Part shown: piece by piece, positions 1 to 64,000 of the stretch | How the letters are laid out: every line of letters starts with the position of its first letter | How positions within the stretch are numbered: the first letter of the stretch is position 1 | From: Deinococcales bacterium | GTDB taxonomy: Bacteria; Deinococcota; Deinococci; Deinococcales; JAAFIG01 | Direction: 5' to 3' | Length of the DNA stretch: 64,000 nt | NCBI GenBank assembly: GCA_031414595.1 | Contig: JANNVX010000067.1 | Location: 23,102 to 87,101, forward strand | Notes under the pieces: generated by a model | What the model was told of the DNA's origin: nothing | Seen by the model: the letters and a program-made list of their open reading frames with translations, nothing else | Database searches by the model: none | Program-made: the position numbers and the translations under genes

Positions 1-35
1 TGACAAAACTTGTCAACTAAGCTAGACTGCACCCC

Positions 36-464
36 ATGAGTCTCGAGACCCTAGAAGCCCAAGTCCAACACTTTGAAACCCTAGACAACAGCGCCAGAAT
101 TCAAGCCCTGATAAACTTAGCCCAAAATGTCAGTCAACTCGAGCCAAAGCATAACGAGACATGGGATTTTACCGAAATTCGTCAAGACCAAGAATGCTTA
201 GACGAAATGGGTTTATATCTGCGGCACAACAAAAACACGCTCGAGCTTGCCGCAACTGTTGGCAGTGAAGCCACCACCCTGACACGGGCATTAACGGCTG
301 TCTTGGTGCAGCACCTAAACGGCGAAACCAAAGACCGCATTCTCGAGTTAAAAGACTGCTTCGTACCGCGTTTAGTCGGCGAGAGTTTATTGCGTCAACG
401 TCGTAACGCTGCCTATTACCCCTTGCGCCGTATTCAAGATGCGGTGCGGCACTTTCGAAAGTAA
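36..464 (+). CDS. SufE-family Fe-S cluster assembly sulfur-transfer protein
   Basis: 142 aa with a single conserved-type Cys (QECLD) and SufE-like layout; TAGACT -10 box 7 nt before ATG. Confidence 0.65.
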   Translation: MSLETLEAQVQHFETLDNSARIQALINLAQNVSQLEPKHNETWDFTEIRQDQECLDEMGLYLRHNKNTLELAATVGSEATTLTRALTAVLVQHLNGETKDRILELKDCFVPRLVGESLLRQRRNAAYYPLRRIQDAVRHFRK

Positions 465-662
465 TTTTTTTTACTTGTGCCTGTGTAATCACAGGCTGCT
501 CAAGAACACCAGTCGGAGACTGGCGTTTTGTCGGGTAGGTAGCATGAGTGTTCTCTGAATCACTTGTGAAGTTCTGTATAAAAAACCTCTTTGTTACCGA
601 CGTATGAAAAGCCTTTAAGGAAACAGACTTGATTCTCATAATTACTCTCATATACTAAGCCT

Positions 663-1340
663 ATGGACAGAAAACCATTGGTGCTGGTCGTTGAAGACGA
701 AAAAGACATTGCCCGTTTTATAGAACTCGAGCTTGCCGCCGAGGGCTACCAAACCGAAGTGGCATTTGATGGTGTGACCGGACTTAGTAAGTTCCGTGAA
801 GTCAACCCAGACTTACTGATTCTTGATTTAATGCTGCCCGTCTTAGACGGTCTCGAGGTCGCCCGCCGAGTGCGGAAAACCAGTAATACCCCGATTATTA
901 TTTTGACCGCTAAAGACAGCATTTCCGATAAAGTCGAGGGCTTAGACGCTGGGGCAGACGATTACTTAATTAAACCCTTTAGCATCGAAGAACTTCTGGC
1001 TCGAGTCAGGGCGCATTTGCGGCGGGTCAATCCGGCTGTAACGGGCGAAGTGCGGGTCGCAGATTTGGTCATGAACCTAGACGGGCGCGAGGTTTTTCGT
1101 GGTGGTCGGCGGGTCGAGTTATCAGCCAAAGAATTTGAACTGCTCGAGTTACTAGCCCGTAACCCCGGTAAAGTCTTTAGCCGTTTTGAAATCGAAGAAA
1201 AAGTCTGGCCCGAATACACTGGTGGCAGCAATGTTGTGGATGTCTACATTGGCTACTTGCGCCGTAAGCTCGAGGAATCTGGTGAACGCCGTTTGATTCA
1301 CACCGTCCGTGGTGTTGGTTATGTGCTGCGCGAGGAATAA
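663..1340 (+). CDS. OmpR/PhoB-family response regulator
   Basis: Receiver motifs [24 protein letters not shown]; winged helix ending HTVRGVGY. Confidence 0.97.
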
Positions 1341-1345
1341 GAGCT

Positions 1346-1535
1346 AGGGTTAAAGGGTAAAAAGTAGAAAGCGACCCAGCCCGTGAGCGCGAATAGCCCG
1401 TTAGGTGCTGTTTTATGAGCAAGAAGGTGCATCTTTAGCGACCCAAGCCCGAAGGTGCTGTAGTTGTGGTCAAGAAGGGTCAAGAAGGGTGAAAGTAAAA
1501 ACCTTTAACCTTTTTACCTTTTCGCCTTTTCTACT
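1346..1535. repeat. Inverted arrays of ~8-bp purine/pyrimidine tandem units interrupted by nested 39-bp elements
   Basis: gggttaaa gggtaaaa agtagaaa [insert 1371-1486] gggtgaaa, then complementary cctttaac ctttttac cttttcgc cttttctact. Confidence 0.75.
1371..1486 (+). mobile_element. Three nested copies of a ~39-bp GCG...CAAGAA micro-element
   Basis: Outer copy = 1371-1386 + 1426-1437 + 1477-1486 (38 bp, nearly identical to 53890-53928); inner copies 1387-1425 and 1438-1476 (39 bp each). Mobility is inferred. Confidence 0.75.
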
Positions 1536-1544
1536 GGGGTTTTT

Positions 1545-3011
1545 ATGACTTTGCGTTGGCGTTTGACTTTACTTTACAGTGGTTTGTCTGGGTTGCTCTT
1601 GGCATTGGCGTTTATTGTCACCTATGTGGGGGTTCGTAATACCTTACTCAGTTCCTTTGAGCGCGACTTGGACAGTACCCTGACTCAAGCGGTTGAAATC
1701 ATGAAGGGCAGTGAATTCTACATTCCTAAGCCAGAACAATGGAATGTGTTTGCTCGAGATGCATATGGGCAAGTGTTGCAGTACGATGCGACTGAATTTG
1801 TGGCGACAGAGTTTTTGCAGCTTCAATCGCCAACCTCGAGTCGAAATGCGAATCTGAACGATAAGGATTTTTCTGATATTGATTTGACTTTAGAGGCTTG
1901 GACGCAAGTTGAACGAACAGGGCAGTACCGTGGTTTAGGGCGACTTTCGGCAAGCAAAGAAAATGTTCAAGTTCGAGTTGAACGTTTTGAAGCGATTCAA
2001 TTGGCGGGTCAAGCATTTATTCCGATTGTCTTGGTGGCAAAGTCAAGCGACGACATCAACGGGGTTCTCGAGACGCTACAAAGGGCTTTATTTGTGGTGG
2101 CACTGGTGGGGATTATCGCGGCGGGAATCTTGAGTTATTTTGCTGCCCGTAGTGCTTTAAGTCCCATTACCAGTGTGCGTGATGCGGCGGCTGGCATTGG
2201 TGGGCGTAACTTAAATTTACGTGTGCCGGAACAAGGCACACGCGACGAAGTAGACGACCTTGCCAAAACCCTGAATGCCATGCTCGAGCGTTTAGAATCT
2301 AGTTTTGAAACCCAGCGCCGCTTTACCGCCGATGCCAGTCATGAACTTCGCACCCCTGTCACGGCAATTGCTGGTCATGCTTCGTACCTGATGCGCCGTA
2401 CCAATCCAACGGAAGCCCAAAAAGAATCCCTTGAAGCCATCACCAATTTATCGGTGCGGCTTGGGCGCTTAATTGGTGATTTACTTGATTTAGCCCGTGC
2501 CGATGCGGGTTTTGGTGTGGAACGGGTTTCAACCAACCTGATGAGTCTTGCCGAGGATGTGCATCTCGAGGTTGTGGCAATTGCGGGCAACACCGAAATT
2601 GAATTGCTGGGAGAATCGGCACTGCGGGCATTGATTGACCCCAACCGAGTGCGGCAAGTGATTCGTAATTTGGTACAGAATGCCTTAAAAGCTGGCTCGA
2701 GTAAAATCACGGTAGAAATTAGCAAAGAAGAAACCACTGCCCGCATTACGGTGCAAGACAATGGTTCAGGGATTGCGGCAGAACACTTAAGCAAGCTCTT
2801 TGATCGCTTTTACCGCGTGGATACATCGCGTGACCGAGCGGCGGGTGGCAGTGGTTTAGGTTTAAGTATTGTCAAATGGATTGTTGAGGCGCATCAGGGA
2901 AGTATTGATGTCTCGAGTGAACTTGGTGTGGGAACAAGAATCGAGGTACGTTTTCCAATTGGCGATGTTGGACTGCCAAGTATTCTTAAAAGCCCAACGC
3001 CACAAGGTTAA
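1545..3011 (+). CDS. HAMP-domain sensor histidine kinase
   Basis: Two TM segments, HAMP, H-box DASHELRTP, N-box NLVQNA, DNGSGI, GSGLGL; adjacent to the response regulator. Confidence 0.96.
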   Translation: MTLRWRLTLLYSGLSGLLLALAFIVTYVGVRNTLLSSFERDLDSTLTQAVEIMKGSEFYIPKPEQWNVFARDAYGQVLQYDATEFVATEFLQLQSPTSSRNANLNDKDFSDIDLTLEAWTQVERTGQYRGLGRLSASKENVQVRVERFEAIQLAGQAFIPIVLVAKSSDDINGVLETLQRALFVVALVGIIAAGILSYFAARSALSPITSVRDAAAGIGGRNLNLRVPEQGTRDEVDDLAKTLNAMLERLESSFETQRRFTADASHELRTPVTAIAGHASYLMRRTNPTEAQKESLEAITNLSVRLGRLIGDLLDLARADAGFGVERVSTNLMSLAEDVHLEVVAIAGNTEIELLGESALRALIDPNRVRQVIRNLVQNALKAGSSKITVEISKEETTARITVQDNGSGIAAEHLSKLFDRFYRVDTSRDRAAGGSGLGLSIVKWIVEAHQGSIDVSSELGVGTRIEVRFPIGDVGLPSILKSPTPQG

Positions 3012-3020
3012 CGTCTTGGT

Positions 3021-3045
3021 GGGCAAGGCATGCCTCACCCTTTAC
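3021..3045 (-). repeat. Degenerate GTAG-type REP-like palindrome between convergent genes
   Basis: Minus strand gtaaagggtgaggcatgccttgccc, an imperfect hairpin. Confidence 0.45.
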
Positions 3046-3095
3046 AACCAATGATCTGGCTATTCCCAATTAGAAGAGTAAGTTTAGATGAATCT

Positions 3096-4967
3096 TTAAT
3101 CAGCAGCCACCAATTCAAAACTCACACCTAGATTTGCCAGCACCTTTTTGATTCCAGCCGTGTCTATACCTGCTTGACGGTGCAAACTGCTAACTTCGGC
3201 ATGATCCATAAATGAATCTGGAATACCCAAAAGCCTGACCTCTGGTTTTAGGTCTTGGCTGGCTAAATGCTCCAAGACCGCACTGCCAAAGCCGCCAACA
3301 ATCGTGTTGTCCTCGATGGTGATAATGGCTCGAGCCGAACGCGCAATACCCTCGAGCATGGTGGTGTCCAGTGGTTTAACAAACCGAGCATTGACCACCC
3401 CGACACCCGTTGTGCCTTTGACTGCCTCGAGTGCATAAGTAATGGTATTGCCTGTGGCTAGAATCACAATATCATCGCCGCCCACTAAGCGCTCCCAAGT
3501 TCCCCAAGCAATCTGTTTGCTCGAGCCTTCTGGAACTGGTTTAACCCCACCACGCGGATAACGAATCGCAATTGGTCCACTCATGGTCAGGGCGGTGTTT
3601 AGCATGGCACGAAGTTCGACGGCATCTTTGGGAACACCAATCTGAACATTTGGTACAAGTCGCAAATACGAAATATCAAAGACCCCATGATGGGTTGGTC
3701 CGTCTGCGCCAACCACGCCAGCGCGGTCTATTGCAAAAATCACATTGAGGTTTTCGATGGCGACATCGTGAACCAGTTGGTCAAAGCCACGTTGCAAGAA
3801 GGTCGAGTAAATCGCCACAATCGGGCGCACCCCGCGAAGCGCCATACCAGCCGCCGCCGTAACCGCCACTTCTTCGGCAATGCCCGTGTCCAAATAACGT
3901 TCTGGATGGGTTTGGGCAAACTCGACCAAGCCCGAGCCTTCGCGCATGGCTGGGGTAATCATATAGACATCTTTGCGCTCATGACAGATTTCGATGGCTG
4001 CATCACCAAAGGCATTTGACCATGTGTAGGACTTGCCAACTTCTTCGGGGTCATCCACATCAAACTTAGCCGGGCTGTGCCAATAAATCGGGTTTTCTTC
4101 GGCAATGTCCATGCCCTTGCCTTTGCGGGTGACAATATGCAGCACCGTGGGTCCTTCGAGTTCTTTAATATGCTCGAGCAGATAAACCAGTTCTTTAACA
4201 TTATGCCCATCTACCGGTCCGACATAGCGCAGGTTCATGGCAGTGAACGGATTTTTGCTGTGTGGGTCAAAAAAAGTTCTGGCGGCATCCTTTGCCCTCG
4301 AGACCAAACCGCCCAAGGCTTTACCGACCAGTTTTTTACCACCTTGTTCGGCACTTTGAAACCAGCGCTGAACTTGTAGGGTACGAAAATAAGCATTCAT
4401 TGCGCCGACATTCTCAGAAATGCTCATTTCGTTGTCGTTGAGGATAATCAGCATTTTGGTTCGTTTATAGCCAATGTTGTTCAGGGCTGCCAATGCCATC
4501 CCACCCGTTAAAGCCCCGTCACCAATAATTGGAATGACATGAAAATCTTCGGCTAAACCATCTTTGACCAGTGCATCCCGAGCCAGTGCCATGCCAAAAG
4601 CATTGGCTAAACTGGTGCTGGCGTGTCCGACGGTAATCGCATCGTGTTCGCTTTCCGAGACCTTGGTAAACCCGGACAAGCCACCTTCTTTTTTAATCGT
4701 GTCCATCTGGGCTTTACGACCCGTCAGGATTTTATGCCCATACGCCTGATGCCCAACATCCCAGAGCAACCTGTCTTTTGGACTCGAGAAAACCCTGTGC
4801 AGCGCCACGGTCAGTTCAACTGTGCCGAGGCTCGAAGCCAGATGCAGCCCGCCCCTCGAGCAAACCCGAATGATTTCGTTTCGCACATCTTGGGATAAAG
4901 TCTCGAGTTCATCAAGTTCAAGTTTTTTTAGGTCTTCTGGTAGGTTTACACGGTCTAGGACGCTCAT
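3096..4967 (-). CDS. dxs: 1-deoxy-D-xylulose-5-phosphate synthase
   Basis: [48 protein letters not shown]. Confidence 0.98.
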
Positions 4968-4980
4968 AAGGTACTCCTCA

Positions 4981-5643
4981 CTACTTCTTAAAATTATAAT
5001 TGATTAAAACCAAACCCTCGCGGCTTTGGACTTCGCCAATAAATGGCACAAAACGAATCCGTTGCGATTCGATTACGGGGTCGGACTTACCGCTTAAATC
5101 TTCCAAACGGTTATCGCGCAGAATTAAAAAAGCATCGTAATCGGTGTTGGCAACACGGTACTTTTCTTTGGCAACGACCCTGAACTGATAGGTGTAACGC
5201 AACTTTTGCGGGCTTTGCTTGGGGATGGTCAGGGTGGCGTTGCTTGTACCGCTCCAAGTTTTACCAATCACCAAGTCTTTTTGTGGTGGGTACTCGAGAA
5301 TTGGGGTTTCATAGACCAAATCATAAAAATTTGCTGAGCCTTGGGCAATCAGTTGGACACCGCGTTCATCAAATTGCCGAAAGTAACTGATGTCTTGTCC
5401 GCGTCCGATAAAACGCATTCCGGTTAAAATTCGTCCGTTATAACTCTGAGGTCCCTCGATTCGCAGCGTGTACGGGGTGCTGTCGTTGCGCTCACCGTCT
5501 TTAAGGTATTGCCAAATTGCCCCAGATTGACTTGGATAAAACGCTACATTTGCCCCCGTCCCAGTTTGCCCTGTGACTCGAGACGGTGTTTGTGGGGCGC
5601 AAGCTGCTAAAGCCAGCACCAACCCTAAAGCGGCAATTCGCAT
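4981..5643 (-). CDS. Hypothetical lipoprotein
   Basis: [15 protein letters not shown] lipobox; start moved to ATG 5643. Confidence 0.75.
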
Positions 5644-5736
5644 AACAAAAAGTCTATTCCAAACAACACCAAAAAACTGTGTTCTAAGCATCTCAAATTA
5701 GTAGCACAGCTTCTTCTAACTAACCAGAGTTTTTTA

Positions 5737-7707
5737 TCATCTTTTGGCTTTAGCGTTGGACATCGAACTGGCTTTGGCAGTGTACATCGAATGGTCAGCG
5801 ATATTGGAAAGCTCATCGGTAGTGCTGCCATCCCTTGGGTAAATCGCCATGCCAATACTGGCAGAAACCTCGTGTTGGTGCGTCCCAATCACTACTTTGG
5901 TGGTCAGGCTTTTGGCAAGTTGTGCTGAAATCTGAGCTACTTCTTCGGGTTGTTCTAAATTCGGCAGAATTACTGCAAACTCGTCGCCGCCTAGCCTGGC
6001 AACCGTACTGGCAGCGCTGGTTTCGGCAATTAACTGGCGAGCGATATTTTTAAGCAGTTCGTCGCCCGTGGCATGACTAAAGTTATCATTGACAAACTTA
6101 AAATTATCAAGGTCAATGTAGAGTAACCCGACCGAACTTTTTTGTAGGTCAGCTTGGCGCATGGCGAGGGTTAAACGTTCTTGGTACAAAGCCCGATTTG
6201 CTAGGTTGGTCAGTGGGTCGTGGGTGGCACGGTACTCGAGTTGTTCAAGTAAGGTATTGCGGTCTATGGCAATCGCGCTCAGTTCGGTGGTGGTGTGCAG
6301 CACCCGAAAATTGTCTCTGGATGTACTGGGTAAATAGACCGTCACCACCCCAATGGCTTGATTAGACACCAAAATCGGTAAACTGCGGGTGGCGCGAAAA
6401 TCGTGTTTTAAGATCAATTCTTGTTCGTTATGATTGAAACGTGGGTCACTGATGCTTTGAAGATTTGACTCGAGTTGCCCCACCCAAGTAGCAAAAGCGG
6501 TTTCTTCAAGCGGACGTTGCAACCAAGTGCGGATACTGTTGGGTAAACCGTGGGTGGCAAGTAATTCAAGGTGTCCAGCCCGCAAAGCACTGATGGCACA
6601 ACCAGCCCGTTGAAATTGCGAAGTGGCAAGTTCACAAATTCGCGCCATCACTTCTTCAAGTTCGATATTTCGGGCAATCAACTCGAGAATCTGGTTGCGT
6701 TCACGCTCCAAACGCACCGAGCGTTTATGTTCGGTGATATTGACCATTAAGCCACGCACCCGCACACTGTCGTCTACTTGGGCAAAGGTAATGCGGTCTT
6801 GAATCCACATCAGTTCGCCTTGGTCGTCGTAAGCCCGAGCTTCGATTTCCAGTGGCTCGAGGGTTTTGGTGGCATGACGCAAACGCAAATTCATGGCTGA
6901 CCAGTCGTCGGGTTGGAAGACTTGCGTCCAAAGGTTTGATTCACGTAAGCCTAGAAAGCGCTCGCTCGAATAACCAAATAAACGTTCGGCTTGGCGGCTA
7001 ATAAAGGTGCAATGTAGTCCGCCATCACGGTATTCACCTTCCCAGACCACCCCTTCTAAGGAATTGACCAGTTCTTGGTAAATTGTTTTTGATCGGCGCA
7101 ATTCGGTTTCGGTTTGCTGACGATGCCGCAATTCGGCACGCAACTGGTCAAACAATTCGGCATTCTCGAGCAGAGGTGCAGCCGCCGCCGAAGCACTTTG
7201 AATAATATCAATTTCGTGTTCGTTAAATTCACGCACGGTGTACGAATCCAAACCCAGTGTCCCGACCACGCGCCGCCCAGCAATAATTGGCACAATCAAC
7301 ATACTGGCGACTCCAAAGGCTTTGGCGATGTCCCGCGCTGCGCCCATCCGAGGGTCGTTTTGGGCATCCAGCACCGCTACTGGTTGCCGTCTTGACAAAA
7401 CCAATTGAGTAATCTCGTTGTTCTCGAGTGAAATCTGCGCCCCTAAGTTTCCAGTATTGCCCTCGCCATACTCAGAAATAATCGTCAGTGCCTCGCCATC
7501 TTCGTTCAGCCGAGCAAAACCAGCGTGTTGCACTCCAACCACTTCGATTAACTCGGCACAAATCACGTTTAAGACCGTGACTGGCTCAAGCGGAGCGCCA
7601 GCCGTGGCAACAATGTGTTTTAGCATTGTGGCTTCGGTGAGACGTTTTTCTAACTCGAGTTTATTAAAACCCATTTGTGGAATTTGGTTACTTGGATTTT
7701 GGCTCAT
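5737..7707 (-). CDS. GAF-PAS-GAF diguanylate cyclase
   Basis: HDPLTNLANR, IDLDNFK, ARLGGDEF; N-terminal GAF and PAS-like segments. Confidence 0.92.
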   Translation of the reverse strand: MSQNPSNQIPQMGFNKLELEKRLTEATMLKHIVATAGAPLEPVTVLNVICAELIEVVGVQHAGFARLNEDGEALTIISEYGEGNTGNLGAQISLENNEITQLVLSRRQPVAVLDAQNDPRMGAARDIAKAFGVASMLIVPIIAGRRVVGTLGLDSYTVREFNEHEIDIIQSASAAAAPLLENAELFDQLRAELRHRQQTETELRRSKTIYQELVNSLEGVVWEGEYRDGGLHCTFISRQAERLFGYSSERFLGLRESNLWTQVFQPDDWSAMNLRLRHATKTLEPLEIEARAYDDQGELMWIQDRITFAQVDDSVRVRGLMVNITEHKRSVRLERERNQILELIARNIELEEVMARICELATSQFQRAGCAISALRAGHLELLATHGLPNSIRTWLQRPLEETAFATWVGQLESNLQSISDPRFNHNEQELILKHDFRATRSLPILVSNQAIGVVTVYLPSTSRDNFRVLHTTTELSAIAIDRNTLLEQLEYRATHDPLTNLANRALYQERLTLAMRQADLQKSSVGLLYIDLDNFKFVNDNFSHATGDELLKNIARQLIAETSAASTVARLGGDEFAVILPNLEQPEEVAQISAQLAKSLTTKVVIGTHQHEVSASIGMAIYPRDGSTTDELSNIADHSMYTAKASSMSNAKAKR

Positions 7708-7763
7708 GATCTTGACTTAATCTACCAAAAAATAAATGAGGAAGAACCCATCTTTGGGTTGGC

Positions 7764-8927
7764 TTAGTAGTCCGAGCCAAGGCGCACTGTAATATCTGCG
7801 CCAAGCACACCCTCACCACTGATACGCCCTGTACCAACCCCCAAAGCTGTGCCAATCACCCGAGCCTCGAGTAAACTGCTCGAGGATAAAACCTCGGATG
7901 TATTGGGGTCTCCGCCGGTCACATCTGCCAGCCAAACAAACCGAAAACCAGCCGTGCGTAATTTCTCTCGGGCGCGTTTGGCTCGAGCCGCATCGGTGGC
8001 AACAATCGCAATGCTCAATTCAAATGGGTCACGGGCGGGTTTGTCTTTAGCGTTGCGAAGGTTAGAATCTACCAAGGCTGCTACGGCTTGGGTGTTTGGA
8101 ATCCAAAAAGAATACCTTCCTAAACGCCCAAAATCGCCCGGCAACAACAAGGTATCTACCCGAGGACGCTGCACCAAAAACCCCAATGCACCACCCACTT
8201 CTGTGCGGCTTAAATTGGTACGAACATGTTTTTCAAAGACCTTGGCGAGTTGCGGTAAACGCCCCCAAGATTCTGGTTGTTGTAATTTCTCGAGCAATGC
8301 CCGAAAAAAGGCTTGCTGACGTTGGGTGCGTCCAATATCGCCAAGGTTATCGTAACGAAAACGCACAAAACCTTCGGCTTCTTGCCCCGTTAAAACCTGC
8401 CAACCGGGTTTTAGGTTAATCTCGAGTTTAGCGGCTTTATCGCTGTACTGCATGGCTTGTGGAACATAAATTCTGACTCCGCCAAGTGCATTTACCAAGG
8501 CTTTTGTGCCATCTATTGAAACAAATAAATAGCCGTCTAGTTTTAAGTTCAGTAAGCCCTCAACGGCTCGCACACTCGAGTCAAAGCCGCCAAGCATCGC
8601 CGCATTGATTTTGTCGCGGGTGGTGTTGCCCGCCCCAACATGGGTATCACGCGGAATCGAAAGTAATTTAATGGCTTTTTGGGCAGGGTTGAGTTGTACC
8701 AGTACCATGGAGTCAGTCAAACCCAACTGAAAATCATTCTCGAGTGTTCCACGGGTGTGATAGCCTACATAATGGTGTCCGACACCCGCCAGTAAAAAGG
8801 TAATGGGTTGCTTGGGCGCACTTGGAAAAGCCGCGAATCTCGAGATTACACCCCAAGCTGGATATGACCAGAAACCACACGCCCCAAGCGCTGCCAGCAA
8901 TAAAAAAGAAAAAAAGAATCTTCGCAT
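7764..8927 (-). CDS. LCP (LytR-CpsA-Psr) family protein with LytR_C-like tail
   Basis: TDSMVL, LLSIPRDT, KINAA, FVRFRY, GDIGRTQRQQ. Confidence 0.92.
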   Translation of the reverse strand: MRRFFFSFLLLAALGACGFWSYPAWGVISRFAAFPSAPKQPITFLLAGVGHHYVGYHTRGTLENDFQLGLTDSMVLVQLNPAQKAIKLLSIPRDTHVGAGNTTRDKINAAMLGGFDSSVRAVEGLLNLKLDGYLFVSIDGTKALVNALGGVRIYVPQAMQYSDKAAKLEINLKPGWQVLTGQEAEGFVRFRYDNLGDIGRTQRQQAFFRALLEKLQQPESWGRLPQLAKVFEKHVRTNLSRTEVGGALGFLVQRPRVDTLLLPGDFGRLGRYSFWIPNTQAVAALVDSNLRNAKDKPARDPFELSIAIVATDAARAKRAREKLRTAGFRFVWLADVTGGDPNTSEVLSSSSLLEARVIGTALGVGTGRISGEGVLGADITVRLGSDY

Positions 8928-9001
8928 AAACCCCGAGGTCGCTCGGGAAATCTATGATACGTGGTAGCTGTGAGAAGCATGAAGAATTTATAATGACGCG
9001 A

Positions 9002-9730
9002 CTAGCGCAATCCGAACGCCACCGAAACCACCGCTGTGATTTCCTTTTCGATGCTGCTGGTGTCAAACGCACCGTAATCATCCACACTTGGGCTATTTTT
9101 AGCCGTAATCTGAAACACACCGACTCGGGCGTTACGTGGTGCGCCAATTCCCACACCCGCACCCTTGGCAATCACTTCAGCACGTTTTTTAGCGTCACTT
9201 GTGGCTTCCTCGAGCATTTGAATTCGTAAATCGGCGAGCTTGGTGTACAAGTAACTCAGTTCGGCTTCAAAAGGCACACCATTAGAAAGCATGTTTTCGG
9301 CAGTTTTACCAGCCAGAGCAGTCACGGCTTGCACTTGGTCACTCGAGACTTCGACCCGTTGACGCACCCGCCAAGCTGGAATGGTAGTGCGTGAACCATC
9401 GCTATTGGTACGCTCATAGGTTAGCGGTTCGCTCGAGATTGGGGCTAACTCGAGTTTGACCCCAGCCCCGTTCGCCGCCACAAAAGTCTTTAGGCGGTCA
9501 ACATTCTTTTTTAAGTCTGCCACAGCCGTTTGTAAATTGCTATTTTCTGCCGTGACACTGCCTTTCCACTGCACGAGGTCGCTGGTGATGGGTTTACGCG
9601 CACTGCCCGTGACCGTAATATCCGAATCACTTCGAGATTCCTTAATCGCGTTACTGCCAAGAAATGCACCAACCACGATAGCGACTGACAAACCGAGCAT
9701 CCCTAAGAAATTTCCAAGCGAATTATTCAT
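9002..9730 (-). CDS. SIMPL (DUF541) domain protein
   Basis: N-terminal TM, ITVTGSA, EATSDAKKRAEVIA, GVFQIT..DTSSIEKEI. Confidence 0.85.
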   Translation of the reverse strand: MNNSLGNFLGMLGLSVAIVVGAFLGSNAIKESRSDSDITVTGSARKPITSDLVQWKGSVTAENSNLQTAVADLKKNVDRLKTFVAANGAGVKLELAPISSEPLTYERTNSDGSRTTIPAWRVRQRVEVSSDQVQAVTALAGKTAENMLSNGVPFEAELSYLYTKLADLRIQMLEEATSDAKKRAEVIAKGAGVGIGAPRNARVGVFQITAKNSPSVDDYGAFDTSSIEKEITAVVSVAFGLR

Positions 9731-9844
9731 GACCTATATTGTACTGTTTTTTTGGTGAGTGAAGTCTCATCAAGATTAATTGGTACTTAATCTTTTGTCT
9801 CGAGGACAGCAAATTATTGGTTTTCTAATCGAGAATGTTGATCT

Positions 9845-9878
9845 AAAAATAAACCCCAAGTCTGTTTGACTTGGGGTT
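9845..9878 (-). terminator. Intrinsic terminator after the S8 peptidase gene
   Basis: 11-bp stem aaccccaagtc/gacttggggtt followed by tattttt on the minus strand. Confidence 0.75.
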
Positions 9879-9895
9879 CTCGAGACAAAAAGATT

Positions 9896-11629
9896 TTAGC
9901 TGTCTGGCTGCATCAGTAAATCAATAGCCGTTTTGTTCTCGCCAGCACTAATAGTGACGGTACTCGAGACTTGTGGTTCGTTGGCATCGAGTGCCGAGTT
10001 GCTATTTAAGTCGTTGTAAGCTGTTACTTTGTACGTTCCAGCCGGTAAATCGGTCAGGCTGTAATTAACCGCCGTTTTGGATAAGCTAATTTCAACTTGT
10101 TTGCTCAGACTTGCGTCGGTGGTATTGTCGGCACGAACAAAATTCTTGGTGACTTTAACCACTGGTGGTGGTGGTGGTGGAGTTGGAGTTGGTACATCTG
10201 TTCCTGGGTTTGCTGCTTCTTTGACTTTTTCTAAGGTTTTGGCAGCGTCCACTAACCCACTTCCACAAAAAGCATCACTCACGGCAGCGTTGCCATTGGC
10301 ACAATCGCCAGTCGCCAGCGCTTTGGCGTTACTTTTAAGAAAAGCTAGGGTTTTGGTGTAATTAAGCGTTGGGTCAATACCGACCATTAAACCAACCAAA
10401 CCAGCCACATGGGGCGAAGCCATGCTTGTGCCTTGGATACCGCCTAGGTTGAACTGATTGGTAACTTTGTTAAAGTAATTGCTGTAAACACCAGCTTCTT
10501 GGTCTGCGCCATTTACGTTAATTGACAATTCGGTGTCGCCACCAGGTGCCATCACATCAACTCGAGCGCCGAAGTTAGAATATCCAGCCCGTTTGTTGGT
10601 TGGTCCGGTTGCACCGACGGTAATCACATTGTTGCAATTGGCTGGCGATTTTGGCTTGCTGACATTTTCAGTTTCGTTGCCAGCCGCCACAACAATGATT
10701 TTCCCTTTGCCTGTCAGAAGGTTGTAGGCATCCTGCTCAAATTGTGAACAAGGGTTGTCACCGCCCAAGCTCATGTTGATTACTTTAGCGGGATTGGTGT
10801 TGGCAGGCACACCATCTATCGCTTCGCCACCAGCCCACAATACGCCTTCGGTTATATCAGTACCAGTGCCGCCACCCTTACCCAGCACACGGACATTGAG
10901 TAATTTGGCTGTCCAGTTGACCCCAGCCCCAAATAGTCCATTGTTGGTGGTAGCCCCCATCGTTCCAGCCACGTGCGTACCATGTAGACCGATGCGGTTG
11001 TCGTAGGGGTTGGCATCACGTCCATCACCGTCTTCGGCAGTTGCCGCTTCAGAGATAAAATCATAGCCAATGTTACTTGCCATGCGCCCAGCAAAATCTG
11101 GATGAGTTTTGGTGTCTGTATCGGTTAGATTATAAAGCATTCCGTCATCCACAACAGCCATGATGGTAGTAGCAACACCTGTGCTGATGTCCCAAGCGGC
11201 TGGTAAATTCATGGCGTTGTAATGCCATTGCACATTGAACTGTGGGTCGGTAGGAATAGCCAAAGCATGGTAACGATAATTGACTTCGGCATATTCAATA
11301 TCGCTACGGTTTGAAAGTTGCCGCACCATCTCGAGGGTTTGTTCAGCATTGGCGTTGGCACGAAATAAACTGGTTTTGGCTAAGCCTAAAGCCCGCACTC
11401 GAGCCAATTGCAAACCGCCAGCTTGCAAAGTAATGGCATTGGTGGCTTGAATTTTGCTCTTGAATTTAACGATTACTTCACCAGCCACAAAGTTATTTGC
11501 ACTGGATGGTTTGGTTGTACCGGGGCTGACCGTACCAGAAATCGAACCATTGCCACCGCCACCACAACTGATTAAGCCTATGGTTAGCGCACTAAGAACA
11601 GAGAGGGTTTGAACGACATGTTTTTTCAT
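9896..11629 (-). CDS. S8 subtilisin-family serine peptidase, lipoprotein
   Basis: Lipobox LISC; AVVDDG, HGTHVAG, GTSMASPHVAG; Pro-rich linker. Confidence 0.95.
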   Translation of the reverse strand: MKKHVVQTLSVLSALTIGLISCGGGGNGSISGTVSPGTTKPSSANNFVAGEVIVKFKSKIQATNAITLQAGGLQLARVRALGLAKTSLFRANANAEQTLEMVRQLSNRSDIEYAEVNYRYHALAIPTDPQFNVQWHYNAMNLPAAWDISTGVATTIMAVVDDGMLYNLTDTDTKTHPDFAGRMASNIGYDFISEAATAEDGDGRDANPYDNRIGLHGTHVAGTMGATTNNGLFGAGVNWTAKLLNVRVLGKGGGTGTDITEGVLWAGGEAIDGVPANTNPAKVINMSLGGDNPCSQFEQDAYNLLTGKGKIIVVAAGNETENVSKPKSPANCNNVITVGATGPTNKRAGYSNFGARVDVMAPGGDTELSINVNGADQEAGVYSNYFNKVTNQFNLGGIQGTSMASPHVAGLVGLMVGIDPTLNYTKTLAFLKSNAKALATGDCANGNAAVSDAFCGSGLVDAAKTLEKVKEAANPGTDVPTPTPPPPPPVVKVTKNFVRADNTTDASLSKQVEISLSKTAVNYSLTDLPAGTYKVTAYNDLNSNSALDANEPQVSSTVTISAGENKTAIDLLMQPDS

Positions 11630-11746
11630 ATTTGAACCTCCAGCATTACTTTTACCACACGAAGACTACCAAAGTAGCATCACACAATTGTCAAATGAAA
11701 TTTTTCATTCACTTCTTGTAAGACAGATACTATCCAAAGTAGCGTC

Positions 11747-11811
11747 GCACCAGCGTCGCATGGGAATCTGCACCAGTCTCGCATGGGAATCTGCACCAGT
11801 CTCGCATGGGA
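11747..11811. repeat. Tandem 23-bp repeat (~2.8 copies)
   Basis: gcaccagtctcgcatgggaatct units at 11747, 11770 and 11793, no spacers. Confidence 0.9.
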
Positions 11812-11886
11812 TTTATCACAAAACAAAAAATGAACACGGCTTGGCTGCCCTGTGTGACTGCTGTGCAATTTAGGTATGCTTGCCAA

Positions 11887-13476
11887 ATGAAAACGATTTA
11901 CGATGCGCTGATTGTTGGTGGCGGACACAATGCCCTGACCTCGGCGGGATACTTAGCCAAAGCGGGTTATAAAGTTGCGGTCTTTGAGCGCCGTCATGTG
12001 ATTGGTGGGGCGGTCTGCACCGAAGACGATATTTTACCGGGGTACAAAATGGATGTCGGCTCTGGGGTGCATATCATGATTCATTTAACCCCTGTGGTTA
12101 AAGATTTGAACCTCGAGGAACATGGACTCGAGTATTTAGAAATGGACCCAATTGCTTACGCGCCACTCGAGGGCGGTGGCGGTTTTGGACTGTACAAAGA
12201 CTTAGAACGCACCTGTGAGGAAATCGCGGTCTTTAGCCCCAACGATGCTGCCGCCTACCGAAAATTTGTCAAATCTTGGGATGAATTTTCTGGCAAGCTC
12301 TTTAAGGCATTTCAGAAATCGCCCACGGCTTGGAACTTAATCTCGAGTTTCGCGGGTCGTAAACCCCCAGAAATAGACTTGCTGCTTGGGGTGATTCGTA
12401 GTTACGGGCATTATTTGCGCGGACACTTTGAACATCCGGGGGTGCGTTCGGCGCTGGCGTGGTTGGCAGCCCAGTCTGGTCCTGCGCCGCACGAGATTGG
12501 GGCTGGAGGATTTTTAATGTGGCACGCGGTGCTGCATAAATTTGGTGCAAAACGGGCGGTTGGTGGCAGTGGCGCACTGACCAAAGCCTTGCAAAAAAGT
12601 ATTGAACACATGGGCGGCGAAGTGTATCTGAATGCCCCTGTCAAAAAAATTGAACTCGAGGGCGGAAAAGCCAAGCGCATTATTCTCGAGGACGGGCGGG
12701 TATTTGAAGGGCGGGTAATTATTTCTGGGGCGCATGTGCAAACTACGCTCCTTGACTTGGTGGGCGCAGAAAATTTACCCAGTAACCTCGCTTGGAAAAC
12801 CGAGAATATCCGTGTCGGAAATGGCTTTGGACTGATTCACCGCTTCTCGAGTTCGACACTTCCCGAGTACGCTGGAGCGCCCGAACACGCCACCAATGGA
12901 ATGCAGCTTTTATGCCCCAGTCTCGAGTATTTAGAACAGGCTTTTCGGGATTACGACAATGGTCTGCCCAGTAAGAACCCAGCCGCGCTTGCCATGACGT
13001 TTACTAAGCTTGACCCAAGCCTTGCACCCCCAGACAAGCACCTGATTTACCTCTGGGGGCAGTACTACCCGTTTGAACGCTCCGATGGGCGCATCTGGGA
13101 TGCGAGCGCCGAAGCCGAAGAAGGCGCAAAACTCGAGGAGGTGCTGTTCAGGTATGCGCCAAATATGCGCGGCAGCATCGAAGGGCGGTTTACCCAGAGT
13201 CCGCTCGATTTAGAACGGCGTATTGGACTGCGTAAAGGTAACGTCATGCACCTCGAGATGGGTTTAGACCAAATGTTTAGTTTGCGCCCTTTGCCAGAAT
13301 TATCTGGTTATCGCACACCGATTCCGGGCTTGTACTTGTGCGGTGCAAGCACCCATCCGGGCGGCGGGGTCTTTGCCGCTTCGGGCAGGGCATCGGCGCT
13401 AGTGGCGATGTATGACCTCGAGGGCGGGGCTTTTGGACGCGCCAAGACGTGGATTGAACAAGCCCTGCAAAAGTAG
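11887..13476 (+). CDS. crtO: Phytoene desaturase-family FAD oxidoreductase, CrtO-like carotenoid ketolase
   Basis: IVGGGHNAL, FERRHVIGGA, GLYLCGASTHPGGGV; resembles Deinococcus CrtO from memory; TATGCT -10 box 6 nt before ATG 11887. Confidence 0.6.
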   Translation: MKTIYDALIVGGGHNALTSAGYLAKAGYKVAVFERRHVIGGAVCTEDDILPGYKMDVGSGVHIMIHLTPVVKDLNLEEHGLEYLEMDPIAYAPLEGGGGFGLYKDLERTCEEIAVFSPNDAAAYRKFVKSWDEFSGKLFKAFQKSPTAWNLISSFAGRKPPEIDLLLGVIRSYGHYLRGHFEHPGVRSALAWLAAQSGPAPHEIGAGGFLMWHAVLHKFGAKRAVGGSGALTKALQKSIEHMGGEVYLNAPVKKIELEGGKAKRIILEDGRVFEGRVIISGAHVQTTLLDLVGAENLPSNLAWKTENIRVGNGFGLIHRFSSSTLPEYAGAPEHATNGMQLLCPSLEYLEQAFRDYDNGLPSKNPAALAMTFTKLDPSLAPPDKHLIYLWGQYYPFERSDGRIWDASAEAEEGAKLEEVLFRYAPNMRGSIEGRFTQSPLDLERRIGLRKGNVMHLEMGLDQMFSLRPLPELSGYRTPIPGLYLCGASTHPGGGVFAASGRASALVAMYDLEGGAFGRAKTWIEQALQK

Positions 13477-13477
13477 G

Positions 13478-14629
13478 TCAAAAATCCGAACTTGCTCCGC
13501 CGCCACTGCTTTGACCGCCGCCTGAATTGCTGCCAGAACGATTATTTGATGCAGTCGAGGAAAAACCAGAACTCGAGTGCCGAGTGACATCAGATGTAAA
13601 GTTGCTTGGGTAAAACCTTGGTCGGTCTGAATGTCGCTCTAAGCGAGGCAGAATAATATCTTGTAAATCTTGGTGCTGACAGTGCGAGCAATGCCGCTCG
13701 AGCCGAGTTAAACCTTGCTGTGTTTGTGAAGCTGGAACGATTGGGGTTTTAGTTCCCGATAAGGTCTGATGTTGACAACTCGGACAGGTGCTGTAATTTG
13801 AAAACCAAGATTGCCGCCTGATAATTTCGTGGTTGTTGCACGTTTGACAATGCCAAATATCGTACTGAACACTGGAAAGACGTTCCTCGAGTTGTTGAGC
13901 GGCACTTAGGTACTCGTCGTCGGCTTGTTCAGATAATTTCTCGAGAACCGTTTGACAGTTCGGGCAGCGTTTTGGGCGACGTAGCGAACTAAAACCAGCC
14001 CAAGCACCCAGCAGCGTTAAACCTGCGCCTATCGGTAGCCACGGTGAAAATGGCTGGCTAGGTATCATGATTCTAGGGGTGTTACTAGGGCTTGGGGTCG
14101 GTACAGGTTTTGGCTTAGCCACAGCCGCAACTGGGCATAATTTGGGCAAGGACTGAATAATTTTTTGCGAACCCAAGACCATCCCAGCCCCATAACGGGC
14201 TTCCTTAAAAAGCGGCACAACTTGTTTCTCGAGAATTTGTTTCATTACAGGGTCGTAACAGCGCTTAAACCCAGACCCCAATTCGATGCGTAATTTGCGT
14301 TCTTTAATTGCTGCCACAAATAAGACCCCATCGTTACGCGATTTAGTACCGATGCCCCAACGGTTAAATAAATTGGTGCTAAACGATTCCCAAGTTGTGT
14401 TGGGTGTATCTAAATCCTTCCAACTTGGTAGGGTGAGGACAATTAACTCAGCCCCAGTTGAACGCTTAAACCAAGCGATGCTATCCATTAACGCCGTTTG
14501 ATCACGACTTGGTAAAATACCTGCTAAATCCTGAATACTGCCAGTTTTTTGTGGATAGGCAGCCAAGGCAGTTGAGGCGAACGAAACAATCAAAGAAACC
14601 AATCCCACCCCGACTCGAGTTCTTATCAC
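13478..14629 (-). CDS. TPM-domain membrane protein with C-terminal CxxC zinc ribbons
   Basis: LFNRWGIG..NDGVLF..RIELGSG; four CxxC pairs; GGGQSSGGGASSDF tail. Confidence 0.88.
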   Translation of the reverse strand: MIRTRVGVGLVSLIVSFASTALAAYPQKTGSIQDLAGILPSRDQTALMDSIAWFKRSTGAELIVLTLPSWKDLDTPNTTWESFSTNLFNRWGIGTKSRNDGVLFVAAIKERKLRIELGSGFKRCYDPVMKQILEKQVVPLFKEARYGAGMVLGSQKIIQSLPKLCPVAAVAKPKPVPTPSPSNTPRIMIPSQPFSPWLPIGAGLTLLGAWAGFSSLRRPKRCPNCQTVLEKLSEQADDEYLSAAQQLEERLSSVQYDIWHCQTCNNHEIIRRQSWFSNYSTCPSCQHQTLSGTKTPIVPASQTQQGLTRLERHCSHCQHQDLQDIILPRLERHSDRPRFYPSNFTSDVTRHSSSGFSSTASNNRSGSNSGGGQSSGGGASSDF

Positions 14630-14736
14630 AAACTACAATACGCGATTTTCGTCAAAAAGTTGCAAATGGCACAATTGACCAAAACTTGCCTTAAATTACC
14701 CTGCCAAAAGTCATACAATAAGCATAAACTAGGCAA

Positions 14737-16733
<1,997 letters not shown>

Positions 16734-17954
16734 TTAGCGCAGCATTTCAAGTGCCTTCTCGAGAATTTTGTCTTGACCACGGCTTAAAGCACCCATGTCG
16801 TCGAGCATTTCAATGTTTGGTGTAACAAATTCTGGATGTGGGATGCCGTCCAAGCTACTCGAGCGGGCAGCCGTAATCGCTAAGGTGCTGCCGTCTGGCA
16901 GGTTATACAAGCCGGTGCTGGTGTTGAGAACTCCGGCGGTGCGTTCCCCAAGTACCGTGGCACGTCTGGGGCGTTGCAAAAAGTAGGTCATGTACTCGGC
17001 AGCACTTCTCGAGATATGGTTGGTTAAGACCAGCACTGGTTTATTTTTATCAAAACGGGTGAATGGACTTAAGTTCCAAACAGCAAAACCATTACTTTTA
17101 AGGACTCCATCCCTAAATTCATAGCCACCAGAACCGTTTTTGCTCTCAAAAGTCGTCCCCACAGGTTCGGTAAACCCGCCAGCGCTGCCGATGCTTTCAA
17201 AAGCACTACCGCCACCACTACCACGCACATCCAAAATAATTGCTTTGGTGTTCAGGGCGGCGCGAATATGGTCTTGGACTCGAGCCGCCACCAATGGGGT
17301 CAGGTACTGATAAAAGGTAATAATCGCAATGTTATTGACAATTTCTAAGCTCGGCAACCAAGGACCTATTTTTTTAGGCTCAAGCCTGATGACCCTCGAG
17401 TCTGGCAATTCAAATAAAATACTGGGCGCACTGGCTTCTAGTTCAGTTATGGCAACCATCGCTTCAGCCGCATTCTTGAACCGATTTAAGTTGCCATTTG
17501 CACCGAGAATCACATCACCGCGTTTAATCCCAGCAAGGGCGGCGGGGCTGTTCTCGAGAACCCGTGTGACCACCAAGGCGGGAGCATCTGGTAACGGCGC
17601 GAATTTCATTCCAACCCCTAGAATTGCTTGGTTGGCTTGGTTGGCATTGAATTCTGCGCGGCGCAAGGCACTCATACGGAAGGTATGCCCGTCACCTAGG
17701 CTCGAGATGAGTTGATCTAAAATAGGTAAGGCTTCTTTATACTCGCAACTCGGTAAGTCTTTACAAACAGTTTCGAGTTTGTCTTTAGCAGTTTTTTCGA
17801 GGGCTGGTAAGTCAAACTTAGCAAAACCGGCATACTGACCAGCCAATAAATCTATGGCGCGTTCGATCAAAAATAGCCCTTGAGAGGGCGCTTGGGCGTA
17901 ACTCGAGACGGTAAAAGTCAGGAAGCAAAGACAAATCAGAGCAAGGCGTTTCAT
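16734..17954 (-). CDS. S41-family peptidase with PDZ domain, secreted
   Basis: LGDGHT, SPAALAGIKRGD, ILDVRGSGGG, SRSAAE, GERTAG. Confidence 0.88.
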   Translation of the reverse strand: MKRLALICLCFLTFTVSSYAQAPSQGLFLIERAIDLLAGQYAGFAKFDLPALEKTAKDKLETVCKDLPSCEYKEALPILDQLISSLGDGHTFRMSALRRAEFNANQANQAILGVGMKFAPLPDAPALVVTRVLENSPAALAGIKRGDVILGANGNLNRFKNAAEAMVAITELEASAPSILFELPDSRVIRLEPKKIGPWLPSLEIVNNIAIITFYQYLTPLVAARVQDHIRAALNTKAIILDVRGSGGGSAFESIGSAGGFTEPVGTTFESKNGSGGYEFRDGVLKSNGFAVWNLSPFTRFDKNKPVLVLTNHISRSAAEYMTYFLQRPRRATVLGERTAGVLNTSTGLYNLPDGSTLAITAARSSSLDGIPHPEFVTPNIEMLDDMGALSRGQDKILEKALEMLR

Positions 17955-18055
17955 AAAAATAGTCTACTGCCTGTTTCTCGAGAAGCATGAAAAAAACTTG
18001 TACTCAGTTCAGAAAATCGGTTATCCTGCTGCCCTTACACACAAGGAGGCAGGAC

Positions 18056-19096
18056 ATGCAGAAACGACTGGTTGGGGTGGCGCTGGCAGCAGCTTTTGGC
18101 ACAATGGTGTACGCGCAAGGTGGTTTTGCGGGTTGGCGCGAAATCAGTATTGCTGGTTTAGTCTGTTCCGATGGTAGCCCGTGGAAGTTCTATGCCACGA
18201 GGGGCGACACGCAAAAAGTCGTGGTGGATTTTCAGGGCGGCGGCGCATGTTGGGATTCGGTCAGTTGCGACCCAAAAAATGGCTTGTACAACCGTACCCT
18301 AAACAAAGGCGACCTTGATTACGCCCAAGGAATTTATAACAAAGGTAGCAATGCCAATCCATTCAAAGGCTGGTCACATGTGTTTGTTCCGTACTGCACA
18401 GGAGATTTGCACTGGGGCAACAGTGAACAAAAATACACCAGTGGAACAATTCAGCATAAAGGCGCAGCCAACGCCCAAGCCGCCCTCGAGTACACTTATA
18501 AAAACTTTCCTTTTGCCCAGAATGTTTTTGTGACTGGTTGCAGTGCTGGCAGTTACGGCGCAGCCATGTGGACACCGCACATCATGAAACACTACAACAA
18601 GGCTCGAGTGGCGCTGTTGGGTGACAGTGGCTTAGGAATTACCAGCCAAGGGTTTTCGGACATTGCAACCAAGGCTTGGAATCCGTCTGGCGCAATCCCA
18701 GATTTTATTCCAGAACTGGCAGCCCTGAAGTCTGACCCAAGTAAACTCCGGGTTGAAGCAATTTATAAAGCAGTTGCTAAAGCGTTTCCCAATAATAGTT
18801 TCGCCCAGTTTACGGCGAATACCGATAATGTCCAGATTTTCTTCCATGCGCTTGCCCTTGGTTTAGCTCAACCGACCCAAGCCTCGGCAACCCAATGGGT
18901 TCAGCAAGCCTTTGGCAGTCTGCTCGGGATTAAGGCAGTCACCCCAAATTATGCCAATTATGTTGCCCCTGGCGGCTCGCACTGCATTATTGGCAGCCCG
19001 AATTTTTACACCACCAAAGTTGGCGATAAACCACTGGTCAACTGGGTTAAGGAATTGATTAGCACCACACCAGCCGATGTGATTGCTCGTCCATAA
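18056..19096 (+). CDS. Pectinacetylesterase/Notum-family secreted hydrolase
   Basis: CSDGS, FQGGGACW, VPYCTGDLHWG, TGCSAG; AGGAGG before ATG 18056. Confidence 0.9.
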   Translation: MQKRLVGVALAAAFGTMVYAQGGFAGWREISIAGLVCSDGSPWKFYATRGDTQKVVVDFQGGGACWDSVSCDPKNGLYNRTLNKGDLDYAQGIYNKGSNANPFKGWSHVFVPYCTGDLHWGNSEQKYTSGTIQHKGAANAQAALEYTYKNFPFAQNVFVTGCSAGSYGAAMWTPHIMKHYNKARVALLGDSGLGITSQGFSDIATKAWNPSGAIPDFIPELAALKSDPSKLRVEAIYKAVAKAFPNNSFAQFTANTDNVQIFFHALALGLAQPTQASATQWVQQAFGSLLGIKAVTPNYANYVAPGGSHCIIGSPNFYTTKVGDKPLVNWVKELISTTPADVIARP

Positions 19097-19129
19097 GCAC
19101 GAATTCTCGAGTTGTGGCATTCTATTAAA

Positions 19130-19555
19130 ATGAATGCCATAACTTTTTTAATACCACTGACTTTTCTGATTGTTTTTTCTGTCATGTGGATGGGCGTGAT
19201 TTGGTTTATCTCGAGGTTTGGCTGGTTTGGTTTGGCATCCTATTGGCGCACCACAGATACGCCCACGGGAATGCTGTACTCGAGTGCGTCGGGTCGTATC
19301 GGCGCTCGGTACAACCACGTGCTAAAAATTTGGTTAGATGATAAGGGCTTATTTCTCGAGACTATTTGGTTATTTCGCCTTGGGCATGAACGCCTTCTGA
19401 TTCCGTGGGAGGATGTACTGGACATGAAACCGACACGGATTTTATGGCAAACTGGGGTTCGGCTCGAGTTGAAAAATGATAAGTCTTTTGTGCTTTATGG
19501 GGCAGTCAGTGTAGCGCTGCTCGAGTTGTGGACTCAAAAACCAGCTTTAGAATAA
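19130..19555 (+). CDS. Hypothetical membrane protein
   Basis: N-terminal TM helix, ISRFGW and LLIPWEDV motifs. Confidence 0.65.
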   Translation: MNAITFLIPLTFLIVFSVMWMGVIWFISRFGWFGLASYWRTTDTPTGMLYSSASGRIGARYNHVLKIWLDDKGLFLETIWLFRLGHERLLIPWEDVLDMKPTRILWQTGVRLELKNDKSFVLYGAVSVALLELWTQKPALE

Positions 19556-19562
19556 ATACTAC

Positions 19563-19582
19563 ATATTGACAATCATCAATAT
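19563..19582. promoter_or_regulatory. ArsR-type operator overlapping the -35 box of arsR
   Basis: atattga-N6-tcaatat; TTGACA(19566)-17 nt-TACACT(19589). Confidence 0.75.
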
Positions 19583-19600
19583 ATAATGTACACTCGAGCC

Positions 19601-19933
19601 ATGTCTGGGCTGATGCAACTCGAGCCAACAATGTCAGAAGCCCCTTTGGGTCTCGAGGGTATGGCATGGATTTTCAAAGCCCTTTCCGACCCTGCACGGC
19701 TTAAAATAATTATGTATTTGGCTTCGGATGCGGTTGGTTGTTGTGGCGATGGCATTTGTGGCTGTGATTTAGAGTCGGTGACAGGGCTTTCTCAACCGAC
19801 GATTAGCCATCATATGAAGTGCTTGGCTTCGGCTGGTTTGGTTGTGGCACAAAAACGCGGTAAATGGATGTATTACAGTTTGGACACTCGAGTTTTTGCG
19901 GCGGCTGGGGCTTATTTGACCCAGTGTTGCTAA
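19601..19933 (+). CDS. arsR: ArsR/SmtB-family metalloregulator
   Basis: FKALSDPARLKI, GCCGDGICGCDL, LSQPTISHHMK, C-terminal CC. Confidence 0.88.
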   Translation: MSGLMQLEPTMSEAPLGLEGMAWIFKALSDPARLKIIMYLASDAVGCCGDGICGCDLESVTGLSQPTISHHMKCLASAGLVVAQKRGKWMYYSLDTRVFAAAGAYLTQCC

Positions 19934-19947
19934 AAATTAGGTCAAAC

Positions 19948-19967
19948 ATATTGAAATGTATCAATGT
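19948..19967. promoter_or_regulatory. Second ArsR-type operator downstream of arsR
   Basis: atattga-N6-tcaatgt, same geometry as 19563-19582. Confidence 0.65.
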
Positions 19968-19979
19968 AAGGAGAAATGT

Positions 19980-20159
19980 ATGAACATTAACGAAATTCTA
20001 AATCACCAAGAACAAATTCGGCATGACGTTCGGATTGCCCATCTCGAGGAGTACACCCTTCTCGAGTGGTGGCAGGGCTTATGGCACAAAACCAGTGTCA
20101 AAATCCCCAAACCCCTCGCCCTAACCAGCGCCGAAGCTGCTTGCGCCTACACATGTTAA
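19980..20159 (+). CDS. Small hypothetical protein (59 aa) ending CxxxC
   Basis: AAGGAG SD before ATG 19980; fills the operon gap. Confidence 0.6.
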   Translation: MNINEILNHQEQIRHDVRIAHLEEYTLLEWWQGLWHKTSVKIPKPLALTSAEAACAYTC

Positions 20160-20173
20160 AAGGAGAATCATAT

Positions 20174-20674
20174 ATGTCAAACTTAGAAACGTTTTTAATC
20201 AATCTCGAGCCGCACCTTGAACACCCGATGGTCTTTGACCTTGGTAATGGGCAGCATGTGCCAGTTGGCTATCATGTCACCGAATTCAAAGCCCTCGAGT
20301 ATCACACCGTAGATTGTGGTGGTATGGAACACAAATTCCAAGAAACCGTGATTGAACTCTGGCGCACTGCCCTCGAGCTAGACCGTGATTTTATGAGCGT
20401 TGGCAAGTTCTTAAGTATTTATAAAAAAGTCAGTCCTAAAGTTAATTTTGCTACCCAAGCCGAACTGATTTTCTTGTATGGCGCTCAAGGACAACCAGCC
20501 GCACGCTACGCGGTTGCTAAACTCGAGCCTAAGAATGGTCAATTGATTGTACATCTCGAGCCAGACGGCGTGCGTTGCAAAAGTGCAGACCGCAAAGCTG
20601 ATGCGATACTGGATGGTTTACCCATAATTTCTGGATGTTGTACTCCAGTCAATTCGAGTAAGGTTTGTTGCTGA
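20174..20674 (+). CDS. DUF6428-like protein of arsenic clusters
   Basis: GYHVTEFK, VDCGG, ETVIELW; Cys-rich C-terminus; AGGAG SD. Confidence 0.75.
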   Translation: MSNLETFLINLEPHLEHPMVFDLGNGQHVPVGYHVTEFKALEYHTVDCGGMEHKFQETVIELWRTALELDRDFMSVGKFLSIYKKVSPKVNFATQAELIFLYGAQGQPAARYAVAKLEPKNGQLIVHLEPDGVRCKSADRKADAILDGLPIISGCCTPVNSSKVCC

Positions 20675-21576
20675 TGTTACGCCAAGCTACCCTCAGCGAC
20701 CTCGAGCTTCTAAAAGCTCATTTAAGCCAAGCTAAACTTGTTTTACAAAGCATCGAAGAACATTTAGAACATTTCTGGCTTTTATTTGATGGGGATGACC
20801 TAATCGCTTCGGCTGGTCTCGAGATTTATGGCGGCGTGGCGTTGCTTCGTTCGGTTGCTGTTAATGCTCATTGGCAGAATCAGGGTTTGGGTCAGCAAAT
20901 CCTACAAAAAATTCTCGAGTATGCCTCGAGCTTGGGCATACGAGAACTGGTACTGCTGACCGAAACAGCACCAAGTTACTTTGAGCGTTACGGTTTTAGG
21001 AAAATCGCTCGAGAACACGCCCCACAAGCCGTCAAAGCATCAACCGAATTTAAGGGTGCGTGTTCGGATAGTGCAATTGTTATGCGCCGCTTTCTGGTTC
21101 ACATCCGTACTGCCGAGCCAAAAGACGCTTTACAAATTACCCAGATTTATAACCAAGGCATCGAAGACCGAATCGCTACTTTTGAAAGCGAAGCTCGTTT
21201 GGAACAAGATATTCTCGAGTGGTTCAATCCAAACTATCCGTTTTTAGTGGCTGAACGTGACGGTCTGGTACTTGGTTTTATTCGCGCCTCGAGTTACCGC
21301 AGCCGAGCAAGTTATGCTCAAATTGCCGAGTACAGTGTTTATGTGGCTCGAGAAGCCCAAGGACAACGAATTGGTGATGCGCTGATGACCACTTTTATTC
21401 CAATTCTAAAAGAAAAAGGGTTTTCTAAGGTTCTCTCGAGAATCTTTCCGGAGAATACTGCTTCTTTGGCACTTTGCGCTAAACATGGCTTTAGAGTCGT
21501 TGGTGTCTATCAAAAACATGCCCAGCTAGACGGCGTTTGGCGTGATTGTGTAATCGTTGAACGGTTGCTCGTGTAG
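20674..21576 (+). CDS. Double GNAT acetyltransferase, ArsN2-like plus ArsN1/PAT-like fusion
   Basis: Domain 1 LLRSVAV, LLTETA..YF, STEFKGAC; domain 2 IYNQGIEDRIATFE, EYSVYV, LDGVWRD. Confidence 0.85.
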   Translation: MLRQATLSDLELLKAHLSQAKLVLQSIEEHLEHFWLLFDGDDLIASAGLEIYGGVALLRSVAVNAHWQNQGLGQQILQKILEYASSLGIRELVLLTETAPSYFERYGFRKIAREHAPQAVKASTEFKGACSDSAIVMRRFLVHIRTAEPKDALQITQIYNQGIEDRIATFESEARLEQDILEWFNPNYPFLVAERDGLVLGFIRASSYRSRASYAQIAEYSVYVAREAQGQRIGDALMTTFIPILKEKGFSKVLSRIFPENTASLALCAKHGFRVVGVYQKHAQLDGVWRDCVIVERLLV

Positions 21577-21586
21577 AATTTAGCAC

Positions 21587-22060
21587 ATGAAAAGATTCTT
21601 GCCCGTTTTAATCGCTGTTTTGTTTTGGTCTGGGGCTGCCCAAGCTCAGGAATTTGGTTTCCGTTTTGGTTTACAACTGCTGACCATTCCGGGTGTGCAA
21701 ATCGGCACAGAAATTAGTTTTGGTGATTGGGGTCTTGGCACACGGGCTTCGTTTGGGACAGTTATTTTTGTGTCTCGAGTCCAACTCGATGCCTATATGT
21801 TTATGCGAATTTCTGGTTCTTGGCAAAGTTATATGGGTTTTGGGGTGGCTGGGCTTACGGTGGTTGCCAATAACAGTTTATTTGATCTTCATGCTTTGTT
21901 TGGGGTGCGCTTGAACAATGGTTTTTATGCCGAAGTTGTACCAAGACTATTTTTTGGTTCGCCTTGTTCAGACACCTTTAATTGTACCTCTACAACTGGC
22001 TCGATTCGTGCCTTGGCGTATGGGATTGACTTTGGACTTGGTTTTTCTTGGCGCTTTTGA
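21587..22060 (+). CDS. Secreted protein, probable small outer-membrane beta-barrel
   Basis: Signal peptide ending AQA, alternating hydrophobic strands, terminal GFSWRF. Confidence 0.65.
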   Translation: MKRFLPVLIAVLFWSGAAQAQEFGFRFGLQLLTIPGVQIGTEISFGDWGLGTRASFGTVIFVSRVQLDAYMFMRISGSWQSYMGFGVAGLTVVANNSLFDLHALFGVRLNNGFYAEVVPRLFFGSPCSDTFNCTSTTGSIRALAYGIDFGLGFSWRF

Positions 22061-22133
22061 ATCGTGACAAAAAATACCAAGCAAAATAGCTGTTGGTGGG
22101 TTAGACTGTTCTGGAAGTGACAGGAGCTTTTTC

Positions 22134-24344
22134 ATGAACCGCTACGATGACCGTGCCAGACTTGTATTTCATTATGCTCGAGAAGAAGGTTCTAAGCTCG
22201 GTCATGCCATGATCGGACCAGAACATTTGTTGCTTGGTCTGATGCGAGAAGGTGGGACGGCTTGCCGAATCCTCACCGAATTTGGCGCAACTTTAGAAGG
22301 TTTTCGTCGTCGGGTCGAAGAAATCATTGGTCGCGGCGAGGGTTTACGCCACACCGAAGCCCCAGCTATTACCCCAAGGGCGCGGCGCGTGATGGAACTA
22401 GCATCCTCCGAAGCCCGTAATTTGGGCAGTCAAGTGATTGGCACTGAGCATATTTTATTGGGCATCCTGCGCGAAGGCGACGGGGTTGCCTACCGAATCC
22501 TGACCGATTTAGCCAGAGACCCAGACACGATTCGTTGGCGAATTCTGGCACACACCGACCCAAAAACCGAACCTAAAAATGTCAATACCCCTTTTTTAGA
22601 CGAGTACGGACGCGATTTAACCAAAGAAGCCAAAGAAGGCAAACTCGACCCTGTAATCGGGCGCAGCGAAGAAATTCGTCGGGTGGTGCAGATACTTTCG
22701 CGCCGCACCAAGAATAACCCCGTTTTAATCGGCGACCCAGGGGTCGGTAAAACCGCGATTGCCGAAGGTTTAGCCTTAGCTATTTTTGAAAAACGAGTCC
22801 CAGATAACCTTAAAAATGTGCGTTTAATCTCAATAGACTTAGCCGGTGTGGTGGCGGGTACAAAATACCGTGGTGAATTTGAAGAACGCCTTCGGCAAAT
22901 CATTGAAGAACTGCGCCAAGCCCGAGTGGTGGCATTTGTGGATGAACTCCATACCCTCGTTGGGGCGGGCGGGGCAGAAGGCACATTGGATGCCGCCAAT
23001 ATCCTTAAACCAGCCTTGGCACGCGGTGAAGTTCAAGTGATTGGCGCAACCACGACTGGCGAGTACCACCGTTATATCGAAAAAGATGCTGCTCTCGAGC
23101 GCCGTTTTCAACCTGTGCTGGTTCTCGAGCCTAGCCCCGAAGATACTTTAGAGATTCTGCGTGGCTTAAAGTCGCGTTACGAAGAGCATCATAACGTCAT
23201 CATCCCAGATTCGGTGCTGATGTTGGCTGTCAAAGTCGGCGAGCGCAGCTTGCCAGGGCGGAATTTCCCCGATAAAGCCATAGATTTAATAGATGAAGCT
23301 GGCTCGAGGGTGCGCCTGAACGCCAGTTTGAATATGCCGGTCTTAGAGGATGCCGACGGCACGCCAATTGTCTCCCGCGAAGACATCGAAGCCGTGGTGG
23401 ACTCTTGGGGCGGGGTTTATATCGATGACCGTGATGACCAAAAACTGCTGGGTCTCGAGGAAGAACTTCGCGCTCAAGTCTTTGGGCAACCAGACGCGGT
23501 GCGCTCACTCGCTTCGGCACTGCGGCGTTCACGGGTCGGGCTTGGTGGGCAAACCCGTTTAGCCGCTAGTTTTTTATTTGTTGGCTCGAGTGGGGTCGGT
23601 AAAACCCATTTAGCCAAAGCCCTTGCCAAGGTTTTATTTGGTTCAGAGCGTAGTTTAATTCGCTTTGACATGTCCGAGTATCAAGAACCACACACCATTT
23701 CTAAGCTGATTGGCGCGCCCCCGGGCTATATCGGGCATGACCAAGGTGGGCGTTTGACCGAAGCCGTTCGCCGCCAGCCATTTAGTGTGATTCTGCTGGA
23801 CGAAATCGAAAAAGCCCATTCGGATGTTTATAACACCTTTTTACAAGTCATGGATGATGGGCGTTTAACCGATGGCATGGGTAGAGCCGTAGACTTTAAG
23901 CGCTGTATTTTAATCATGACCAGCAATACTGGCTTTAATGTTTCCGGGGCAGTGCGTTTTGCTGGCGACTCGGAAATTATGGATACCCAACCGGTTAAAA
24001 ACCTCTTTACCCCAGAATTTTTAGACCGTTTAGACGAAGTGATTCGCTTTAAGCCGCTTGGCGAAAACGAACTCTTAAACATTGCCAGAACTTTGCTCGA
24101 AGAAATGCGGCTCGAGTTACGCAGCCGAGATTTACGGATTAACTTTGACTCTAAAATTGCGGGTTATTTGGTCAGCAGGGTCAAACTCAAAGGCTCGAGC
24201 CGTCAGTTACGCACAATTATCCGCGAAGAAATCGAAGACCCATTGGCATTGGCGCTGCTTTCTTTTCCCGAGGGCGAAGTCTTCCTATCCATGCAGGGCG
24301 GAAAAATAGAATTTGTGCGCCCAGAATTGGTGGCTGACTTCTAA
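22134..24344 (+). CDS. clpC: ATP-dependent Clp protease ATP-binding subunit (ClpC-type)
   Basis: Clp_N repeats, GDPGVGKT, KDAALERRFQ, second AAA domain GSSGVGKT, DEIEKAH. Confidence 0.9.
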   Translation: MNRYDDRARLVFHYAREEGSKLGHAMIGPEHLLLGLMREGGTACRILTEFGATLEGFRRRVEEIIGRGEGLRHTEAPAITPRARRVMELASSEARNLGSQVIGTEHILLGILREGDGVAYRILTDLARDPDTIRWRILAHTDPKTEPKNVNTPFLDEYGRDLTKEAKEGKLDPVIGRSEEIRRVVQILSRRTKNNPVLIGDPGVGKTAIAEGLALAIFEKRVPDNLKNVRLISIDLAGVVAGTKYRGEFEERLRQIIEELRQARVVAFVDELHTLVGAGGAEGTLDAANILKPALARGEVQVIGATTTGEYHRYIEKDAALERRFQPVLVLEPSPEDTLEILRGLKSRYEEHHNVIIPDSVLMLAVKVGERSLPGRNFPDKAIDLIDEAGSRVRLNASLNMPVLEDADGTPIVSREDIEAVVDSWGGVYIDDRDDQKLLGLEEELRAQVFGQPDAVRSLASALRRSRVGLGGQTRLAASFLFVGSSGVGKTHLAKALAKVLFGSERSLIRFDMSEYQEPHTISKLIGAPPGYIGHDQGGRLTEAVRRQPFSVILLDEIEKAHSDVYNTFLQVMDDGRLTDGMGRAVDFKRCILIMTSNTGFNVSGAVRFAGDSEIMDTQPVKNLFTPEFLDRLDEVIRFKPLGENELLNIARTLLEEMRLELRSRDLRINFDSKIAGYLVSRVKLKGSSRQLRTIIREEIEDPLALALLSFPEGEVFLSMQGGKIEFVRPELVADF

Positions 24345-24348
24345 ATCG

Positions 24349-24370
24349 GCACAACTTGACTAAGCTGTGC
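24349..24370. promoter_or_regulatory. Inverted repeat, probable TA autoregulatory operator
   Basis: gcacaactt-gact-aagctgtgc directly before the TACCAT -10 box. Confidence 0.55.
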
Positions 24371-24382
24371 TACCATTAGCCA

Positions 24383-24622
24383 ATGATGTCAGTCAATATG
24401 TTGGAAGCAAAAACCCAACTGTCTAAGTTGGTCGAACGTGCCTTAAACGGCGAAGAAGTGGTTATTGCCAAAGATGGCGAGCCGCAAGTTCGGCTTGTGC
24501 CAATTAAACAAAAGGTGCTAAGACCAGTGGGACTGTATTCATCGGTAGGATTAAGTCCAGAAAGCCTAAAAGAAAGTATTGCCCAGCTATCCGAAGAAGA
24601 GCTTAAGGCTTGGCATGGCTGA
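24383..24622 (+). CDS. Phd/YefM-family antitoxin
   Basis: VNMLEAKTQLSKLVERALNGEEVVIAKDG. Confidence 0.92.
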   Translation: MMSVNMLEAKTQLSKLVERALNGEEVVIAKDGEPQVRLVPIKQKVLRPVGLYSSVGLSPESLKESIAQLSEEELKAWHG

Positions 24623-25007
24623 GTCTGTTTTGATTGATTCACATGTGCTGCTGTGGTTCAATAATAAACCAGACGAACTCAGCCCTCGAGTTGTGACCTT
24701 GTTGCGTGACCCAAGCACAATTGTTTTTGTTTCGAGCATGACAGCCCATGAATTGGCGGTTAAGTATGCGAACGGTAAGTTACCAGAAGCAAGTGCTTTG
24801 GTGAATGATTTTCTGGGAATTTTAAGTCGCTACAATTTTCATGAATTGCCGTATTCGATTAGCGATGCCTTATGCGCCGCAAAACTTGAACCGTCCCACA
24901 AAGACCCTTTTGATCGGGCTTTAAGCGCTCAGGCTTTAGAGCGAAATTATGCTTTGGTCAGCATAGACCAGATGCTTGACCAATTTGGAGTGCGTCGCAT
25001 CTGGTGA
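24615..25007 (+). CDS. vapC: VapC/PIN-domain toxin
   Basis: LIDSHVLLW, HKDPFDR, LVSID; overlaps the antitoxin stop. Confidence 0.9.
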   Translation: MAESVLIDSHVLLWFNNKPDELSPRVVTLLRDPSTIVFVSSMTAHELAVKYANGKLPEASALVNDFLGILSRYNFHELPYSISDALCAAKLEPSHKDPFDRALSAQALERNYALVSIDQMLDQFGVRRIW

Positions 25008-25067
25008 ACCAAAAACTGTATTCAGGCGTGTTGTGTCTAAATACCAAAAAACGTCAGACTAGATAGC

Positions 25068-25991
25068 ATGAGTCAAGGACTAAAAGTAGCTGTTACTGGC
25101 GCGACTGGTTATGTTGGGCATCACGTATTGCGCGAACTGCTCGAGCGTGGGCATAGCGTCACGGCACTCTCGAGAAGCGGCGCAAAATCCAGCACCGCCA
25201 GTGGAAAATCCCTAGCCACTTTTGAGAATGTCAAATACATCGGTGGCGATGTCTCGACGGCTCGTAACCTCGACACAGCCTTTGCTGGGGCGGATGTGGT
25301 GATTCATTTGGTTGGGATTATTAGCGAACATAAAGACCAGACTTTCCAGAATGTGCATGTCAACGGCACAAAAAACGTTCTCGAGGCAGCAAAAAAAGCG
25401 GGTGTCAAGCGTTACCTGCACATGAGTGCTTTGGGTGCGGCTGCCAACGCTGCCAGTGGCTACTCAAGTAGCAAATTTGCAGCAGAAGAGCTGGTGCGAG
25501 CCAGTGGTCTCGAGTATACGATTTTTCGTCCTAGCCTGATTTTTGGCGAAGGCGACGATTTCTTTGGACGGGTCTTAAAAAACCTTGTCTCGAGTGCGCC
25601 AATCGTGCCACAAATTGGCGATGGCAGTTTTCCATTCAGACCAGTCTGGGTGGGCGACGTGGCAAAATGTTTTGCCCAAGCGCTGGATATTCCCAGTAGT
25701 ATCGGGCAAGTCTTTGATGTGGTGGGCAGTAAAGAATTTAGTTTTAAGGAACTGCTTAATCTCGAGATGAACGCCCTAGGAACTAAAAAACCCCTTGTTC
25801 CAGTACCGATTTTTTTAATGGATATTGGTGTGCCGCTCATGCAGATTTTGGGTTCGTTAGCACCGATTACGACCCATCAGTACGCGATGCTCAAAGCGGG
25901 GAACACCGCCGACCCAGCCCCAGTCAATGCAATGTTTAAGCTCGAGAACCGCAGTTTAGAGACCGAATTACCGAAATTACTCGGGAAGTAA
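25068..25991 (+). CDS. NAD(P)-dependent epimerase/dehydratase, NDUFA9-like
   Basis: VTGATGYVG, HLVGII, HMSALGA, YSSSK, FRPSLIFG. Confidence 0.9.
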   Translation: MSQGLKVAVTGATGYVGHHVLRELLERGHSVTALSRSGAKSSTASGKSLATFENVKYIGGDVSTARNLDTAFAGADVVIHLVGIISEHKDQTFQNVHVNGTKNVLEAAKKAGVKRYLHMSALGAAANAASGYSSSKFAAEELVRASGLEYTIFRPSLIFGEGDDFFGRVLKNLVSSAPIVPQIGDGSFPFRPVWVGDVAKCFAQALDIPSSIGQVFDVVGSKEFSFKELLNLEMNALGTKKPLVPVPIFLMDIGVPLMQILGSLAPITTHQYAMLKAGNTADPAPVNAMFKLENRSLETELPKLLGK

Positions 25992-28900
25992 AATAAATTC
26001 TTGCCATGAACTCGGTAGGCTTTCACCAATTTTTTGGTACTGCTCTTGTTGCACCTGATAAAAACTGTTCAGACTCGAGTCGAGACTGGCTTCAAGGGCT
26101 TGTACGTGCAGTCGCAGGGCGGGTCGCTCGAACGGGTTCATGTTTAATAAAATGCGACTGGCTCGAGTGGCTTCGGTTGGATTAATGGGCAAGCTTTGGG
26201 TGATGGCTCGGGTCAGGGCTTCAGATAGGGCTTCTTGGACACTTGGGTTAAGGCTTATTTCGTCTTCTAAGTACACGCCGCGCCAGATTGTGGTGTCCAG
26301 TGTTTCTAAGAAATCCTCGGCATCGGTACGAACGCCTAAACAATAACCAAGGGTGGTGTGTTGCACAATTTCACTGCCAAGGCTTTTGCGTAAACGATAA
26401 ATCAGCTGCCGAAGAGCCGAAGCCGCTTGTTCTTCGTTTTCTTCGGGGTAGAGTGTGTCTATCATCTCGAGTTGAGTCACCATGACCCTGCCCATCAACC
26501 GCGCCTCGAGCAGTAATGCCAGTAGTTCTCGGGCTTTTTTTAAGCGCTTAGAAATGGTTTGGGTAGCGTAGCGCATTTCGCCTAGCACCTCGAGTTTTTG
26601 AGGGTTGGTTTGAGTGGTTTGTTGTGACTGATTAAACATTTCTGGAAAGTAGCGTTTGGCAACATGAAGGGTAGAAATTGCCTCATCTCCCAATTCTTTT
26701 AATCGTCTAATCCGCAAAGCAGCCGCTTCTTTTTGCGAAAACAAATAATCAAATTCTAAAGCAAATCGTTCAAACGAAATACTTGTATCGGTATCTTCTA
26801 AGGTTTTCAGGGCTTGAATCATTTCTTGTTTTGATTCTTCTATAAAACCAAGTGCAAAACGAGTTCTTGCTCGAACCCACATGCCCTTAGCCAAGTCACT
26901 TGTCAACTCGAGTTTTTGTGCTAATTCTATTTGTTCATCAATTAAAGTTAGTGCCACACTTGGGTCGCCATGAAGGGCTTCAATCCAAGCTATATCGGCT
27001 AAGTTACGGGCAAGTTGTGGTTTGCTGGTCAGTAATCTTTGGTAACGTAGGGCATCTTTGGTGTGTTTGCAAGCTAGAATTTCACCAAACGGCGGACTCC
27101 ATTCCATGTACAAATAAGCCAGTTGTAAATGGACTGAAGTCAAGTACAACCAATCACCTGTGGCATGACTGAGTACATTTTGGGCTTCTAAGAGCAGCAA
27201 TTCAGCCCGTTCAAACTGCCCTAAGTAGGTGATGGAGCTTGCAATTGCCGCTTGTCGAATCGAATAACGAAAAGGGTCAGCTAAATCTCGCATCAGTTGC
27301 AAAGAAGTCTCGAGGTCATGCAAACCTTCTTGTTTTCGCCCTAAGTCCATACGAACCAAACCCCGATTAGAAATCAGCAATTCTTGTTCTATCCATAAGT
27401 TGCTAGATTCTTCAGGATGTTCTTGCAGTAAGTTTAGGGTTTGGGTAAATAAGGCTTCGGCTGCCGTAAATTGTCCTAGGATACGCAATCCAAGGGCTTT
27501 AACATTGAATAAACGCAAACGGGCTGAAAGTTCAACTGGGCGGCTTAAGGTTTGGTCTATCAGTTCAAATGCCTCTACTTGTCTGGACAGTTGAATCAAT
27601 GACATGGCAATACTCCAATTGACTACAGGATTTAATTGTTGTTGCAAATCTGGGTGTTGTTGCCAAATCGAAATAACCTTCTGGTAATCACCACGAATCG
27701 CTAGGAATTGCACAAATGCGGCTAGCCAAGCAACATCAAATTCTTTTTCAGGAGCAGATTTAATCAGTATTTGTTCGGCTTCATCACTGCGTCCTAAGAG
27801 TTGCAAAGCTAAACACCAACCCAAAATAAACTCTGGATTATCTGGCTCGAGACGAAAAGCAATTTCATACAATCGGGCTGATTCGGTTCGGTCAAAGGGC
27901 TTTAAGAGTTCTGCGGCTTGAAACGCCATACTACTTTTTTCTTCTAATGAAGTCAGTTGTACCGCATACGCAAAAGCGCGTCCGGCAAAATGTTTATTTC
28001 CTTTGGCGGCAGTCAGACGTGCCACTTCTAACCATACGTCAAGGGTTTGTTTTGGCTCGAGTTGTGCCGTTTCCACCAGATACTCAATGAGTTCTGGTGC
28101 AAATAAAAGGGTTGGAGCAATTAATTCTCGGGCAATGCTGATTTTTTCTTGCAACCACATTTTTGAACGCAATACTTCGGGATACAGCGGATGCACAAAT
28201 TGATTAGCCGACCAGATACCTGTGCTGAACAATTCAAGATGGTAGACATTTTGCATTTGCTCTGACCAAGTGGCAAAAACATGGTCTCTTAGGTTTGGTT
28301 GATTGGGCAACAAGGCTAAACTAAGCAGCACTTGACGTAAAATACTTGGCGCTGCTATTTGCTGGCTAATATCTTCTAAACGCTCAATAATAATCGCTTC
28401 TAAATCTTTGGGAATTGTCTGTGTTTGTATTGGTTCTTGCCAAAACCATTGTTTCTGCACTTGCCATAAAAAACCTTGGCGCAGGGCGTGTTGAAAAAAC
28501 TCGAGGGTAAAAAGTGGATTACCTAAACTGCGTTTATAAATCCAATTTATTGCATCTGGTGGTAAGGGATAAACGGCGGCGTTATTGAGTAAAGCTGTTG
28601 CTGCTTTTTGGTCAAGGGCTTGCAAAGAAAATTCTTGAAATGCAGCCGATAATGGTAAACGGCTGGTGATAATTAAACCAATGCCCTTACTTTTACCCAG
28701 CATTTGTGCCACTGTAACCCAAAGTGCCAGTTGCGCTGGGTTGGCTTCATGGGCATCCTCGAGATGCACCAGCACAGGCGACAGGGCTGTTAAATAAGTC
28801 AATACGGCTTGGGCTATAGATTTTTCGGATAGATTTTGCTGTTCTTTGAGTTGCTTAAAAACTTGTTCTGCCCAAACAGGCAAAGGTTTTGTGGCTACCG

Positions 28901-29138
28901 GTAATCGGGTGTGTAACCAATGCCAAGGTTCTGAAATTGGAATTAACACTCGAGTACAAGGGATGACACTTAGCACTTGCTCGACGGTGTGGGTTTTGCC
29001 CATGCCCGCATCTGCCACAATTGCAATGGCGGCACTGCGAAAACCCGAGGCGATTCCGTTCAGGCGCTCAAGCAACCGCCCAGCTTCGGCAGTCAGTTGC
29101 TTTTTTGAGGTGGTAGGGCTGCTTAAGTGTGTTGGCAT
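25977..29138 (-). CDS. Large regulator: N-terminal STAND-type ATPase, TPR-like repeats, C-terminal OmpR-type winged helix plus BTAD-like domain
   Basis: ADAGMGKT, HLEDAH, LGNPLF; C-terminal LEVLG..KARELLALLL..LRQLIYRLRK..GYCL; TACCCT -10 box 6 nt before ATG 29138. Confidence 0.8.
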   Translation of the reverse strand: MPTHLSSPTTSKKQLTAEAGRLLERLNGIASGFRSAAIAIVADAGMGKTHTVEQVLSVIPCTRVLIPISEPWHWLHTRLPVATKPLPVWAEQVFKQLKEQQNLSEKSIAQAVLTYLTALSPVLVHLEDAHEANPAQLALWVTVAQMLGKSKGIGLIITSRLPLSAAFQEFSLQALDQKAATALLNNAAVYPLPPDAINWIYKRSLGNPLFTLEFFQHALRQGFLWQVQKQWFWQEPIQTQTIPKDLEAIIIERLEDISQQIAAPSILRQVLLSLALLPNQPNLRDHVFATWSEQMQNVYHLELFSTGIWSANQFVHPLYPEVLRSKMWLQEKISIARELIAPTLLFAPELIEYLVETAQLEPKQTLDVWLEVARLTAAKGNKHFAGRAFAYAVQLTSLEEKSSMAFQAAELLKPFDRTESARLYEIAFRLEPDNPEFILGWCLALQLLGRSDEAEQILIKSAPEKEFDVAWLAAFVQFLAIRGDYQKVISIWQQHPDLQQQLNPVVNWSIAMSLIQLSRQVEAFELIDQTLSRPVELSARLRLFNVKALGLRILGQFTAAEALFTQTLNLLQEHPEESSNLWIEQELLISNRGLVRMDLGRKQEGLHDLETSLQLMRDLADPFRYSIRQAAIASSITYLGQFERAELLLLEAQNVLSHATGDWLYLTSVHLQLAYLYMEWSPPFGEILACKHTKDALRYQRLLTSKPQLARNLADIAWIEALHGDPSVALTLIDEQIELAQKLELTSDLAKGMWVRARTRFALGFIEESKQEMIQALKTLEDTDTSISFERFALEFDYLFSQKEAAALRIRRLKELGDEAISTLHVAKRYFPEMFNQSQQTTQTNPQKLEVLGEMRYATQTISKRLKKARELLALLLEARLMGRVMVTQLEMIDTLYPEENEEQAASALRQLIYRLRKSLGSEIVQHTTLGYCLGVRTDAEDFLETLDTTIWRGVYLEDEISLNPSVQEALSEALTRAITQSLPINPTEATRASRILLNMNPFERPALRLHVQALEASLDSSLNSFYQVQQEQYQKIGESLPSSWQEFILLPE

Positions 29139-29180
29139 GTTCACAGGGTACTCCAAATTACATTTTGGGATTTTCTCGAG

Positions 29181-29218
29181 TCGGTCTCGGAGTGCAAAAT
29201 TTTGCACTCCGAGACCGA
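29181..29218. repeat. Perfect 38-bp palindrome after the 726-aa lipoprotein gene
   Basis: tcggtctcggagtgcaaaa|ttttgcactccgagaccga. Confidence 0.9.
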
Positions 29219-29227
29219 TAAGCCAAA

Positions 29228-31408
29228 TTACGGTTTGAACAGAGCCACAAACGAAGTGGTGTTATTTAGTGCAAAGCCATTGCCAAACGCCATTGCACTG
29301 CTGTCTGGTAAGCCAACCACACCCGTAAAAATTGAGTCAAAGCTGAGGCTGTTACTTGGATTGGTATAACCGAGTAACACTTTACCGCCCACGCCAAAGC
29401 TGCTGTCTAAACTGCCATCTTGGTTTAAGCGCACGGCTGCGAAGTCGTTGGTGTTGGCTGCACCGACCATCATAATTTTGCCATTGGCAAGCACAGTAAT
29501 GGCTCGAGGAACGTGCAGGTTGGCATTAAAGGTCACATCTATGCGCCCATCGGTATCAAAACTGGTGTCGAGGCTGCCAGTATCGGTTAGACGAACCACA
29601 CTGTACAATTCGGTGGTGACATCACGAATCAGCATTAACAGTCTGCCTTGAGCGTCCAGAGTAACGCGGCTACGGCTATTAATCGAACTTAAATTCAGAA
29701 CAGCATTGTTGATTGCTTGGCTTTGATAAGCTGCGTCTACTGCGCCAGTTGGGAGAATACGATTCACAGTGATGGTTGAACTGGCTCCTGAATCGGAGAT
29801 GACAAGGAAGCGTCCTTGGGAATCGGTGAAAGCGATAGCTGTTTCATTTGAAAACAGACCAGGAATCGCAATTGTTTTGCGTCCGTCACCATCAAAATCA
29901 GGGTCTAAGTTGCCACCGGGAGTTAAGCGAATCAATTCGTTTTGGGTGATAAATAAGAAACGACCTAAGTCAACTTGGGCAAAACTGAGCAGATCAGATC
30001 CAATGTTGGATGCAAACAGTTGGGTTGCACCATTTGTACCGAAACTCGAGTCCAAAGAACCATTTGGGTTCAAACGGGTAATTGCTGTATCACTAAGGAG
30101 CAAAATTTTATTGTCGGCTTGGAGTACAAATTGCACTGGAGTGACAAAACCCAGTCCAGCAGGAGGGTTAAAGGTGCTATCAAGCGTGGCATCGGCATTA
30201 AGCCTTGCAATCCCCAACGCTCCTACCGTAACCAGTATTTTCCCATCTGGTTGCCGAAGACTAATCCGACCATTGATGCTCGGTGCTGTCTTAAATCCTG
30301 CCAATGGCAAATTGCTAAAACTCGAGTCTAGGGCGTTACCGCCAATGTTTGTGGCTTTGGGTTGCTCGAACCGACTCAGTACGTTGGTGCTGACCAAAAT
30401 GGTTTGTATAATCCCGCCGCCTGTACCTTTAATTGTAAAGTTTTGAGGTCCAGAAGGGGTGTTCAAACCAGCCACCATTGACATATTGGTATTTGTACCG
30501 TTCTCGACTCGCATATCTTGTGGCACACTTTGGGCGCTAATTACCACAGGCGCAGTAAATCCAGCTTTGCGTTCGACATTAACGGTAAAATTGCTGCGGA
30601 CTTCTTGCAGAATTGGGTCTTCGATAACGGTGGTGCTGAGCTTAAAGCCTTGGGTCGTGACAGGCAAAACCGTAAGTTGCACCACGGTACTTCTGGTCAG
30701 GTTATTGGCGACACCAACCATTCTCATGGCATAGACTCCGGGCAGGGTGTTGTTGGCAAGGCTTAATGTCACCAATGAGGTGTTCTGATTGGGTGGATTG
30801 ACCGTTGGGACTGGATTTTTATTAAAAACCGCACTGACCCCAAGCGGTAAATTCTCGAGGGTAAGCTGGACATTGCCGCTAAATGTGGGGTCTAGTTCTT
30901 TAACGTTAATGCCAAATTTGGCGGTAAAACCGGGTTCGGCACTAAACACATTGGGGGTTGCGGTCAGGGTGTAGACCGAACCTGTTATAGCTGGAACAAC
31001 GACATTGATATTGGTACTGACGGTGATGGTTGCGGCTTGGGGGTTTAGGCTTTTTCCGGGTATGCCATCTATCGCAACACCAAGCACTTTTAAGGGGTAT
31101 GTACCGGGAGCAACATTTTTACCGATTTTCAGGCGCACACCACAATCGCCGTTGCTCGAGTCGCGGGTCCATTCTTGTTCAAAACCAGCCGGTAAATTCT
31201 CGAAGGTCATTTGTACAAGGTTGCTAAAGCCAGCCTCACGCTCGAGCGCCACAAAACTGGTGGCATCACCACCAATTGGAATCTCGAGGCTTATTTCGGC
31301 GGGTTTGAGCTTAAAACTTGGAATAACAACAGGTGGTGGCGCAGTGTTACACGCCATGATGGTCATACCTAAAGCGAGGAGCAGACCGATTGTTTTGCTG
31401 TGTTTCAT
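29228..31408 (-). CDS. Surface lipoprotein with Ig-like domains and delta-60-type beta-propeller repeats
   Basis: Lipobox IMAC; repeated QPDGKIL..RLN.DGSLD.SFG; AAGGAG SD. Confidence 0.85.
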   Translation of the reverse strand: MKHSKTIGLLLALGMTIMACNTAPPPVVIPSFKLKPAEISLEIPIGGDATSFVALEREAGFSNLVQMTFENLPAGFEQEWTRDSSNGDCGVRLKIGKNVAPGTYPLKVLGVAIDGIPGKSLNPQAATITVSTNINVVVPAITGSVYTLTATPNVFSAEPGFTAKFGINVKELDPTFSGNVQLTLENLPLGVSAVFNKNPVPTVNPPNQNTSLVTLSLANNTLPGVYAMRMVGVANNLTRSTVVQLTVLPVTTQGFKLSTTVIEDPILQEVRSNFTVNVERKAGFTAPVVISAQSVPQDMRVENGTNTNMSMVAGLNTPSGPQNFTIKGTGGGIIQTILVSTNVLSRFEQPKATNIGGNALDSSFSNLPLAGFKTAPSINGRISLRQPDGKILVTVGALGIARLNADATLDSTFNPPAGLGFVTPVQFVLQADNKILLLSDTAITRLNPNGSLDSSFGTNGATQLFASNIGSDLLSFAQVDLGRFLFITQNELIRLTPGGNLDPDFDGDGRKTIAIPGLFSNETAIAFTDSQGRFLVISDSGASSTITVNRILPTGAVDAAYQSQAINNAVLNLSSINSRSRVTLDAQGRLLMLIRDVTTELYSVVRLTDTGSLDTSFDTDGRIDVTFNANLHVPRAITVLANGKIMMVGAANTNDFAAVRLNQDGSLDSSFGVGGKVLLGYTNPSNSLSFDSIFTGVVGLPDSSAMAFGNGFALNNTTSFVALFKP

Positions 31409-31494
31409 AATTTTCTCCTTATTGCTAAAAACGCGAGGGTTTAAGAACGAAGTACCTGTTTTGTATCCGAACCTCCTGTGTAACGAACTTCTAA

Positions 31495-31527
31495 AGGCTA
31501 AATGGACTGTGGTAACGAGGCTGTAAC
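31495..31527 (-). promoter_or_regulatory. GTTAC-N6-GTTAC box plus -10 (TAGCCT)
   Basis: gttacagcctcgttac-11 nt-tagcct on the minus strand. Confidence 0.75.
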
Positions 31528-31534
31528 ATCAAAA

Positions 31535-32314
31535 CTAGAATGGGAAACTTTTAGGGTCTTTTGGATTGACAATTTTGAGAACCAACCCCAAATCAGTCAT
31601 TGTCTTTTTGTCCTCGAGCCGAGGTGCTTTTTGTACCCCCACTTGGTTAATCAGGGCAGCTTGCTGCTTGCCGTTGGGTAGTACAATCCAACCAGCCACG
31701 GCTTTTTTTGCACTCTTGCTTTCGGCTCGGTAAAAACCAGCTTGGTCTCGAGCCAATGGAACAGCAAAGGCATACGTTCCACTTGGTAATTCAAGGCTGC
31801 CGAGTGCGTTTTGCAAATTTATTTTGGCAATTAGCCGCGCTCCGTTTTTAGACTGCAACTCGAGTGAATTGTCTAAACCGAGTGCGCCTTTGAACCATTC
31901 AGCAGTCTTTTGCCCATCACAGATGTATGCCAGTACACGCTGCTGTTGCAAGGCAATGGCAATAAAAACTGGTGATTGTGGAATTTTTCCAACATAGACT
32001 GCCTCGAGTTGGGGTGAGGCTGGCTTGAACCACAACACGGCTGCAATCAATAAAACCGCCAAAAGGCTAAAGACACGTACATCTAATTTTTTCTGGACTG
32101 GCGTTTTGGTGATTGGTTGTGGCTCGAGTGGCAGACCGCATTGGGCGCAATTTCGGGCATAGGGCGACATGATTGGCGCTTGGCAGACTTGGCACTGCTC
32201 GAGCATTTCTGTGCCATCGTTAATACAATATCTTTCCCCGCTTTCTATCGGTACGGCTCGAGCGCAGCGCGGACAGATGCGGTATTGGGGCTGGCTGGTC
32301 ACGAGTTGGCTCAT
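31535..32314 (-). CDS. Double zinc-ribbon membrane protein
   Basis: CPRC, CIND, CQVC, CAQC, one TM helix, extracytoplasmic domain; leaderless ATG 32314. Confidence 0.8.
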   Translation of the reverse strand: MSQLVTSQPQYRICPRCARAVPIESGERYCINDGTEMLEQCQVCQAPIMSPYARNCAQCGLPLEPQPITKTPVQKKLDVRVFSLLAVLLIAAVLWFKPASPQLEAVYVGKIPQSPVFIAIALQQQRVLAYICDGQKTAEWFKGALGLDNSLELQSKNGARLIAKINLQNALGSLELPSGTYAFAVPLARDQAGFYRAESKSAKKAVAGWIVLPNGKQQAALINQVGVQKAPRLEDKKTMTDLGLVLKIVNPKDPKSFPF

Positions 32315-32321
32315 GGGGTTT

Positions 32322-32354
32322 AGGTTACGGGCAGGGTGGTAACGAGCCTGTAAC
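32322..32354 (-). promoter_or_regulatory. GTTAC-N6-GTTAC box plus -10 (TAACCT)
   Basis: gttacaggctcgttac-11 nt-taacct-7 nt-ATG. Confidence 0.78.
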
Positions 32355-32390
32355 GTCTTTGTTTTTGATTTGTGGCTTAGAATTCTCGGT

Positions 32391-35348
32391 GTGTCCGAAT
32401 CCGTAGAAACCTTAAAGCAGTGCTTACAAGATTTGCCTTTGGGAAATCCCAGTTGTGCTTTGGCGTTGACAGCCGAAGCTGGCGCAGGCAAGTCTTTTGC
32501 GGTGGCAGCCTTAATGCGTGAGTTACCGTATGGTTCAATGGTTGTCCATGCCGAAATTAGCCTTAGAGATTTACCAAAGATGCTGCCTTCTCGAGCAACA
32601 CAAAAAATACCCGTACCAGATGGCGTGGTGACATCGTTGCTGAATCACTTAAATCTGCTGAGTCCGTTTGTTTTATGGGTCGAAGATTTTCATCAAGCCA
32701 GTCCCGAACAGCAACAAATCTGGTTGGCACTCTCGAGCGCGATTATTCAAACCAAAGGGCTGGCATTGTTATTTACAACAAGGGTGGCAATGACTGCGCC
32801 TGTACAGACCTTTTTTCTCGAGCCACTTTCACCGATTCAATTAAAGTCTTTACTGGAAACCGAAGCAGGCTCGATTATCCCCGAAGCCGCGATTATCTGG
32901 ATTGAAAAGCAAACCCAAGGCAATCCGCTTTTTTCCTTGGAGTATTTTAAGTGGTTAGCACGGCTGGGTTTTTTACGCAGTGATGGTCAATTTTGGCGTT
33001 GGCGTGAACCAGAGCATCGGGTTTTGCCATCAAAGTTAGACGCGCTGATAGAACAAGCCCTGATGCCCGCTTTGGTTTCTGAGCAGCAGGCGCATGTCTT
33101 GCTGGCGGCGGCATTGCTGGGTTCAAAAGTGGATTTATCGGTTTTGTCGCAAGTCACACAAAAAAGCCAAACCGAACTTAAAGAAATTTTTTTGAGACTC
33201 GAGCGATTTGGGGTTTTTAGACGTGGACAATTTGCCCATTCTCTGTACAAAGAGGTACTGCTGAACAATCCAAACATCAAAAATCGTGAATTGATAATAA
33301 AGCAAGTGCTGACTTTTTTAGCCAAGCATAATCCAATAGAAGCCACCCAAATGATGCGCTATGCCAAGTTAAACCCGACCGAACAAGGCTATTATTTTGA
33401 ACAAGCCATTACCTTTGCCCTCAACTTGCCAGACCCTGTGTTAGCGGCTCGGTTGCGCCGCAAAAGCATCGAATTTGTGGATCGTTTAGCCCAAGTTCCC
33501 TTGTTGCTCGAGTCAGCCTTGTGGTTGCAACCGTATCAGCTTTCCGAAGCCTTAGAGATCACCGATTTACTGTTATCACTCGAGCCGCTCAACACGGCTA
33601 ATTTGCGTCTGCGGGTGATTTTATTGGCAAAACTAGGGCGCACAACCGAGGCACAGGGGATGCTACACAGCTTGCCTTTGAAGGGGCTTAACGACTTAAT
33701 AGAACTCGAGGTTCTGGTGTTGTACCGAGGCTGCCAGTATACAAAACTGCTTGAACTCTGGCGGGTTGGCTTAGCTGCACAAGTTATTTTGCCCGCACCT
33801 TTGGCTCGAGCCGTGGCAATTGCGTTACTTTATGATTCAGAATTTGAAAAAGCCCAGCAAATTATGAGCAGAACCTCGAGCCTAACAGGTTTTGACCGAT
33901 TGGACATCTTGTTTGCCGAATTGTATCTTCCATTTACAAAGCATGACTTTGTAACCACAATCAGGGCTTGCACCGATTTTTTAGGGCAACTCGAGCCGTA
34001 CCGCAATGCCACCTTTGAATGGATTGACTTGTTGTGCGGCACATTGCATTTACGAGCTTTGGCGTACAGCGCCCTTGGTCAACCGCTCGCTGCAATTGCG
34101 GACACCACAAAAAATTTGGGCTACCTTAAACAACTTGGTCTTTTGGTTATCTATGCCCAAAGAAAGGCAGAATTGGCGTTGTACCAACTCGAGGCTGGCG
34201 AAAGCGGTTTGGCAGCCACCAACTTATTTGAAGCCAGTGAAACTTTGGATTACTCGAGCGAGCCAGTCCAGAATTGCTTTTATCATCAAACTCGAGCCAT
34301 CTATTACTTGGGCTTAGAAGATCAAAAAGCCTTGCAGATTGCCCGTTTAGCACTTCGTCATGCCCAAGAAACCGAAGAACCAAATCACATCAATCAGGCA
34401 AAACAGACCTTGGCACTGATTGAAGCCAGCCTTGGCTCTGGCGCAAAAGCCTTGGATTTAGTCTCCCAACTCGAGCCGCCACCAAGACTGACCAAAGCCA
34501 TTGCTTTGAAGCGCTTAGGGCAACCTACCGAGGCAATAGAACTACTCGAGCAAGCAGGCAACGAACCGACTGGACGTATGCAGCTTGAATTGGCTCATCT
34601 TAAAAATGACTTTGCTTTTGCCCAGAAACTCTTATTGCAATTTAATCAAAACCACCAAGGGCAACTGATTAAACTGCACCAAAAATACTTTCCTCATTCC
34701 AGCCGCCCTAAAAAACCTGCGCTGCGCGTACTGGGCGATATTTACTGGCACGATGCGCCCTTGGGTGAACGTGGACGCAAAGCCCTAGAATTATTGGTCT
34801 ACTTACTCGAGGCTCGGGTAGAAAAACAGCCAGTCGTGACTTTAGAAGAATTATTCAGGGTGCTTTATCCAAATCATCAGCCCGCCGAAGCCAAAGCCGC
34901 CCTAAAACAATTGGTTTACCGAATGCGGAGTTTTCTGGGTGCAGAAACGATTTTGCACCTTGGTGATGGCTATGCTTTAGGTGCGTTTGAAACTGACCTC
35001 GAGCTATTTTTAGAACATCCACAACCCGAATTACTTTTAGGCAATTACATCAATGACCTTGGAACAGACCACCCCTCGAGCTTGCGCCAAGTTTTAACAG
35101 AAAAAATCCAGACCTTACTATCCGAAATGATGCAGCACAACCACCCTGAAACAGTCCGAATTGCCCGAATTTTACTCGAGATGAACAGCCCAGACCAAAA
35201 AAATCTAACCCTGATTCTTAAAGCTGTTCAACACGCCAAAGACCCTGTAGCAGCGATTCAAATTTATGCCCATGCCAAACAAAAACTCGAGGAAATGGGC
35301 GAGGATTTACCCGACTCTTGGCAAAAATACTTACAAGCCCAAGGCTAA
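32391..35348 (+). CDS. Second STAND-type ATPase/TPR/C-terminal winged helix-BTAD regulator (paralogue of 25977-29138)
   Basis: AEAGAGKS, WVEDFH, QGNPLF, LKQLVYRMR..GDGYAL; TAGAAT 7 nt before GTG 32391. Confidence 0.8.
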   Translation: MSESVETLKQCLQDLPLGNPSCALALTAEAGAGKSFAVAALMRELPYGSMVVHAEISLRDLPKMLPSRATQKIPVPDGVVTSLLNHLNLLSPFVLWVEDFHQASPEQQQIWLALSSAIIQTKGLALLFTTRVAMTAPVQTFFLEPLSPIQLKSLLETEAGSIIPEAAIIWIEKQTQGNPLFSLEYFKWLARLGFLRSDGQFWRWREPEHRVLPSKLDALIEQALMPALVSEQQAHVLLAAALLGSKVDLSVLSQVTQKSQTELKEIFLRLERFGVFRRGQFAHSLYKEVLLNNPNIKNRELIIKQVLTFLAKHNPIEATQMMRYAKLNPTEQGYYFEQAITFALNLPDPVLAARLRRKSIEFVDRLAQVPLLLESALWLQPYQLSEALEITDLLLSLEPLNTANLRLRVILLAKLGRTTEAQGMLHSLPLKGLNDLIELEVLVLYRGCQYTKLLELWRVGLAAQVILPAPLARAVAIALLYDSEFEKAQQIMSRTSSLTGFDRLDILFAELYLPFTKHDFVTTIRACTDFLGQLEPYRNATFEWIDLLCGTLHLRALAYSALGQPLAAIADTTKNLGYLKQLGLLVIYAQRKAELALYQLEAGESGLAATNLFEASETLDYSSEPVQNCFYHQTRAIYYLGLEDQKALQIARLALRHAQETEEPNHINQAKQTLALIEASLGSGAKALDLVSQLEPPPRLTKAIALKRLGQPTEAIELLEQAGNEPTGRMQLELAHLKNDFAFAQKLLLQFNQNHQGQLIKLHQKYFPHSSRPKKPALRVLGDIYWHDAPLGERGRKALELLVYLLEARVEKQPVVTLEELFRVLYPNHQPAEAKAALKQLVYRMRSFLGAETILHLGDGYALGAFETDLELFLEHPQPELLLGNYINDLGTDHPSSLRQVLTEKIQTLLSEMMQHNHPETVRIARILLEMNSPDQKNLTLILKAVQHAKDPVAAIQIYAHAKQKLEEMGEDLPDSWQKYLQAQG

Positions 35349-35350
35349 AC

Positions 35351-35383
35351 GTTACAGCCTCGTTACCAGTCCTAGCGCAAGCT
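35351..35383 (+). promoter_or_regulatory. GTTAC-N6-GTTAC box plus -10-like hexamer (CAAGCT)
   Basis: gttacagcctcgttacc identical over 17 bp to the 31511-31527 box. Confidence 0.75.
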
Positions 35384-35407
35384 GTTGGAGAAAGGAAAGG
35401 AGCGAGT

Positions 35408-35536
35408 ATGAAAAAACGGTTTTGGCTTCTGGCATTGCTGGTTGCAGCACTAATCACCGCTTGTCCAAGTCCTCCACCAGCCGTGGCTGATGGCACTTGG
35501 GGAGAATCAAATTGGGGACAGGCTAACTGGAGGTAA
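35408..35536 (+). CDS. 42-aa lipopeptide with WGxxxWGxxxW tail
   Basis: AAGGAG SD; MKKRFWLLALLVAALITAC lipobox; stop 2 nt before the next ATG. Confidence 0.75.
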   Translation: MKKRFWLLALLVAALITACPSPPPAVADGTWGESNWGQANWR

Positions 35537-35538
35537 TT

Positions 35539-36432
35539 ATGAAAAACATTGTAAAGAACTGGGCAATTGGATTTGGGATAGGAATTTCTGGACTTGGCGT
35601 AGCTGCCGTGACACTGCCACACACTTTTTTACCAGGAACACCGATTAAATCGGCGGACATGAACGCCCAATTTTTAGAAATCAGCAAAGCCATTAACAGC
35701 CTCGAGACCCAACTCAATACAGTCAAAGGTTCGGTTACGACCCTCGAGACAGGTAAGCAAAAACGAGTTACTGGAACGTGTACCATCGGCTCGAGTATCC
35801 GCACCATAGATGCCGAAGGTAATGTCGAATGCGAACTGGACGATATTGGCGGCAATGGCGGTAGTTTCTCGGCAGGCGCGGGTTTGAATTTTACAAATAA
35901 TGTTTTTTCGGTAGCCGATGCTGGAATTACCACTTCTAAATTAGCCGACAGTAGTGTCAATGCCGCTAAAATTGCCGATGAACCAGCCGTTGCCCAAAGC
36001 ATAGACACCGATGGTCACGGCACAATGGCACAAGGGCAAATTATTATTCTCGAGCAAGTCACGGTTCAAGCTCCAGCCAATGGTTTTGTACTGGTGATTG
36101 GTTCAACCCAAGTCGGTATTGTTGCCACCACCAATTCATTCCCAGCCGCCGCTTTTGGAGTTTCTAAATCACCAACCAGCATGGATAACGAACAAGTAAA
36201 GTTTGTATCTGCCCCACCAGTCGCTGCCAATGCCAACAATAATTCGGTTTTCCAAACGGTCTCGAATCAAAAAATCTTTGCGGTCAATGCAGGGGCAAAC
36301 ACCTTTTATTTACTAGGAAGCCGTCAAGTGAGTACCCCTGTCAGCAGTAAAAAAGAAACTTTGTCGGCTGTTTTTATCCCCTCGAGTATGGGAACAGTTG
36401 AAGAAATTGACCTCGGCACGCCACCGATTTAA
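35539..36432 (+). CDS. Secreted fibre-like protein
   Basis: Signal-like N-terminus, LPHTFLPGTPIKSADMNAQF, coiled coil, ITTSKLADSSVNAAKIAD repeats, beta-rich head. Confidence 0.7.
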   Translation: MKNIVKNWAIGFGIGISGLGVAAVTLPHTFLPGTPIKSADMNAQFLEISKAINSLETQLNTVKGSVTTLETGKQKRVTGTCTIGSSIRTIDAEGNVECELDDIGGNGGSFSAGAGLNFTNNVFSVADAGITTSKLADSSVNAAKIADEPAVAQSIDTDGHGTMAQGQIIILEQVTVQAPANGFVLVIGSTQVGIVATTNSFPAAAFGVSKSPTSMDNEQVKFVSAPPVAANANNNSVFQTVSNQKIFAVNAGANTFYLLGSRQVSTPVSSKKETLSAVFIPSSMGTVEEIDLGTPPI

Positions 36433-36478
36433 GTATCTCACACCTCCATTTTAGAATCTTCAAAATGCGGCAATTCTG

Positions 36479-36517
36479 TTCTTGCTTATAAGATAGCACC
36501 TCACGGGCTATTCGCGC
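36479..36517 (-). mobile_element. 39-bp GCG...CAAGAA micro-element copy
   Basis: gcgcgaatagcccgtgaggtgctatcttataagcaagaa, 35/39 identical to 1387-1425; lies between 12-bp inverted repeats 36433-36444 and 36525-36536. Confidence 0.75.
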
Positions 36518-36647
36518 TCATTTCGGTGTGAGATACGCCTAAATTGCCTCGGTATAAAACGACTCGAGCAACCCCAGTTTTTTCTCATGGGTATGAACCC
36601 ACGCCATCAGTTCAATATAATCCAACAGCAACGATAGGAGGTACATT

Positions 36648-37409
36648 ATGAAACGGTACTTATTCCCACTTGGCTTCTTGCTGATAATTGGTTGTGCGCC
36701 CGCCAACAGCACCACTAGCGCCCCAACAGTGATAAAAGGTTCAGGTGACATTACAAGTACCATCGAACAATACCGTCAATTGCTTGGCGGTATAGATAAC
36801 AACGGAGAACCAGGCTCGAGAAGCACAGGATACCGAGAAATAAACTGGGATAGCTTGCCCAACGAACTGTCAGCTCCCAATTTTTACACCCCAGATTTCT
36901 TTAATGCCTCCACAGCCCCTCGAGCCAGAGGCGCAGTTCTCAGTACCCCAGGAAAAGGTTTAATGGTTAGCGCCAGCAATAACAATCCGACTGGCACATT
37001 GCCAAGATTTGGAAACATCAACCCAACCTATGTCAATAGTTTTAAGACCTTTAGCAGCGAACGCTTATTTTCACCAATTGGTAGTAACATTGCCGAAATT
37101 CGTTTTTATGTACCAGGAACAAATACCCCAGCCGCCGTGCAAGGTTTTGGGGCGGTTTACACTGATGTGGACACTGACCATACTGCCTTTGAGTATTTTG
37201 ATATTAAAGGTAATCTACTCGGTTCTTTTGCAACGCCAATTGCCGACAATGGACTATCGTTTCTAGGTGTAGTTTTTAAGCAAGCAATTGTTCATAAAGT
37301 ACGAATTCAGTATGGTACTGCCGCATTAGGAGCGGATGACAGTCTAAGCAATGATGTTGCAGTTATGGATAATTTTGTCTACGGCGAACCAAAAGCCATT
37401 CAGCCATAA
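36648..37409 (+). CDS. Hypothetical lipoprotein
   Basis: Lipobox IIGC; REINWD and VMDNFVYGEP motifs; AGGAGG SD. Confidence 0.75.
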   Translation: MKRYLFPLGFLLIIGCAPANSTTSAPTVIKGSGDITSTIEQYRQLLGGIDNNGEPGSRSTGYREINWDSLPNELSAPNFYTPDFFNASTAPRARGAVLSTPGKGLMVSASNNNPTGTLPRFGNINPTYVNSFKTFSSERLFSPIGSNIAEIRFYVPGTNTPAAVQGFGAVYTDVDTDHTAFEYFDIKGNLLGSFATPIADNGLSFLGVVFKQAIVHKVRIQYGTAALGADDSLSNDVAVMDNFVYGEPKAIQP

Positions 37410-37464
37410 CATGAAGATGTTCCCCTTGAAAATCTGCTCGAGAGGTCTTGGCATTATAATTCAA

Positions 37465-38091
37465 TCAAGCCATCAATGACAAAGAACCCGTCACGGCTGC
37501 CAGAATTTTTTCATGGATTACATCGGCGGTTTGGGTTGCATCCAAAACCAAGAAACGTTCTGGTTCGGCTCTGGCTAACTCGAGAAACCCAGCCCTGACT
37601 TTTTGATGAAACCCCAAATCAGCTTGCTCGAGTCGGTCTGGAGTACCAACTCTAGCAGCCCGTTCTAAGCCCAGTTTCGGCTCGAGGTCAAGCAGTACGG
37701 TTACATGTGGGCGAAGTCCGCCCGTGGCTTCCCAAGTCACTTCACGCAGAAAATCCAGGTTTAAGCCCCGCCCAAAACCTTGATAGGCAAGGCTCGAGTC
37801 AAAGAATCGGTCACAAATCACCACATAATTACCAGCTAAATTTGGCACGATGATGTCTCTACAAAGTTGCGCTCTGGAAGCACTGAACAGTAAAAATTCA
37901 GATAAAGCTGTAATCTCGAGGTCTGGATTGAGCAAAGCCGCCCGCACTGCATCACCCAGAGGTGTTCCACCCGGTTCTCGAGTCAGTAGCACCGCATAAC
38001 CCGCCCGTTCTAAGGCAGCTTTTAAGAGTTTGGTTTGGGTGCTTTTGCCAGCCCCTTCAGGTCCTTCAAATGTAATAAAAACACCGGGCAT
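37465..38091 (-). CDS. tmk: Thymidylate kinase
   Basis: FITFEGPEGAGKSTQ, TREPGG, CDRFFDSSLAYQG. Confidence 0.97.
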   Translation of the reverse strand: MPGVFITFEGPEGAGKSTQTKLLKAALERAGYAVLLTREPGGTPLGDAVRAALLNPDLEITALSEFLLFSASRAQLCRDIIVPNLAGNYVVICDRFFDSSLAYQGFGRGLNLDFLREVTWEATGGLRPHVTVLLDLEPKLGLERAARVGTPDRLEQADLGFHQKVRAGFLELARAEPERFLVLDATQTADVIHEKILAAVTGSLSLMA

Positions 38092-38179
38092 GTTGTCCTT
38101 TTTGTGCAGCGCAAAAAGATACCACACAGGCAAGTGTAACGTTTCGTTTTTGGATAAACCATGTCAGAATGAAAATGTT

Positions 38180-39442
38180 ATGCGCTTTATTTTTTATGTC
38201 CTGATACTTTCTTTGTTGGCTTGCAGCAAAAGCGGTCAAACTGTGGTTTTGCAACCAGCCCCTATTGAGAACACGGCGGTACTCGCCAGTACAGTCACCA
38301 CTAAAGTCGTGACTGTTTCGAGCCAGACTGTACCTGAACCTGTGAAAGCCTCACCTGCGCTGTTTAACGCGGCTGGATGCGCTATACCGCTAACGCCAAC
38401 CCAATTTATTAAACCGCCAGCCGTTCCTAAAGGCATCACTGGTAGAGTTGGTTTATTCGTCGGACGTTTTAGCCGTGGCACAAAAGAATTTACGTTAGAA
38501 CAAGCCACTTGGCAAAATCCCCAAGGGCAATATCCCTTGGCAAGCAATTTCAAAACCAGTGTTTTATTTGAAGTGTTGCGTGGTGTGGACAGTGGCAAAA
38601 TTAAACTCGAGGAGCGTTTTAATGTCACCAAAGGCAACCAGAGTTACGGGCGTTATCCTTATGACAACACCCTACTTTTGAATCTGGGGATGGCAATGAT
38701 TTCATGGTCGGACAACACCGCCACTGATATTTTATTTCGGCGCGTGGGTTTGGACGCACTGCAACCCTCAGCCCAACGCTTAGGGCTTTGTAATACCCGT
38801 TTACTATTACCGACCAAAACATGGTGGACTGCCCAAGCTGGACTTGGCGGGGCGGACTTTCCCAAATATAGTTTGGTGGCTGCCACCAAACGCTTTGCCC
38901 AAGCACCCTATGAGACACAATTGGCACTGGCAGAACGCCTAGACCAAAAAGCCCTAAACACCAATGCCGAAACGCTACGCCGATTCCTTGACCAAGGTTA
39001 CTTTGCTGGGCGCAATGGTGGCGTAGAAACCATGAGTCAAATAGACCGCAACCTGCAAAATGCCAGTACCCCACACGAATGGGCAAGATTTATGTGGAAT
39101 GCTTTTGTGAGTTATGACCTAAGCACCTTTGGTCAAAAAAAGTTTAGAGAAATTATGTCCCACGGCAAGGGACGCAGTTATATCCGTGTACCATTCAAGT
39201 ATTACGGCGGTAAAAGCGGCAACACCGCCAGAATCCTGACCTATTCGGGGTTTCTCGAGACGCTATCTGGGGATAAAGTCATTTATGTCTACATGAACGA
39301 CTCAAGCCAAAATCTAATCACTCGAGATGAAACCAACTTGGCGTTTAATTACATCAATGCGGCGCTTAAAAAAGTCATTCGTCCAAGCGATTTGGTACGT
39401 CCTAAACCCATAAAATTAGAGAAGCCCAAAGCTAAGAAGTAA
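38180..39442 (+). CDS. Class A beta-lactamase-fold serine hydrolase, lipoprotein
   Basis: Lipobox LLAC; SNFK, SDN and KSG motifs. Confidence 0.85.
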   Translation: MRFIFYVLILSLLACSKSGQTVVLQPAPIENTAVLASTVTTKVVTVSSQTVPEPVKASPALFNAAGCAIPLTPTQFIKPPAVPKGITGRVGLFVGRFSRGTKEFTLEQATWQNPQGQYPLASNFKTSVLFEVLRGVDSGKIKLEERFNVTKGNQSYGRYPYDNTLLLNLGMAMISWSDNTATDILFRRVGLDALQPSAQRLGLCNTRLLLPTKTWWTAQAGLGGADFPKYSLVAATKRFAQAPYETQLALAERLDQKALNTNAETLRRFLDQGYFAGRNGGVETMSQIDRNLQNASTPHEWARFMWNAFVSYDLSTFGQKKFREIMSHGKGRSYIRVPFKYYGGKSGNTARILTYSGFLETLSGDKVIYVYMNDSSQNLITRDETNLAFNYINAALKKVIRPSDLVRPKPIKLEKPKAKK

Positions 39443-39460
39443 TTGTCGTATACTAAATCC

Positions 39461-39748
39461 ATGCTTGCATACAAAGCGATGTTCAAATTTTTAGAAAATC
39501 AAATCCATGCCGAGGTGTTGGATTTTCCAGGGGTAGTTACTTGTGCTGTAACTCTGACAGAAGCTCGGCGTTTACTCAGCAGTGCTTTGGTAGATATGGC
39601 AGATATTGCTTTACAGCAAGGCGAAGCGTTGCCATTGCCTAATCCTTTGTTGACGGACTTTGAAGCAGACCTTGAAGAACCAATTTACTTACTTCTCGAG
39701 TCAGCTTCTGTGGTCACACACAGCGCAACGGTGTATGAAACGGCGTGA
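39461..39748 (+). CDS. hicB: HicB-family antitoxin
   Basis: AEVLDFPGVVTC..TLTEARR..AL; TATACT 6 nt before ATG. Confidence 0.8.
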   Translation: MLAYKAMFKFLENQIHAEVLDFPGVVTCAVTLTEARRLLSSALVDMADIALQQGEALPLPNPLLTDFEADLEEPIYLLLESASVVTHSATVYETA

Positions 39749-39923
39749 TTTACTGCTGCATTTGGCGGCGGCTGGTTGTGAATTACTGCGTGAAGGCTCA
39801 GAGCATTCTATTTGGTGGAGTCCAAGCACGAAGATGCGGACAAGTATTCCTCGTCATCGTGAAATCAATGACTTCACCGCCGCAAAAATTTGTTTACAAC
39901 TGGGAATTGAAATTCTAAAGTAA
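39735..39923 (+). CDS. hicA: HicA-family toxin
   Basis: MKRRDLL, LLREGSEHSIW, IPRHREI, ICLQLGI. Confidence 0.88.
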   Translation: MKRRDLLLHLAAAGCELLREGSEHSIWWSPSTKMRTSIPRHREINDFTAAKICLQLGIEILK

Positions 39924-39924
39924 A

Positions 39925-41556
39925 TCAAACTCGAATAAGCTCGGAATTCTTCGCCACATCCCTAGCACTGCGCCGCCCAAACTGATGTGCCAAATCTCGT
40001 TCCGAGAGTTTTAGTGCCGTTGGTCTGCCATGCGGACACGCCCACGGCACACGACAAGCCCGCAAGGTCTCGAGCAGTGCCGTTGCATCGGCTTTCTCGA
40101 GTTTATGCCCAGCTTTAATGGCAGGCAAGCACGCCATTCGCGCCAGAAAATCGCGCCGAGCATCGGGGGCATTTAAGGCTCGGGATAGCACATCCACCAC
40201 CGTCTCGAGACGAATGCCAATAAAGGCACTGGGAATACTGGCGATGCGGTGCAGTCCGCCGCCGAAGTTCTCGAAGGTAAAACCCCAAGTGATGAGTTCT
40301 TGGCGTTTGGTCTCGAGAGACAGTTCCATGTCGGGCGGCAGGGTCAGCAATTCTGGTTTGGGTAACTCGAGGGTATGGGCGGTTTCAAAACTGTTTTCGA
40401 GTTCTTCAAAAATAATTCGTTCATGGGCAGCGTGTTGGTCGAGTAACCATAAATCGCCGTCGGTACTCTCGGCAAGTAAATAAGTATCGCGGTATGTGCC
40501 AATCAAACGCAATTCTGGGAAACTTGAACGAATGGCTTGTGGAGCTTGAACAATCCGAGGTTCTGGTACACTTGGCGCAAGCGGTTGGGCGTTTAGCACT
40601 TGGGCAATTGCCGCTTCTACAACTTTTTCGACCTGTTTAGCCTCGAGCAGTGCCACCCGTAATTTGCCCGGATGGGCATTCTGATTGACCAATTCTGGCG
40701 GCACAACAATGTTTAAGACCATACTCGGGGCGTGGTTTTTTGGCAGCAAGGTACTGAAGGCTTTAAGCACCGCATTCTCGATATTGGTCTCGAGTTCAAC
40801 AGGACGGTTGTTAATCGCTACGTGCATTCGGTCGGTGCGTGGACGTGCCAATTCTGGACGGGTAATCACCCCAGAAACCTGCACATTGTCTTGTTCAAAG
40901 TCAAGGTTCAGTAATCGGTTAGCGGTCATTGCACCGTAGACTGTGGCGACTGCCTCACGAAAATGGCTTGGTGTGTGGTTTAAGCGCACATCCGCTTCGA
41001 TTGTTACGCGCCAAGCCACAGCAGGGTGATGCAGCACATAACGCTGTACCAGATTTAAGACCCGCCGCGTCTCGAGGGCAGGGCTTTCTAAACCCGCTTT
41101 ACGGGCTGGAAAACGGGCAAATAAATCCCTTATGTCCACGGTTGTCCCCGAAGCAGAGGTGACTTTTTCTAAGCTGCGTTCACCATCTAGGACACTGAGT
41201 CTCGAGCCGCCAAGTTGATTTTTAGGACGGGTGGTCAGCACCACATTCGCCGCAAACGCCATGCTCCATAGTGCCTCACCACGAAAACCAAGGGTGCTAA
41301 TGGTTTCTATCGTCTCGAGTTTTGAAGTTGCAAAACGCTCCATTGCCAATTCGACTTCTTGGGCGGGGATACCAAAACCATCGTCCGTCACCCGAATTAA
41401 ATCCAGTCCAGCCCCTCGCAAGGTTACTTCGATACGGGTTGCCCCAGCATCGAGTGCGTTCTCGAGCAGTTCCTTGACCGCATCGGCTGGTCTGGCAATA
41501 ATTTCACCCGCCGCAATTTCACGACGCAAAGACTCTGGTAAAACTCGAATCGTCAC
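39925..41556 (-). CDS. mutL: DNA mismatch repair protein MutL
   Basis: IAAGE, KELLENALDAGA, TLGFRGEAL, DQHAAHER, CPHGRP. Confidence 0.96.
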   Translation of the reverse strand: MTIRVLPESLRREIAAGEIIARPADAVKELLENALDAGATRIEVTLRGAGLDLIRVTDDGFGIPAQEVELAMERFATSKLETIETISTLGFRGEALWSMAFAANVVLTTRPKNQLGGSRLSVLDGERSLEKVTSASGTTVDIRDLFARFPARKAGLESPALETRRVLNLVQRYVLHHPAVAWRVTIEADVRLNHTPSHFREAVATVYGAMTANRLLNLDFEQDNVQVSGVITRPELARPRTDRMHVAINNRPVELETNIENAVLKAFSTLLPKNHAPSMVLNIVVPPELVNQNAHPGKLRVALLEAKQVEKVVEAAIAQVLNAQPLAPSVPEPRIVQAPQAIRSSFPELRLIGTYRDTYLLAESTDGDLWLLDQHAAHERIIFEELENSFETAHTLELPKPELLTLPPDMELSLETKRQELITWGFTFENFGGGLHRIASIPSAFIGIRLETVVDVLSRALNAPDARRDFLARMACLPAIKAGHKLEKADATALLETLRACRVPWACPHGRPTALKLSERDLAHQFGRRSARDVAKNSELIRV

Positions 41557-41675
41557 AAACGTATTCTAGCCCATGCAAAAATTTGACGTTGCTGTGACGA
41601 TAGACATGCTAGACTTTGTATCGAACCTGACATACTAAGCTATTTTAAAGCATAGGTATGTGGTTACGGAGGATT

Positions 41676-42299
41676 ATGAAAAAAGTAGCACTTTTAGGAG
41701 CCGCTCTCGGATTAAGCGCAGTTTTCGCAGGGTGTGGACTGATTCCACCCATCAAAGTTGATAATCCACTCGGATTGAGCGGCGCAGTATTAAGCGCACC
41801 ACTTTCTGCGACAGGTGCATCGGTTCGCCCACAAGTGGCTGGACAGGGTAACGCCACCGTCAGTGCAACCTTTGCCGACTTGACCACCGCTATTCCATTC
41901 ACACCATCTTCATTCAATGTCCAATTGGCAATTACCAGTGCTACAATCTCGGCTGGCTGCCTTGCTGCGGCAAACGCCACCAGCATTGCTGTAACCGTCT
42001 CAAACATGACCGTTGCTGTTAGTGATTCAACATCTGCCACACCTGCTGTGGTTCGCAGTGTGACTGCAACCATTCCAACCTTTACCTTTAACATCACCCC
42101 TGCTGGTGTGGTCAGCGGTTTGAATGCAGCAAATCTATTGTTCGCCATTCCAAACCTGACTACAGCAATGACAATCATCCAGACTGCACCAACCCCAAAT
42201 AGTGTCAAAGTTGATGCCACTGTTGCCACCAGTCCAGCCTTGAGTGGTTGTACTTTAGGTGTTACCTTTGGTGCTGGTAGCGGCGAAATCAAGCTCTAA
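41676..42299 (+). CDS. Ala/Thr/Ser-rich hypothetical lipoprotein
   Basis: GGAGG SD, lipobox FAGC. Confidence 0.8.
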   Translation: MKKVALLGAALGLSAVFAGCGLIPPIKVDNPLGLSGAVLSAPLSATGASVRPQVAGQGNATVSATFADLTTAIPFTPSSFNVQLAITSATISAGCLAAANATSIAVTVSNMTVAVSDSTSATPAVVRSVTATIPTFTFNITPAGVVSGLNAANLLFAIPNLTTAMTIIQTAPTPNSVKVDATVATSPALSGCTLGVTFGAGSGEIKL

Positions 42300-42316
42300 A
42301 GAAATAGTTAATCTAA

Positions 42317-42352
42317 AACCCCTCGAGACTGCTCGAGGGGTTAAACTTTTTT
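42317..42352 (+). terminator. Terminator-like hairpin built from two CTCGAG sites
   Basis: aacccctcgag-actg-ctcgaggggtt followed by aaactttttt. Confidence 0.65.
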
Positions 42353-43042
42353 ATGCGCCCACACCGAACCTTCTACCCAATTCTTACACCAATCATTCAA
42401 ATCATTGGTCTCGAGGCGGCACACTTGCGGGTGCTACGCGCTAAAACTGGTGATTCACTAACTGTTTTTAACGGGGCTGGACTTGAAGCCAAAGGCATGA
42501 TTCTCGAGATTTCCGAGATGCAAATAACCGTCCAACTCGAGCCAGCCACACCAAGCAGTCTCGAGCCACCACAAGCCGTCACTCTAGCCATAGCCATGCT
42601 CAAGGGCGATAAATTATCCGATGTGGTCAGAGCCGCCACCGAACTTGGAGTCTCGAGCATCCAACTTTTAATCACCCAACACAGTGAAGTTAAAGAAATT
42701 GGCACTCAGAAACTCGAGCGCTTAAGACGTATTGCCACCGAAGCCGCCAAGCAATGCCAACGCAATGTTATCCCTAGTGTCCTCGAGCCTGTACCACTCT
42801 TGAGCTTAACCGCCCCCGCAATTGTAGCGCACCCACACTCGAGCTTATTGCCTCGTGAAGCAGTGAGTTGGGATGCACCTTTTACGATTATTTCTGGACC
42901 CGAAGGTGGATTCTCGAGTGCAGAGATTGGTTTACTCGAGCAAAAAGGAATTGTTCGGGTGAGCCTTGGGCGGCGAATTTTACGGGCGGAAACTGCTGCG
43001 CTGGCGCTTATCTCGAGCTTGACGGCGGCAGAGGGGTATTAG
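42353..43042 (+). CDS. rsmE: 16S rRNA m3U1498 methyltransferase
   Basis: HLRVLR, ATELGV, EAAKQC, GPEGGF, LGRRILRAETA. Confidence 0.95.
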   Translation: MRPHRTFYPILTPIIQIIGLEAAHLRVLRAKTGDSLTVFNGAGLEAKGMILEISEMQITVQLEPATPSSLEPPQAVTLAIAMLKGDKLSDVVRAATELGVSSIQLLITQHSEVKEIGTQKLERLRRIATEAAKQCQRNVIPSVLEPVPLLSLTAPAIVAHPHSSLLPREAVSWDAPFTIISGPEGGFSSAEIGLLEQKGIVRVSLGRRILRAETAALALISSLTAAEGY

Positions 43043-43070
43043 AAAACGCTCTCGAGTGCCGCTATTGCCG
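42984..43070. repeat. Left direct repeat flanking the TA cassette (rsmE/alaS 3' overlap)
   Basis: Core 43011-43070 is 56/60 identical to 43764-43823. Confidence 0.9.
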
Positions 43071-43115
43071 TGCTGAATAATTTGAGGAACTCTCCAAAAG
43101 TATTCTGCCTGATTA

Positions 43116-43436
43116 TTACTGACGCATAAATCCAAGTGCAAAACCAATTGCATTCTCAACTTCAAGCAGACGTTCAAACTGTAATTCACAAATTAGGTTA
43201 TCTAAGTGTTCAATTGGTACAGTCAGCAAATTGTCAAAATTAGCTGCACACGGTTCGAGCATTCCGTCACGCTGATCAAGGTAGACTTCGCTAGGAATGT
43301 TACGAACATTGGTGGTGATTGGTGCGACAACCACATTTTTTAGAAATCCAAGGGCTGAATCTCTGGTCAGAATCAAAACGGGACGGCGTTTATTGGGTAG
43401 TTCAAAAGTAAACCAGCGCACTTCACCGCGTTTCAC
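43116..43436 (-). CDS. PemK/MazF-family toxin
   Basis: MKRGEVRW, KRRPVLILTRD, VVVAPITT. Confidence 0.92.
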   Translation of the reverse strand: MKRGEVRWFTFELPNKRRPVLILTRDSALGFLKNVVVAPITTNVRNIPSEVYLDQRDGMLEPCAANFDNLLTVPIEHLDNLICELQFERLLEVENAIGFALGFMRQ

Positions 43437-43678
43437 AAATCTAAATCCAATCGTTGAGCGCTGATTAAATCTAGGAATTCGTCATTGGTTGGAACTTGGG
43501 CATAACCTGCTTGGTGTTGTAGCTCGAGGGCTGCTTGATTTTTTGGCATTTCTTGCCGAGCTAAATTCTCGAGTTGCTGCGAGACACTACCCGCTCCTCG
43601 GATACGGCGAATACTCAAAAATGCGAGAACCTCCGGTGAAATATAAATGGTTGTGCGACGTTTTTCGAGTGCTTGCAT
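43433..43678 (-). CDS. Probable ribbon-helix-helix antitoxin
   Basis: KRRTTIYIS beta strand then helices; overlaps the toxin start. Confidence 0.7.
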   Translation of the reverse strand: MQALEKRRTTIYISPEVLAFLSIRRIRGAGSVSQQLENLARQEMPKNQAALELQHQAGYAQVPTNDEFLDLISAQRLDLDL

Positions 43679-43736
43679 AACAACATAATAACATAAATAT
43701 ATGCCAATTCGAGAAAATTAAAACAGCACAAAATGA

Positions 43737-43823
43737 GGGCAGAAACAACCGCACTTACCCTCGTCTCGAGTTTGACGGCGGCAGAGGGGTGTTAGAAAAC
43801 GCTCTCGAGTGCCGCCAATGCCG
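43737..43823. repeat. Right direct repeat flanking the TA cassette
   Basis: Encodes a degenerate RsmE C-terminus (RAETTALTLVSSLTAAEGC*) and the functional alaS stop. Confidence 0.9.
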
Positions 43824-46479
43824 CACCGACATCCTTAATCCCGCCAGCTTGTGCCATGGCTGGGCTGCCACCACCGTTACCGCCACCAGCTTGAGCCAGT
43901 TTTCGGATAATATCGCCAGCTTTAATGCCCTTGGCATTGGCTTCCTTGGAGACCTTGACCACCAAGCCACCACCAGACCCAACCACAATAATATCAGCTT
44001 TGGTTTTATCCATCAGGTCATCGGCGGCGGTTTTCAATGCCCCACCCTCTACACCCTCAAGTTGAAGCCGGGCTGCCTTGAACCCACCAAGTTCTAAACT
44101 ATCCACATTTGCCCCACCCGCAGTTTGGGCGCGAACCACAGCCGCTTTAAGGTTTGTAATTTCCCTGTTGGCGGCTTTTTGTTCATCAAACAACTTCTCG
44201 AGCCGTTCGGTCAGATTTTCTGGCGTGGTGGTCAGGGCGCGTGATGCCTTTTGCAGTAACTCGAGAGCATGGCGGGTGTACTGTACAGCAGACTCGCCAC
44301 ACAGTGCTTCAATGCGGCGCACGCCAGCTTTAATGCTTTCTTCGGACACAATCACAAACGCACCAATTGAACCCGTACTTGGTACGTGCGTCCCGCCACA
44401 AAGTTCTTTGCTCGAGATGAGTCTAACTGTTTCTAAAATCCCAATACTCGAGACATCGCCACCCACCGAGACAACCCGCACAACATCGCCGTATTTTTCG
44501 CCGAACAATGCCATTGCTCCAGTCTTACGGGCATCCTCGAGATTCATATTTTCGGATGTGATAGCAAAATCAGCTTGAATCCAGCGATTAACCAACATTT
44601 CGACTTTAGCCAGTTCGTCGCTCGAGACACTTTCGGCATGGGTAAAATCAAAACGCAAACGGTCTGGGGATACATAAGAACCAGCCTGATTGACACTCGA
44701 GCCTAAAACTGCTCTAAGTGCGGCTTGTAACAGATGCGTTGCTGTGTGATGCCGTTCTGTGGCACGACGCGCCGAGGTTTCAACACTGGCTTCTACGGTA
44801 TCGCCTTGTTTGAGCGTACCGCGCAGGACAGTACCTTCATGAACAAACACACCCTGAGCCGTTTTGAAGGTATTGGAAATGGCGATTTCGCCATGTTCAG
44901 CCCAGTGGAGCATTCCAGTATCGCCAACTTGTCCGCCACTCTCGGCATAAAACGGGGTTGACTCGAGAACCACTTGCACCAAAGCACCTTCGGTTACACT
45001 CGAGACCAGTTCGTCATTAGCAACCAGTGCAACCACTTTGGCATTGGCTTGGGTACTCGAATAGCCATTAAAAACGGTGGCTGGCACATTCTCGAGCAGA
45101 TTATTTTGCCCTTCAAAGAGTCCGCGCTTAAATTTAGAAGCGCCTCGAGCCAGTGCTTGGGCTTTTTTCAGAGCAGACTTATAACCGTCTTCATCTATGC
45201 CCACCCCGCGTTCCTCAGCAATTTCTTTGGTCAAATCGAGTGGAAAGCCGTAAGTATCGTAAAGCGTAAACGCATCATCGCCAGACAGAACATCGCCTGC
45301 TTTTTTGGTCTCGAGTAGTTTCTCTAAACGCAAAATGCCTTTGCCTAGGGTCTCGAGAAAACTGGTCTCCTCGAGCCTGATTTGTTTTGCCACAGAATCA
45401 GCCGCAGCAACAAGCTCTGGGAAAGCAGCGCCTAGGGTCTGCACCACAATGGGTACAAGGGTGTAGAGCGCGGGTTCTTTCAAGCCCAAAAGATAGGCGT
45501 GACGGCTGGCGCGGCGCATGACTTTACGCACCACATACTCGCGTTCGCCTGTCCCAAAAGTTAGACCATCGGTCAGGGTCATCGTCACCATGCGGATATG
45601 TTCGGCAATGACGCGGTGAGAAACGCTTTTTGTACCTTCGTAGGGTTTACCAGATAGTTTTGCAACTGCGGCAATCAGGGGTCTAAAATCGTCGGTTTCG
45701 TATAAATCCTGCACACCTTGCGAAATCAGAGCAGCCCTGATTAAACCTAAGCCCGTATCAATGTTTTTACGCCCTAAATCCTCGAGTGCGCCCGTGCCGT
45801 CCTCGCCGTCGGAGCGGTTATAGCCCGGAAACACCAAATTCCAGAACTCGAGAAAGCGGTCTGATTCTGGGTTCTTGGCGTAGTCCTCCCAAGTGTCTGT
45901 GCCGAACGCCTCGCCACGGTCATAGAAAATTTCGGAACATGGACCACATGGACCGTTAGGACCTTTTAATGGAGCGTTCTGGGGCCAAAAATTCTCGTCG
46001 GCATCAAAACGGTTAATACGGCTTGGGTCTAAACCAACATGTTGTGTCCAGTAGCCAAAAGCCTCTTCGTCATCTTTATAGATGGTCACATAGATTCTGT
46101 CAGCCTCAAAACCTAGCCAATCTGGGGAGGTGATAAATTCCCAAGCCCATTCAATGGCTTCTTTTTTGAAATAACTGTCAAAAGAAAAATTGCCCATCAT
46201 TTCAAAAAAAGAACAATGGCGCAGTGTTCTGCCAACATTTTCGATGTCGCCAATCCGAATCACTTTTTGGGCAGTGGTGACCCGTTTCCACTCGCCTTCT
46301 ATGCCGATAAACTTGGCTGGCGCTCCAACAAATTGCGGCTTAAACTGCGACATCCCCGCGATACTAAACATCAAGGTTGGGTCGGTATAGACTGGAATTG
46401 GATGCGAAGGAAAACGTAAATGCCCTTTGGATTCAAAAAAGGATAAGTATTTTTCGCGGATGGCAGAAGTAGATAACAT
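43792..46479 (-). CDS. alaS: Alanine--tRNA ligase
   Basis: IREKYLSFF, FFEMMGNFSF, GPCGPCSEI, HHTATHLL, ELCGGTH; start ATG 46479 after TACACT gives 895 aa. Confidence 0.97.
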   Translation of the reverse strand: MLSTSAIREKYLSFFESKGHLRFPSHPIPVYTDPTLMFSIAGMSQFKPQFVGAPAKFIGIEGEWKRVTTAQKVIRIGDIENVGRTLRHCSFFEMMGNFSFDSYFKKEAIEWAWEFITSPDWLGFEADRIYVTIYKDDEEAFGYWTQHVGLDPSRINRFDADENFWPQNAPLKGPNGPCGPCSEIFYDRGEAFGTDTWEDYAKNPESDRFLEFWNLVFPGYNRSDGEDGTGALEDLGRKNIDTGLGLIRAALISQGVQDLYETDDFRPLIAAVAKLSGKPYEGTKSVSHRVIAEHIRMVTMTLTDGLTFGTGEREYVVRKVMRRASRHAYLLGLKEPALYTLVPIVVQTLGAAFPELVAAADSVAKQIRLEETSFLETLGKGILRLEKLLETKKAGDVLSGDDAFTLYDTYGFPLDLTKEIAEERGVGIDEDGYKSALKKAQALARGASKFKRGLFEGQNNLLENVPATVFNGYSSTQANAKVVALVANDELVSSVTEGALVQVVLESTPFYAESGGQVGDTGMLHWAEHGEIAISNTFKTAQGVFVHEGTVLRGTLKQGDTVEASVETSARRATERHHTATHLLQAALRAVLGSSVNQAGSYVSPDRLRFDFTHAESVSSDELAKVEMLVNRWIQADFAITSENMNLEDARKTGAMALFGEKYGDVVRVVSVGGDVSSIGILETVRLISSKELCGGTHVPSTGSIGAFVIVSEESIKAGVRRIEALCGESAVQYTRHALELLQKASRALTTTPENLTERLEKLFDEQKAANREITNLKAAVVRAQTAGGANVDSLELGGFKAARLQLEGVEGGALKTAADDLMDKTKADIIVVGSGGGLVVKVSKEANAKGIKAGDIIRKLAQAGGGNGGGSPAMAQAGGIKDVGAALAALESVF

Positions 46480-46657
46480 AAGGCACAAGTGTACCAAAAC
46501 CTCAAAACAAACGAAAGCGCGTTTTGACCTGAGTGCCGCTTTGGATAAGGCTTTTGACCTTTCATTCTTTGTGACTGCGAATTCGGGGTAGCCATCCTCC
46601 TCGAGTAGCAACAATTGGTTGTTCTCGAGAATCACAGCGCAAGCTCGTTTGACTCGG

Positions 46658-47272
46658 TTAAAGTTCATCCTTGTATTTGACCAGTAACTCTTCGAGGGCT
46701 TCACGCAGTAAACTGGCTTCGGTTCGCCCTGTGGCACTGCTTAATTTGCCCAGCCGCTCGAGTTGGGCTTTTGGGTAGAAATTACTTTTGAGGGTCATTT
46801 TATCTTCCACGTAAATGGCAACACGCCCACGTCCTTCGCGTTTGGCACGGTACATTGCTTCGTCGGCGCAACGCATTAAATCAGCAATGGTTTTAGCATG
46901 GGGTGGCTTGGCGGCAATGCCCACCGAAAGCTGTATTTTTCTGGGGATTTCTGGGCTGATGTTGTGGCTCGAGAAGTGGCTGCGAATTTCCTCGAGTAAA
47001 ATCAAGGCGCTCTCGGCGGTGGTGTCTGGGATGGCAGCTGCGTATTCGTCTCCACCAATTCGTCCGACAATCGCATTTTCTGGGAGGCTGCCACTTAGGG
47101 TGCGTTCTAAACTTCGTAGCACCGTATCGCCAGCCGCATGACCTAGGCTGTCGTTGATTTCTTTGAAGTGGTCTAAGTCTATTAGGGCAATCGCCATAGC
47201 GCTGCTCTCGAGGTGACTCAGGGCTTGTTCAAAGTCGTGACGGTTAAGAACGGGCAAGTAATTCATATGCAC
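46658..47272 (-). CDS. GGDEF domain protein with C-terminal ribbon-helix-helix-like domain
   Basis: IDLDHFKEINDSLGH, GRIGGDEY; tail QLERLGKLSSATGRTEASLLREAL. Confidence 0.88.
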   Translation of the reverse strand: MHMNYLPVLNRHDFEQALSHLESSAMAIALIDLDHFKEINDSLGHAAGDTVLRSLERTLSGSLPENAIVGRIGGDEYAAAIPDTTAESALILLEEIRSHFSSHNISPEIPRKIQLSVGIAAKPPHAKTIADLMRCADEAMYRAKREGRGRVAIYVEDKMTLKSNFYPKAQLERLGKLSSATGRTEASLLREALEELLVKYKDEL

Positions 47273-47291
47273 TCCTGTTGTAAGATTGTAA

Positions 47292-47323
47292 ACATATATA
47301 TATCACACACAATATATATATGT
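47292..47323. promoter_or_regulatory. 12-bp inverted repeat over the GGDEF-RHH promoter
   Basis: acatatatatat-N8-atatatatatgt overlapping minus-strand TTGACA. Confidence 0.65.
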
Positions 47324-47383
47324 CAAACGTATCGTGTTCTAGCCCTTGCAAGTCTTGTCACGTCTCGAGTAACATAAGTCTAC

Positions 47384-48055
47384 ATGGAAGCCCATCATTA
47401 TCTCCAAGCCCTCGGACTGACCGAATACGAAGCTCGAGCCTACACTGCACTGCTTTCGCTTGGACGCGCCCAACCCGCTAAAATTGCGCGGCACAGCCAC
47501 ATTCCACGCCCAAAAGTCTACGAAACACTAGAACGCCTCGAAGCCCGAGGACTGGCTACCCGCACCCAAGTTTCGCCGCTCGAGTATGCACCGTTATCCG
47601 CCCGTGAGTACATCAACCGAGCTGACCGCGAATTCAAAGGCAGACTCGAAGGACTCGAGCGCAGCTTGGCAAGGCTTGCTCCAGAACCCGCCCCAGAAGC
47701 GGTGTACCCCTTGCGTGGCGAAGCTGCTACGTTGGCACTGGTCGAAGATATAGTCCTCAACTCGAGTAAAACCCTGCACATCGCTGGAGAACCTGAATTG
47801 GTGGCTCGGCTTGCCTCAAAAACCGCTCGAGCCGTGGCAGTTCACACCTCGAGTTTAGAAAATATGCCCGCCATTGCTGCCGACGGACAACGCCCGCTCT
47901 TGGTGGCAAGGGACGGCGAAGCGGTGGTGATTGCCCATTTGACCGAAGACGCGACTCAAGTTCATGGGGTGCATTCGCATAATCCAGTGATTGTGCGCTT
48001 GGTCGAAGGGTACATTGAACTGGCTGGACAGATTAAAGACAAGAAAAAGAAATAA
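47384..48055 (+). CDS. TrmB-family transcriptional regulator
   Basis: LGLTEYEARAYTALL, IPRPKVYETLERLE.RGL. Confidence 0.9.
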   Translation: MEAHHYLQALGLTEYEARAYTALLSLGRAQPAKIARHSHIPRPKVYETLERLEARGLATRTQVSPLEYAPLSAREYINRADREFKGRLEGLERSLARLAPEPAPEAVYPLRGEAATLALVEDIVLNSSKTLHIAGEPELVARLASKTARAVAVHTSSLENMPAIAADGQRPLLVARDGEAVVIAHLTEDATQVHGVHSHNPVIVRLVEGYIELAGQIKDKKKK

Positions 48056-48088
48056 AATCCCATTTTTGACTCACTCTAAGAAGTTAAA

Positions 48089-48271
48089 ATGTCGGCTATG
48101 GGTATTTTAACAATTCTTTGTGGTGTTCTGATGTTAGCCATTGGCGCAGGTAGCATGATTCAAAAAAAGAGCCTTTTACCAGAAATCAAACCAAGCGAAG
48201 CCGCGCTTGCCACGATTCCAATGGGTTTAGTGATTTTAGTAATTGGGATTATTATTCAGACCAAAAGCTAA
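48089..48271 (+). CDS. Small two-TM membrane protein
   Basis: 60-aa ORF with two hydrophobic helices filling the gap. Confidence 0.55.
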   Translation: MSAMGILTILCGVLMLAIGAGSMIQKKSLLPEIKPSEAALATIPMGLVILVIGIIIQTKS

Positions 48272-48283
48272 TCTTTAAGCCTC

Positions 48284-48604
48284 TTATTTCTCGTAGATGC
48301 AGTATTCAGAACTTTCCGAAAACAATTTTGTCCACGTTTTTTGTCCAACCACACCATCTTGGATCAATTTATTGCGGAGTTGAAAGTATCTGACTGCACC
48401 ATCGGTTTTCTTGCCAAAAATACCATCGGCTTTGCCAACTTCTTTGCAATTAAAATAGAGTAAGCGCTGTTGGGCAGCTTTGATATCTGCTCCAGTCATG
48501 GCTGGGGTTTTGAGAAATAAATTCCGTGTAAGTTTTGGTGCGCTTTGAGCCAACACGAGGCTCGAGACAAGCAGCACTACACCCAGTAAAAAGTATTTTT
48601 TCAT
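48284..48604 (-). CDS. Secreted peptidoglycan-binding domain protein
   Basis: Signal peptide; [26 protein letters not shown]. Confidence 0.88.
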
Positions 48605-48653
48605 ACTCCCAAGTTTATCATGCGGACTCGAGTTTGTAATACAATACAGGCTC

Positions 48654-50120
48654 ATGAAACATATTCTAGCCCTTGACCAAGGCACAACTTCGTCTCGAGC
48701 CATCGTTTTTAGTGAAGATGGTCGGATTGTCAGCCGTTCACAAAAAGAACTGCATCAAATTTATCCGCAACCCGGTTGGGTCGAACACGATGCCAACGAG
48801 ATTTTAAGCACCCAATTGCAAACCGCACGGGAAGCCTTGTCTGGTGTGCTGGGCGAAGTTGTAGCCCTTGGTATCACCAATCAGCGTGAAACCACGGTGC
48901 TGTGGGAACGCGCTACGGGTAAACCAATCCATAACGCGATTGTTTGGCAAGACCGCCGTACTGCCTCGTATTGCGACGAGTTAAAAGCACTTGGTCTCGA
49001 GCAAAAATTCAAACAAAAAACAGGTTTGCTGCTTGACCCATATTTTAGTGGTACAAAATTGCGTTGGTTGCTCGAGAATTTACCAGATGCTCGAGAACGT
49101 GCCGAAGCTGGAGAACTGGCATTTGGTACGGTGGATAGCTGGTTAATTTACAACTTAACTGGTTTTGAAGTTCATGCCACCGATGTCAGCAATGCTGCTC
49201 GGACACTCTTATTTAATATCCAAACCCTCGAGTGGGATTCAGAAATCCTCGAGTTAATGAATATCCCACGGGCGGTGCTGCCCGAAGTCCGTGCCTCGAG
49301 CGCCAGTTATGGCATTGCCAAAGCCCTCAATAACTTGCCAATCACAGGTGTGGCTGGCGACCAACACGCGGCGCTTTTCGGACAAGCCTGTTTGGATACT
49401 GGCATGGCAAAAAATACTTACGGCACTGGTTGCTTTATGCTTCTGAACACGGGTTCAAAACTGGTCTCGAGCGCTTCTGGACTGCTGACCACTCCTGCTT
49501 GGCAAATTGGCAACCAAGCCACTTATGCGCTCGAAGGAAGCGTTTTTATTGCTGGGGCAGTGGTGCAGTGGTTGCGTGACGAAATGAAGTTTTTTTCCGA
49601 TGCCAAAGAAGTCGAAACCCTGGCTGCTAGTGTGCCAGATAACGGTGGGGTCTATCTTGTGCCAGCCTTTGCGGGGTTGGGCGCTCCACACTGGGATGCC
49701 TATGCTCGCGGTACAATTATTGGGCTTACAAGAGGTACAGGCAGGGCGCACATCGCCAGAGCCGCACTCGAGGCAGTGGCGTTTCAGACCAAAGATGTTT
49801 TGGAAGCCATGCAGCAAGACAGTGGTGTCAAGCTCGAGGCGTTGCGGGTAGATGGTGGTGCAACCAGCAACGACCTACTGATGCAATTCCAAGCCGACAT
49901 TTTGGGTGTACCCGTCGAGCGTCCAAAAATTACCGAAACTACAGCATTAGGCGCGGCATTCTTGGCGGGTCTCGAGTCTGGGCTGATGAACTTAGATTCG
50001 ATTCGCAGCACATGGCAACTCGAGCGGCGGTTTGAGCCTCAAATGAGTGCAACTGAGCGTGAAAAACTCTATGCGGGATGGAAAAAAGCGGTGGAACGGG
50101 CTAAGGCGTGGGCGGAGTAG
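48654..50120 (+). CDS. glpK: Glycerol kinase
   Basis: [36 protein letters not shown]. Confidence 0.98.
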
Positions 50121-50191
50121 GAAAGGTGATTGAAAATCAATTCACTCGTAAGGGCAAAAACCTTTCAGTACACATAGAATCACAATCAGTT

Positions 50192-50421
50192 AGCCCCTCT
50201 CCCGACTCGCTTAGGCTCGCCACCCTCCCCTAAATCGCTTCGCTGGGGGAGGGTTTGGAGTATGGGGCTTTGATTTTATAAATCCTTAAAAAGTGCTTCC
50301 GGAAAGGCGTTTTTAGGTAATTTATCCCAAAAAACCGTAGCAAAAAGACAAACCGAACAACCCTCTCCCGCGCTGTTTGGCGGGACGAGGGTAACGAGCC
50401 TAGGCGAGTTGGGTGAGGGCT
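50192..50421. repeat. ~230-bp imperfect inverted repeat element (CCCTC...GAGGG type)
   Basis: ccctctcccgactcgcttaggctcgccaccctc pairs with gagggtaacgagcctaggcgagttgggtgaggg; each arm has its own hairpin; AT-rich central hairpin. Confidence 0.75.
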
Positions 50422-50454
50422 GCATCACGTTTTGGACGACTTAATTCTCGAGCA

Positions 50455-51147
50455 TTAGGTTTTTTGGTGTATTTGAATTGCAGCTTCTAATACTTCGCGG
50501 CTCGAGAGTAGACTTTGCAAAACCATTTGTTTACTGGCTTCGATTTGGCGTGTGGCTATACTCATTACGGCTTGCTGGTCTTTTTGCTCGAGGGCGGTCA
50601 GTAAATCTTCGTGTTCGTGGGTGGCTTCTTCGCTGCGTGGTTGAATCAGCATCCCAAATTGAATTAAACGGCGGCTTTCGGCAAGGCAACTTTCCACAAT
50701 CCCAGCCAAGCGCCGATTGCCCGATGCCTTAGCGATAATGCTGTGAAATTCGGTATTGGCTTGTTGAAAGGCTTGGATGCTTTTTGGACTCTGTGGGTCG
50801 TAACCTGTTCTAGCCAGTTGATGCAGGTGCTTCAAGGTTTTTTTCTCGAGTTTTCCAATTGCCATAACCACGGCTTGTGGCTCGATGATGCTGCGTAATC
50901 CAAAAACTTCTTCAACATCGCGCAGGGAAATCGGTGCGACTTCGTAACCGTGCCGAGGAATAACCACCATTAAATTATCATTGACCAAACGTTGCAAGGC
51001 TTCGCGGACTGGGGTTTTGCCCAAACTCAGGCGCTCTAAAGTTCCGCTTTCGGTCAGTCGTGTACCGGGCATCAGCTGACACTCGAGAATTTCGCTGCGG
51101 AGGTGCTGATAAGCATATTCGGCTTGGGAGGTGTTCTTTTGGCTCAT
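50455..51147 (-). CDS. GntR-family regulator (FCD type), divergent from the hut operon
   Basis: GKTPVREALQRL HTH; NTEFHSII..SGN and HEDLL FCD motifs. Confidence 0.92.
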   Translation of the reverse strand: MSQKNTSQAEYAYQHLRSEILECQLMPGTRLTESGTLERLSLGKTPVREALQRLVNDNLMVVIPRHGYEVAPISLRDVEEVFGLRSIIEPQAVVMAIGKLEKKTLKHLHQLARTGYDPQSPKSIQAFQQANTEFHSIIAKASGNRRLAGIVESCLAESRRLIQFGMLIQPRSEEATHEHEDLLTALEQKDQQAVMSIATRQIEASKQMVLQSLLSSREVLEAAIQIHQKT

Positions 51148-51182
51148 GGTGTTTTGTACCTTTTTGTGGGTCTCGAGTCAAC

Positions 51183-51217
51183 TTGACGAACTCCAAAGAC
51201 ATCTGTAATATATCACA
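51183..51217 (+). promoter_or_regulatory. hut promoter with palindromic operator
   Basis: TTGACG-17 nt-TAATAT; TGTAATATATCACA (51204-51217) overlaps the -10 box. Confidence 0.7.
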
Positions 51218-51252
51218 AAAGAAATCTAAGCAGATTACAAAGGAGTTCGACC

Positions 51253-52896
51253 ATGAACATTATTCGTGCTGCAAGAGGCAACCACCGCACCGCCAAAGGC
51301 TGGATTCAAGAAGCCGCCAAACGAATGCTGATGAATAACCTTGACCCCGAAGTTGCCGAGAATCCTGCTGAACTGATTGTTTATGGTGGGCGTGGCAAAG
51401 CCGCCCGTAACTGGGAGGCGTACCATAAAATCGTTGAAACCCTAGACAGACTCGAGAATCACCAAACCCTGTTGGTGCAGTCTGGTAAACCTGTGGCGGT
51501 TCTCGAGACCCAGCCGCTTGCGCCAAGGGTCTTAATTGCCAATTCTAACCTTGTGCCAAATTGGGCAACGTGGGAAGAGTTTGATCGTTTAGACCAAGCT
51601 GGCTTAATGATGTATGGACAAATGACGGCTGGAAGCTGGATTTACATTGGTACACAAGGCATCCTCCAAGGTACGTTTGAAACCTTTGCGGCGGCGGGTA
51701 AAAAACACTTTGCTGGCTCGTTGGCTGGCACAATCACGGTCACGGCTGGATTGGGTGGCATGGGTGGAGCGCAACCTCTGGCGGTCAAATTAGCGGGTGG
51801 GGTGGCGCTTTGTATCGAACTTGACCCAAGCCGAATGCAGCGCCGCCTCGAGACTCGCTATTTGGATGAAGTGGCGGTGTCTTTGACCGATGCGATTGCC
51901 CGCGCTCAAAAAGCCAAACTCGAGAAACGCGCCCTCAGTATTGGTATTTTGGGTAATGTTGCCGAGGTGCTACCCAAGATGCTCGAAATGGGCTTTCTGC
52001 CAGATTTACTGACCGACCAAACCTCGAGCCACGACCCAATGTGGGGCTACATTCCGCCGTCTAAGTCCGATGAGGACATCAACAGGTTGCGAACTGTCCA
52101 ACCTGAAGAGTATTTAAGCCGTACTCGAGCCGCCATCGCCCTGCATGTCAGCACGATGATAGAAATGCAGCGCCGAGGTGTGATTGTTTTTGACTACGGC
52201 AATAATCTACGCGCCCAAGCCAAAATTGCTGGACTCGAGAATGCCTTTGACTACCCCGGATTTGTCCCCGCTTTTATCCGCGATTCTTTTTGTGAAGGGC
52301 GAGGTCCGTTTCGATGGGTGGCACTTTCGGGCGACCCAGCCGATATTGCTGCTACTGATGCGGCGCTGCTCGAGTTGTTCCCCGATGATGCACGTCTGCA
52401 AAACTGGCTTGGGTTTGCTTCAAGCCAAATTCAATTCCAAGGCTTGCCTGCTCGAATTTGCTGGTTGGGCTACCGTGAACGTGATAAAGCCGGACGGCTC
52501 TTTAATCAAATGGTGCGGGATGGGCGCTTAAAAGCCCCGGTTGTAATTGGACGTGACCACTTAGACGCGGGCAGTGTTGCCAGTCCATACCGTGAAACTG
52601 AAGCAATGCTTGACGGCTCAGATGCCGTTTCTGACTGGGCATTGCTGAATTTTGCGACGGGAATTGCCAGTGGCGCGGCTTGGATGAGTTTTCATCACGG
52701 CGGCGGGGTTGGCATGGGGTACAGCCAACATTCGGGCTTGGTTGCCGTGGCAGACGGCAGCGAGGAAGCCGATACGCGCTTGCGCCTGTGTTTGACCAAC
52801 GACCCTGCAATGGGCGTGATTCGTCATGCCGACGCGGGTTATGACCTTGCCAAAAAAGCCGCTACTGAGCGCGGTGTGGACATGCCAAGCCTATGA
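51253..52896 (+). CDS. hutU: Urocanate hydratase
   Basis: [40 protein letters not shown]. Confidence 0.98.
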
Positions 52897-53801
52897 GCCA
52901 GCTTCCATATGTCGGTATCAGCACCTTTGCCAGAGCCAAGCACCAACCACTCGAGACGATGTGGACAGCCGATGTGGGTATTCTTGGCATTCCCTTTGAC
53001 CTCGCCTTGGGTTTTCGCCCGGGAGCGCGTTTTGCCCCTCGAGTGCTGCGTGAAGCCAGTCTGCGCTACGCCTTACCCAAAGAAGGATTTTACGACCTAC
53101 ACAGCAACGCCATGCACTTAGCGGGTCTCGAGATAGCCGATGCTGGCGATGTGAATTTGCCCAGTCTCGAGCCAGAATTATCGCGCATCAGAATTTTTGA
53201 AGCTGTCACTGCCCTGCGTTCTCGGGTTAATCTACCAATTTTTCTGGGTGGCGACCACAGTGTGACATACCCGATTCTGAAGGCTTTTGGGGATATTCCA
53301 GAACTGCATATTGTCCAATTTGATGCCCATTTAGACTTTAGCGATTCACGCAACGACACGCATTTTTCCAACTCGAGTCCATTTCGCCGGGCTGCCGAAG
53401 ATATGCCGAACCTTAAACACATCACCACCCTTGGCTTACGCGGCTTGCGATTTGACCAAGAAGCTGTCCAAGCCGCCAAAGCTCGAGGGCATACTTTAAT
53501 CCTGATGTCTGAGATGACCAATCTCGAGCGGGTGATTTCTTTATTGCCAGACGGTAAAAATGTCTATATTTCTTTTGATGTAGACGTTCTTGAGCCAAGT
53601 TTAGTTCCTGCTACGTCCAGCCCAGAACCCGAAGGCATGGGTTTTGGTATGGCAGTTAATCTTTTAGAAGCCGTGGCAGCTAGAAATACCGTGCTTGGTT
53701 TTGACTTGGTGGAATTTGCCCCGAACCTTGACTCGAGCGGTAACAGCGGACTTTTTTTGGCGCGATTGATGATGGAATTTTTGAAAGCGGTCATGAAATG
53801 A
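52893..53801 (+). CDS. hutG: Arginase-family ureohydrolase, probable formimidoylglutamase
   Basis: GGDHS, FDAHLD, SFDVD; function inferred from position in the hut operon. Confidence 0.7.
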
Positions 53802-53830
53802 ATGTTAGAAGATTAAATATTTGTCGTTAC

Positions 53831-53948
53831 AGGACAGACACGGGGGTCTGTCCCTACGAACAGGGCATCACAATTGCGTCAGGTAGGGGGCGACCCCAGC
53901 CCGTCAGGTGCATCTTTAGGGTCAAGAACGAACCCCTGTGTTCGCCCT
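53831..53948. repeat. Divergent pair of GTAG-type REP palindromes
   Basis: Minus strand gtagggacagacccccgtgtctgtcct (53831-53857); plus strand gtagggg|cgaacccctgtgttcgccct (53883-53948) split by an insert. Confidence 0.8.
53890..53928 (+). mobile_element. 39-bp GCG...CAAGAA micro-element inserted in a REP
   Basis: gcgaccccagcccgtcaggtgcatctttagggtcaagaa; removal restores an intact REP hairpin. Confidence 0.8.
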
Positions 53949-54009
53949 GCCATTCCCTGATTGGTTTTCATTGCCAAACTTTACAAACAAAACTTTGTTG
54001 GAGGCTTGC

Positions 54010-55227
54010 ATGAACGCAGATATTCTCTTCACCAACATTTCACAGTTGGTAACACCGATTGGCGCTGGTGCTCGAGGCGGAAAACAGCAAGCCGAATTAC
54101 AAATCACTCCCAATGCTGCTTTTGCTGTGCAGGATGGCTTAATCGCTTGGGTCGGTCGGCAAAACGACTGGACTGGTACGGCTCGAGAGGTCAAGGATTT
54201 AGGCGGTTGCGCGGTTGTCCCCGGACTGATAGACCCGCATACCCACGCGGTCTGGGCTGGCAATCGCTTAGCCGATTTTGAAGCTCGGGCTTCTGGGATG
54301 CAGTATGAGGAAATTTTACGGCTTGGCGGTGGGATTCGTAGTTCAATACGGGATACCAGTGCTGCCAGTCTCGAGCAATTGGTGGATTTGGCTTTGCCGC
54401 GTTTATTGGCGTTGCAGTCAAGTGGCGCAACCACCATCGAAGTCAAAAGCGGGTATGGTTTTTCTTTAGAAGCCGAGTTGCGTTGTCTCGAGGCGATTAA
54501 AATTTTGCAGTCCAAACTGCAAGCTCATCTCGAGCCAACGCTGTTAATTCATGTGCCGCCACAAAACGCTTCTGAACGTCCAGCTTACCTTGAAATGGTT
54601 TGTTTAGAACTAATTCCGCAAGCTAAACCTTTGGTAAAAGCCGTGGATGTGTTTATTGAACGCGAAGCCTTTAACCTACTCGAGACGCGGCGTATCCTCG
54701 AGACTGCCCAAAATCACGGTTTAGCGGTCAAACTTCACGCCGACCAATTTCATTGCGTCGGCGGTTTGGAGCTTGGCGTGGAACTCGGGGCGTTATCGGT
54801 AGACCATCTAGAAGTCAGTGGGCAACCACAAATTGCTTTAATCGCCAAAAGCCAAACGATAGCTACGATTCTGCCCGGTGTAACCCTGCATCTTGGGCTA
54901 CCCGTTGCACCCGCCCGAGCTTTACTTGAGGCTGGAGCAGCAGTCGCCATTGGCACAGATTTGAACCCCGGCTCGAGTCCAGTCTTTAGTTCGCAAATGG
55001 CATTGGCGCTTGGAGTGCGCTTAAACCGTTTGACCCCCGCCGAGGCATTGGTGGCGTGTACGGTCAATGCGGCTGCCGCCCTTGGTTTACCCAATCGAGG
55101 TCGGCTCGAGGTCGGTTGTGTTGCCGATGCGTTGGTGCTGTACAGTTCAAATTGGCTCGAGTTGGCGTATCTGCTTGGCGTAAACCCAGTCAAAACCATC
55201 TTGATTGCTGGGCAGGAGGTTTTATGA
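54010..55227 (+). CDS. hutI: Imidazolonepropionase
   Basis: PGLIDPHTH, EVKSGYG, KLHADQ, GTDLNPGSSP; GGAGG before ATG 54010. Confidence 0.96.
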   Translation: MNADILFTNISQLVTPIGAGARGGKQQAELQITPNAAFAVQDGLIAWVGRQNDWTGTAREVKDLGGCAVVPGLIDPHTHAVWAGNRLADFEARASGMQYEEILRLGGGIRSSIRDTSAASLEQLVDLALPRLLALQSSGATTIEVKSGYGFSLEAELRCLEAIKILQSKLQAHLEPTLLIHVPPQNASERPAYLEMVCLELIPQAKPLVKAVDVFIEREAFNLLETRRILETAQNHGLAVKLHADQFHCVGGLELGVELGALSVDHLEVSGQPQIALIAKSQTIATILPGVTLHLGLPVAPARALLEAGAAVAIGTDLNPGSSPVFSSQMALALGVRLNRLTPAEALVACTVNAAAALGLPNRGRLEVGCVADALVLYSSNWLELAYLLGVNPVKTILIAGQEVL

Positions 55228-56744
55228 TTTTTGTTGGTGCAGAATTAAGTCTTAAAGATGTGGTCAGTGTGGCTCGAGGCTATACAGAAGTGCAAATTCT
55301 TCCCGAGGCAATTGAACCAATCAACACCAGCCGAGCTTACGTTGAACAACTGGTTGCCGAAAACAAGGTGGTCTACGGTTTGACCACGGGTTTTGGTAAA
55401 CTCGCCCATGTCAAAATCGCCCCCGAAGATGTACGCGATTTACAACGCAACTTAATACTTTCTCATGCGATGGGGGTTGGGACACCCCTAAGTACCGAAG
55501 TGACTCGAGCCATGTTGTTGCTTCGCGCTCAGAGTTTATCGTATGGCTTTAGTGGGATTCGCTTGCTGGTGATTCAACTGATTCTGGACTGCTTAAACGC
55601 CCGAATCCATCCAATTATTCCCGCCCAAGGTTCGGTTGGGGCAAGTGGCGACCTTGCCCCACTTGCCCACATGAGTTTAATGTTGATTGGCGAAGGCAGC
55701 GTTGAATATCAAGGTCATACCTTACCCGCCGCCGAAGCCTTAGCCAAAGCTGGCTTAAAACCTGCGATTCTCGAGGCAAAAGAAGGTCTAGCCCTGATTA
55801 ACGGCACACAAGCCATGACTGCCATCGGTGCATTAACCATTCATGATGCGCTTGAACTGGCAACGGCTGCCGATATTACCGGTGCAATGAGTCTCGAGGC
55901 ATTAAAAGGCACATTAACTTCCTTTGATGCTCGAGTCACCGATGTTCGTCCGCATCCGGGGGCAGCCAAAGTAGCTTCTAATTTGCGAATCATTGGGGCG
56001 AACAGCCCAATCCATGCCTCACATGAACACTGCGAAAAAATTCAGGATGCCTATAGTCTGCGCTGTATGCCCCAAGTGCATGGCGCAAGCCGCGACGCAC
56101 TGCAACACGCCCTCGAAGTTGTGACCCGAGAGGTGAATAGTGTCACTGATAACCCGTTAATTTTTGCCGAAGACCAAAAAGTTATCTCAGCCGGAAATTT
56201 TCATGGGCAACCTGTGGCACTCGCCATGGATTATGCCAAAATTGCCATCGCCGAACTTGCCAATATCTCTGAACGGCGCATCGAGCATATGCTTGACCCG
56301 GCGCTTTCGGGCTTACCCGCGTTTTTGGCTCGACTTGGCGGACTGCATTCTGGTTTAATGATTAGTCAGTACACCGCCGCCAGTTTGGTCAGCGAAAACA
56401 AGGTTTTAGCCCACCCCTCGAGTGTGGACAGTATTCCGACCAGTGCAAACCAAGAAGACCATGTTTCAATGGGAACAACCAGTGCCAGACAAGCCGCGAT
56501 GATTCTCGAGAATGCCCGTTGGGTGATTGCCATAGAACTCCTGAATGCCACCCAAGCCCTCGAGTTTCACGCCCCACTCGAGCCGGGCGCTGGGGTCAAA
56601 GCTGCCAGTGCGTGTTTGCGACAGGTCGTACCGCCGCTCGAGAAAGACCGCATCATGACGGCAGACCTGAACGCGGCTCGAGAATTGATTGTGGGCTTAG
56701 AGTTACGAAAAGCTGTGGAGGCAGTCATCGGTCAGTTAAATTGA
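55224..56744 (+). CDS. hutH: Histidine ammonia-lyase
   Basis: VYGLTTGFG, GSVGASGDLAPL (MIO-forming ASG), QDAYSLRC, NQEDHVSMG. Confidence 0.97.
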   Translation: MIFVGAELSLKDVVSVARGYTEVQILPEAIEPINTSRAYVEQLVAENKVVYGLTTGFGKLAHVKIAPEDVRDLQRNLILSHAMGVGTPLSTEVTRAMLLLRAQSLSYGFSGIRLLVIQLILDCLNARIHPIIPAQGSVGASGDLAPLAHMSLMLIGEGSVEYQGHTLPAAEALAKAGLKPAILEAKEGLALINGTQAMTAIGALTIHDALELATAADITGAMSLEALKGTLTSFDARVTDVRPHPGAAKVASNLRIIGANSPIHASHEHCEKIQDAYSLRCMPQVHGASRDALQHALEVVTREVNSVTDNPLIFAEDQKVISAGNFHGQPVALAMDYAKIAIAELANISERRIEHMLDPALSGLPAFLARLGGLHSGLMISQYTAASLVSENKVLAHPSSVDSIPTSANQEDHVSMGTTSARQAAMILENARWVIAIELLNATQALEFHAPLEPGAGVKAASACLRQVVPPLEKDRIMTADLNAARELIVGLELRKAVEAVIGQLN

Positions 56745-56892
56745 TGGCTACATGCTTTTAATGATGAACTTGAGTTTTGTAGTAGCAATAGGCTCTTTTT
56801 TTGGCTGTTTTCGCAAATAAAGTTTATTAAATTTGGTTCTTGCGTAATTCCTCGAGTATGATGAACTAATAGGTTCGACTTTATCCAAAGGG

Positions 56893-58854
56893 GTGCTACG
56901 AATGCCTAAAACCAAGCAAGCCAAAAATGAACGGAATACCGAAAATGTAATTCGTGATTCGCTTCAAGAAAATGGGTATTATGATCAACGAAGCGATATT
57001 CAAATTGATGAACAAAAAAGCAATATCGCTTCCATAAAAAAAGCCCTCAAGAATGCGAGTAAAACAGGAAAAAGTGGTGTAGGTGCGCCAGAATTTATTA
57101 TTAGTAGCCCTACTAATCCAGATTTTTTGCTTGTAATTGAGGGCAAAGCAGATATAAAAGACCATGAAAGTGGTCAGCTTGAAGAATTGCTAATTCATAA
57201 AATTGACATAACCAAAATTTCGGACACTGAACAATCTGAGGCTATCAAACGGGCAAATAGATTTGCAGTAGATGGAGTATTACATTACGCACGTTTCCTA
57301 GCCAAAGAACACAATGTCATTGCTATTGGTGTAAGCGGGGAAACTGCTAAATCAATAAAGTTATCAACTTACCTTTGGACAAAAGGGGTAGACTTCCCCA
57401 AATTATTAACGGCTAAAGATGGTGCGAGTTTAGATAAAATCATATCGTGGCAAGATTATTTAGACGCTGCAAGTTTTGATCCAAGTGTACAACGGGCAAA
57501 ATTTGATGAATTGATGAGCTTTGCCCACGATTTACATATTTTTATGCGTGACCATGCCAAACTCACGGAGAGTGAAAAACCTTTGTTGGTGAGTGGAACA
57601 CTGATTGCCCTACAAAGCCCTGCCTTTTCATTGGCATTTGGCGCGTATAAACCAAAAGAATTGCAAGACGAATGGTTTAAGGTTATTCAGTCGGAAATTC
57701 AGAAAGCTGAAATCCCAAAAGCAAAAAAAGACAATATGGCACAGCCTTATAGTGGAATTGCAGTTCATCCAGAGTTGGGTAAGCCTACAAAAGAATATCC
57801 CAAAGGTATTTTACATGAACTTATTCAACGCCTAAATGAAAGAGTCAAACCGTTTTTGACGACCTACCGAGACTTTGATGTGGTAGGTCAGTTTTATGGG
57901 GAATTTCTAAAGTACACTGGTGGCGACAAAAAAGCTTTGGGTATTGTTCTAACTCCAAGGCACATTACAGAACTTTTTTCATTACTGGCAAATGTGAATG
58001 AGCAAAGTATCGTACTGGATATTTGTACAGGTACTGGAGGCTTTTTAATTAGCGCCATGCACCAGATGATGAAATCTGCTACAACTGATGCTGAACGTCT
58101 TAGAATTAAACAGTTTGGACTTATTGGGGTAGAGCAGCAACCAAATATGTTTGCTTTAGCTGCCTCAAATATGATTTTGCGTGGTGACGGTAAGGCAAAC
58201 TTGTATCAAGGGTCTTGTTTTGATGATGCAATTACCAAAGCAGTCAAAGAACATAAAGCAGATGTAGGGATGATCAATCCACCATACAGCCAAGGAACGG
58301 CTGATTTGCACGAATTACGCTTTATTCAACATATGTTAGATTGCCTTAAAGAAGGTGGCACTGGTCTTGCCATCGTTCCAATGTCTTGTGCTATCTCTTC
58401 ACATCCAATGAAAGCTGAATTGATGGCTAAGCATACACTCGAGGCTGTGATGTCTATGCCGGGAGAATTATTTTATCCAGTTGGCGTTGTGGCTTGTATT
58501 ATGGTCTGGACAGCTAAAAAACCACATGCGAAGAGCCGAAAAAAGACTTGGTTTGGTTATTGGAAAGAAGATGGATTTACCAAAACCAAACATCGTGGTC
58601 GTTTAGATATTGGTAATTATTGGCAAGATATTAGAAATCACTGGGTAACAATGTTCCTGAATCGTGATGAACATGTAGGAGAAAGTGTAAAACAAGAAGT
58701 TGGTGCAACCGACGAATGGTGTGCCGAAGCTTACATGGAGACAGATTACGGACTTATTTTGCAAGCTGATTTTGAAAAAACGATCAGAGACCATGCGGTG
58801 TTTCGGCTTTTGGGGATTAAAAATGCACCGAGCTTTGCGGAAGATGACCTATGA
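56893..58854 (+). CDS. BcgI-like (Type IIB) fused restriction endonuclease/N6-adenine methyltransferase subunit
   Basis: PEF..VIEGK nuclease motif, GVLHYA, LDICTGTGGFL, NPPY; start may be ATG 56902. Confidence 0.82.
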   Translation: MLRMPKTKQAKNERNTENVIRDSLQENGYYDQRSDIQIDEQKSNIASIKKALKNASKTGKSGVGAPEFIISSPTNPDFLLVIEGKADIKDHESGQLEELLIHKIDITKISDTEQSEAIKRANRFAVDGVLHYARFLAKEHNVIAIGVSGETAKSIKLSTYLWTKGVDFPKLLTAKDGASLDKIISWQDYLDAASFDPSVQRAKFDELMSFAHDLHIFMRDHAKLTESEKPLLVSGTLIALQSPAFSLAFGAYKPKELQDEWFKVIQSEIQKAEIPKAKKDNMAQPYSGIAVHPELGKPTKEYPKGILHELIQRLNERVKPFLTTYRDFDVVGQFYGEFLKYTGGDKKALGIVLTPRHITELFSLLANVNEQSIVLDICTGTGGFLISAMHQMMKSATTDAERLRIKQFGLIGVEQQPNMFALAASNMILRGDGKANLYQGSCFDDAITKAVKEHKADVGMINPPYSQGTADLHELRFIQHMLDCLKEGGTGLAIVPMSCAISSHPMKAELMAKHTLEAVMSMPGELFYPVGVVACIMVWTAKKPHAKSRKKTWFGYWKEDGFTKTKHRGRLDIGNYWQDIRNHWVTMFLNRDEHVGESVKQEVGATDEWCAEAYMETDYGLILQADFEKTIRDHAVFRLLGIKNAPSFAEDDL

Positions 58855-59816
58855 AAACGATACCACTTTCAGAATTATTTGAAGTTAAATATGGAGTCAA
58901 TTTAGAATTAAACCGAATGATTCCTGACACTGAGGGTATCCCATTTATTGGGCGTTCAGATAAGCAAAATGGTGTGACTGGACGCGTCCAGATGCTCGAG
59001 AACATAGCGCCACTACCTGCGGGTACATTGACTGTGGCTGGAGGTGGTTCAGTATTGGCTACTTTTTTGCAAATCGAACCATATTACTCTGGGCGCGATT
59101 TGTACTATCTGACCCCAGTAGAGCGCATGACTGATGCTCAAAAACTATTTTATGTAACCTGTATTAGAGCAAACCGTTACCGCTATAATTATGGTAGACA
59201 AGCTAACCGAACCTTAAAAAGTATTCGAGTTCCTGTACTGAGTGAAATACCAACATGGTTTGAAACGGTTGATGTCAATATGTTCGCAGGTAAAGATGCT
59301 CCATTAAAAGCAGACCCGCTTTTAGGGTTGGGCGATGTTTGTCAGTGGCAACAATTTCTATATCAAGACTTATTTGAAATTGAGCGAGGGCGTGGTCCAA
59401 GAAAAAAAGATGTTGATGGTTCTGGCTTGACACCATTTATCACCTCGATTGATAACAATAATGGCTTAACCAGTATGTGCAACTCTGAACCTATACATAA
59501 TGGAAATGTGATTAGTGTCAATCGAAATGGAAGTGTTGGTGAGGCATACTATCAACCCTTACCTTTTTGTTCAACCGAAGACGTTCATGTTTTTAATCCT
59601 AAGTTTAAGATGACTGCTGCTATTGGACTTTTTTTTGTGACCCTGATTCGTAAAGAAAAATACCGTTTTAGTTATGGTCGTAAGTGGGGGATTGAGCGTA
59701 TGAAAAAATCGGTAATTCGGTTGCCAATAGATGCTGTAGGGCAACCAGATTGGCAATTTATGGAGAATTATGTCAACTCACTTGCGTTCAGTAGCCAAAT
59801 AGGTCAACCTGGCTAA
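58851..59816 (+). CDS. Restriction-modification specificity (S) subunit with two TRDs
   Basis: Two repeats (LFEVKYG..YRYNYGRQ and LFEIERG..YRFSYGRK), PDWQFMENY; ATGA overlap. Confidence 0.85.
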   Translation: MKTIPLSELFEVKYGVNLELNRMIPDTEGIPFIGRSDKQNGVTGRVQMLENIAPLPAGTLTVAGGGSVLATFLQIEPYYSGRDLYYLTPVERMTDAQKLFYVTCIRANRYRYNYGRQANRTLKSIRVPVLSEIPTWFETVDVNMFAGKDAPLKADPLLGLGDVCQWQQFLYQDLFEIERGRGPRKKDVDGSGLTPFITSIDNNNGLTSMCNSEPIHNGNVISVNRNGSVGEAYYQPLPFCSTEDVHVFNPKFKMTAAIGLFFVTLIRKEKYRFSYGRKWGIERMKKSVIRLPIDAVGQPDWQFMENYVNSLAFSSQIGQPG

Positions 59817-59864
59817 AGATTTTGCGCCCTCGAGTTTTGTTTTTTTGTGGGTTACACTACCCAA

Positions 59865-61736
59865 ATGCTAGTGGCTCTCGAGAATGTCGAAAAATTTTAT
59901 GGTTCACAAGATGTATTGGTTGGTTGTTCTCTAACGATTAACGAAGGTGAACGCTTGGCGGTGGTCGGGCGTAACGGCGCGGGTAAAACCACAATCATGA
60001 AAATGATGGCGGGGATTGAAGAACCGACCAATGGCAAAGTGATTCGCGCCCCCGGTTTGTCGGTGCGGGCATTGGCGCAAGACCCAGTATTTGAAGCGGG
60101 GCAAACCATTCTGGCGGCAGTAGAATCGGCGTTCACCGAATTTGATGCTTTTGAAAAATCCATGCAAGCCTTAGAACCTTTTCTCGAGATTGAAGATAAA
60201 CTCCACGAATACCACGAACTCGAGGAACATTATCGCTTGCGTGGTGGCTATGCTCGCGGCTCGAGGCGCGACGCAGTGCTTTCGAGTCTTGGTTTTTTAG
60301 GGCGTGAACTCGAGATTATAGATGGCTTAAGCGGTGGTGAACGTACCCGTTTGGCACTGGCGCAGATTTTGGTGGCACAGCCCGAATTGCTGCTGCTTGA
60401 CGAACCCACAAACCACTTGGACATTGTCATGCTCGAGTGGCTAGAAGGGTTTTTGCGCTCTTATCCGGGGGCTGTGCTGATGATTTCGCACGACAGGGCG
60501 TTTTTGGATGCTGTAGCCACCGATACGGCGCTGGTCTTTAATAAGGATGTCAAGCGTTACCCCGGCAACTACTCGGCGTTCAAAAAAACGTGGTTGGCAG
60601 AGCGTGAAATTCATGAACGTACCCGAACCAATCAGCTTAAAGAACTGGGTAGGCTCGAGGCAAGCGCCGAAAAAACCCGTCAGTGGGGTCACAGCAACGA
60701 AAAACTAGCGATTCGCGCCAGGGCTATGGCAAAACGCGCCGAGCGATTTGCGGGTACTGTGCTAGATGAACAAGCCAGCGAACAGGGCGCTGCCACGGTT
60801 GGTTTTAACAGTTCCGAAACGGGCGAAATTATCTTCCAAGGCGGCTACATCACACGGCGTTTTGGCTCGAGGACACTCTTTAGTGGGGTCGAAGCCACGA
60901 TTCGTAAGGGTGAACGAATAGCAATTATTGGACGTAATGGCGCGGGGAAATCGACGCTCTTAAAAACCATGCTCGGTTTTGAGCCTTCCGATGACCCGCG
61001 CAGTTCGGTGCGGCTTGGCTCGAGGGTCAAACTTGGTTATTATGACCAGCAATTACGCGGCATAGACCCAAACAGCACGCTTTTTCTCGAGATAAAACCA
61101 TTTTTTGAAAAAGACCAAGAGGTCTTTGATTTACTTGGAGCGTATTTGTTTCCGTTCTCGAGCAAAGATAAGAAAATTTCAATGTTATCAGGGGGTGAAC
61201 GCGCTCGGATGGCGCTCTTGAAACTCTCTTTACAAGAATGTAATTTTTTGGTCTTAGACGAACCGACCAATCATTTAGACATGGAAATGCTCGAGAAATT
61301 AGAAACCGCGATGCTGAACTTTACCGGAACACTGGTGATGGTTTCGCACGACAGACGTTTTATTGAAAATGTTGCCAATACGATTTGGACTGTCGAAGAT
61401 GGGCAACTCTATACCTATCCGGGCAGGTACGATTACGCGATTGAAAAGCACAAACAAGCCACCATGCCAGAGCCAATTCTCGAGAAGGTAGTTGTTCCTG
61501 TGCAGCGCGAGAAAAAAGCGGTTAATCCGTGGAAACTCCGCCAAGAAGTTAAAACCATAGAAGCGCAAATTACCCAACTCGAGACCGAGCAATTGGCAGT
61601 GCAAACCGAACTTGGCACACCTAAGCCGGATTCGGATTTTGCGGCACTGGGTAAACGCAACGCCGAAATAGACTCGGAGTTGCTGACTGCCATGCAGCGT
61701 TGGGAAGAAATTTCTGGTTTGCTTGAAACGGCGTAA
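59865..61736 (+). CDS. ABC-F family ATPase (Uup-like)
   Basis: Two GRNGAGK/LSGGE/LDEPTNHLD cassettes, no TM, C-terminal coiled coil. Confidence 0.93.
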   Translation: MLVALENVEKFYGSQDVLVGCSLTINEGERLAVVGRNGAGKTTIMKMMAGIEEPTNGKVIRAPGLSVRALAQDPVFEAGQTILAAVESAFTEFDAFEKSMQALEPFLEIEDKLHEYHELEEHYRLRGGYARGSRRDAVLSSLGFLGRELEIIDGLSGGERTRLALAQILVAQPELLLLDEPTNHLDIVMLEWLEGFLRSYPGAVLMISHDRAFLDAVATDTALVFNKDVKRYPGNYSAFKKTWLAEREIHERTRTNQLKELGRLEASAEKTRQWGHSNEKLAIRARAMAKRAERFAGTVLDEQASEQGAATVGFNSSETGEIIFQGGYITRRFGSRTLFSGVEATIRKGERIAIIGRNGAGKSTLLKTMLGFEPSDDPRSSVRLGSRVKLGYYDQQLRGIDPNSTLFLEIKPFFEKDQEVFDLLGAYLFPFSSKDKKISMLSGGERARMALLKLSLQECNFLVLDEPTNHLDMEMLEKLETAMLNFTGTLVMVSHDRRFIENVANTIWTVEDGQLYTYPGRYDYAIEKHKQATMPEPILEKVVVPVQREKKAVNPWKLRQEVKTIEAQITQLETEQLAVQTELGTPKPDSDFAALGKRNAEIDSELLTAMQRWEEISGLLETA

Positions 61737-61854
61737 CTCGAGACAGCGCAATCGTAGATACTCGAGACTCATTTTGTGGTCTTGTCGTTTCTATGCCATA
61801 ATCTAGCCTCTAAAGCAATTCGGTTTTAATAATTTATTTCTCGTGGGGGCTAAC

Positions 61855-62913
61855 ATGGTTTTTGATGCAATTTCGTTTTTACTCGGTGGTTTGATTTTTG
61901 GTGTGCTGGTTTGGGGTTTACAATCGTATCTGAATCGTCCTCAAAAAACCTTGCATACGCAAGAACTGCGCGAAGTTAAACAACAACTTTCCAGTGCTAA
62001 ACAAGAGATGGAGCGTGTAAAAACGCACTTGAGTGAAAAAACGGCAACCGCCACGCAACTCGAGGCAACCCAAGTCGAACTTAAACAACGTCTGCCTAAA
62101 CTCGAGGGGTTTGAACGTGCCAACGCAGATTTGCGTTTGCAAATGCAGGGTTTTGATAATGTCAAAGCCAAACTCGAGGCGGCAGAAACCCAACTGCAAA
62201 GTCTGAAACAAAAAGCGGCTGAGTTTGACGGGTTACAAAGTAAATTGGAAGCTGTGCAAACAGAATTTATGGCACTGAAAACCAAAACGTCTGGATTTGA
62301 AACCATTCAAGCCAAAGCCAGTCGCACCGACGAACTCGAGCAGAGCATGGCAAAAATCGAACTCGAGAAAGCCAATATGCTCAAAGAAGTCAATACAGCC
62401 GTTCTCAAAGCCTCAGATGCCGAGGCAGCCCAAGCAAAACTGAAAGCCAGCCTTAACGAAAGCGTGGCAGAAGTGGCTCGAGTCAGGGCGGGAATGCAGC
62501 AATTTGAGGGCTTAAAGGCACGGATAGACGAACTTGAAGCCAGAGGAGTTTCAAACGAAACCCAAGCCAAACTTGATGGTTTAGAAACTGAACTGAGTGC
62601 CTATAAAGCCCGTGTGACTCAACTCGAAACCGCCAGCAACACAGAACTTGAATTGACTCGAGGGCGAATTCGTGAACTCGAGAACGTCGTGCAACCCGAA
62701 GTGCATGTTGTGGAAACGGCAGAGCTTGTGCATGTCGTAGAAACGGCACAGCTTGTTGATGTTGTGCAAACCAAGGAAATGGTTGCCGTGACCGAAGTTA
62801 TAGAACCAGTTCAACTCGAGAATGCGGTATCGGAAATCCAAGCAATCAGTGAAGTGACGCAAAGCACCGAACCCGAGTCAGCCCCAACTGATTTAAGTCC
62901 CAGCCAGTCCTAA
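61855..62913 (+). CDS. Membrane-anchored coiled-coil protein
   Basis: N-terminal TM, long heptad region, 9-aa tandem repeats near the C-terminus. Confidence 0.75.
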   Translation: MVFDAISFLLGGLIFGVLVWGLQSYLNRPQKTLHTQELREVKQQLSSAKQEMERVKTHLSEKTATATQLEATQVELKQRLPKLEGFERANADLRLQMQGFDNVKAKLEAAETQLQSLKQKAAEFDGLQSKLEAVQTEFMALKTKTSGFETIQAKASRTDELEQSMAKIELEKANMLKEVNTAVLKASDAEAAQAKLKASLNESVAEVARVRAGMQQFEGLKARIDELEARGVSNETQAKLDGLETELSAYKARVTQLETASNTELELTRGRIRELENVVQPEVHVVETAELVHVVETAQLVDVVQTKEMVAVTEVIEPVQLENAVSEIQAISEVTQSTEPESAPTDLSPSQS

Positions 62914-63477
62914 TTCTGTGGCAGATGCACGAAGCCCAGCTATTACGTTTTCGATGTGCTGCTCGAGGGTAAGCTCGGGCAGGATGCCTTGTAATTCTTG
63001 TAATCCAAGGGCAATGTCTTGGCGGTTCACACCTTTGGCAAAGGCTTTGTCTTTAAGTTTTTTCTTGACACTGTTCATCTCGAGATTATGAATACTTTTA
63101 TCGGGACGGACATAGGTCGCGGCAGTGCAGAACCCACACAATTCATCCACGGCAAAAAGCGCAATGGCGAGTTTAGTGACTCGAGCCACACCACTGCCTG
63201 TGTAATGCCCAAGAATCGCTTCAAGAATTTTTTCGGATAATGCTGTATTTTGGCGCAAATAATTTACCCCCCAAAATGGATGACCATTTTCGCCAAGGTC
63301 TGGATGCGATTCATAATCAAAGTCGTGTAGTAAACCAGTAATTGCAAATTCGGTTTTGTCTTCGCCTAATATTCCAGCATAGTGAACCATGGCGGCTTCA
63401 ACAGCCAACATGTGTTTACGCAAAGAATCGGATTTTGTAAATTCACACACCAAGTTAAACGCTTCGTCTCGAGTCAT
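62893..63477 (-). CDS. HD-domain phosphohydrolase
   Basis: LRKHMLAV, GLLHDFDYE, FAVDEL, AFAKGVNR. Confidence 0.9.
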   Translation of the reverse strand: MTRDEAFNLVCEFTKSDSLRKHMLAVEAAMVHYAGILGEDKTEFAITGLLHDFDYESHPDLGENGHPFWGVNYLRQNTALSEKILEAILGHYTGSGVARVTKLAIALFAVDELCGFCTAATYVRPDKSIHNLEMNSVKKKLKDKAFAKGVNRQDIALGLQELQGILPELTLEQHIENVIAGLRASATELGLAGT

Positions 63478-63492
63478 AAACAGCAGTTTAAC

Positions 63493-63860
63493 CTACTCGA
63501 GCGGTGGCAGTTGCGCGTATAGGTTTGAAAGTACAATTTCAAAATCTAAACTCGGAAAAACTAGGGTAGCATCACCCTCGAGTGTATTGTAACGCCAACC
63601 AGACTCGTCCCTCGAGTACACCTCGGCTTTCGGTTCGTCTTGAGATAACAAAATATATTGTTCTAAACTGGGAATTTGCTGGTAGGTTTGCCATTTTTCG
63701 CCTCGGTCTACGGCTTCGGTGCTGCTTGATAAAACTTCGATAATAATCGTAGGGAAATACTGGGTGCGTTTATCCTGCTTGGCATTCTGAGCAACAATGT
63801 AGGCATCTGGATAATAACCACGCCCAGTCGGTGTTTTTAGAATGACATCATGATAGATAT
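63493..63860 (-). pseudogene. 5'-truncated Uma2-family endonuclease
   Basis: YYPD..IIIEVLSSSTEAVDRGEKWQTYQQIPSLEQYILLSQ; upstream in-frame stop and no N-terminal part. Confidence 0.75.
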
Positions 63861-64000
63861 CAATAGTCTGGAACGTTTTTTAAATTTAAGAAATTAAAAG
63901 TGGAAGCCCTACTGTAAGCTGTGAGTGTCTAAACCAACGCTCCAAAAAGGCTTCCATGACTATCTTAAACCAAATTCTGACCTTAGCGGGTATTCGCAAA

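Follow-up and report, generated by a model that had tools for sequence, protein, structure and literature searches.

CTCGAG as a HIP-type iterated palindrome in a family of Deinococcales, tentatively attributed to a weak fixation bias

The uptake sequences of Neisseria (DUS) and Pasteurellaceae (USS) are asymmetric, non-palindromic words of 9–12 bases that occur about once per kb. Their abundance is explained by biased uptake together with recombination, and DUS has a known receptor. Chi is an over-represented self word, and Chi words are asymmetric and strand-skewed. In E. coli, Dcm/Vsr very-short-patch repair at a methylated palindrome raises the frequency of CCWGG; the effect is small and the T-containing neighbours are depleted. 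The abundance of HIP1 (GCGATCGC) in cyanobacteria has been an open question for thirty years, and transformation has been implicated only recently. The HIP1 features used for comparison are those given in the accessible portions of PMC5861425 and PMC4390886. In these portions, a biased-repair model is proposed for HIP1 and the alternate HIPs, each accompanied by a cognate methyltransferase (PMC4390886), and Xu, Lawrence and Durand derive a role in nucleoid or chromosome structure from HIP1 conservation (PMC5861425). For HIP1, a quasi-periodic spacing at 10–90 kb is reported (Xu et al. 2018). According to the available parts of two further reports, HIP1 raises natural transformation in a way that depends on methylation (bioRxiv 10.1101/2024.09.10.611283) and is put forward as an uptake signal (PMC13756078). 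The accessible text on Nocardia describes an orphan CTCGAG methyltransferase with a non-restriction role, whose motif clusters at the replication origin (Blow et al. 2016, PMC4752239).

The DNA analysed here is a stretch of 64,000 bases (the window, GC 47.9%) from a Deinococcales genome of 4,488,778 bases in 120 contigs, 94% complete (G000). The original prediction was that CTCGAG is hyper-abundant in the window and behaves like a HIP1-type iterated palindrome, and the counts bear this out. The window holds 355 copies, with 14.3 expected from base composition, and a recount of the first 6 kb gave exactly the 27 copies previously counted by hand. Each 4 kb of the window carries 11 to 31 copies, in genes and spacers alike, and the widest CTCGAG-free gap (1,587 bases) starts at 56851. 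Genome-wide, 23,235 copies are present against 971.5 expected (O/E 23.9), a palindrome excess above the order of magnitude by which HIPs are recognised, with about one copy per 190 bases both inside and between genes. In the Markov comparison proposed with the prediction, CTCGAG ranked first among hexamers at orders 0, 1, 2 and 3 (O/E 23.9, 43.6, 18.1 and 3.8, respectively). At order 4, the O/E was only 1.16, because the word itself generates the 5-mers CTCGA and TCGAG, which renders this model circular. The spread of the word is very even (mean 20.7, variance 30.8 per 4 kb). Its density is level across gene starts and ends, except that it dips at the ribosome-binding region and again immediately ahead of the stop codon, and no periodicity was found at distances of up to 1.5 kb besides the 3-base codon period. 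The relevant features of the window are the following.

1..64000, no strand: CTCGAG palindrome, 355 copies (14.3 expected)
39925..41556, minus strand: mutL, 11 sites (6.7 per kb)
42317..42342, plus strand: terminator-like hairpin in the sequence, its stem formed by two CTCGAG copies (at 42322 and 42332), then a T run
42353..43042, plus strand: rsmE-type RNA methyltransferase gene (PF04452), 11 sites (15.9 per kb), more per kb than in any other gene of the window
43792..46737, minus strand: alaS, 19 sites (6.5 per kb), used for the family-wide site map and the amino-acid test
51253..56744, plus strand: hut genes (hutU, hutG-like arginase family, hutI, hutH), 4.9–8.8 sites per kb
56893..59816, plus strand: CTCGAG-poor island with an N6-adenine methyltransferase (653 aa) and an HsdS-like specificity subunit (321 aa)

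The high densities noticed by eye in rsmE, alaS, mutL and the hut genes agree with these values. The terminator-like hairpin, also part of the original prediction, lies between rsmE and an ORF ending at 42299 and reads CCCCTCGAG-actg-CTCGAGGGG, with the T run after it. Copy pairs at a distance of 8–12 occur at 0.14–0.41 of expectation and abutting pairs (distance 7) at 0.84. Genome-wide, 21–26% of the pairs 8–30 bases apart are in non-coding DNA, compared with 11.5% of the pairs more than 60 apart. Two nearby copies could pair with each other, which would explain the scarcity of close pairs within genes and their reuse as terminator stems in the spacers.

With crude ORF calls (3,775 ATG-start ORFs of at least 100 aa, covering 86% of the genome), the density of CTCGAG is 5.15 per kb in coding DNA and 5.32 per kb in the remainder. 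Non-coding DNA contains 3,370 copies against 118 expected (29-fold), and the coding copies are divided among frames 0, 1 and 2 as 11,910, 3,830 and 4,143. In five synonymous-codon shuffles, 1,879–1,998 of the 19,883 coding copies remained (about 1,300, 400 and 255 in the three frames), so that a 10-fold excess survives shuffling. As claimed beforehand, and as in HIPs, the word is found in all three frames and in intergenic DNA beyond the effect of codon usage; its enrichment neither disappears under codon and dipeptide control nor is restricted to a single frame. Leu-Glu is the most over-represented dipeptide of the proteome (19,813 against 8,844 expected, 2.24x), and Glu-Leu stands at 0.98x of expectation. 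CTCGAG writes 11,910 of the 19,813 Leu-Glu pairs, the runners-up being TTAGAA and CTTGAA, the same as had been seen by eye. Counted outside the motif, CTC makes up 8.0% of Leu codons and GAG 20.6% of Glu codons. At 49 of the 53 site positions in alaS, most non-family orthologues carry residues unable to encode CTCGAG. At variable protein positions, the choice of amino acid gives way to the bias.

It is the complete hexamer, in duplex form, that is maintained. The information content at each of the ten flanking positions on either side does not exceed 0.026 bit; a dispersed repeat, MITE or REP was rejected, there being no conservation beyond the core word. In a relative with 91% DNA identity (G001), 666 of 754 CTCGAG sites are identical (88.3%), a positional conservation well above that of other hexamers (83,565 of 132,891, 62.9%), as described for HIPs, and other NTCGAN words are conserved like the background (193 of 316, 61%). 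Protection covers all six positions and ends at the motif edge, with background divergence from a distance of 2 onwards. Against G001, third-codon-position divergence is 6.5% within the word and 18.9% outside it, and non-coding divergence is 3.7% and 10.0%; against G003 (80% identity), the corresponding values are 15.8% and 40.7%, and 5.0% and 22.2%. In DNA aligned four ways, G003 also has 89 of the 110 sites common to the three close genomes, and CTCGAG positions in alaS are common to several genera.

One-off neighbours read CTCGAG in G001 in 49 of 354 cases (14 of 26 for CTCAAG), and one-step transition variants become CTCGAG at 10–54% over a distance with 19% silent-site difference. Loss of the word is about three times slower than change at neighbouring bases. 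In non-coding DNA, base-composition-corrected ratios of sites to neighbours give e^S of 19–84; expressed in population-scaled units, the bias that matches the ratios of sites to variants is about 3 to 4. Compared with transition neighbours (S of about 3), transversion neighbours are disfavoured to at least the same degree (S of about 4). The suggested check of one-mismatch neighbours revealed no depletion of T-containing words (O/E 1.07 for CTTGAG/CTCAAG and 1.23 for TTCGAG/CTCGAA), with an O/E of 0.84 for variants keeping TCGA and 0.56–0.59 for those breaking it. Recent single-base losses were C-to-T or G-to-A in 15 of 17 cases (hand count). Among the three closest genomes, losses exceed gains (20 against 4 with an outgroup, 44 against 20 overall), and the same aligned DNA contains 132–134 copies in this clade and 156 in G003. 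Maintenance in the three-genome clade may be weakening rather than at equilibrium.

The excess is shared by all 18 other family members (4.3–6.8 per kb), so the anticipated lineage-wide skew extends to 19 genomes with a GC-content of 47–60%. A weaker excess occurs in several Deinococcota genera outside the family; in genera g13, g18 and g19 of family f5 it amounts to 1.4–3.4 per kb, non-coding DNA and frames 1 and 2 included. The genera with the weaker form are probably Meiothermus-like and Truepera-like, with cultured members. The remark that CTCGAG is frequent in Meiothermus-like genomes thus has a basis in g13, g18 and g19, to which the label is assigned from size and GC.

The G000 genome has 20 CTCGAG-poor islands (1.3% of the sequence), of which 18 have a low GC-content. 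A transposase/defence-like island and an O-antigen-like cluster are among the 20, as is the strain-specific methylase module of the window, with 2 copies in 2.9 kb and a GC-content of 0.40. No orthologue of the N6-adenine methyltransferase of this module (window M) was found in the 18 other family members. Judging from its sequence, we read the module as a probable recent foreign insertion that would still have to acquire the word. An excess in resident DNA is thus combined with a deficit in recently acquired DNA, as for uptake sequences.

A compositional by-product (of codon usage, Leu-Glu richness, a dispersed repeat or mobile element, or an assembly artefact) has practically no probability left. 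The order-4 model nominally explains the count, and the alaS sites of high-GC non-family relatives are nearly all in frame 0 (46/0/1 over the three frames in f4, 21/2/0 in f5), which is the pattern that codon usage would give. However, the order-4 result is circular, and the reading is refuted by the excesses remaining after shuffling and in non-coding DNA, by the minor status of CTC and GAG outside the word and by the random flanks, which mean that there is no longer repeat; moreover, the excess occurs in 19 assemblies, including a one-contig genome. Methylation-coupled biased mismatch repair, as in Elhai's HIP model, in which methylated CTCGAG or TCGA marks intact sites and repair converts mismatches towards the methylated word, is distinctly unlikely here. 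The model has a precedent in HIP1 and the alternate HIPs with their cognate methyltransferases (accessible portion of PMC4390886). Two TaqI-like adenine methyltransferases (Eco57I + TaqI_C) are encoded in G000, along with many other methyltransferases, and CTCGAG and TCGA methylation is common to one hot-spring genome group and its phages, according to the available part of bioRxiv 10.64898/2026.06.24.734251. The somewhat greater frequency of TCGA-keeping variants and the direction of recent losses are also consistent with it. Nevertheless, orthologues of the two TaqI-like enzymes (C89 type and C4 type) were limited to 3 and 2 of the 18 relatives, respectively, and these two enzymes and window M do not track the trait as the word-specific methyltransferase of a HIP (Elhai 2015) would, in a set of mostly incomplete MAGs and with specificity unreadable from sequence. 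The survey of five Pfam families, again in mostly incomplete MAGs, contained no methyltransferase present in every family genome: the closed genome G013 has no beta-class enzyme (0 PF01555 matches), no C5 methyltransferase was found in G010 and G006 has six candidates only. A search for an XhoI-family endonuclease (PF04555) gave no match in the 19 family genomes but matches in 3 of 22 non-family Deinococcales genomes, with adjacent methyltransferases; a restriction target of XhoI type was rejected, the word being enriched and not avoided. Very-short-patch repair was likewise rejected, with no Vsr found in the 94% complete G000, no C5 methyltransferase in G010 and undepleted T:G-derived neighbours. 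Divergence next to the sites is not lowered, and protection confined to six bases, against transversions as much as transitions, is unlike what repair of deaminated cytosine would give. The idea of methylation-coupled repair, as well as that of an orphan XhoI/PaeR7I/TaqI-like methyltransferase tracking the enrichment, consequently lost ground.

Selection for a binding or uptake site, the other suggestion of the original prediction, appears to fit better than methylation-coupled repair. Our tentative view is that CTCGAG is a HIP-type word and that a weak fixation bias keeps it, with DNA uptake or recombination as the probable route. Acting genome-wide and exact in sequence, this weak bias would hold the 6-bp palindrome at about 5 copies per kb throughout the resident DNA of an uncultured Deinococcales family. 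It would be a transmission or fitness advantage of word-carrying DNA, conferred by a putative symmetric (dimeric) protein reading the duplex hexamer, and would most likely arise when family members take up DNA or recombine homologously with one another. Such a molecular drive would resemble that of Neisseria and Haemophilus uptake sequences and what is now suggested for HIP1; the recognition may or may not involve methylation. Against this, the density is about five times that of known uptake sequences, which are not palindromes, and the analysis identified neither a reader protein nor a receptor. One protein of 1,194 aa, associated with a pilus and considered as a possible receptor, was not found in G013, G009 or G010. 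The divergence data fit a fixation bias and a repair bias acting on the hexamer alike and cannot separate them. Sites selected for chromosome structure, as the binding sites of an abundant nucleoid or chromosome-organising protein, are an unlikely alternative. A dimeric DNA-binding protein would be a natural reader of an exact palindromic hexamer, and the very even density, also across gene starts and ends apart from the two dips, and the conservation of positions across genera agree with it; conservation led to the same conclusion for HIP1 in the accessible part of PMC5861425. However, no candidate protein was identified, the codon period is the only periodicity within 1.5 kb, and a single site among 23,000 should matter very little, even if selection in very large populations could still act on it. 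Highly unlikely is a self-mark for defence or DNA processing, Chi-like or the reverse of restriction, by which CTCGAG-rich DNA is spared or repaired and other DNA degraded. The low-GC foreign islands without the word, the heavy restriction pressure on the lineage (27 of 64 six-base palindromes with O/E below 0.1, GGCC at 0.011) and the example of Chi speak for it; yet CTCGAG is palindromic, unlike Chi words, and a PDDEXK_1 search gave no distinctive AddAB/RecB-type pattern, with a 256-aa stand-alone match in G000, a weak match in G013 and 900-aa matches in Thermaceae-like genomes without extreme excess.

Like XhoI/PaeR7I-type restriction-modification systems, the family has CTCGAG as its word, whereas restriction targets are normally avoided and here the word is enriched and the nuclease was found in none of the 19 family genomes. 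The Nocardia orphan system reads the identical hexamer, but there it forms a local cluster near dnaA; here it saturates the genome and no conserved orphan enzyme was found. With Dcm/Vsr repair and the CCWGG excess it shares the principle that repair tied to a methylated palindrome can raise its frequency, but the CTCGAG excess is 24-fold, T-neighbours are undepleted and no Vsr was found in G000. DUS and USS are also genome-wide over-represented family words, rare in foreign DNA and tolerated in coding DNA, and their copy pairs serve as terminator stems, a use of CTCGAG seen here; CTCGAG differs in being about five times denser, palindromic and six bases long.

With HIP1 and the alternate HIPs, CTCGAG shares the nature of a short GC-containing palindrome in tens-fold excess in all frames and non-coding DNA, with positions conserved among related genomes and a lineage-wide occurrence. 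This likeness, in excess, frames, non-coding DNA and positional conservation beyond codon and dipeptide usage, is what had been predicted. CTCGAG has six bases and HIP1 eight, and the phyla are different. At about 5 per kb, CTCGAG is denser than HIP1 at roughly one per gene (accessible part of PMC5861425); it visibly reshapes the proteome (Leu-Glu 2.24x), and no conserved accompanying methyltransferase was found in the family genomes, which are mostly incomplete MAGs. A second HIP-type system, in another phylum and with another word, helps to separate general causes from cyanobacterial peculiarities. This one is five times denser and strong enough to double one dipeptide of the proteome, and the analysis found no conserved methyltransferase for it. 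It provides numbers for models (a population-scaled bias of about 3–4, a sharp six-base footprint, hairpin-type repulsion between copies), and CTCGAG density is a practical marker for telling resident from foreign DNA in family genomes. Experiments may be feasible in organisms from the genera with the weaker excess. It is conceivable, if doubtful, that CTCGAG is a family-wide "self" word by which a putative hexamer-specific protein, without a dedicated methyltransferase, biases the uptake, recombination or retention of DNA. If so, the HIP phenomenon would have arisen a second time, at a higher density and by an independent mechanism, and the long-standing HIP question would become addressable outside cyanobacteria.

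The hexamer CTCGAG occurs 355 times in the window, against 14.3 copies expected from base composition (64,000 bases, GC-content 47.9%), and the count of 27 copies in the first 6 kb given in the original prediction was matched exactly. The source genome, G000 (4,488,778 bases in 120 contigs, with the window on C67), contains 23,235 copies against 971.5 expected (observed/expected ratio, O/E, 23.9), equivalent to a copy every 193 bases. In Markov models of orders 0, 1, 2 and 3, CTCGAG ranked first each time, with O/E values of 23.9, 43.6, 18.1 and 3.8, respectively. At order 4, the ratio fell to 1.16, solely because the pentamers CTCGA and TCGAG are themselves products of the word. The next most frequent hexamers of G000 are words overlapping CTCGAG, and 69% of all TCGA tetramers fall within it. 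The flanks carry at most 0.026 bit of information at ten positions on each side; therefore, the unit comprises exactly six bases and does not belong to a longer repeat. The density is very even across the genome (mean 20.7, variance 30.8 per 4 kb). Apart from CTCGAG-derived words, the most over-represented hexamer of G000 is CAAAAA/TTTTTG (O/E 4.1).

The mutL, rsmE, alaS and hut genes of the window were confirmed with Pfam. As had been noted by eye, all are rich in the word, with 6.7 copies per kb in mutL, 15.9 in rsmE, 6.5 in alaS and 4.9–8.8 in the hut genes. The word was also said to form part of a terminator stem, and a structure of this kind was seen:
42317–42342: hairpin resembling a terminator, CCCCTCGAG-actg-CTCGAGGGG, with a T run after it
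The intergenic region between a response regulator and a histidine kinase (window positions ~1370–1480) contains a dispersed repeat of roughly 40 bases without CTCGAG, which gave 39 BLAST matches in G000 and many in five relatives.

As originally predicted, the excess is not explained by codon or dipeptide usage and is not limited to one reading frame. Using crude gene calls (3,775 ATG-start ORFs of at least 100 aa, chosen greedily and covering 86% of G000), the density was 5.15 per kb in coding DNA and 5.32 per kb in the remainder, where 3,370 copies were found against 118 expected. Frames 0, 1 and 2 contain 11,910, 3,830 and 4,143 copies, respectively. Synonymous-codon shuffling within genes (five runs) left 1,879–1,998 of the 19,883 coding copies, i.e., a ten-fold excess remained unexplained in all three frames. 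This control is conservative because the motif is already present in the codon pool; outside the motif, CTC accounts for 8.0% of Leu codons and GAG for 20.6% of Glu codons. CTCGAG encodes 11,910 of the 19,813 Leu-Glu pairs. The protein sequences are affected as well: in the proteome, Leu-Glu exceeds expectation more than any other dipeptide (2.24-fold, compared with 0.98 for Glu-Leu and 1.5 for Ser-Ser). In alaS of 14 family genomes, many CTCGAG positions are common across genera, including sites in frames 1 and 2 that are absent from every non-family genome. Among 53 family site positions, each with at least 10 aligned non-family orthologues, the majority of non-family residues could not encode CTCGAG at 49. 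Examples are LE in the family and LD, VE, RE or VR elsewhere, or xSS in the family and xES or xDT elsewhere.

The evolution of the sites was studied in alignments of G000 to the relatives G001 (135.6 kb, 91% identity), G005 (44 kb, 93%) and G003 (48 kb, 80%).
Conservation of G000 hexamers in G001, and divergence within and outside CTCGAG
CTCGAG: 666 of 754 conserved (88.3%)
All other hexamers: 83,565 of 132,891 (62.9%)
Other NTCGAN: 193 of 316 (61.1%)
Other NNCGNN: 60.8%
Hexamers of the same composition: 61.6%
Other palindromes: 55.7%
G001, third codon positions: 6.5% divergence within CTCGAG, 18.9% outside
G001, non-coding: 3.7% within, 10.0% outside
G003, third codon positions: 15.8% within, 40.7% outside
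G003, non-coding: 5.0% within, 22.2% outside

Protection ends where the motif ends. At third codon positions, divergence is 12% one base away and ~19% from the second base outward; in non-coding DNA, it is at background from the first base onward. Such a sharp limit speaks against a locally lowered mutation rate, and hypomutation around the word was ruled out, with divergence at background two bases away. Hexamers one base away from CTCGAG are the least stable class: only 169 of 354 are conserved and 49 of 354 read CTCGAG in G001 (CTCAAG 14 of 26, TTCGAG 11 of 40, CTTGAG 6 of 23, CTCGAA 7 of 34; transversion neighbours 3 of 161). Of the changed CTCGAG sites, 41 of 88 differ by at least two bases, compared with 29% for other hexamers (p = 0.0006), in agreement with the earlier impression that a Leu-Glu pair is spelled either by the word or by codons several changes away from it. 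Non-coding site-to-neighbour ratios, corrected for base composition, correspond to e^S of 19–84, where S is the population-scaled bias toward the word; S is thus ~3–4.4, being ~3 for transition and ~4 for transversion neighbours.

Across the 38.4 kb in which G000, G005 and G001 could be aligned, the word is present in all three genomes at 184 positions, missing from one at 44 and present in only one at 20. With G003 as the outgroup, single-lineage changes comprised 20 clear losses versus 4 clear gains, and 15 of the 17 single-base losses, as counted from the listing, were C-to-T or G-to-A. In four-way aligned DNA, G003 carries 156 sites against 132–134 in the three close genomes; therefore, the clade of G000, G005 and G001 may be slowly losing sites. 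The surplus of losses over gains was rejected as proof of selection, since this clade also has fewer sites than G003. The synteny of G001 and G000 (loci L102–L121, ~91% identical where aligned) is broken every few kb, and the sharing of some derived alleles is at odds with the majority tree. Recombination may therefore be frequent, or the MAG contigs may be mosaics.

The spacing of copies relative to one another is also uneven. Pairs 8–20 bases apart are depleted (0.14–0.7 of expectation), with mild depletion to ~65 bases. No depletion (0.84) is seen for pairs that abut at distance 7 and are unable to fold back, and beyond ~70 bases only the 3-base codon period is visible. The non-coding share is 21–26% for close pairs versus 11.5% for distant ones. 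Hairpins of the word are apparently avoided within genes, and pairs of copies seem to be reused as intergenic terminator stems. The density is flat over gene starts and ends, apart from dips in the ribosome-binding region, the first codons and the last 15 bases upstream of the stop.

The density of the word was compared across Deinococcota.
Density of CTCGAG (copies per kb)
Own family (f1), all 18 of the further genomes, from five genera: 4.3–6.8
Genera g13, g18 and g19 of family f5: 1.4–3.4
Genera g6 and g27 of family f2: 1.5–2.4
Genus g9, 27 genomes: ~0.6–1.6, near the reversed control word
Family f3, 82 genomes, largely of genus g7: ~0.5 or less

The GC-content within the own family ranges from 47 to 59% at alaS loci and is ~60% in G013 and G010 (40 kb sampled from each). 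Samples of 20–43 kb taken from the genera of f5 and f2 show the excess in non-coding DNA as well (e.g., 36 sites in 9.7 kb of G117) and in frames 1 and 2 (9 and 9 copies in G117 versus 1.5 and 2.0 after shuffling). No excess beyond codon usage was found in the g9 sample. In alaS, frames 0, 1 and 2 contain 164, 28 and 65 copies in the own family and 46, 0 and 1 in family f4; in non-family high-GC genomes nearly all are in frame 0. Given these densities and the frame and non-coding patterns, the excess in its extreme form is a trait of the family, while a weaker version occurs more widely across the phylum; the suggestion that the skew may be lineage-wide was borne out.

Stretches poor in the word (at most ~1 per kb) are few: 20 islands, 18 of them low-GC, make up 59.5 kb or only 1.3% of G000. 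The following were examined:
Transposase and Sacsin/NOV_C protein, GC 0.35
Polysaccharide-synthesis cluster, GC 0.31
Pilin-type cluster with a 1,194-aa protein
56893–59816 of the window: genes for an N6-adenine methyltransferase of 653 aa and an HsdS-like specificity subunit of 321 aa, flanked by hutH and an ABC-F gene
The window island contains 2 copies in 2.9 kb at GC 0.40. There is no HsdR near the methyltransferase/HsdS pair, and no orthologue of the pair was found in the 18 family relatives, so together with the low CTCGAG and GC values the module looks like a recent foreign insertion. Sporadic restriction-modification loci elsewhere have 3.8–8.9 copies per kb and appear to circulate within the family. 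The gene of the 1,194-aa protein (contig C8 of G000, 39520–43101; locus L338:3518-7102) lies in a CTCGAG-poor stretch beside prepilin-type genes and has no Pfam family. It is hypervariable and pilus-associated: identity is only 44–49% between genomes 92–93% identical in DNA, and the best match (52%) is in another genus. The protein was discarded as a receptor for the word, being hypervariable and not found in G013, G009, G010 and G015. When viral contigs were scanned for a pattern of three CTCGAG copies, none of the 30 densest of the 80 listed matches resembled the 47–48% GC family, 29 having a GC of 0.62–0.74. No HK97-type capsid gene above the cut-off was found in the 19 family genomes.

A methylation, restriction or repair partner was sought. 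G000 has 9 Eco57I-type, 5 C5, 9 PF01555 and 1 Dam-type methyltransferase matches. Several of these enzymes, C5 ones among them, adjoin NgoPII-, TdeIII- or NgoBV-type nucleases. Such neighbouring restriction genes fit the avoidance of most other six-base palindromes in G000 (O/E below 0.1 in 27 of 64), extreme for GGCC (0.011; GATC 0.14). A search for an orphan methyltransferase whose presence tracks the enrichment had been suggested. Two enzymes have the TaqI-like Eco57I and TaqI_C architecture, the C89 type and the C4 type; across 18 relatives, orthologues were found in 3 and 2 genomes, respectively, and in none for the window methylase. No orthologue is universal, so no tested methyltransferase tracks the excess. 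PF01555 and PF00145 were tabulated over 40 relatives, and PF02384, PF07669 and PF02086 in four or five family genomes each; no universal methyltransferase emerged among the traced enzymes or these five Pfam families, most relatives being incomplete MAGs. The closed genome G013 has a single C5 enzyme and no PF01555 match, G010 lacks C5 enzymes, and G006 has six methyltransferase candidates in all.

The C89 enzyme (locus L081:286-1965), a TaqI-like adenine methyltransferase, is the sole gene on a 2.1-kb contig. PDB comparison of the methyltransferases yielded no specificity; the nearest structures to the C89 enzyme are chains 7lni/8cxz, which we take to be the CAAAAA-specific CamA of Clostridioides difficile, and M.BseCI, not M.TaqI. 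An XhoI-family nuclease was found in none of the 19 family genomes and in 3 of 22 Deinococcales genomes outside the family, adjoining a PF01555 methyltransferase in two. In the third carrier (G031:C1:1094186-1096226; loci L098, L252 and L253), the nuclease gene is broken by stop codons and adjoins a gamma-class methyltransferase, a distant homologue of the C89 enzyme; the locus looks like a decaying CTCGAG restriction system leaving an orphan methylase. Vsr was not found in G000. A Chi-like reading was dropped after a PDDEXK_1 search without a distinctive pattern.

Three features point to duplex DNA being recognized by a symmetric protein, and not to a role as RNA or peptide: the hexamer is an exact palindrome, the word is strand-symmetric, and genes and spacers contain it at equal density. 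Several results argue against repair of deaminated cytosine: the six-base footprint is sharp, transversion neighbours are equally disfavoured, T-neighbours are undepleted, and the searches found neither Vsr nor a conserved methyltransferase. This leaves a fixation bias that is weak, exact and genome-wide, with S of ~3–4. Methylation-coupled repair, a model described earlier (PMC4390886), is regarded as an unlikely explanation. A nucleoid-protein site, as argued for HIP1, the highly iterated palindrome of cyanobacteria (PMC5861425), is conceivable if doubtful, and a self-mark for defence seems improbable.

Our tentative preference, at somewhat less than even chances, is that CTCGAG-bearing DNA would have a transmission advantage during uptake or recombination among family members. 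This reading draws on analogy with uptake sequences and on recent work on HIP1, which is reported to increase transformation in a way that depends on methylation (bioRxiv 10.1101/2024.09.10.611283) and for which an uptake-signal role has been proposed in a study using phylogenetic regression (PMC13756078).

No literature pairing CTCGAG with the term "highly iterated palindrome" was found, nor any report of a genome-wide excess in Deinococcota, in searches covering few subscription journals and texts without supplements. The present analysis adds the six-base footprint, the attractor dynamics with an estimated S, the spacing of hairpin type, a map of the islands in which the foreign methylase module of the window is placed, the negative tracking of methyltransferases, XhoI and Vsr, and, for other genera of Deinococcota, the weaker excess in all frames. 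Among known systems, CTCGAG and TCGA methylation is described as common to hot-spring genomes and their phages (bioRxiv 10.64898/2026.06.24.734251), and in Nocardia an orphan CTCGAG methyltransferase is reported together with origin-proximal clusters of the motif (PMC4752239).

Follow-up and report, generated by a model that had tools for sequence, protein, structure and literature searches.

Candidate 38–40-nt non-autonomous mobile elements inserted into hairpin repeats and into one another in an uncultured Deinococcales family

Five units in the window and their host repeats

The window, i.e. the whole 64,000-nt stretch of Deinococcales DNA analysed here, had been proposed in a preliminary description to contain five related micro-elements, and all five were recovered at their positions, each starting with GCG, ending with CAAGAA and sharing AGCCCG-N1-2-AGGTGC. 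Four of them are intact (E ≤ 7e-15 for each in a covariance model), and the fifth is split into three pieces by two of the others. The features are listed below, with bit scores for the intact units.

1345..1370, no strand assigned: octamer-like array of the GGTTAAAG / GGTAAAAA type into which the outer unit inserted, left flank (right flank ~1487–1530)
1371..1386, plus strand: 5' piece of the outer (host) unit, with GCG, outer-stem arm and inner hairpin to loop A (from sequence)
1387..1425, plus strand: inner unit 1, GCGCGAAT subfamily, inserted after the host's loop A and before its GGTGC (58.9 bits)
1426..1437, plus strand: middle piece of the outer (host) unit, GGTGC and linker (from sequence)
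1438..1476, plus strand: inner unit 2, GCGACCCAA subfamily, between linker TTTA and 3' arm GGGTC of the host (49.6 bits)
1477..1486, plus strand: 3' piece of the outer (host) unit, GGGTC arm and AAGAA (from sequence)
36430..36541, minus strand: host repeat, an incomplete member of a MITE-like family (~190 nt) whose ends are TAAGTAYCTC...GAGATACTTA (from repeat comparison)
36479..36517, minus strand: unit belonging to the GCGCGAAT subfamily, occupying slot 2 of the MITE-like repeat (53.0 bits)
53883..53947, plus strand: target REP hairpin (GTAGGGG, unit, CGAACCCCTGTGTTCGCCC), part of a larger composite repeat
53890..53928, plus strand: unit of the GCGACCC subfamily within the 5' arm of the GTAG-type REP (57.7 bits)

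At the nested locus, cutting out the inner copies and rejoining the three outer pieces (1371–1386, 1426–1437 and 1477–1486) gave a 38-nt unit nearly identical to 53890–53928, as had been predicted, and identical to an intact unit elsewhere in the genome (C75:83667–83704), whose flanks resemble those of the nested locus. The orthologous locus of the same-genus genome G001 lacks exactly 1387–1425, and a contig of 716 nt from run X5 is likewise precisely without this segment. Judged from these sequences, 1387–1425 is the youngest insertion at the nested locus; inner unit 2 (1438–1476) occurs in G001 as well and is therefore older than inner unit 1. The claim that deleting the outer copy restores an octamer array held only roughly: the sequence on either side resembles octamers, and in G003 the orthologous locus consists of a plain octamer array only.

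The unit at 36479–36517 occupies the loop of the long hairpin of its host repeat. Slot 2 of this MITE-like repeat is unoccupied in another copy of the same genome (C26:58114, GAAATGA^CAGAATTG), and a further copy on C106 carries a unit of a different subfamily 3 nt upstream of slot 2. Slot 1 contains three subfamilies in three copies and is vacant in at least seven. Regarding the unit at 53890–53928, its excision restores a REP, as proposed, of which the 26-mer is found intact 7 times in the genome. The composite repeat around it (~53826–53949) includes a second REP, and four paralogs of the composite in the same genome have the vacant site GGTAGGGG^CGAACCCC. In the closest genome, G005, the whole stretch, ~207 nt, is absent between conserved flanks.

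Anatomy, copy number and distribution of the units

Searching the source genome for further copies yielded 104 intact units, each 38–40 nt long, and iterative excision of nested units restored 13 additional split host units (11 at level 1 and 2 at level 2). The pattern GCCCG-N2-4-GGTGC-N10-15-CAAGA matched the genome 108 times and its reversed control once, so the recurrence of the unit is far above chance. Within the intact units the layout is constant: GCG comes first, then an outer stem that varies, an inner hairpin that does not (GCCCG-(N)NA-GGTGC, containing a bulged T), a linker and, last, CAAGA(N)A. The whole unit is one compound hairpin, in which the sequence of the 5–6 bp outer stem is free provided that pairing is kept. 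Instead of the two subfamilies described earlier, 17 distinct 5' arms were listed, and the CAAGAA end, valid for the five units in the window, is family-wide only the most frequent form of CAAGA(N)A (CAAGAA 66, AAGACA 28 and other forms 10, n = 104). Likewise, the short stem with a bulged T corresponds to the inner hairpin, but the outer stem had been left out of that description. The outer stem covaries, with compensatory changes in 5 of the 6 pairs and a covariation score of 0.204 against a mean of 0.065 for shuffled alignments (0/500 shuffles reached 0.204; slid controls ≤ 0.041), and other MAGs show additional compensated arm pairs. Pairing in the inner helix, which is invariant, amounts to 99.5%. 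The predicted DNA hairpins are thermodynamically weak (−3 to −5 kcal/mol, z-scores −0.07 to −1.55).

The source genome contains 120 occurrences of the core hairpin, 104 of them within intact units; of the remaining 16, we read all but 4 as remnants of the family, and the core hairpin is exclusive to the micro-elements. Most units (78/104) are intergenic. Five pairs of neighbouring units lie ≤150 nt apart, four in direct and one in divergent (inverted) orientation. Rfam 15 gave no match at gathering score across the window and assigned no curated RNA family to the units; the sole match in 1300–1560 was at chance level (E = 3.5).

The units are abundant in 16 of the 18 other genomes of the same uncultured Deinococcales family, whereas in four sister families the unit pattern was at chance level. 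G005 has 74 pattern matches in an assembly that is 84% complete, and G006, G007 and G011 contain 44–125 units each (assemblies 92–94% complete).

Insertion sites and evidence for mobility

Nine further units of the source genome were compared with congeneric genomes: five have an ortholog site lacking the unit (four precisely empty, one with a diverged REP), two are filled only in G005 and two could not be assessed. One REP is intact in G007 and filled by a unit in G005. Most insertions differ among congeneric genomes, and they are precise, without loss of target bases. Insertion without flanking duplication, as first described, was borne out by exact empty sites, both paralogous and orthologous; no target duplication was seen at any resolved site, whether nested, paralogous or orthologous. 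Units have inserted into members of their own family, into arrays of short period, into MITE-like repeats of larger size and into other hairpin repeats. They were seen in no fewer than six unrelated host contexts and at four different positions within own-family units. Since some units ride as passengers of larger repeats, copy number overstates the insertions made by the units themselves. Nesting and the precise empty sites agree with the initial view of an extremely small, non-autonomous and recently mobile element, and the units very probably are a mobile micro-element. With somewhat less assurance, we lean towards regarding them as a 38–40-nt non-autonomous mobile DNA family confined to one family-level uncultured Deinococcales lineage, leaving the mover open; the family would then be among the smallest mobile elements seen.

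When 60-nt rebuilt sites were folded by prediction, 55 of 94 junctions fell in a hairpin loop or at its edge, compared to 103 of 369 control positions, where the target sites are not independent events because many of them belong to few REP families. Among the 55 loop junctions, 45 lay ≤2 nt from the 3' arm and 11 equally close to the 5' arm; loop position (3,1) accounted for 15 junctions and (1,3) for none. The bases around the junction (n = 104) were most often C at −3 (55), A at −2 (69), A at −1 (59) and G at +1 (69). A target consensus does exist, and it is a weak, non-fixed motif, C-A-A^G (53–66% per position). Insertion is strand-specific, usually after A or T and before G at the 3' side of the loop, which lends indirect support to the suggested single-stranded or hairpin target. 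Based on these predicted folds, targeting of single-stranded hairpin loops seems fairly probable. Only 4 of the 104 units lie in arrays of period 6–9. Unit orientation showed no bias relative to local GC skew (25/26 vs 19/27, p = 0.54), a comparison of little power since the skew is weak here (mean |0.016|) and contigs are short. This lack of bias speaks, within that limit, against a single-strand chemistry tied to the lagging strand. With respect to neighbouring genes, too, neither direction was preferred (29 units co-directional, 21 opposed).

Known systems and possible movers

No candidate enzyme is present in the window, as noted before, nor does one adjoin any copy of the unit. A longer element with the same ends around an enzyme gene had been envisaged, but none of the 120 core hairpins lies beside a gene-sized insert, no gene-carrying parent was found, and the genome contains no split unit halves 100–8000 nt apart. 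No known transposase was found linked to any unit, and none of 10 Y1 gene loci in relatives has a unit hairpin within 1.5 kb.

IS200/IS605 elements insert without target duplication, have hairpins with an extrahelical base and use single-strand chemistry. Target duplication is likewise absent for the units, as their exact empty sites indicate. The suggested link to this family was otherwise not supported: the unit has one compound hairpin where IS200/IS605 elements and their non-autonomous derivatives (PATEs) have separate subterminal left-end and right-end hairpins, it is 39 nt long compared to at least 130 nt, its target motif is weak, no orientation bias was detected against the weak GC skew, and neither a parent insertion sequence nor a Y1 gene with the unit hairpin was found. 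IS91 inserts at CAAG/GAAC, which resembles the CAAG in the unit end. The units share with IS91 and Helitrons a hairpin located only a few bases from the 3' end, the lack of target duplication and insertion between two fixed bases; however, they are three orders of magnitude smaller than rolling-circle transposons, and the Y2 transposase model PF04986 matched 0 of 61 genomes, a model that was also silent in all 14 control genomes and is hence unvalidated.

REPs and REPINs are imperfect palindromes of 20–40 nt, intergenic and present in hundreds of copies, and have been proposed to be moved by RAYT (HUH Y1) enzymes that work on single strands in folded form (Bertels and Rainey 2011, PMC3116915; Di Nocera et al. 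2013, PMC3733652). The units are similar in being small intergenic palindromes in genomes with RAYT-like genes. On the other hand, they start with GCG and have no GTAG or CGTC tag at the hairpin foot, they are not inverted doublets (one inverted among the five neighbour pairs), they do not flank a RAYT gene, and they insert into REPs and nest rather than being REPs. Searches recovered a RAYT-like HUH gene from 17 of the 19 family genomes (16 of the 18 others) compared to 8 of 42 sister-family genomes. The source genome has two, with the nearest core hairpins 14.6 and 24.7 kb away; RAYT-like genes are expected anyway because this genome is full of GTAG-type REPs, and the search of the 84% complete G005 assembly, with its 74 pattern matches, found none. 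We propose an HUH or RAYT-like enzyme as the mover only tentatively, and with more doubt than confidence.

Explanations without a dedicated mover were also weighed. The units might not be self-mobile but modules of mosaic repeats that hitch-hike in REP doublets or MITE-like elements, or spread via recombination or gene conversion. This would fit the units at 36479 and 53890, which sit at the same place in larger multi-copy repeats, and the units of G010, which occupy one recurring host structure. The same larger repeats, however, also occur empty with exact boundaries, one slot holds three subfamilies in three copies while a neighbouring position holds another, and the host contexts and own-family positions are varied; hitch-hiking was largely refuted by orthologous unique loci that differ by exactly one unit, and we consider it very unlikely. 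Still less probable is that the units are selected functional motifs, e.g. protein-binding or RNA-stability hairpins, as might be suggested by how strongly the inner hairpin and the ends are conserved, by the maintained outer stem and by the intergenic location of most units: nesting breaks host units apart, units insert into other selfish repeats, their presence varies among close relatives, their orientation is unrelated to genes, and function would leave the origin of the copies unexplained.

Retro-insertion, in which the hairpin is transcribed, reverse-transcribed and integrated, would be in keeping with a covarying stem and GNNA-like loop as in structured RNAs, with the heterogeneous 3' end CAAGA(N)A and with the one intact RVT_1 plus GIIM protein (620 aa) of the source genome. 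This too is highly improbable, since RVT_1 was detected in no more than 5 of the 19 genomes of the family and not in G006, G007 and G011 with their 44–125 units, the reverse transcriptase on C82 has a relative in only 1 of the 18 other family genomes, no Rfam match was obtained, and orientation shows no preference relative to flanking genes. An unrecognised enzyme that is neither HUH nor reverse transcriptase, such as a tyrosine recombinase that uses folded single-stranded substrates or a structure-specific nuclease-ligase from a lineage-specific gene, is a less remote prospect, though still an unlikely one. Known transposases are unlinked to the units, and the restriction of the units to one family makes a lineage-specific mover gene plausible. 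Integron integrases act on folded attC and XerCD on the CTX phage hairpin, and duplication-free hairpin insertion together with tandem arrays resembles attC × attC cassette insertion. Against this, no ends like the R-box consensus GTTRRRY / RYYYAAC are visible, and the units use many different target loops rather than a single site.

Returning to mobility of the units by an enzyme acting in trans, where HUH nucleases, among them the RAYT-like proteins encoded in these genomes, would be the leading candidates, the target, and probably the element too, would be handled as folded single-stranded DNA. The invariant inner hairpin may be a protein-binding site, and the constant ends may be the sites of cleavage and joining. 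If units were circular or in tandem, the outer stem would close a loop of 7 nt at the junction CAAGAA^GCG, so that the donor would resemble the target. As a single-stranded circle of 39 nt, or as a tandem copy, the unit could thereby offer CAAGAA^GCG as a hairpin loop; the enzyme, seated on the bulged inner hairpin, would cut this junction loop and the 3' side of exposed genomic loops, and the strands would be swapped after both cuts. Such loop-to-loop single-strand transposition, so far undescribed, is a speculative and rather improbable account of how the units move. If true, it would represent a type of mobile DNA that is general among bacteria but has been overlooked, and its class of machinery would also underlie the small dispersed repeats (SDRs) of Nostoc.

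SDR4–6 of Nostoc punctiforme and relatives are reportedly 21–27 nt long, far below 100 nt, and able to form hairpins; they are also reported to nest within each other and to have palindromes and short tandem arrays as insertion targets. To our knowledge, neither these SDRs nor other such tiny elements have a known mover. The comparison is apt in kind: both are far smaller than 100 nt, have many dispersed copies, nest, and target arrays and palindromes. The units differ in phylum and in length (38–40 nt), and no cyanobacterial record was among the 80 matches listed in the search of genome contigs. Features observed for the Deinococcota units are an outer stem that covaries, an inner hairpin that is invariant, and targeting of the 3' side of loops. 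We read the units as a probable new Deinococcota counterpart of the Nostoc SDRs.

Tandem copies, which could come from read-through as in rolling-circle transposons, were observed in G010, where units directly abut and are mostly identical. Head-to-tail stacks of units occur outside the source genus.

Units in the window and in the genome

By direct reading of the window, the five units were found at the coordinates proposed in the preliminary description, four of them intact and the fifth an outer unit interrupted by two of the others.

Units read in the window sequence (window positions)
1387-1425, plus strand: intact unit (inner unit 1)
1438-1476, plus strand: intact unit (inner unit 2)
36479-36517, minus strand: intact unit
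53890-53928, plus strand: intact unit
1371-1386, 1426-1437 and 1477-1486: outer unit, split in three pieces

The rejoined outer unit was 38 nt long and identical to an intact copy on another contig of the same genome (C75:83667-83704), the flanks of which were octamer-like and similar to those of the window outer unit. Across the assembly of this genome (G000; 4.49 Mb, 120 contigs, 47% G+C), in which the window corresponds to C67:23102-87101, the core AGCCCG-N1-4-AGGTGC gave 60 matches, 59 of which were family members, and the looser pattern GCCCG-N2-4-GGTGC-N10-15-CAAGA gave 108 matches versus 1 for the reversed control. A full-unit expression retrieved 104 intact units of 36-40 nt from the whole genome; these accounted for 104 of the 120 occurrences of the core hairpin, and all but 4 of the other 16 were family remnants by our own reading. 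All genomes used here were metagenome-assembled, so that such counts refer to assemblies broken by repeats and with copies possibly collapsed.

Two subfamilies had been proposed from the window; several arm types indeed exist, but their number was larger, as 17 different 5' arms were found (the commonest being GCGACCAT, GCGCGA[AG][TC]A and GCGACCCAA in 34, 22 and 20 units, respectively). Likewise, the proposed 3' end CAAGAA applied to 66 of the 104 units, while the rest ended in AAGACA (28), CAAGAG (6), AAGATA (2) or CAAGAT (2), giving CAAGA(N)A as the general end, in which the extra base was part of the element according to the empty sites.

The inner-hairpin loop differed in one or two middle bases and in length among otherwise identical units (for instance, at 1401-1402 and 53904-53905). 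Five different loops were present among 14 GCGACCAT...GCGTTTATGGTC units, and the loop of the outer unit was GTGA in G000 and GCAA in the orthologous unit of G001, another genome of the same family. This variable loop is also the commonest nesting site; excision footprints and neutral drift are candidate causes of the variation.

Precise insertion on the 3' side of predicted hairpin loops

Insertion without target duplication, including into hairpin repeats and into units themselves, had been proposed from the window, and both nesting and exact empty sites agreed with it. When the 104 units were excised, another 11 complete units were restored, and repeating the excision yielded 2 more. Within host units, the commonest insertion point followed the loop A; others separated the 5' arm from GCCCG, GGT from GC, or the linker from the 3' arm. 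Neither target duplication nor loss of target bases was seen at any resolved site.

Comparison of orthologous sites revealed precise empty sites in congeners. In the response-regulator/kinase spacer of G001 (90% identical), the outer unit and inner unit 2 were present and 1387-1425 was exactly absent, and a 716-nt contig of a diverged strain in a public sequencing run (X5) had the same empty form, skipping from 1383 to 1424. The public-run contigs also showed the C75 paralog; in these contigs, as distinct from raw reads, no presence/absence polymorphism was visible within the strain itself. Among nine further G000 units checked in congeners, five had a unit-free ortholog site, four of which were precisely empty (one in three genomes) and the fifth of which contained a diverged REP (GTAG-type palindromic repeat); of the remaining four, two were filled in no other genome than G005, the closest one, and two were not assessable. 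One REP was intact in G007 and filled in G005 by a unit bearing a nested unit.

Paralogous host repeats provided further filled and empty sites. The unit at 36479 sits in a MITE-like repeat of ~190 nt that is bounded by TAAGTAYCTC...GAGATACTTA, contains a GAAATGTTTTAG/CTAAAACATTTC hairpin, occurs in several genomes of the same genus and offers two landing slots. Slot 1, CCGACTAA^CAGGAG (^, insertion point), was occupied by three different subfamilies in the C101 copy, the C106 copy and one G003 copy, and was empty in at least 7 copies. Slot 2, GAAATGA^CAGAATTG, was empty in the C26 copy, and the C106 copy had a unit of another subfamily 3 nt upstream of it. The host of the unit at 53890 is a REP composite; four other G000 copies of it were empty at exactly GGTAGGGG^CGAACCCC. 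This composite (~200 nt) comprises two different GTAG-type REP hairpins, with ends GAGCCTCCGAAAG...CTTTTCGGAGGCTC in most copies; the composite itself looks mobile, since the block was wholly absent between conserved flanks in G005. Another hairpin repeat family, GAGGGGGTCGCCGAA^GGCGGGGGGAGT, was also a recurrent target.

Host repeats of the units in G000
Window 36430-36541, minus strand: MITE-like repeat
C101:8652-8841: MITE-like repeat
C106:62068-62262: MITE-like repeat
C26:58114-58262: MITE-like repeat
Window about 53800-54010: REP composite
C72:37990-38055: REP composite
C109:17679-17752: REP composite
C91:2518-2588: REP composite
C74:3182-3251: REP composite
C31:27395-27433, C64:21815-21853, C105:20921-20958 and C109:82912-82940: examples of the GAGGGGGTCGCCGAA^GGCGGGGGGAGT-type target

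The bases at the junctions were biased (C at −3 in 55, A at −2 in 69, A at −1 in 59 and G at +1 in 69 of 104; A^G in 41 and T^G in 18), where the counts do not represent independent events because many target sites derive from few REP families. DNA folding of 60-nt rebuilt empty sites placed 55 of 94 distinct junctions inside or at the edge of a predicted hairpin loop, as against 103 of 369 controls sited 200-300 nt away. In these predicted folds, among which the same few REP families recur, 45 of the 55 loop junctions were no more than 2 nt from the 3' arm, compared with 11 that close to the 5' arm, and the arrangement with three unpaired bases before and one after the junction occurred in 15 cases, its mirror image in none. 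Since REP hairpins are near-palindromic and received units in both orientations, the coupling between position and polarity indicates that a single strand would be cut at the target and that the cut strand would dictate the orientation of the insert. Insertion of the units is precise, duplication-free and strand-specific, and usually falls on the 3' side of predicted hairpin loops.

Orientation showed no preference relative to flanking genes (29 co-directional, 21 opposed) and no signal relative to gene strand or local GC skew, the latter being weak in G000. Gene calls were crude throughout: 78 of the 104 units were intergenic by an ORF caller that over-calls, labelling 90% of the genome as coding, and most of the 26 units inside ORF calls were flanked by REP sequence. 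The units clearly move, nest and reshape intergenic DNA.

Paired outer arms and distribution of the family

Folded as single sequences, the unit hairpins were weak and did no better than shuffles (DNA energies of −3 to −5 kcal/mol), so the structure was taken solely from covariation. The outer-stem arms of G000 paired as GACCAT/ATGGTC, GACCAC/GTGGTC, GATTCC/GGAATC, GAACCC/GGGTTC and GCCC/GGGC, with a tandem G.A/A.G in one subfamily, and further pairs were found in other metagenome-assembled genomes (GGTCTC/GAGACC, GATGCC/GGCATC and GGTTTC/GAAACC). A covariance model built from 30 units yielded 122 matches in 100 sources. In the resulting alignment, 5 of 6 outer-stem pairs had both sides changed, and the covariation score was 0.204 against a shuffled mean of 0.065 (none of 500 shuffles reached 0.204; slid partners scored at most 0.041), with the alignment fitted to the model and thereby favouring the structure. 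The stem covariation suggested as a check was accordingly present: the outer stem is kept by compensatory change. The inner helix GCCC/GG-GC with its bulged T never varied, so that covariation speaks neither for nor against it. A paired outer stem is required, and the inner hairpin and the ends are invariant. No Rfam family matched: nothing in the window reached a gathering score, and 1300-1560 gave just one chance-level hit.

Pattern matches per genome
Other genomes of the family: all 18 with a match; 31-318 in 16 genomes, 8 in G013 (on one contig) and 1 in G002
42 genomes from four sister families in the order: 0-3
Reversed-pattern control, all genomes: 0-2

In a one-genome-per-species scan, the pattern matched at least 120 loci, against ~170 chance matches expected by our own estimate. 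Among the 80 matches listed, 45 were in records with the title 'MAG: Deinococcales bacterium' or 'Deinococcota bacterium', which often contained several, and none was cyanobacterial. The other 35 were single hits, mostly in GC-rich genomes, 30 of them with fewer than 4 contiguous outer-stem pairs, and were judged to be chance. The 26 matches in viral contigs were also judged to be chance; none was family-like, 25 had at most 3 contiguous outer-stem pairs, and all lay in regions of 52-73% GC. The unit group at 1371-1486 had no match in a plasmid collection.

In G010, which belongs to another genus, units abutted directly head to tail (CAAGAA|GCG), were mostly identical within a locus and lay inside a recurring host structure. 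Its loci L229-L238 contained tandems of 2-3 units in the three-way structure GAACACCG-TCCAGCACG...CGTGCTGGA-[units]-CGGTGTTCTCGAG, for which a structured RNA and a larger carrier element are both possible explanations.

Candidate movers and likeness to Nostoc repeats

Elements this small have no coding capacity and cannot circularise as double-stranded DNA. We infer a single-stranded intermediate, because linear DDE cut-and-paste would generate duplications and a 39-bp double-stranded circle is sterically implausible. If units were circular or in tandem, the junction CAAGAA^GCG would become a loop of 7 nt with G3:C35 as its closing pair, and cleavage would fall 2 nt before the 3' arm, matching the target geometry. 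A single enzyme with the specificity 'loop, 3' side, A^G' could therefore account for excision, insertion, nesting and tandem formation.

The enzymes known to cut hairpin loops and rejoin single strands are HUH nucleases, such as Rep and TnpA proteins. The single, weak Pfam Y1_Tnp hit in G000 was a 234-aa RAYT-like protein encoded within a type I restriction-modification operon, which scored 62.9 bits against the NCBIfam model 'REP-associated tyrosine transposase', under the cut-off of 80. With this protein as query, 16 of the 18 other genomes in the family yielded relatives, versus 8 of 42 sister-family genomes, and G000 has a second paralog at C109. No units lay near the two paralogs (distances of 14.6 and 24.7 kb), and GTAGGG tags close to the genes were consistent with ordinary REP-RAYT pairing. 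These genes make an HUH mover possible in this lineage rather than proven, and a lineage-specific enzyme of a new type is nearly as likely. Movement by reverse transcription is disfavoured, since RVT_1 was found in just 5 of 19 family genomes and the sole intact reverse transcriptase of G000 had a relative in 1 of 18 others.

Genes considered in G000
C98:106767-107468, minus strand (locus L239:1765-2469): RAYT-like HUH gene between hsdM and hsdS-like genes
C109:4189-4776: second RAYT-like paralog
C82:67380-69239, plus strand (locus L200:1279-3141): reverse transcriptase, 620 aa, RVT_1 and partial group II maturase domain

The C98 protein has a low-complexity insert in its middle, His/Asp/Pro-rich and then with Gly-Gln and Ala-Pro-Thr-Ser repeats. 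The C82 gene starts inside the end of the preceding ORF, which is 278 aa long and belongs to no known family; this reverse transcriptase is sporadic among relatives, with a 77%-identical fragment at the start of C69 beside a SAVED-domain ORF, and is probably defence-related. TnpB was rejected as a linked enzyme (a single gene, on C25, with no core hairpin nearby), and IS91-type Y2 transposases were detected in 0 of 61 genomes by a search in which control genomes were silent as well. The longer element with GCG and CAAGAA ends around a transposase-type gene, envisaged in the preliminary description, was not found: in G000, no 5' half lay 100-8000 nt from a 3' half with a complementary arm, hence this genome has no gene-carrying parent element.

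Compared by description, the nearest kind to these micro-elements is the small dispersed repeats (SDRs) of Nostocaceae, the movement of which has, to our knowledge, been open since 2008. Tiny mobile hairpin repeats are a known, unexplained kind, to which the Deinococcota family is new; no published account of such elements in Deinococcota was found in the literature searched, where subscription journals were sparsely covered, and SDRs are absent from the text of a review of small repeats (PMC3184786). The Deinococcales family provides a second, independent system in another phylum than Nostoc, and adds constraints: an invariant, putatively protein-binding hairpin, outer arms that are free but paired, insertion that is strand-specific and falls on the 3' side of hairpin loops, and no need for a reverse transcriptase. 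The 19 related genomes, with pattern counts from 1 to 318, can be mined for the mover, which, if found, would be a compact, structure-guided DNA insertion activity.

The genomic background is also shared with Nostocaceae, in which a hyper-abundant palindrome accompanies many period-7 and period-8 arrays. In G000, CTCGAG occurred 23,235 times (once per 193 bp versus a naive expectation of once per 4096 bp), and TRF at a low score threshold detected 285 period-7 and 161 period-8 arrays, so that CTCGAG, short-period arrays and micro-elements in this lineage mirror the HIP1, heptamer and SDR triad of Nostocaceae.

Follow-up and report, generated by a model that had tools for sequence, protein, structure and literature searches.

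A probable local regulon of two STAND-TPR-SARP regulators and three GTTAC direct-repeat promoters in Deinococcota

Two paralogous regulators, P0001 and P0002, are encoded among three GTTAC direct-repeat promoters within a 64,000-nucleotide stretch of Deinococcales DNA (the window), and they are probably signal-sensing switch proteins that activate these three local promoters via the repeats. This reading draws upon what was computed here: the sequences, the predicted folds, the co-location of promoter and regulator, the fixed register of the -10 box, and the covariation of the repeat with the recognition helix of the regulator.

Three GTTAC promoters and the genes behind them

An initial annotation of the window, made from its sequence, had claimed three identically built GTTAC-N6-GTTAC promoters. 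All three are present, at 31512-31527 (minus strand), 32339-32354 (minus) and 35351-35366 (plus); adding the trailing C to each gives the 17-mers at the positions originally annotated. They read GTTACAG(C/G)CTCGTTACC, against an expectation of 0.05: shuffled copies of the window held a mean of 0.05 GTTAC-N6-GTTAC sites, and at least three were found in 0 of 100 shuffles. At every one of the three sites the second GTTAC lies, as had been claimed, exactly 11 nt before a -10 hexamer, these being TAGCCT (31500-31495), TAACCT (32327-32322) and CAAGCT (35378-35383). The last of the three hexamers is a weak -10 box. Within the 4.49-Mb genome the full pattern (GTTAC-N5-CGTTAC plus the A and T of the hexamer, zero mismatches) occurs at the three window sites only; the degenerate full pattern gave 4 matches vs 2 in the reversed control, and the bare 16-mer pattern showed no excess (8 occurrences vs 20 for the reversed control).

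Promoter 1 (31495-31527, minus; GTTAC-AGCCT-CGTTACC, N10, TAGCCT) has an ATG 86 nt downstream, preceded by AAGGAG. Its target P0003 (29228-31408, minus; 726 aa) is a lipoprotein having a signal peptide with Cys and a DUF5122 / delta-60 repeat beta-propeller, and a P0003 homologue is found downstream of a GTTAC promoter in another genus. Promoter 2 (32322-32354, minus; GTTAC-AGGCT-CGTTACC, N10, TAACCT) lies within the 55-76-bp divergent region common to P0004 and P0002. The ATG of P0004 (32314) begins 7 nt past the hexamer, in agreement with the leaderless start proposed for this gene. P0004 (31535-32314, minus; 259 aa) combines a double zinc ribbon on the cytoplasmic side (residues ~11-60) with a single TM helix and an ecto-domain. 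Promoter 3 (35351-35383, plus; GTTAC-AGCCT-CGTTACC, N10, CAAGCT) starts 3 nt past the P0002 stop codon and precedes two genes. The first encodes a 42-aa lipoprotein precursor (35408-35536, plus) with the lipobox LITAC and a predicted mature peptide of 24 aa, Trp-rich, which is conserved only in a 92-94% identical relative. The second encodes P0005 (35539-36432, plus; 297 aa), which has an N-terminal TM or signal anchor and no family match; relatives of its N-terminal part adjoin the regulator/zinc-ribbon modules of other clades.

The gene for a 253-aa lipoprotein (36648-37409, plus), whose membership the initial annotation missed, is a probable further member of the same conserved target set, judged from its homologues: in two other genomes a 75%-identical homologue immediately follows a GTTAC promoter of its own, as does a 36%-identical one in a third. 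The 216-nt gap before the gene in the window holds no motif, so it would be expressed by read-through or from a separate promoter. The putative local targets are envelope proteins and do not form a biosynthetic cluster, which bears out the suggestion that surface proteins rather than a secondary metabolite cluster are served.

The register of the -10 box is held well beyond the window. NANNNT stands exactly 11 nt downstream at 33/33 GTTAC-N5-CGTTAC sites (window plus 20 loci), and over all loci the hexamer is in register at 53 of 59 distinct sites, compared to 0-3 of 59 in shifted registers. Nine targets begin 6-7 nt past the hexamer, as leaderless-type starts; the majority of mRNAs in Deinococcus deserti are given as leaderless in the available part of PMC4007540. 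For SARP targets, the available part of PMC10936776 describes direct repeats 11 or 22 bp apart that adjoin the -10 box, with the 22-bp afs box centred at -29.5 and overlapping a poor -35. Taking the leaderless ATG as +1 centres the 22-bp box of the window at about -30, and the SARP-like 11-bp period near the -35 region that had been claimed holds. The distance from proximal repeat to -10 box is 10-11 nt here, vs the 8 bp quoted for SARPs in that same part of PMC10936776.

Domain composition of P0001 and P0002

P0001 (25977-29207, minus) and P0002 (32370-35348, plus) each carry a STAND NOD, a TPR middle and a C-terminal SARP domain, and align at 26% identity over 1059 columns (E 4e-63). The listed P0001 ORF is 1076 aa, and its start, GTG 29207, falls inside a perfect 38-nt palindrome (29181-29218) between the P0003 stop (29228-29230) and the P0001 start. 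From the sequence context, the true start is probably GTG 29144 (1055 aa; GGAG 6 nt upstream), with ATG 29138 as the likely alternative, and the palindrome may represent a terminator-like hairpin separating the P0003 and P0001 units. P0002 counted from TTG 32370 is 992 aa; its start is probably a leaderless GTG at 32391 (985 aa), 7 nt past TAGAAT (32378-32383).

The AF2 model of the N-terminal NOD (pLDDT 93.5) gave PH0952 (7.7e-9), Apaf-1, Avs3, CED-4 and MalT as best Foldseek matches, and the NOD profile searched against the PDB also found PH0952 (E 6.8e-4). As in STAND proteins, helical and winged-helix subdomains come after a P-loop NBD bearing Walker A and B motifs, and G31, G33, K34 together with E98, D99 and H101 are invariant or nearly so among 62 sequences. 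The NOD matches AAA_16/AAA_22, with no match to NB-ARC. Pfam matches to AAA families and Trans_reg_C are under the family cut-offs (Trans_reg_C being a weak match, E 0.003, in P0001 alone), as are all of those to TPR_12, TPR_19, TPR_9 and TPR_2 within the middle ~400 residues; the AF2 model is all-helical beyond residue ~300, and this TPR middle stands where STAND proteins have a C-terminal repeat sensor.

The SARP domain forms the last ~230 residues of both proteins. A profile of 63 such C-terminal domains searched against the PDB matched AfsR (E 4.2e-12) and EmbR (E 1.7e-5), and these matches, along with the NCBIfam AfsR alignment, identify an OmpR-type winged helix; a second HMM stretch, over the BTAD part, was colinear and not significant. 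The AF2 model (pLDDT 93.1) had six Foldseek matches at E<=0.001, all of them AfsR or EmbR chains (243-253 aligned columns), and aligns to the whole SARP domains of these proteins, placing a BTAD directly after the winged helix; Pfam BTAD itself had no match in P0001/P0002. Positions 19-126 of the NCBIfam AfsR model align to P0001 residues 860-968, so the domain order is reversed relative to AfsR: NOD-TPR-SARP, as opposed to the SARP-NOD(NB-ARC)-TPR of large AfsR-type SARPs, with the SARP domain C-terminal in both proteins and not N-terminal. The C-terminus is likewise not the LuxR-type HTH of LAL regulators, and the domain search of P0001/P0002 found no match to GerE. Profile and AF2/Foldseek searches thus returned a STAND NOD and an AfsR/EmbR-like SARP domain, and the initial description of two ~1000-aa paralogues with a P-loop ATPase, a TPR-like middle and a winged helix/BTAD-like C-terminus, in the reverse of the AfsR order, was accurate.

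The recognition helices, ALRQLIYRLR in P0001 and ALKQLVYRMR in P0002, are near-identical, and by sequence the roles of the two paralogues are for this reason indistinguishable. The family as a whole numbers 6-12 copies of the C-terminal domain per genome.

Pairing of promoter and regulator across the phylum

We examined if the promoter accompanies the regulator family elsewhere, using a FastTree tree of 65 sampled regulators. RTWAY-N5-CGTTACY-N10-NANNNT adjoins 8/15 regulators of one clade vs 0/50 outside it; the 15-member clade (SH-like support 98) includes both window proteins, which belong to clade A of the tree. Five genera of the family show the pairing, as do records of Meiothermus, Calidithermus and Deinococcus. 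With the helix peptide [SA]AL[KRQ]QL[VI]YR[LVM] as sole bait, 7/13 new loci had the motif adjoining the gene, including those of Deinococcus hohokamensis, D. navajonensis, Calidithermus chliarophilus DSM 9957 and Meiothermus MAGs (57-69% GC). The helix peptide retrieved 23 loci in all, and 7 of these had no site, namely those of three Trueperaceae MAGs, second Meiothermus and Calidithermus copies, L130, and L109 (1.7-kb). In clade-A loci (167 kb) the proximal half with its -10 box had 44 occurrences, vs 7 for the reversed control; in clade-B loci (480 kb) there were 6, vs 6 for the control. This contrast is inflated because several clade-A loci (L048-L060, L064-L067) were chosen for carrying the motif; the tree result and the helix-peptide loci are free of this selection. 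The scan for co-location that the initial annotation proposed was therefore positive, and on sequence grounds the putative regulon is supported.

The double zinc-ribbon domain of P0004 is encoded beside regulators of the whole family, at 31 distinct loci, and the zinc-ribbon gene is a family-wide companion of these regulators. Upstream of it a repeated 5-mer (W5) in the arrangement W5-N6-W5(ACC)-N10-NANNNT was found at 22/31 loci; four control windows gave 0/27-31, and the +200 window gave 5/29. The grammar of this promoter is constant; the 5-mer (GTTAC, CTGAC, xTAAC and others) varies with the recognition helix. GTTAC repeats go with the helix ..YR[LMV]R, CTGAC repeats with LKEL.[RH][GST].R or L[RS]DV.YQLR, and xTAAC repeats with ..FQ.R. 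The density of CTGACC promoters (per 10 kb) is 2.5 within their own loci vs 0.44 elsewhere. Both the companion and the clade-dependent repeat are new here, and neither was noticed in the initial annotation.

These observations raise a broader reading, tentative and in our judgement somewhat short of an even chance, of a phylum-wide, much-duplicated and undescribed Deinococcota module in which a STAND-TPR-SARP sensor has a private repeat promoter and a zinc-ribbon protein of ~70 aa as first target. Helix residues (YR, RG/RS, FQ, FK, YQ) would then choose the 5-mer read, and the 6-12 paralogues per cell would run insulated local regulons. The zinc-ribbon protein, which is highly conserved, would be a common downstream effector or feedback partner, by analogy to AfsS for AfsR, and in the subclade of the window the zinc ribbon has gained, by fusion, a membrane anchor and a domain on the outside.

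The pairing data also bear on whether the repeats, as true promoter elements, are read by some other protein that has the STAND-SARP regulators as mere neighbours, which we consider unlikely. The reader could be a ~190-aa protein of LuxR/GerE type, or an ordinary OmpR-family response regulator. In 5 genomes a conserved, leaderless gene of LuxR/GerE type is itself a motif target, and its product is a possible second binder; moreover, some genomes have the majority of their motif sites at a distance from regulator genes, on contigs that lack one, and in one genome only 1/7 is adjacent. Against this, neither the window locus nor its 92%-identical relative has such a LuxR gene, and yet both retain the three promoters; the nearest LuxR/GerE homologue in the genome is 30-33% identical, on another contig, with no motif upstream; and from clade to clade the repeat changes along with the SARP recognition helix. 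OmpR/SARP winged helices bind tandem direct repeats spaced by one helical turn, whereas LuxR-type dimers usually take inverted repeats, which also counts against a LuxR reader.

Proposed switch and its relation to known systems

In the favoured reading, P0001/P0002 would combine a STAND ATPase, a TPR sensor and a C-terminal SARP domain for DNA binding and activation. Two SARP domains would lie side by side on the 11-bp-spaced repeats (distal RTWAY, proximal CGTTACY), which span the -35 region in a box from about -41 to -20, and would recruit or adapt RNA polymerase at a -10-only promoter, as AfsR does at afsS. Unit 1 would thereby express the beta-propeller lipoprotein P0003, perhaps reading through into P0001; unit 2 the leaderless zinc-ribbon membrane protein P0004; and unit 3 the lipopeptide and P0005, perhaps continuing into the 253-aa lipoprotein. 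We infer the binding itself, activation rather than repression, the acting paralogue and the signal.

The box does overlap the expected -35 position, and the regulators might instead be repressors or occluders of the -35, the three units being derepressed upon triggering of the sensor. This too appears improbable: there is no conserved -35-like hexamer under the box, so the promoters look activator-dependent, and the N5-6 spacer varies between genomes; the winged helix is paired with a BTAD as in AfsR; and the position of the box (~-30) is that of the AfsR activation complex as given in the available part of PMC10936776. A promoter for an alternative (ECF-like) sigma factor would likewise be a fixed two-part element at constant distance to the start, yet is very improbable given two identical halves 11 bp apart, a housekeeping-type TANNNT hexamer, 11- or 22-nt spacers that match no -35/-10 spacing, no sigma gene in the locus, and an element that varies with regulator clade.

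To our knowledge, nearly all known SARP activators come from antibiotic clusters of actinomycetes; the regulators here extend SARP promoter logic to another phylum, have the reverse domain order and would govern envelope proteins. The analysis yields a specific promoter grammar, a candidate code linking recognition helix to DNA that spans dozens of natural paralogues, and a conserved small zinc-ribbon partner as an object of study, with cultured carriers of the module in Deinococcus hohokamensis, D. navajonensis and Calidithermus chliarophilus. It offers a route to predicting the regulons of the large, otherwise unannotated "AAA ATPase/TPR" proteins of Deinococcota, and naturally orthogonal activator/promoter pairs could serve as genetic parts.

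The STAND-TPR-SARP architecture is already in databases: ESM Atlas holds AAA_16 + TPR + BTAD proteins of the same content and size (~1000 aa) from Bacillota, Gemmatimonadota, Actinomycetota and Synergistota, and our literature search found no characterised protein of this type. The zinc-ribbon companion and the GTTAC/CTGAC repeat classes were seen here in Deinococcota loci only. MalT and the LAL regulators similarly have an N-terminal STAND ATPase, a helical-repeat sensor and a C-terminal DNA-binding output, and MalT matches the NOD fold (8BOB_C, E 5.8e-7); their output is a LuxR-type HTH, whereas here it is a SARP winged helix plus BTAD that would bind direct repeats. EmbR of Mycobacterium tuberculosis (PDB 2FEZ, 2FF4) shares the SARP fold (~247 aligned columns, TM 0.54-0.58), and differs in having an N-terminal SARP domain with an FHA, without ATPase or TPR.

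A close parallel is the "large" SARP AfsR of Streptomyces coelicolor (PDB 8HVR, 8K60), which also unites SARP, STAND NOD and TPR in one ~1000-aa protein and has as prime target a small gene adjoining its own, afsS, which encodes a 63-aa protein. The afs box in the afsS promoter, per the available part of PMC10936776, resembles the present box in its two direct repeats at 11 bp, overlapping the -35 and centred near -30, with a gap to the -10 of 8 for the AfsR type vs 10-11 nt here. The present regulators further differ from AfsR in their order (NOD-TPR-SARP vs SARP-NOD-TPR), in a NOD that matches AAA_16/AAA_22 with a fold nearest PH0952, Apaf-1 and MalT, in their phylum, Deinococcota, in the 6-12 copies of their C-terminal domain per genome, and in their putative targets, which are envelope lipoproteins and a double zinc-ribbon protein in place of antibiotic pathways.

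Regulators with a C-terminal SARP domain

The two window regulators, P0001 (25977-29207, minus strand) and P0002 (32370-35348, plus strand), are 26% identical across their whole length (E 4e-63). Pfam returned weak AAA_16/AAA_22 and TPR signals for both, and Trans_reg_C for P0001 alone, all below cut-off, and the domains were therefore examined with family alignments. A profile of 63 C-terminal domains compared with all PDB sequences gave hits at E 4.2e-12 to the SARP domain of AfsR and at E 1.7e-5 to EmbR. The AlphaFold model for the last 230 residues of P0002 (pLDDT 93.1) matched by Foldseek (E<=0.001) only six chains, three of AfsR in transcription initiation complexes and three of EmbR, over 243-253 columns. 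For the predicted fold of the N-terminal 420 residues (pLDDT 93.5), the best matches were PH0952 (a STAND protein with a TPR sensor), Apaf-1, Avs3, CED-4 and MalT; across 62 relatives the residues of Walker A and B show little or no variation. The profile and AlphaFold checks called for in the initial annotation thus recovered a STAND N terminus and a SARP C terminus, and its proposal that the domain order is the reverse of that in AfsR was borne out, since positions 19-126 of the NCBI AfsR model align to P0001 residues 860-968.

The listed P0001 start (GTG 29207) falls within a perfect 38-nt palindrome (29181-29218), which lies directly 3' of the lipoprotein gene stop and has no T-run after it; GTG 29144, downstream of GGAG, appears the likelier start. 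For P0002 the likelier start is the GTG at 32391, 7 nt downstream of TAGAAT. The recognition helices of the two proteins are almost identical; that they bind the sites, which way they regulate, what they sense and how the paralogues share the work are all matters that we infer.

Among proteins and loci with a name, the nearest belong to uncultured Deinococcota/Deinococcales. Within the family of the window genome, 18/18 further genomes have relatives of P0002, as do some of the order's other families; searches with the C-terminal domain alone, run on five genomes, gave 6 to 12 copies in each. The architecture itself is not new, because annotated clusters with AAA_16, TPR and BTAD at about 1000 aa exist in several phyla and one relative carries the JGI name SARP-family activator.

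Predicted GTTAC promoters and their linkage to one regulator clade

Three GTTAC-N6-GTTAC sites are present in the window, at 31512-31527 (minus), 32339-32354 (minus) and 35351-35366 (plus), compared with a mean of 0.05 in dinucleotide-preserving shuffles, of which 0/100 reached three. Each reads GTTACAG(C/G)CTCGTTACC, followed by N10 and then TAGCCT, TAACCT or CAAGCT; at the middle gene, encoding the zinc-ribbon membrane protein P0004, an ATG is found 7 nt downstream of TAACCT. This agrees with the earlier description of three identically built promoters, each with the hexamer 11 nt on. Origin of the sites from a duplicated segment or mobile element was dismissed, as the flanks are unrelated outside the 17-mer and hexamer and the sites are thus not copies of one segment.

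The bare 16-mer was not enriched in the 4.49-Mb assembly (8 sites, and 20 when the pattern was reversed as a control). When the hexamer's A and T were required as well, the full pattern was mismatch-free only at the three window sites, and its degenerate form matched four times in the assembly, three of these in the window, vs two for the control. Around the other paralogues of the same genome (contigs C18, C15, C38 and C102) nothing recurrent of the form W5-N6-W5-N11-NANNNT was found, W5 being the repeated 5-mer (GTTAC in the window) and NANNNT the -10 hexamer; the C18 zinc-ribbon gene has only a loose xTAAC-type site.

GTTAC-N5-CGTTACC also adjoins the best P0002 relatives in other genera of the family. 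We examined co-location, as the initial annotation had proposed, among 65 full-length regulators with flanks, comprising all copies found in five genomes and the best hits elsewhere. The full pattern lay within 2.5 kb of 8/65, and in a FastTree phylogeny 8/8 of these fell in one 15-member clade (clade A; support 98) that includes P0001 and P0002, vs 0/50 outside it (clade B). The seven clade members without the exact site comprise four with very short flanks, two with variant sites in which the distal half is ATAAC, and one with a site 3.8 kb off. The proximal half with its hexamer, CGTTACY-N10-NANNNT, had 44 occurrences across the 167 kb of clade-A loci (7 for the reversed control), a set partly fetched on account of the motif. 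Across 480 kb of the remaining loci it had 6 (control 6). Because of that partial selection an independent scan was added, in which the clade-A helix (14-row alignment) was compared with a species-representative genome collection, yielding 23 loci, 13 of them new. The motif stood beside the regulator gene in 7/13 (Meiothermus MAGs, Calidithermus chliarophilus DSM 9957, Deinococcus hohokamensis, D. navajonensis and a Deinococcota MAG); the six new loci with no motif were three from Trueperaceae MAGs and three others.

A zinc-ribbon companion, repeat/helix covariation and predicted targets

A tblastn search of all fetched loci with the first 70 residues of P0004 detected the same domain beside regulators of both clades, in 31 distinct loci, with seven invariant cysteines and a mean column identity of 52%. 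The gene lies on the same strand, just 3' of the regulator, in 20/21 loci where both were mapped, and its product, usually some 65-95 residues long, mostly stands alone; fusion to a membrane anchor was seen in 4/31 loci, all within the window's subclade. The two Deinococcus species have a 68-aa version directly after the regulator, together with a GTTAG-N5-CGTTACC promoter.

Anchoring on the zinc-ribbon gene gave access to the motifs of other clades. W5-N6-W5-N10-NANNNT, with a second copy of at most one mismatch and ending in ACC, was found upstream in 22/31 loci. Same-size control windows held this grammar in 0/28, 0/27, 0/31 and 0/31 cases, and in 5/29 for the window immediately 3', a stretch that holds more promoters of this type. 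W5 differs among regulator subclades and tracks the recognition helix: GTTAC goes with ..LKQLVYR[LMV]R, CTGAC with ..LKEL.[RH][GST].R or L[RS]DV.YQLR, xTAAC with ..Q..FQ.R, and CAAAC/GTAAC/GTCAC with ..FK.R. The rows being related, the association is given without a p-value, yet each class is not confined to one part of the tree: the classes reappear in several branches that are separate from one another. The covariation is the strongest in-silico argument that the regulators would read these repeats.

Counts per locus of the 7-mers standing 10 nt before NANNNT were dominated by the hyper-abundant CTCGAG. This is by far the commonest hexamer of the genome: its 23,235 copies in 4.49 Mb amount to one per ~193 bp, 355 of them fall in the window, and the hexamer ranked second is three times less common. 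It is frequent in the loci of related genomes too. Several palindromes are near-absent genome-wide (GGCGCC 3, TGCGCA 2, GTGCAC 6, GGGCCC 0), a picture suggestive of one highly iterated palindrome together with restriction avoidance.

The predicted targets in the window are the delta-60/DUF5122 beta-propeller lipoprotein; P0004, which combines a double zinc ribbon with a single membrane helix and an outside domain; and a 42-aa lipoprotein precursor followed by P0005, a 297-aa protein. The outside domain of P0004 (YVG..FIA...LAYVCDG...WF.G) was found elsewhere as a separate secreted protein (L114:6906-7442 in Calidithermus chliarophilus, and loci L123, L125, L129, L060 and L064), whose gene has its own motif upstream in Calidithermus and L064; because of this separate occurrence, P0004 has the look of two recurrent targets fused together. 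The gene for a 253-aa lipoprotein at 36648-37409 probably belongs to the target set as well, since homologues lie directly behind GTTAC promoters in two other genomes (75% identical) and a third (36%). In L078, L061 and L090, three loci whose regulators belong to other clades, a protein sharing the N-terminal ~130 residues of P0005 is encoded directly 3' of the zinc-ribbon gene, and for this reason P0005-like genes may be a second component that recurs in the module. The segment 36433-36536, in the gap that separates P0005 from the 253-aa lipoprotein gene, is closed by a 12-bp inverted repeat and has a predicted multi-stem fold (-34.1 kcal/mol, z -5.2 vs shuffles); it had no Rfam match, and nothing in 25000-38500 reached the Rfam gathering score.

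Target families recurring elsewhere include lipoproteins of the propeller and Ig-like kinds, Rieske proteins and a leaderless ~190-aa LuxR/GerE-type HTH protein. The last is a conserved GTTAC-promoter target in five genomes (L048:4328-4891, L052:1632-2183, L054:9059-9688, L057 and L065), which suggests a regulatory cascade; it is not present at the window locus. On one contig of a same-genus genome, about 70 kb (L048-L051) form an island in which three regulators of clade A are accompanied by at least 25 promoters that read (G/A)T(T/A)A(C/T)-N5-CGTTACY; the majority lie upstream of paralogous ~430-aa Ig-like lipoproteins. The three-promoter window locus looks like a minimal version of this island.

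Promoter geometry and comparison with SARP boxes

The NANNNT hexamer stands in the same register at 33/33 GTTAC-N5-CGTTAC sites (window and 20 loci), and over all loci at 53/59 distinct sites vs 0-3/59 when shifted by 1-3 nt. Nine target genes start 6-7 nt past the hexamer, the spacing expected of leaderless transcripts, which are the majority in Deinococcus deserti (PMC4007540). No -35 hexamer is conserved, and simple scans of the region for sigma-70 promoters and for terminators did not exceed what shuffled sequence gave. The spacer that separates the repeats is nearly constant within a genome and variable among genomes, being AGCCT/AGGCT in the window and AGCAA, CGCCG or TGGCG in others.

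Our literature search, which covered sources outside subscription journals, found no paper on a C-terminal SARP domain, nor any on SARP-type regulators in Deinococcus, Thermus or Meiothermus or on such Deinococcota proteins; a mention of "SARP" in PMC1274311 refers to an unrelated eukaryotic domain. The new aspects are a predicted SARP-type activation with reversed architecture, in a new phylum and with a new class of targets, together with the conserved zinc-ribbon companion and a readable specificity pattern.

According to PMC10936776, SARP promoters have direct repeats at a spacing of 11 or 22 bp, and 8 bp lie between the 3' repeat and the -10 element. At afsS the afs box is 22 bp long, has its centre at -29.5 and overlaps a -35 element of poor quality, and two SARP protomers side by side provide an alternative docking surface for sigma region 4. 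With the leaderless ATG taken as +1, the GTTAC box spans about -41 to -20, with its centre at about -30, and so occupies the same position relative to the start as the afs box of afsS, whereas the gap between repeat and hexamer is 10-11 nt as compared to the 8 bp of those SARP promoters.
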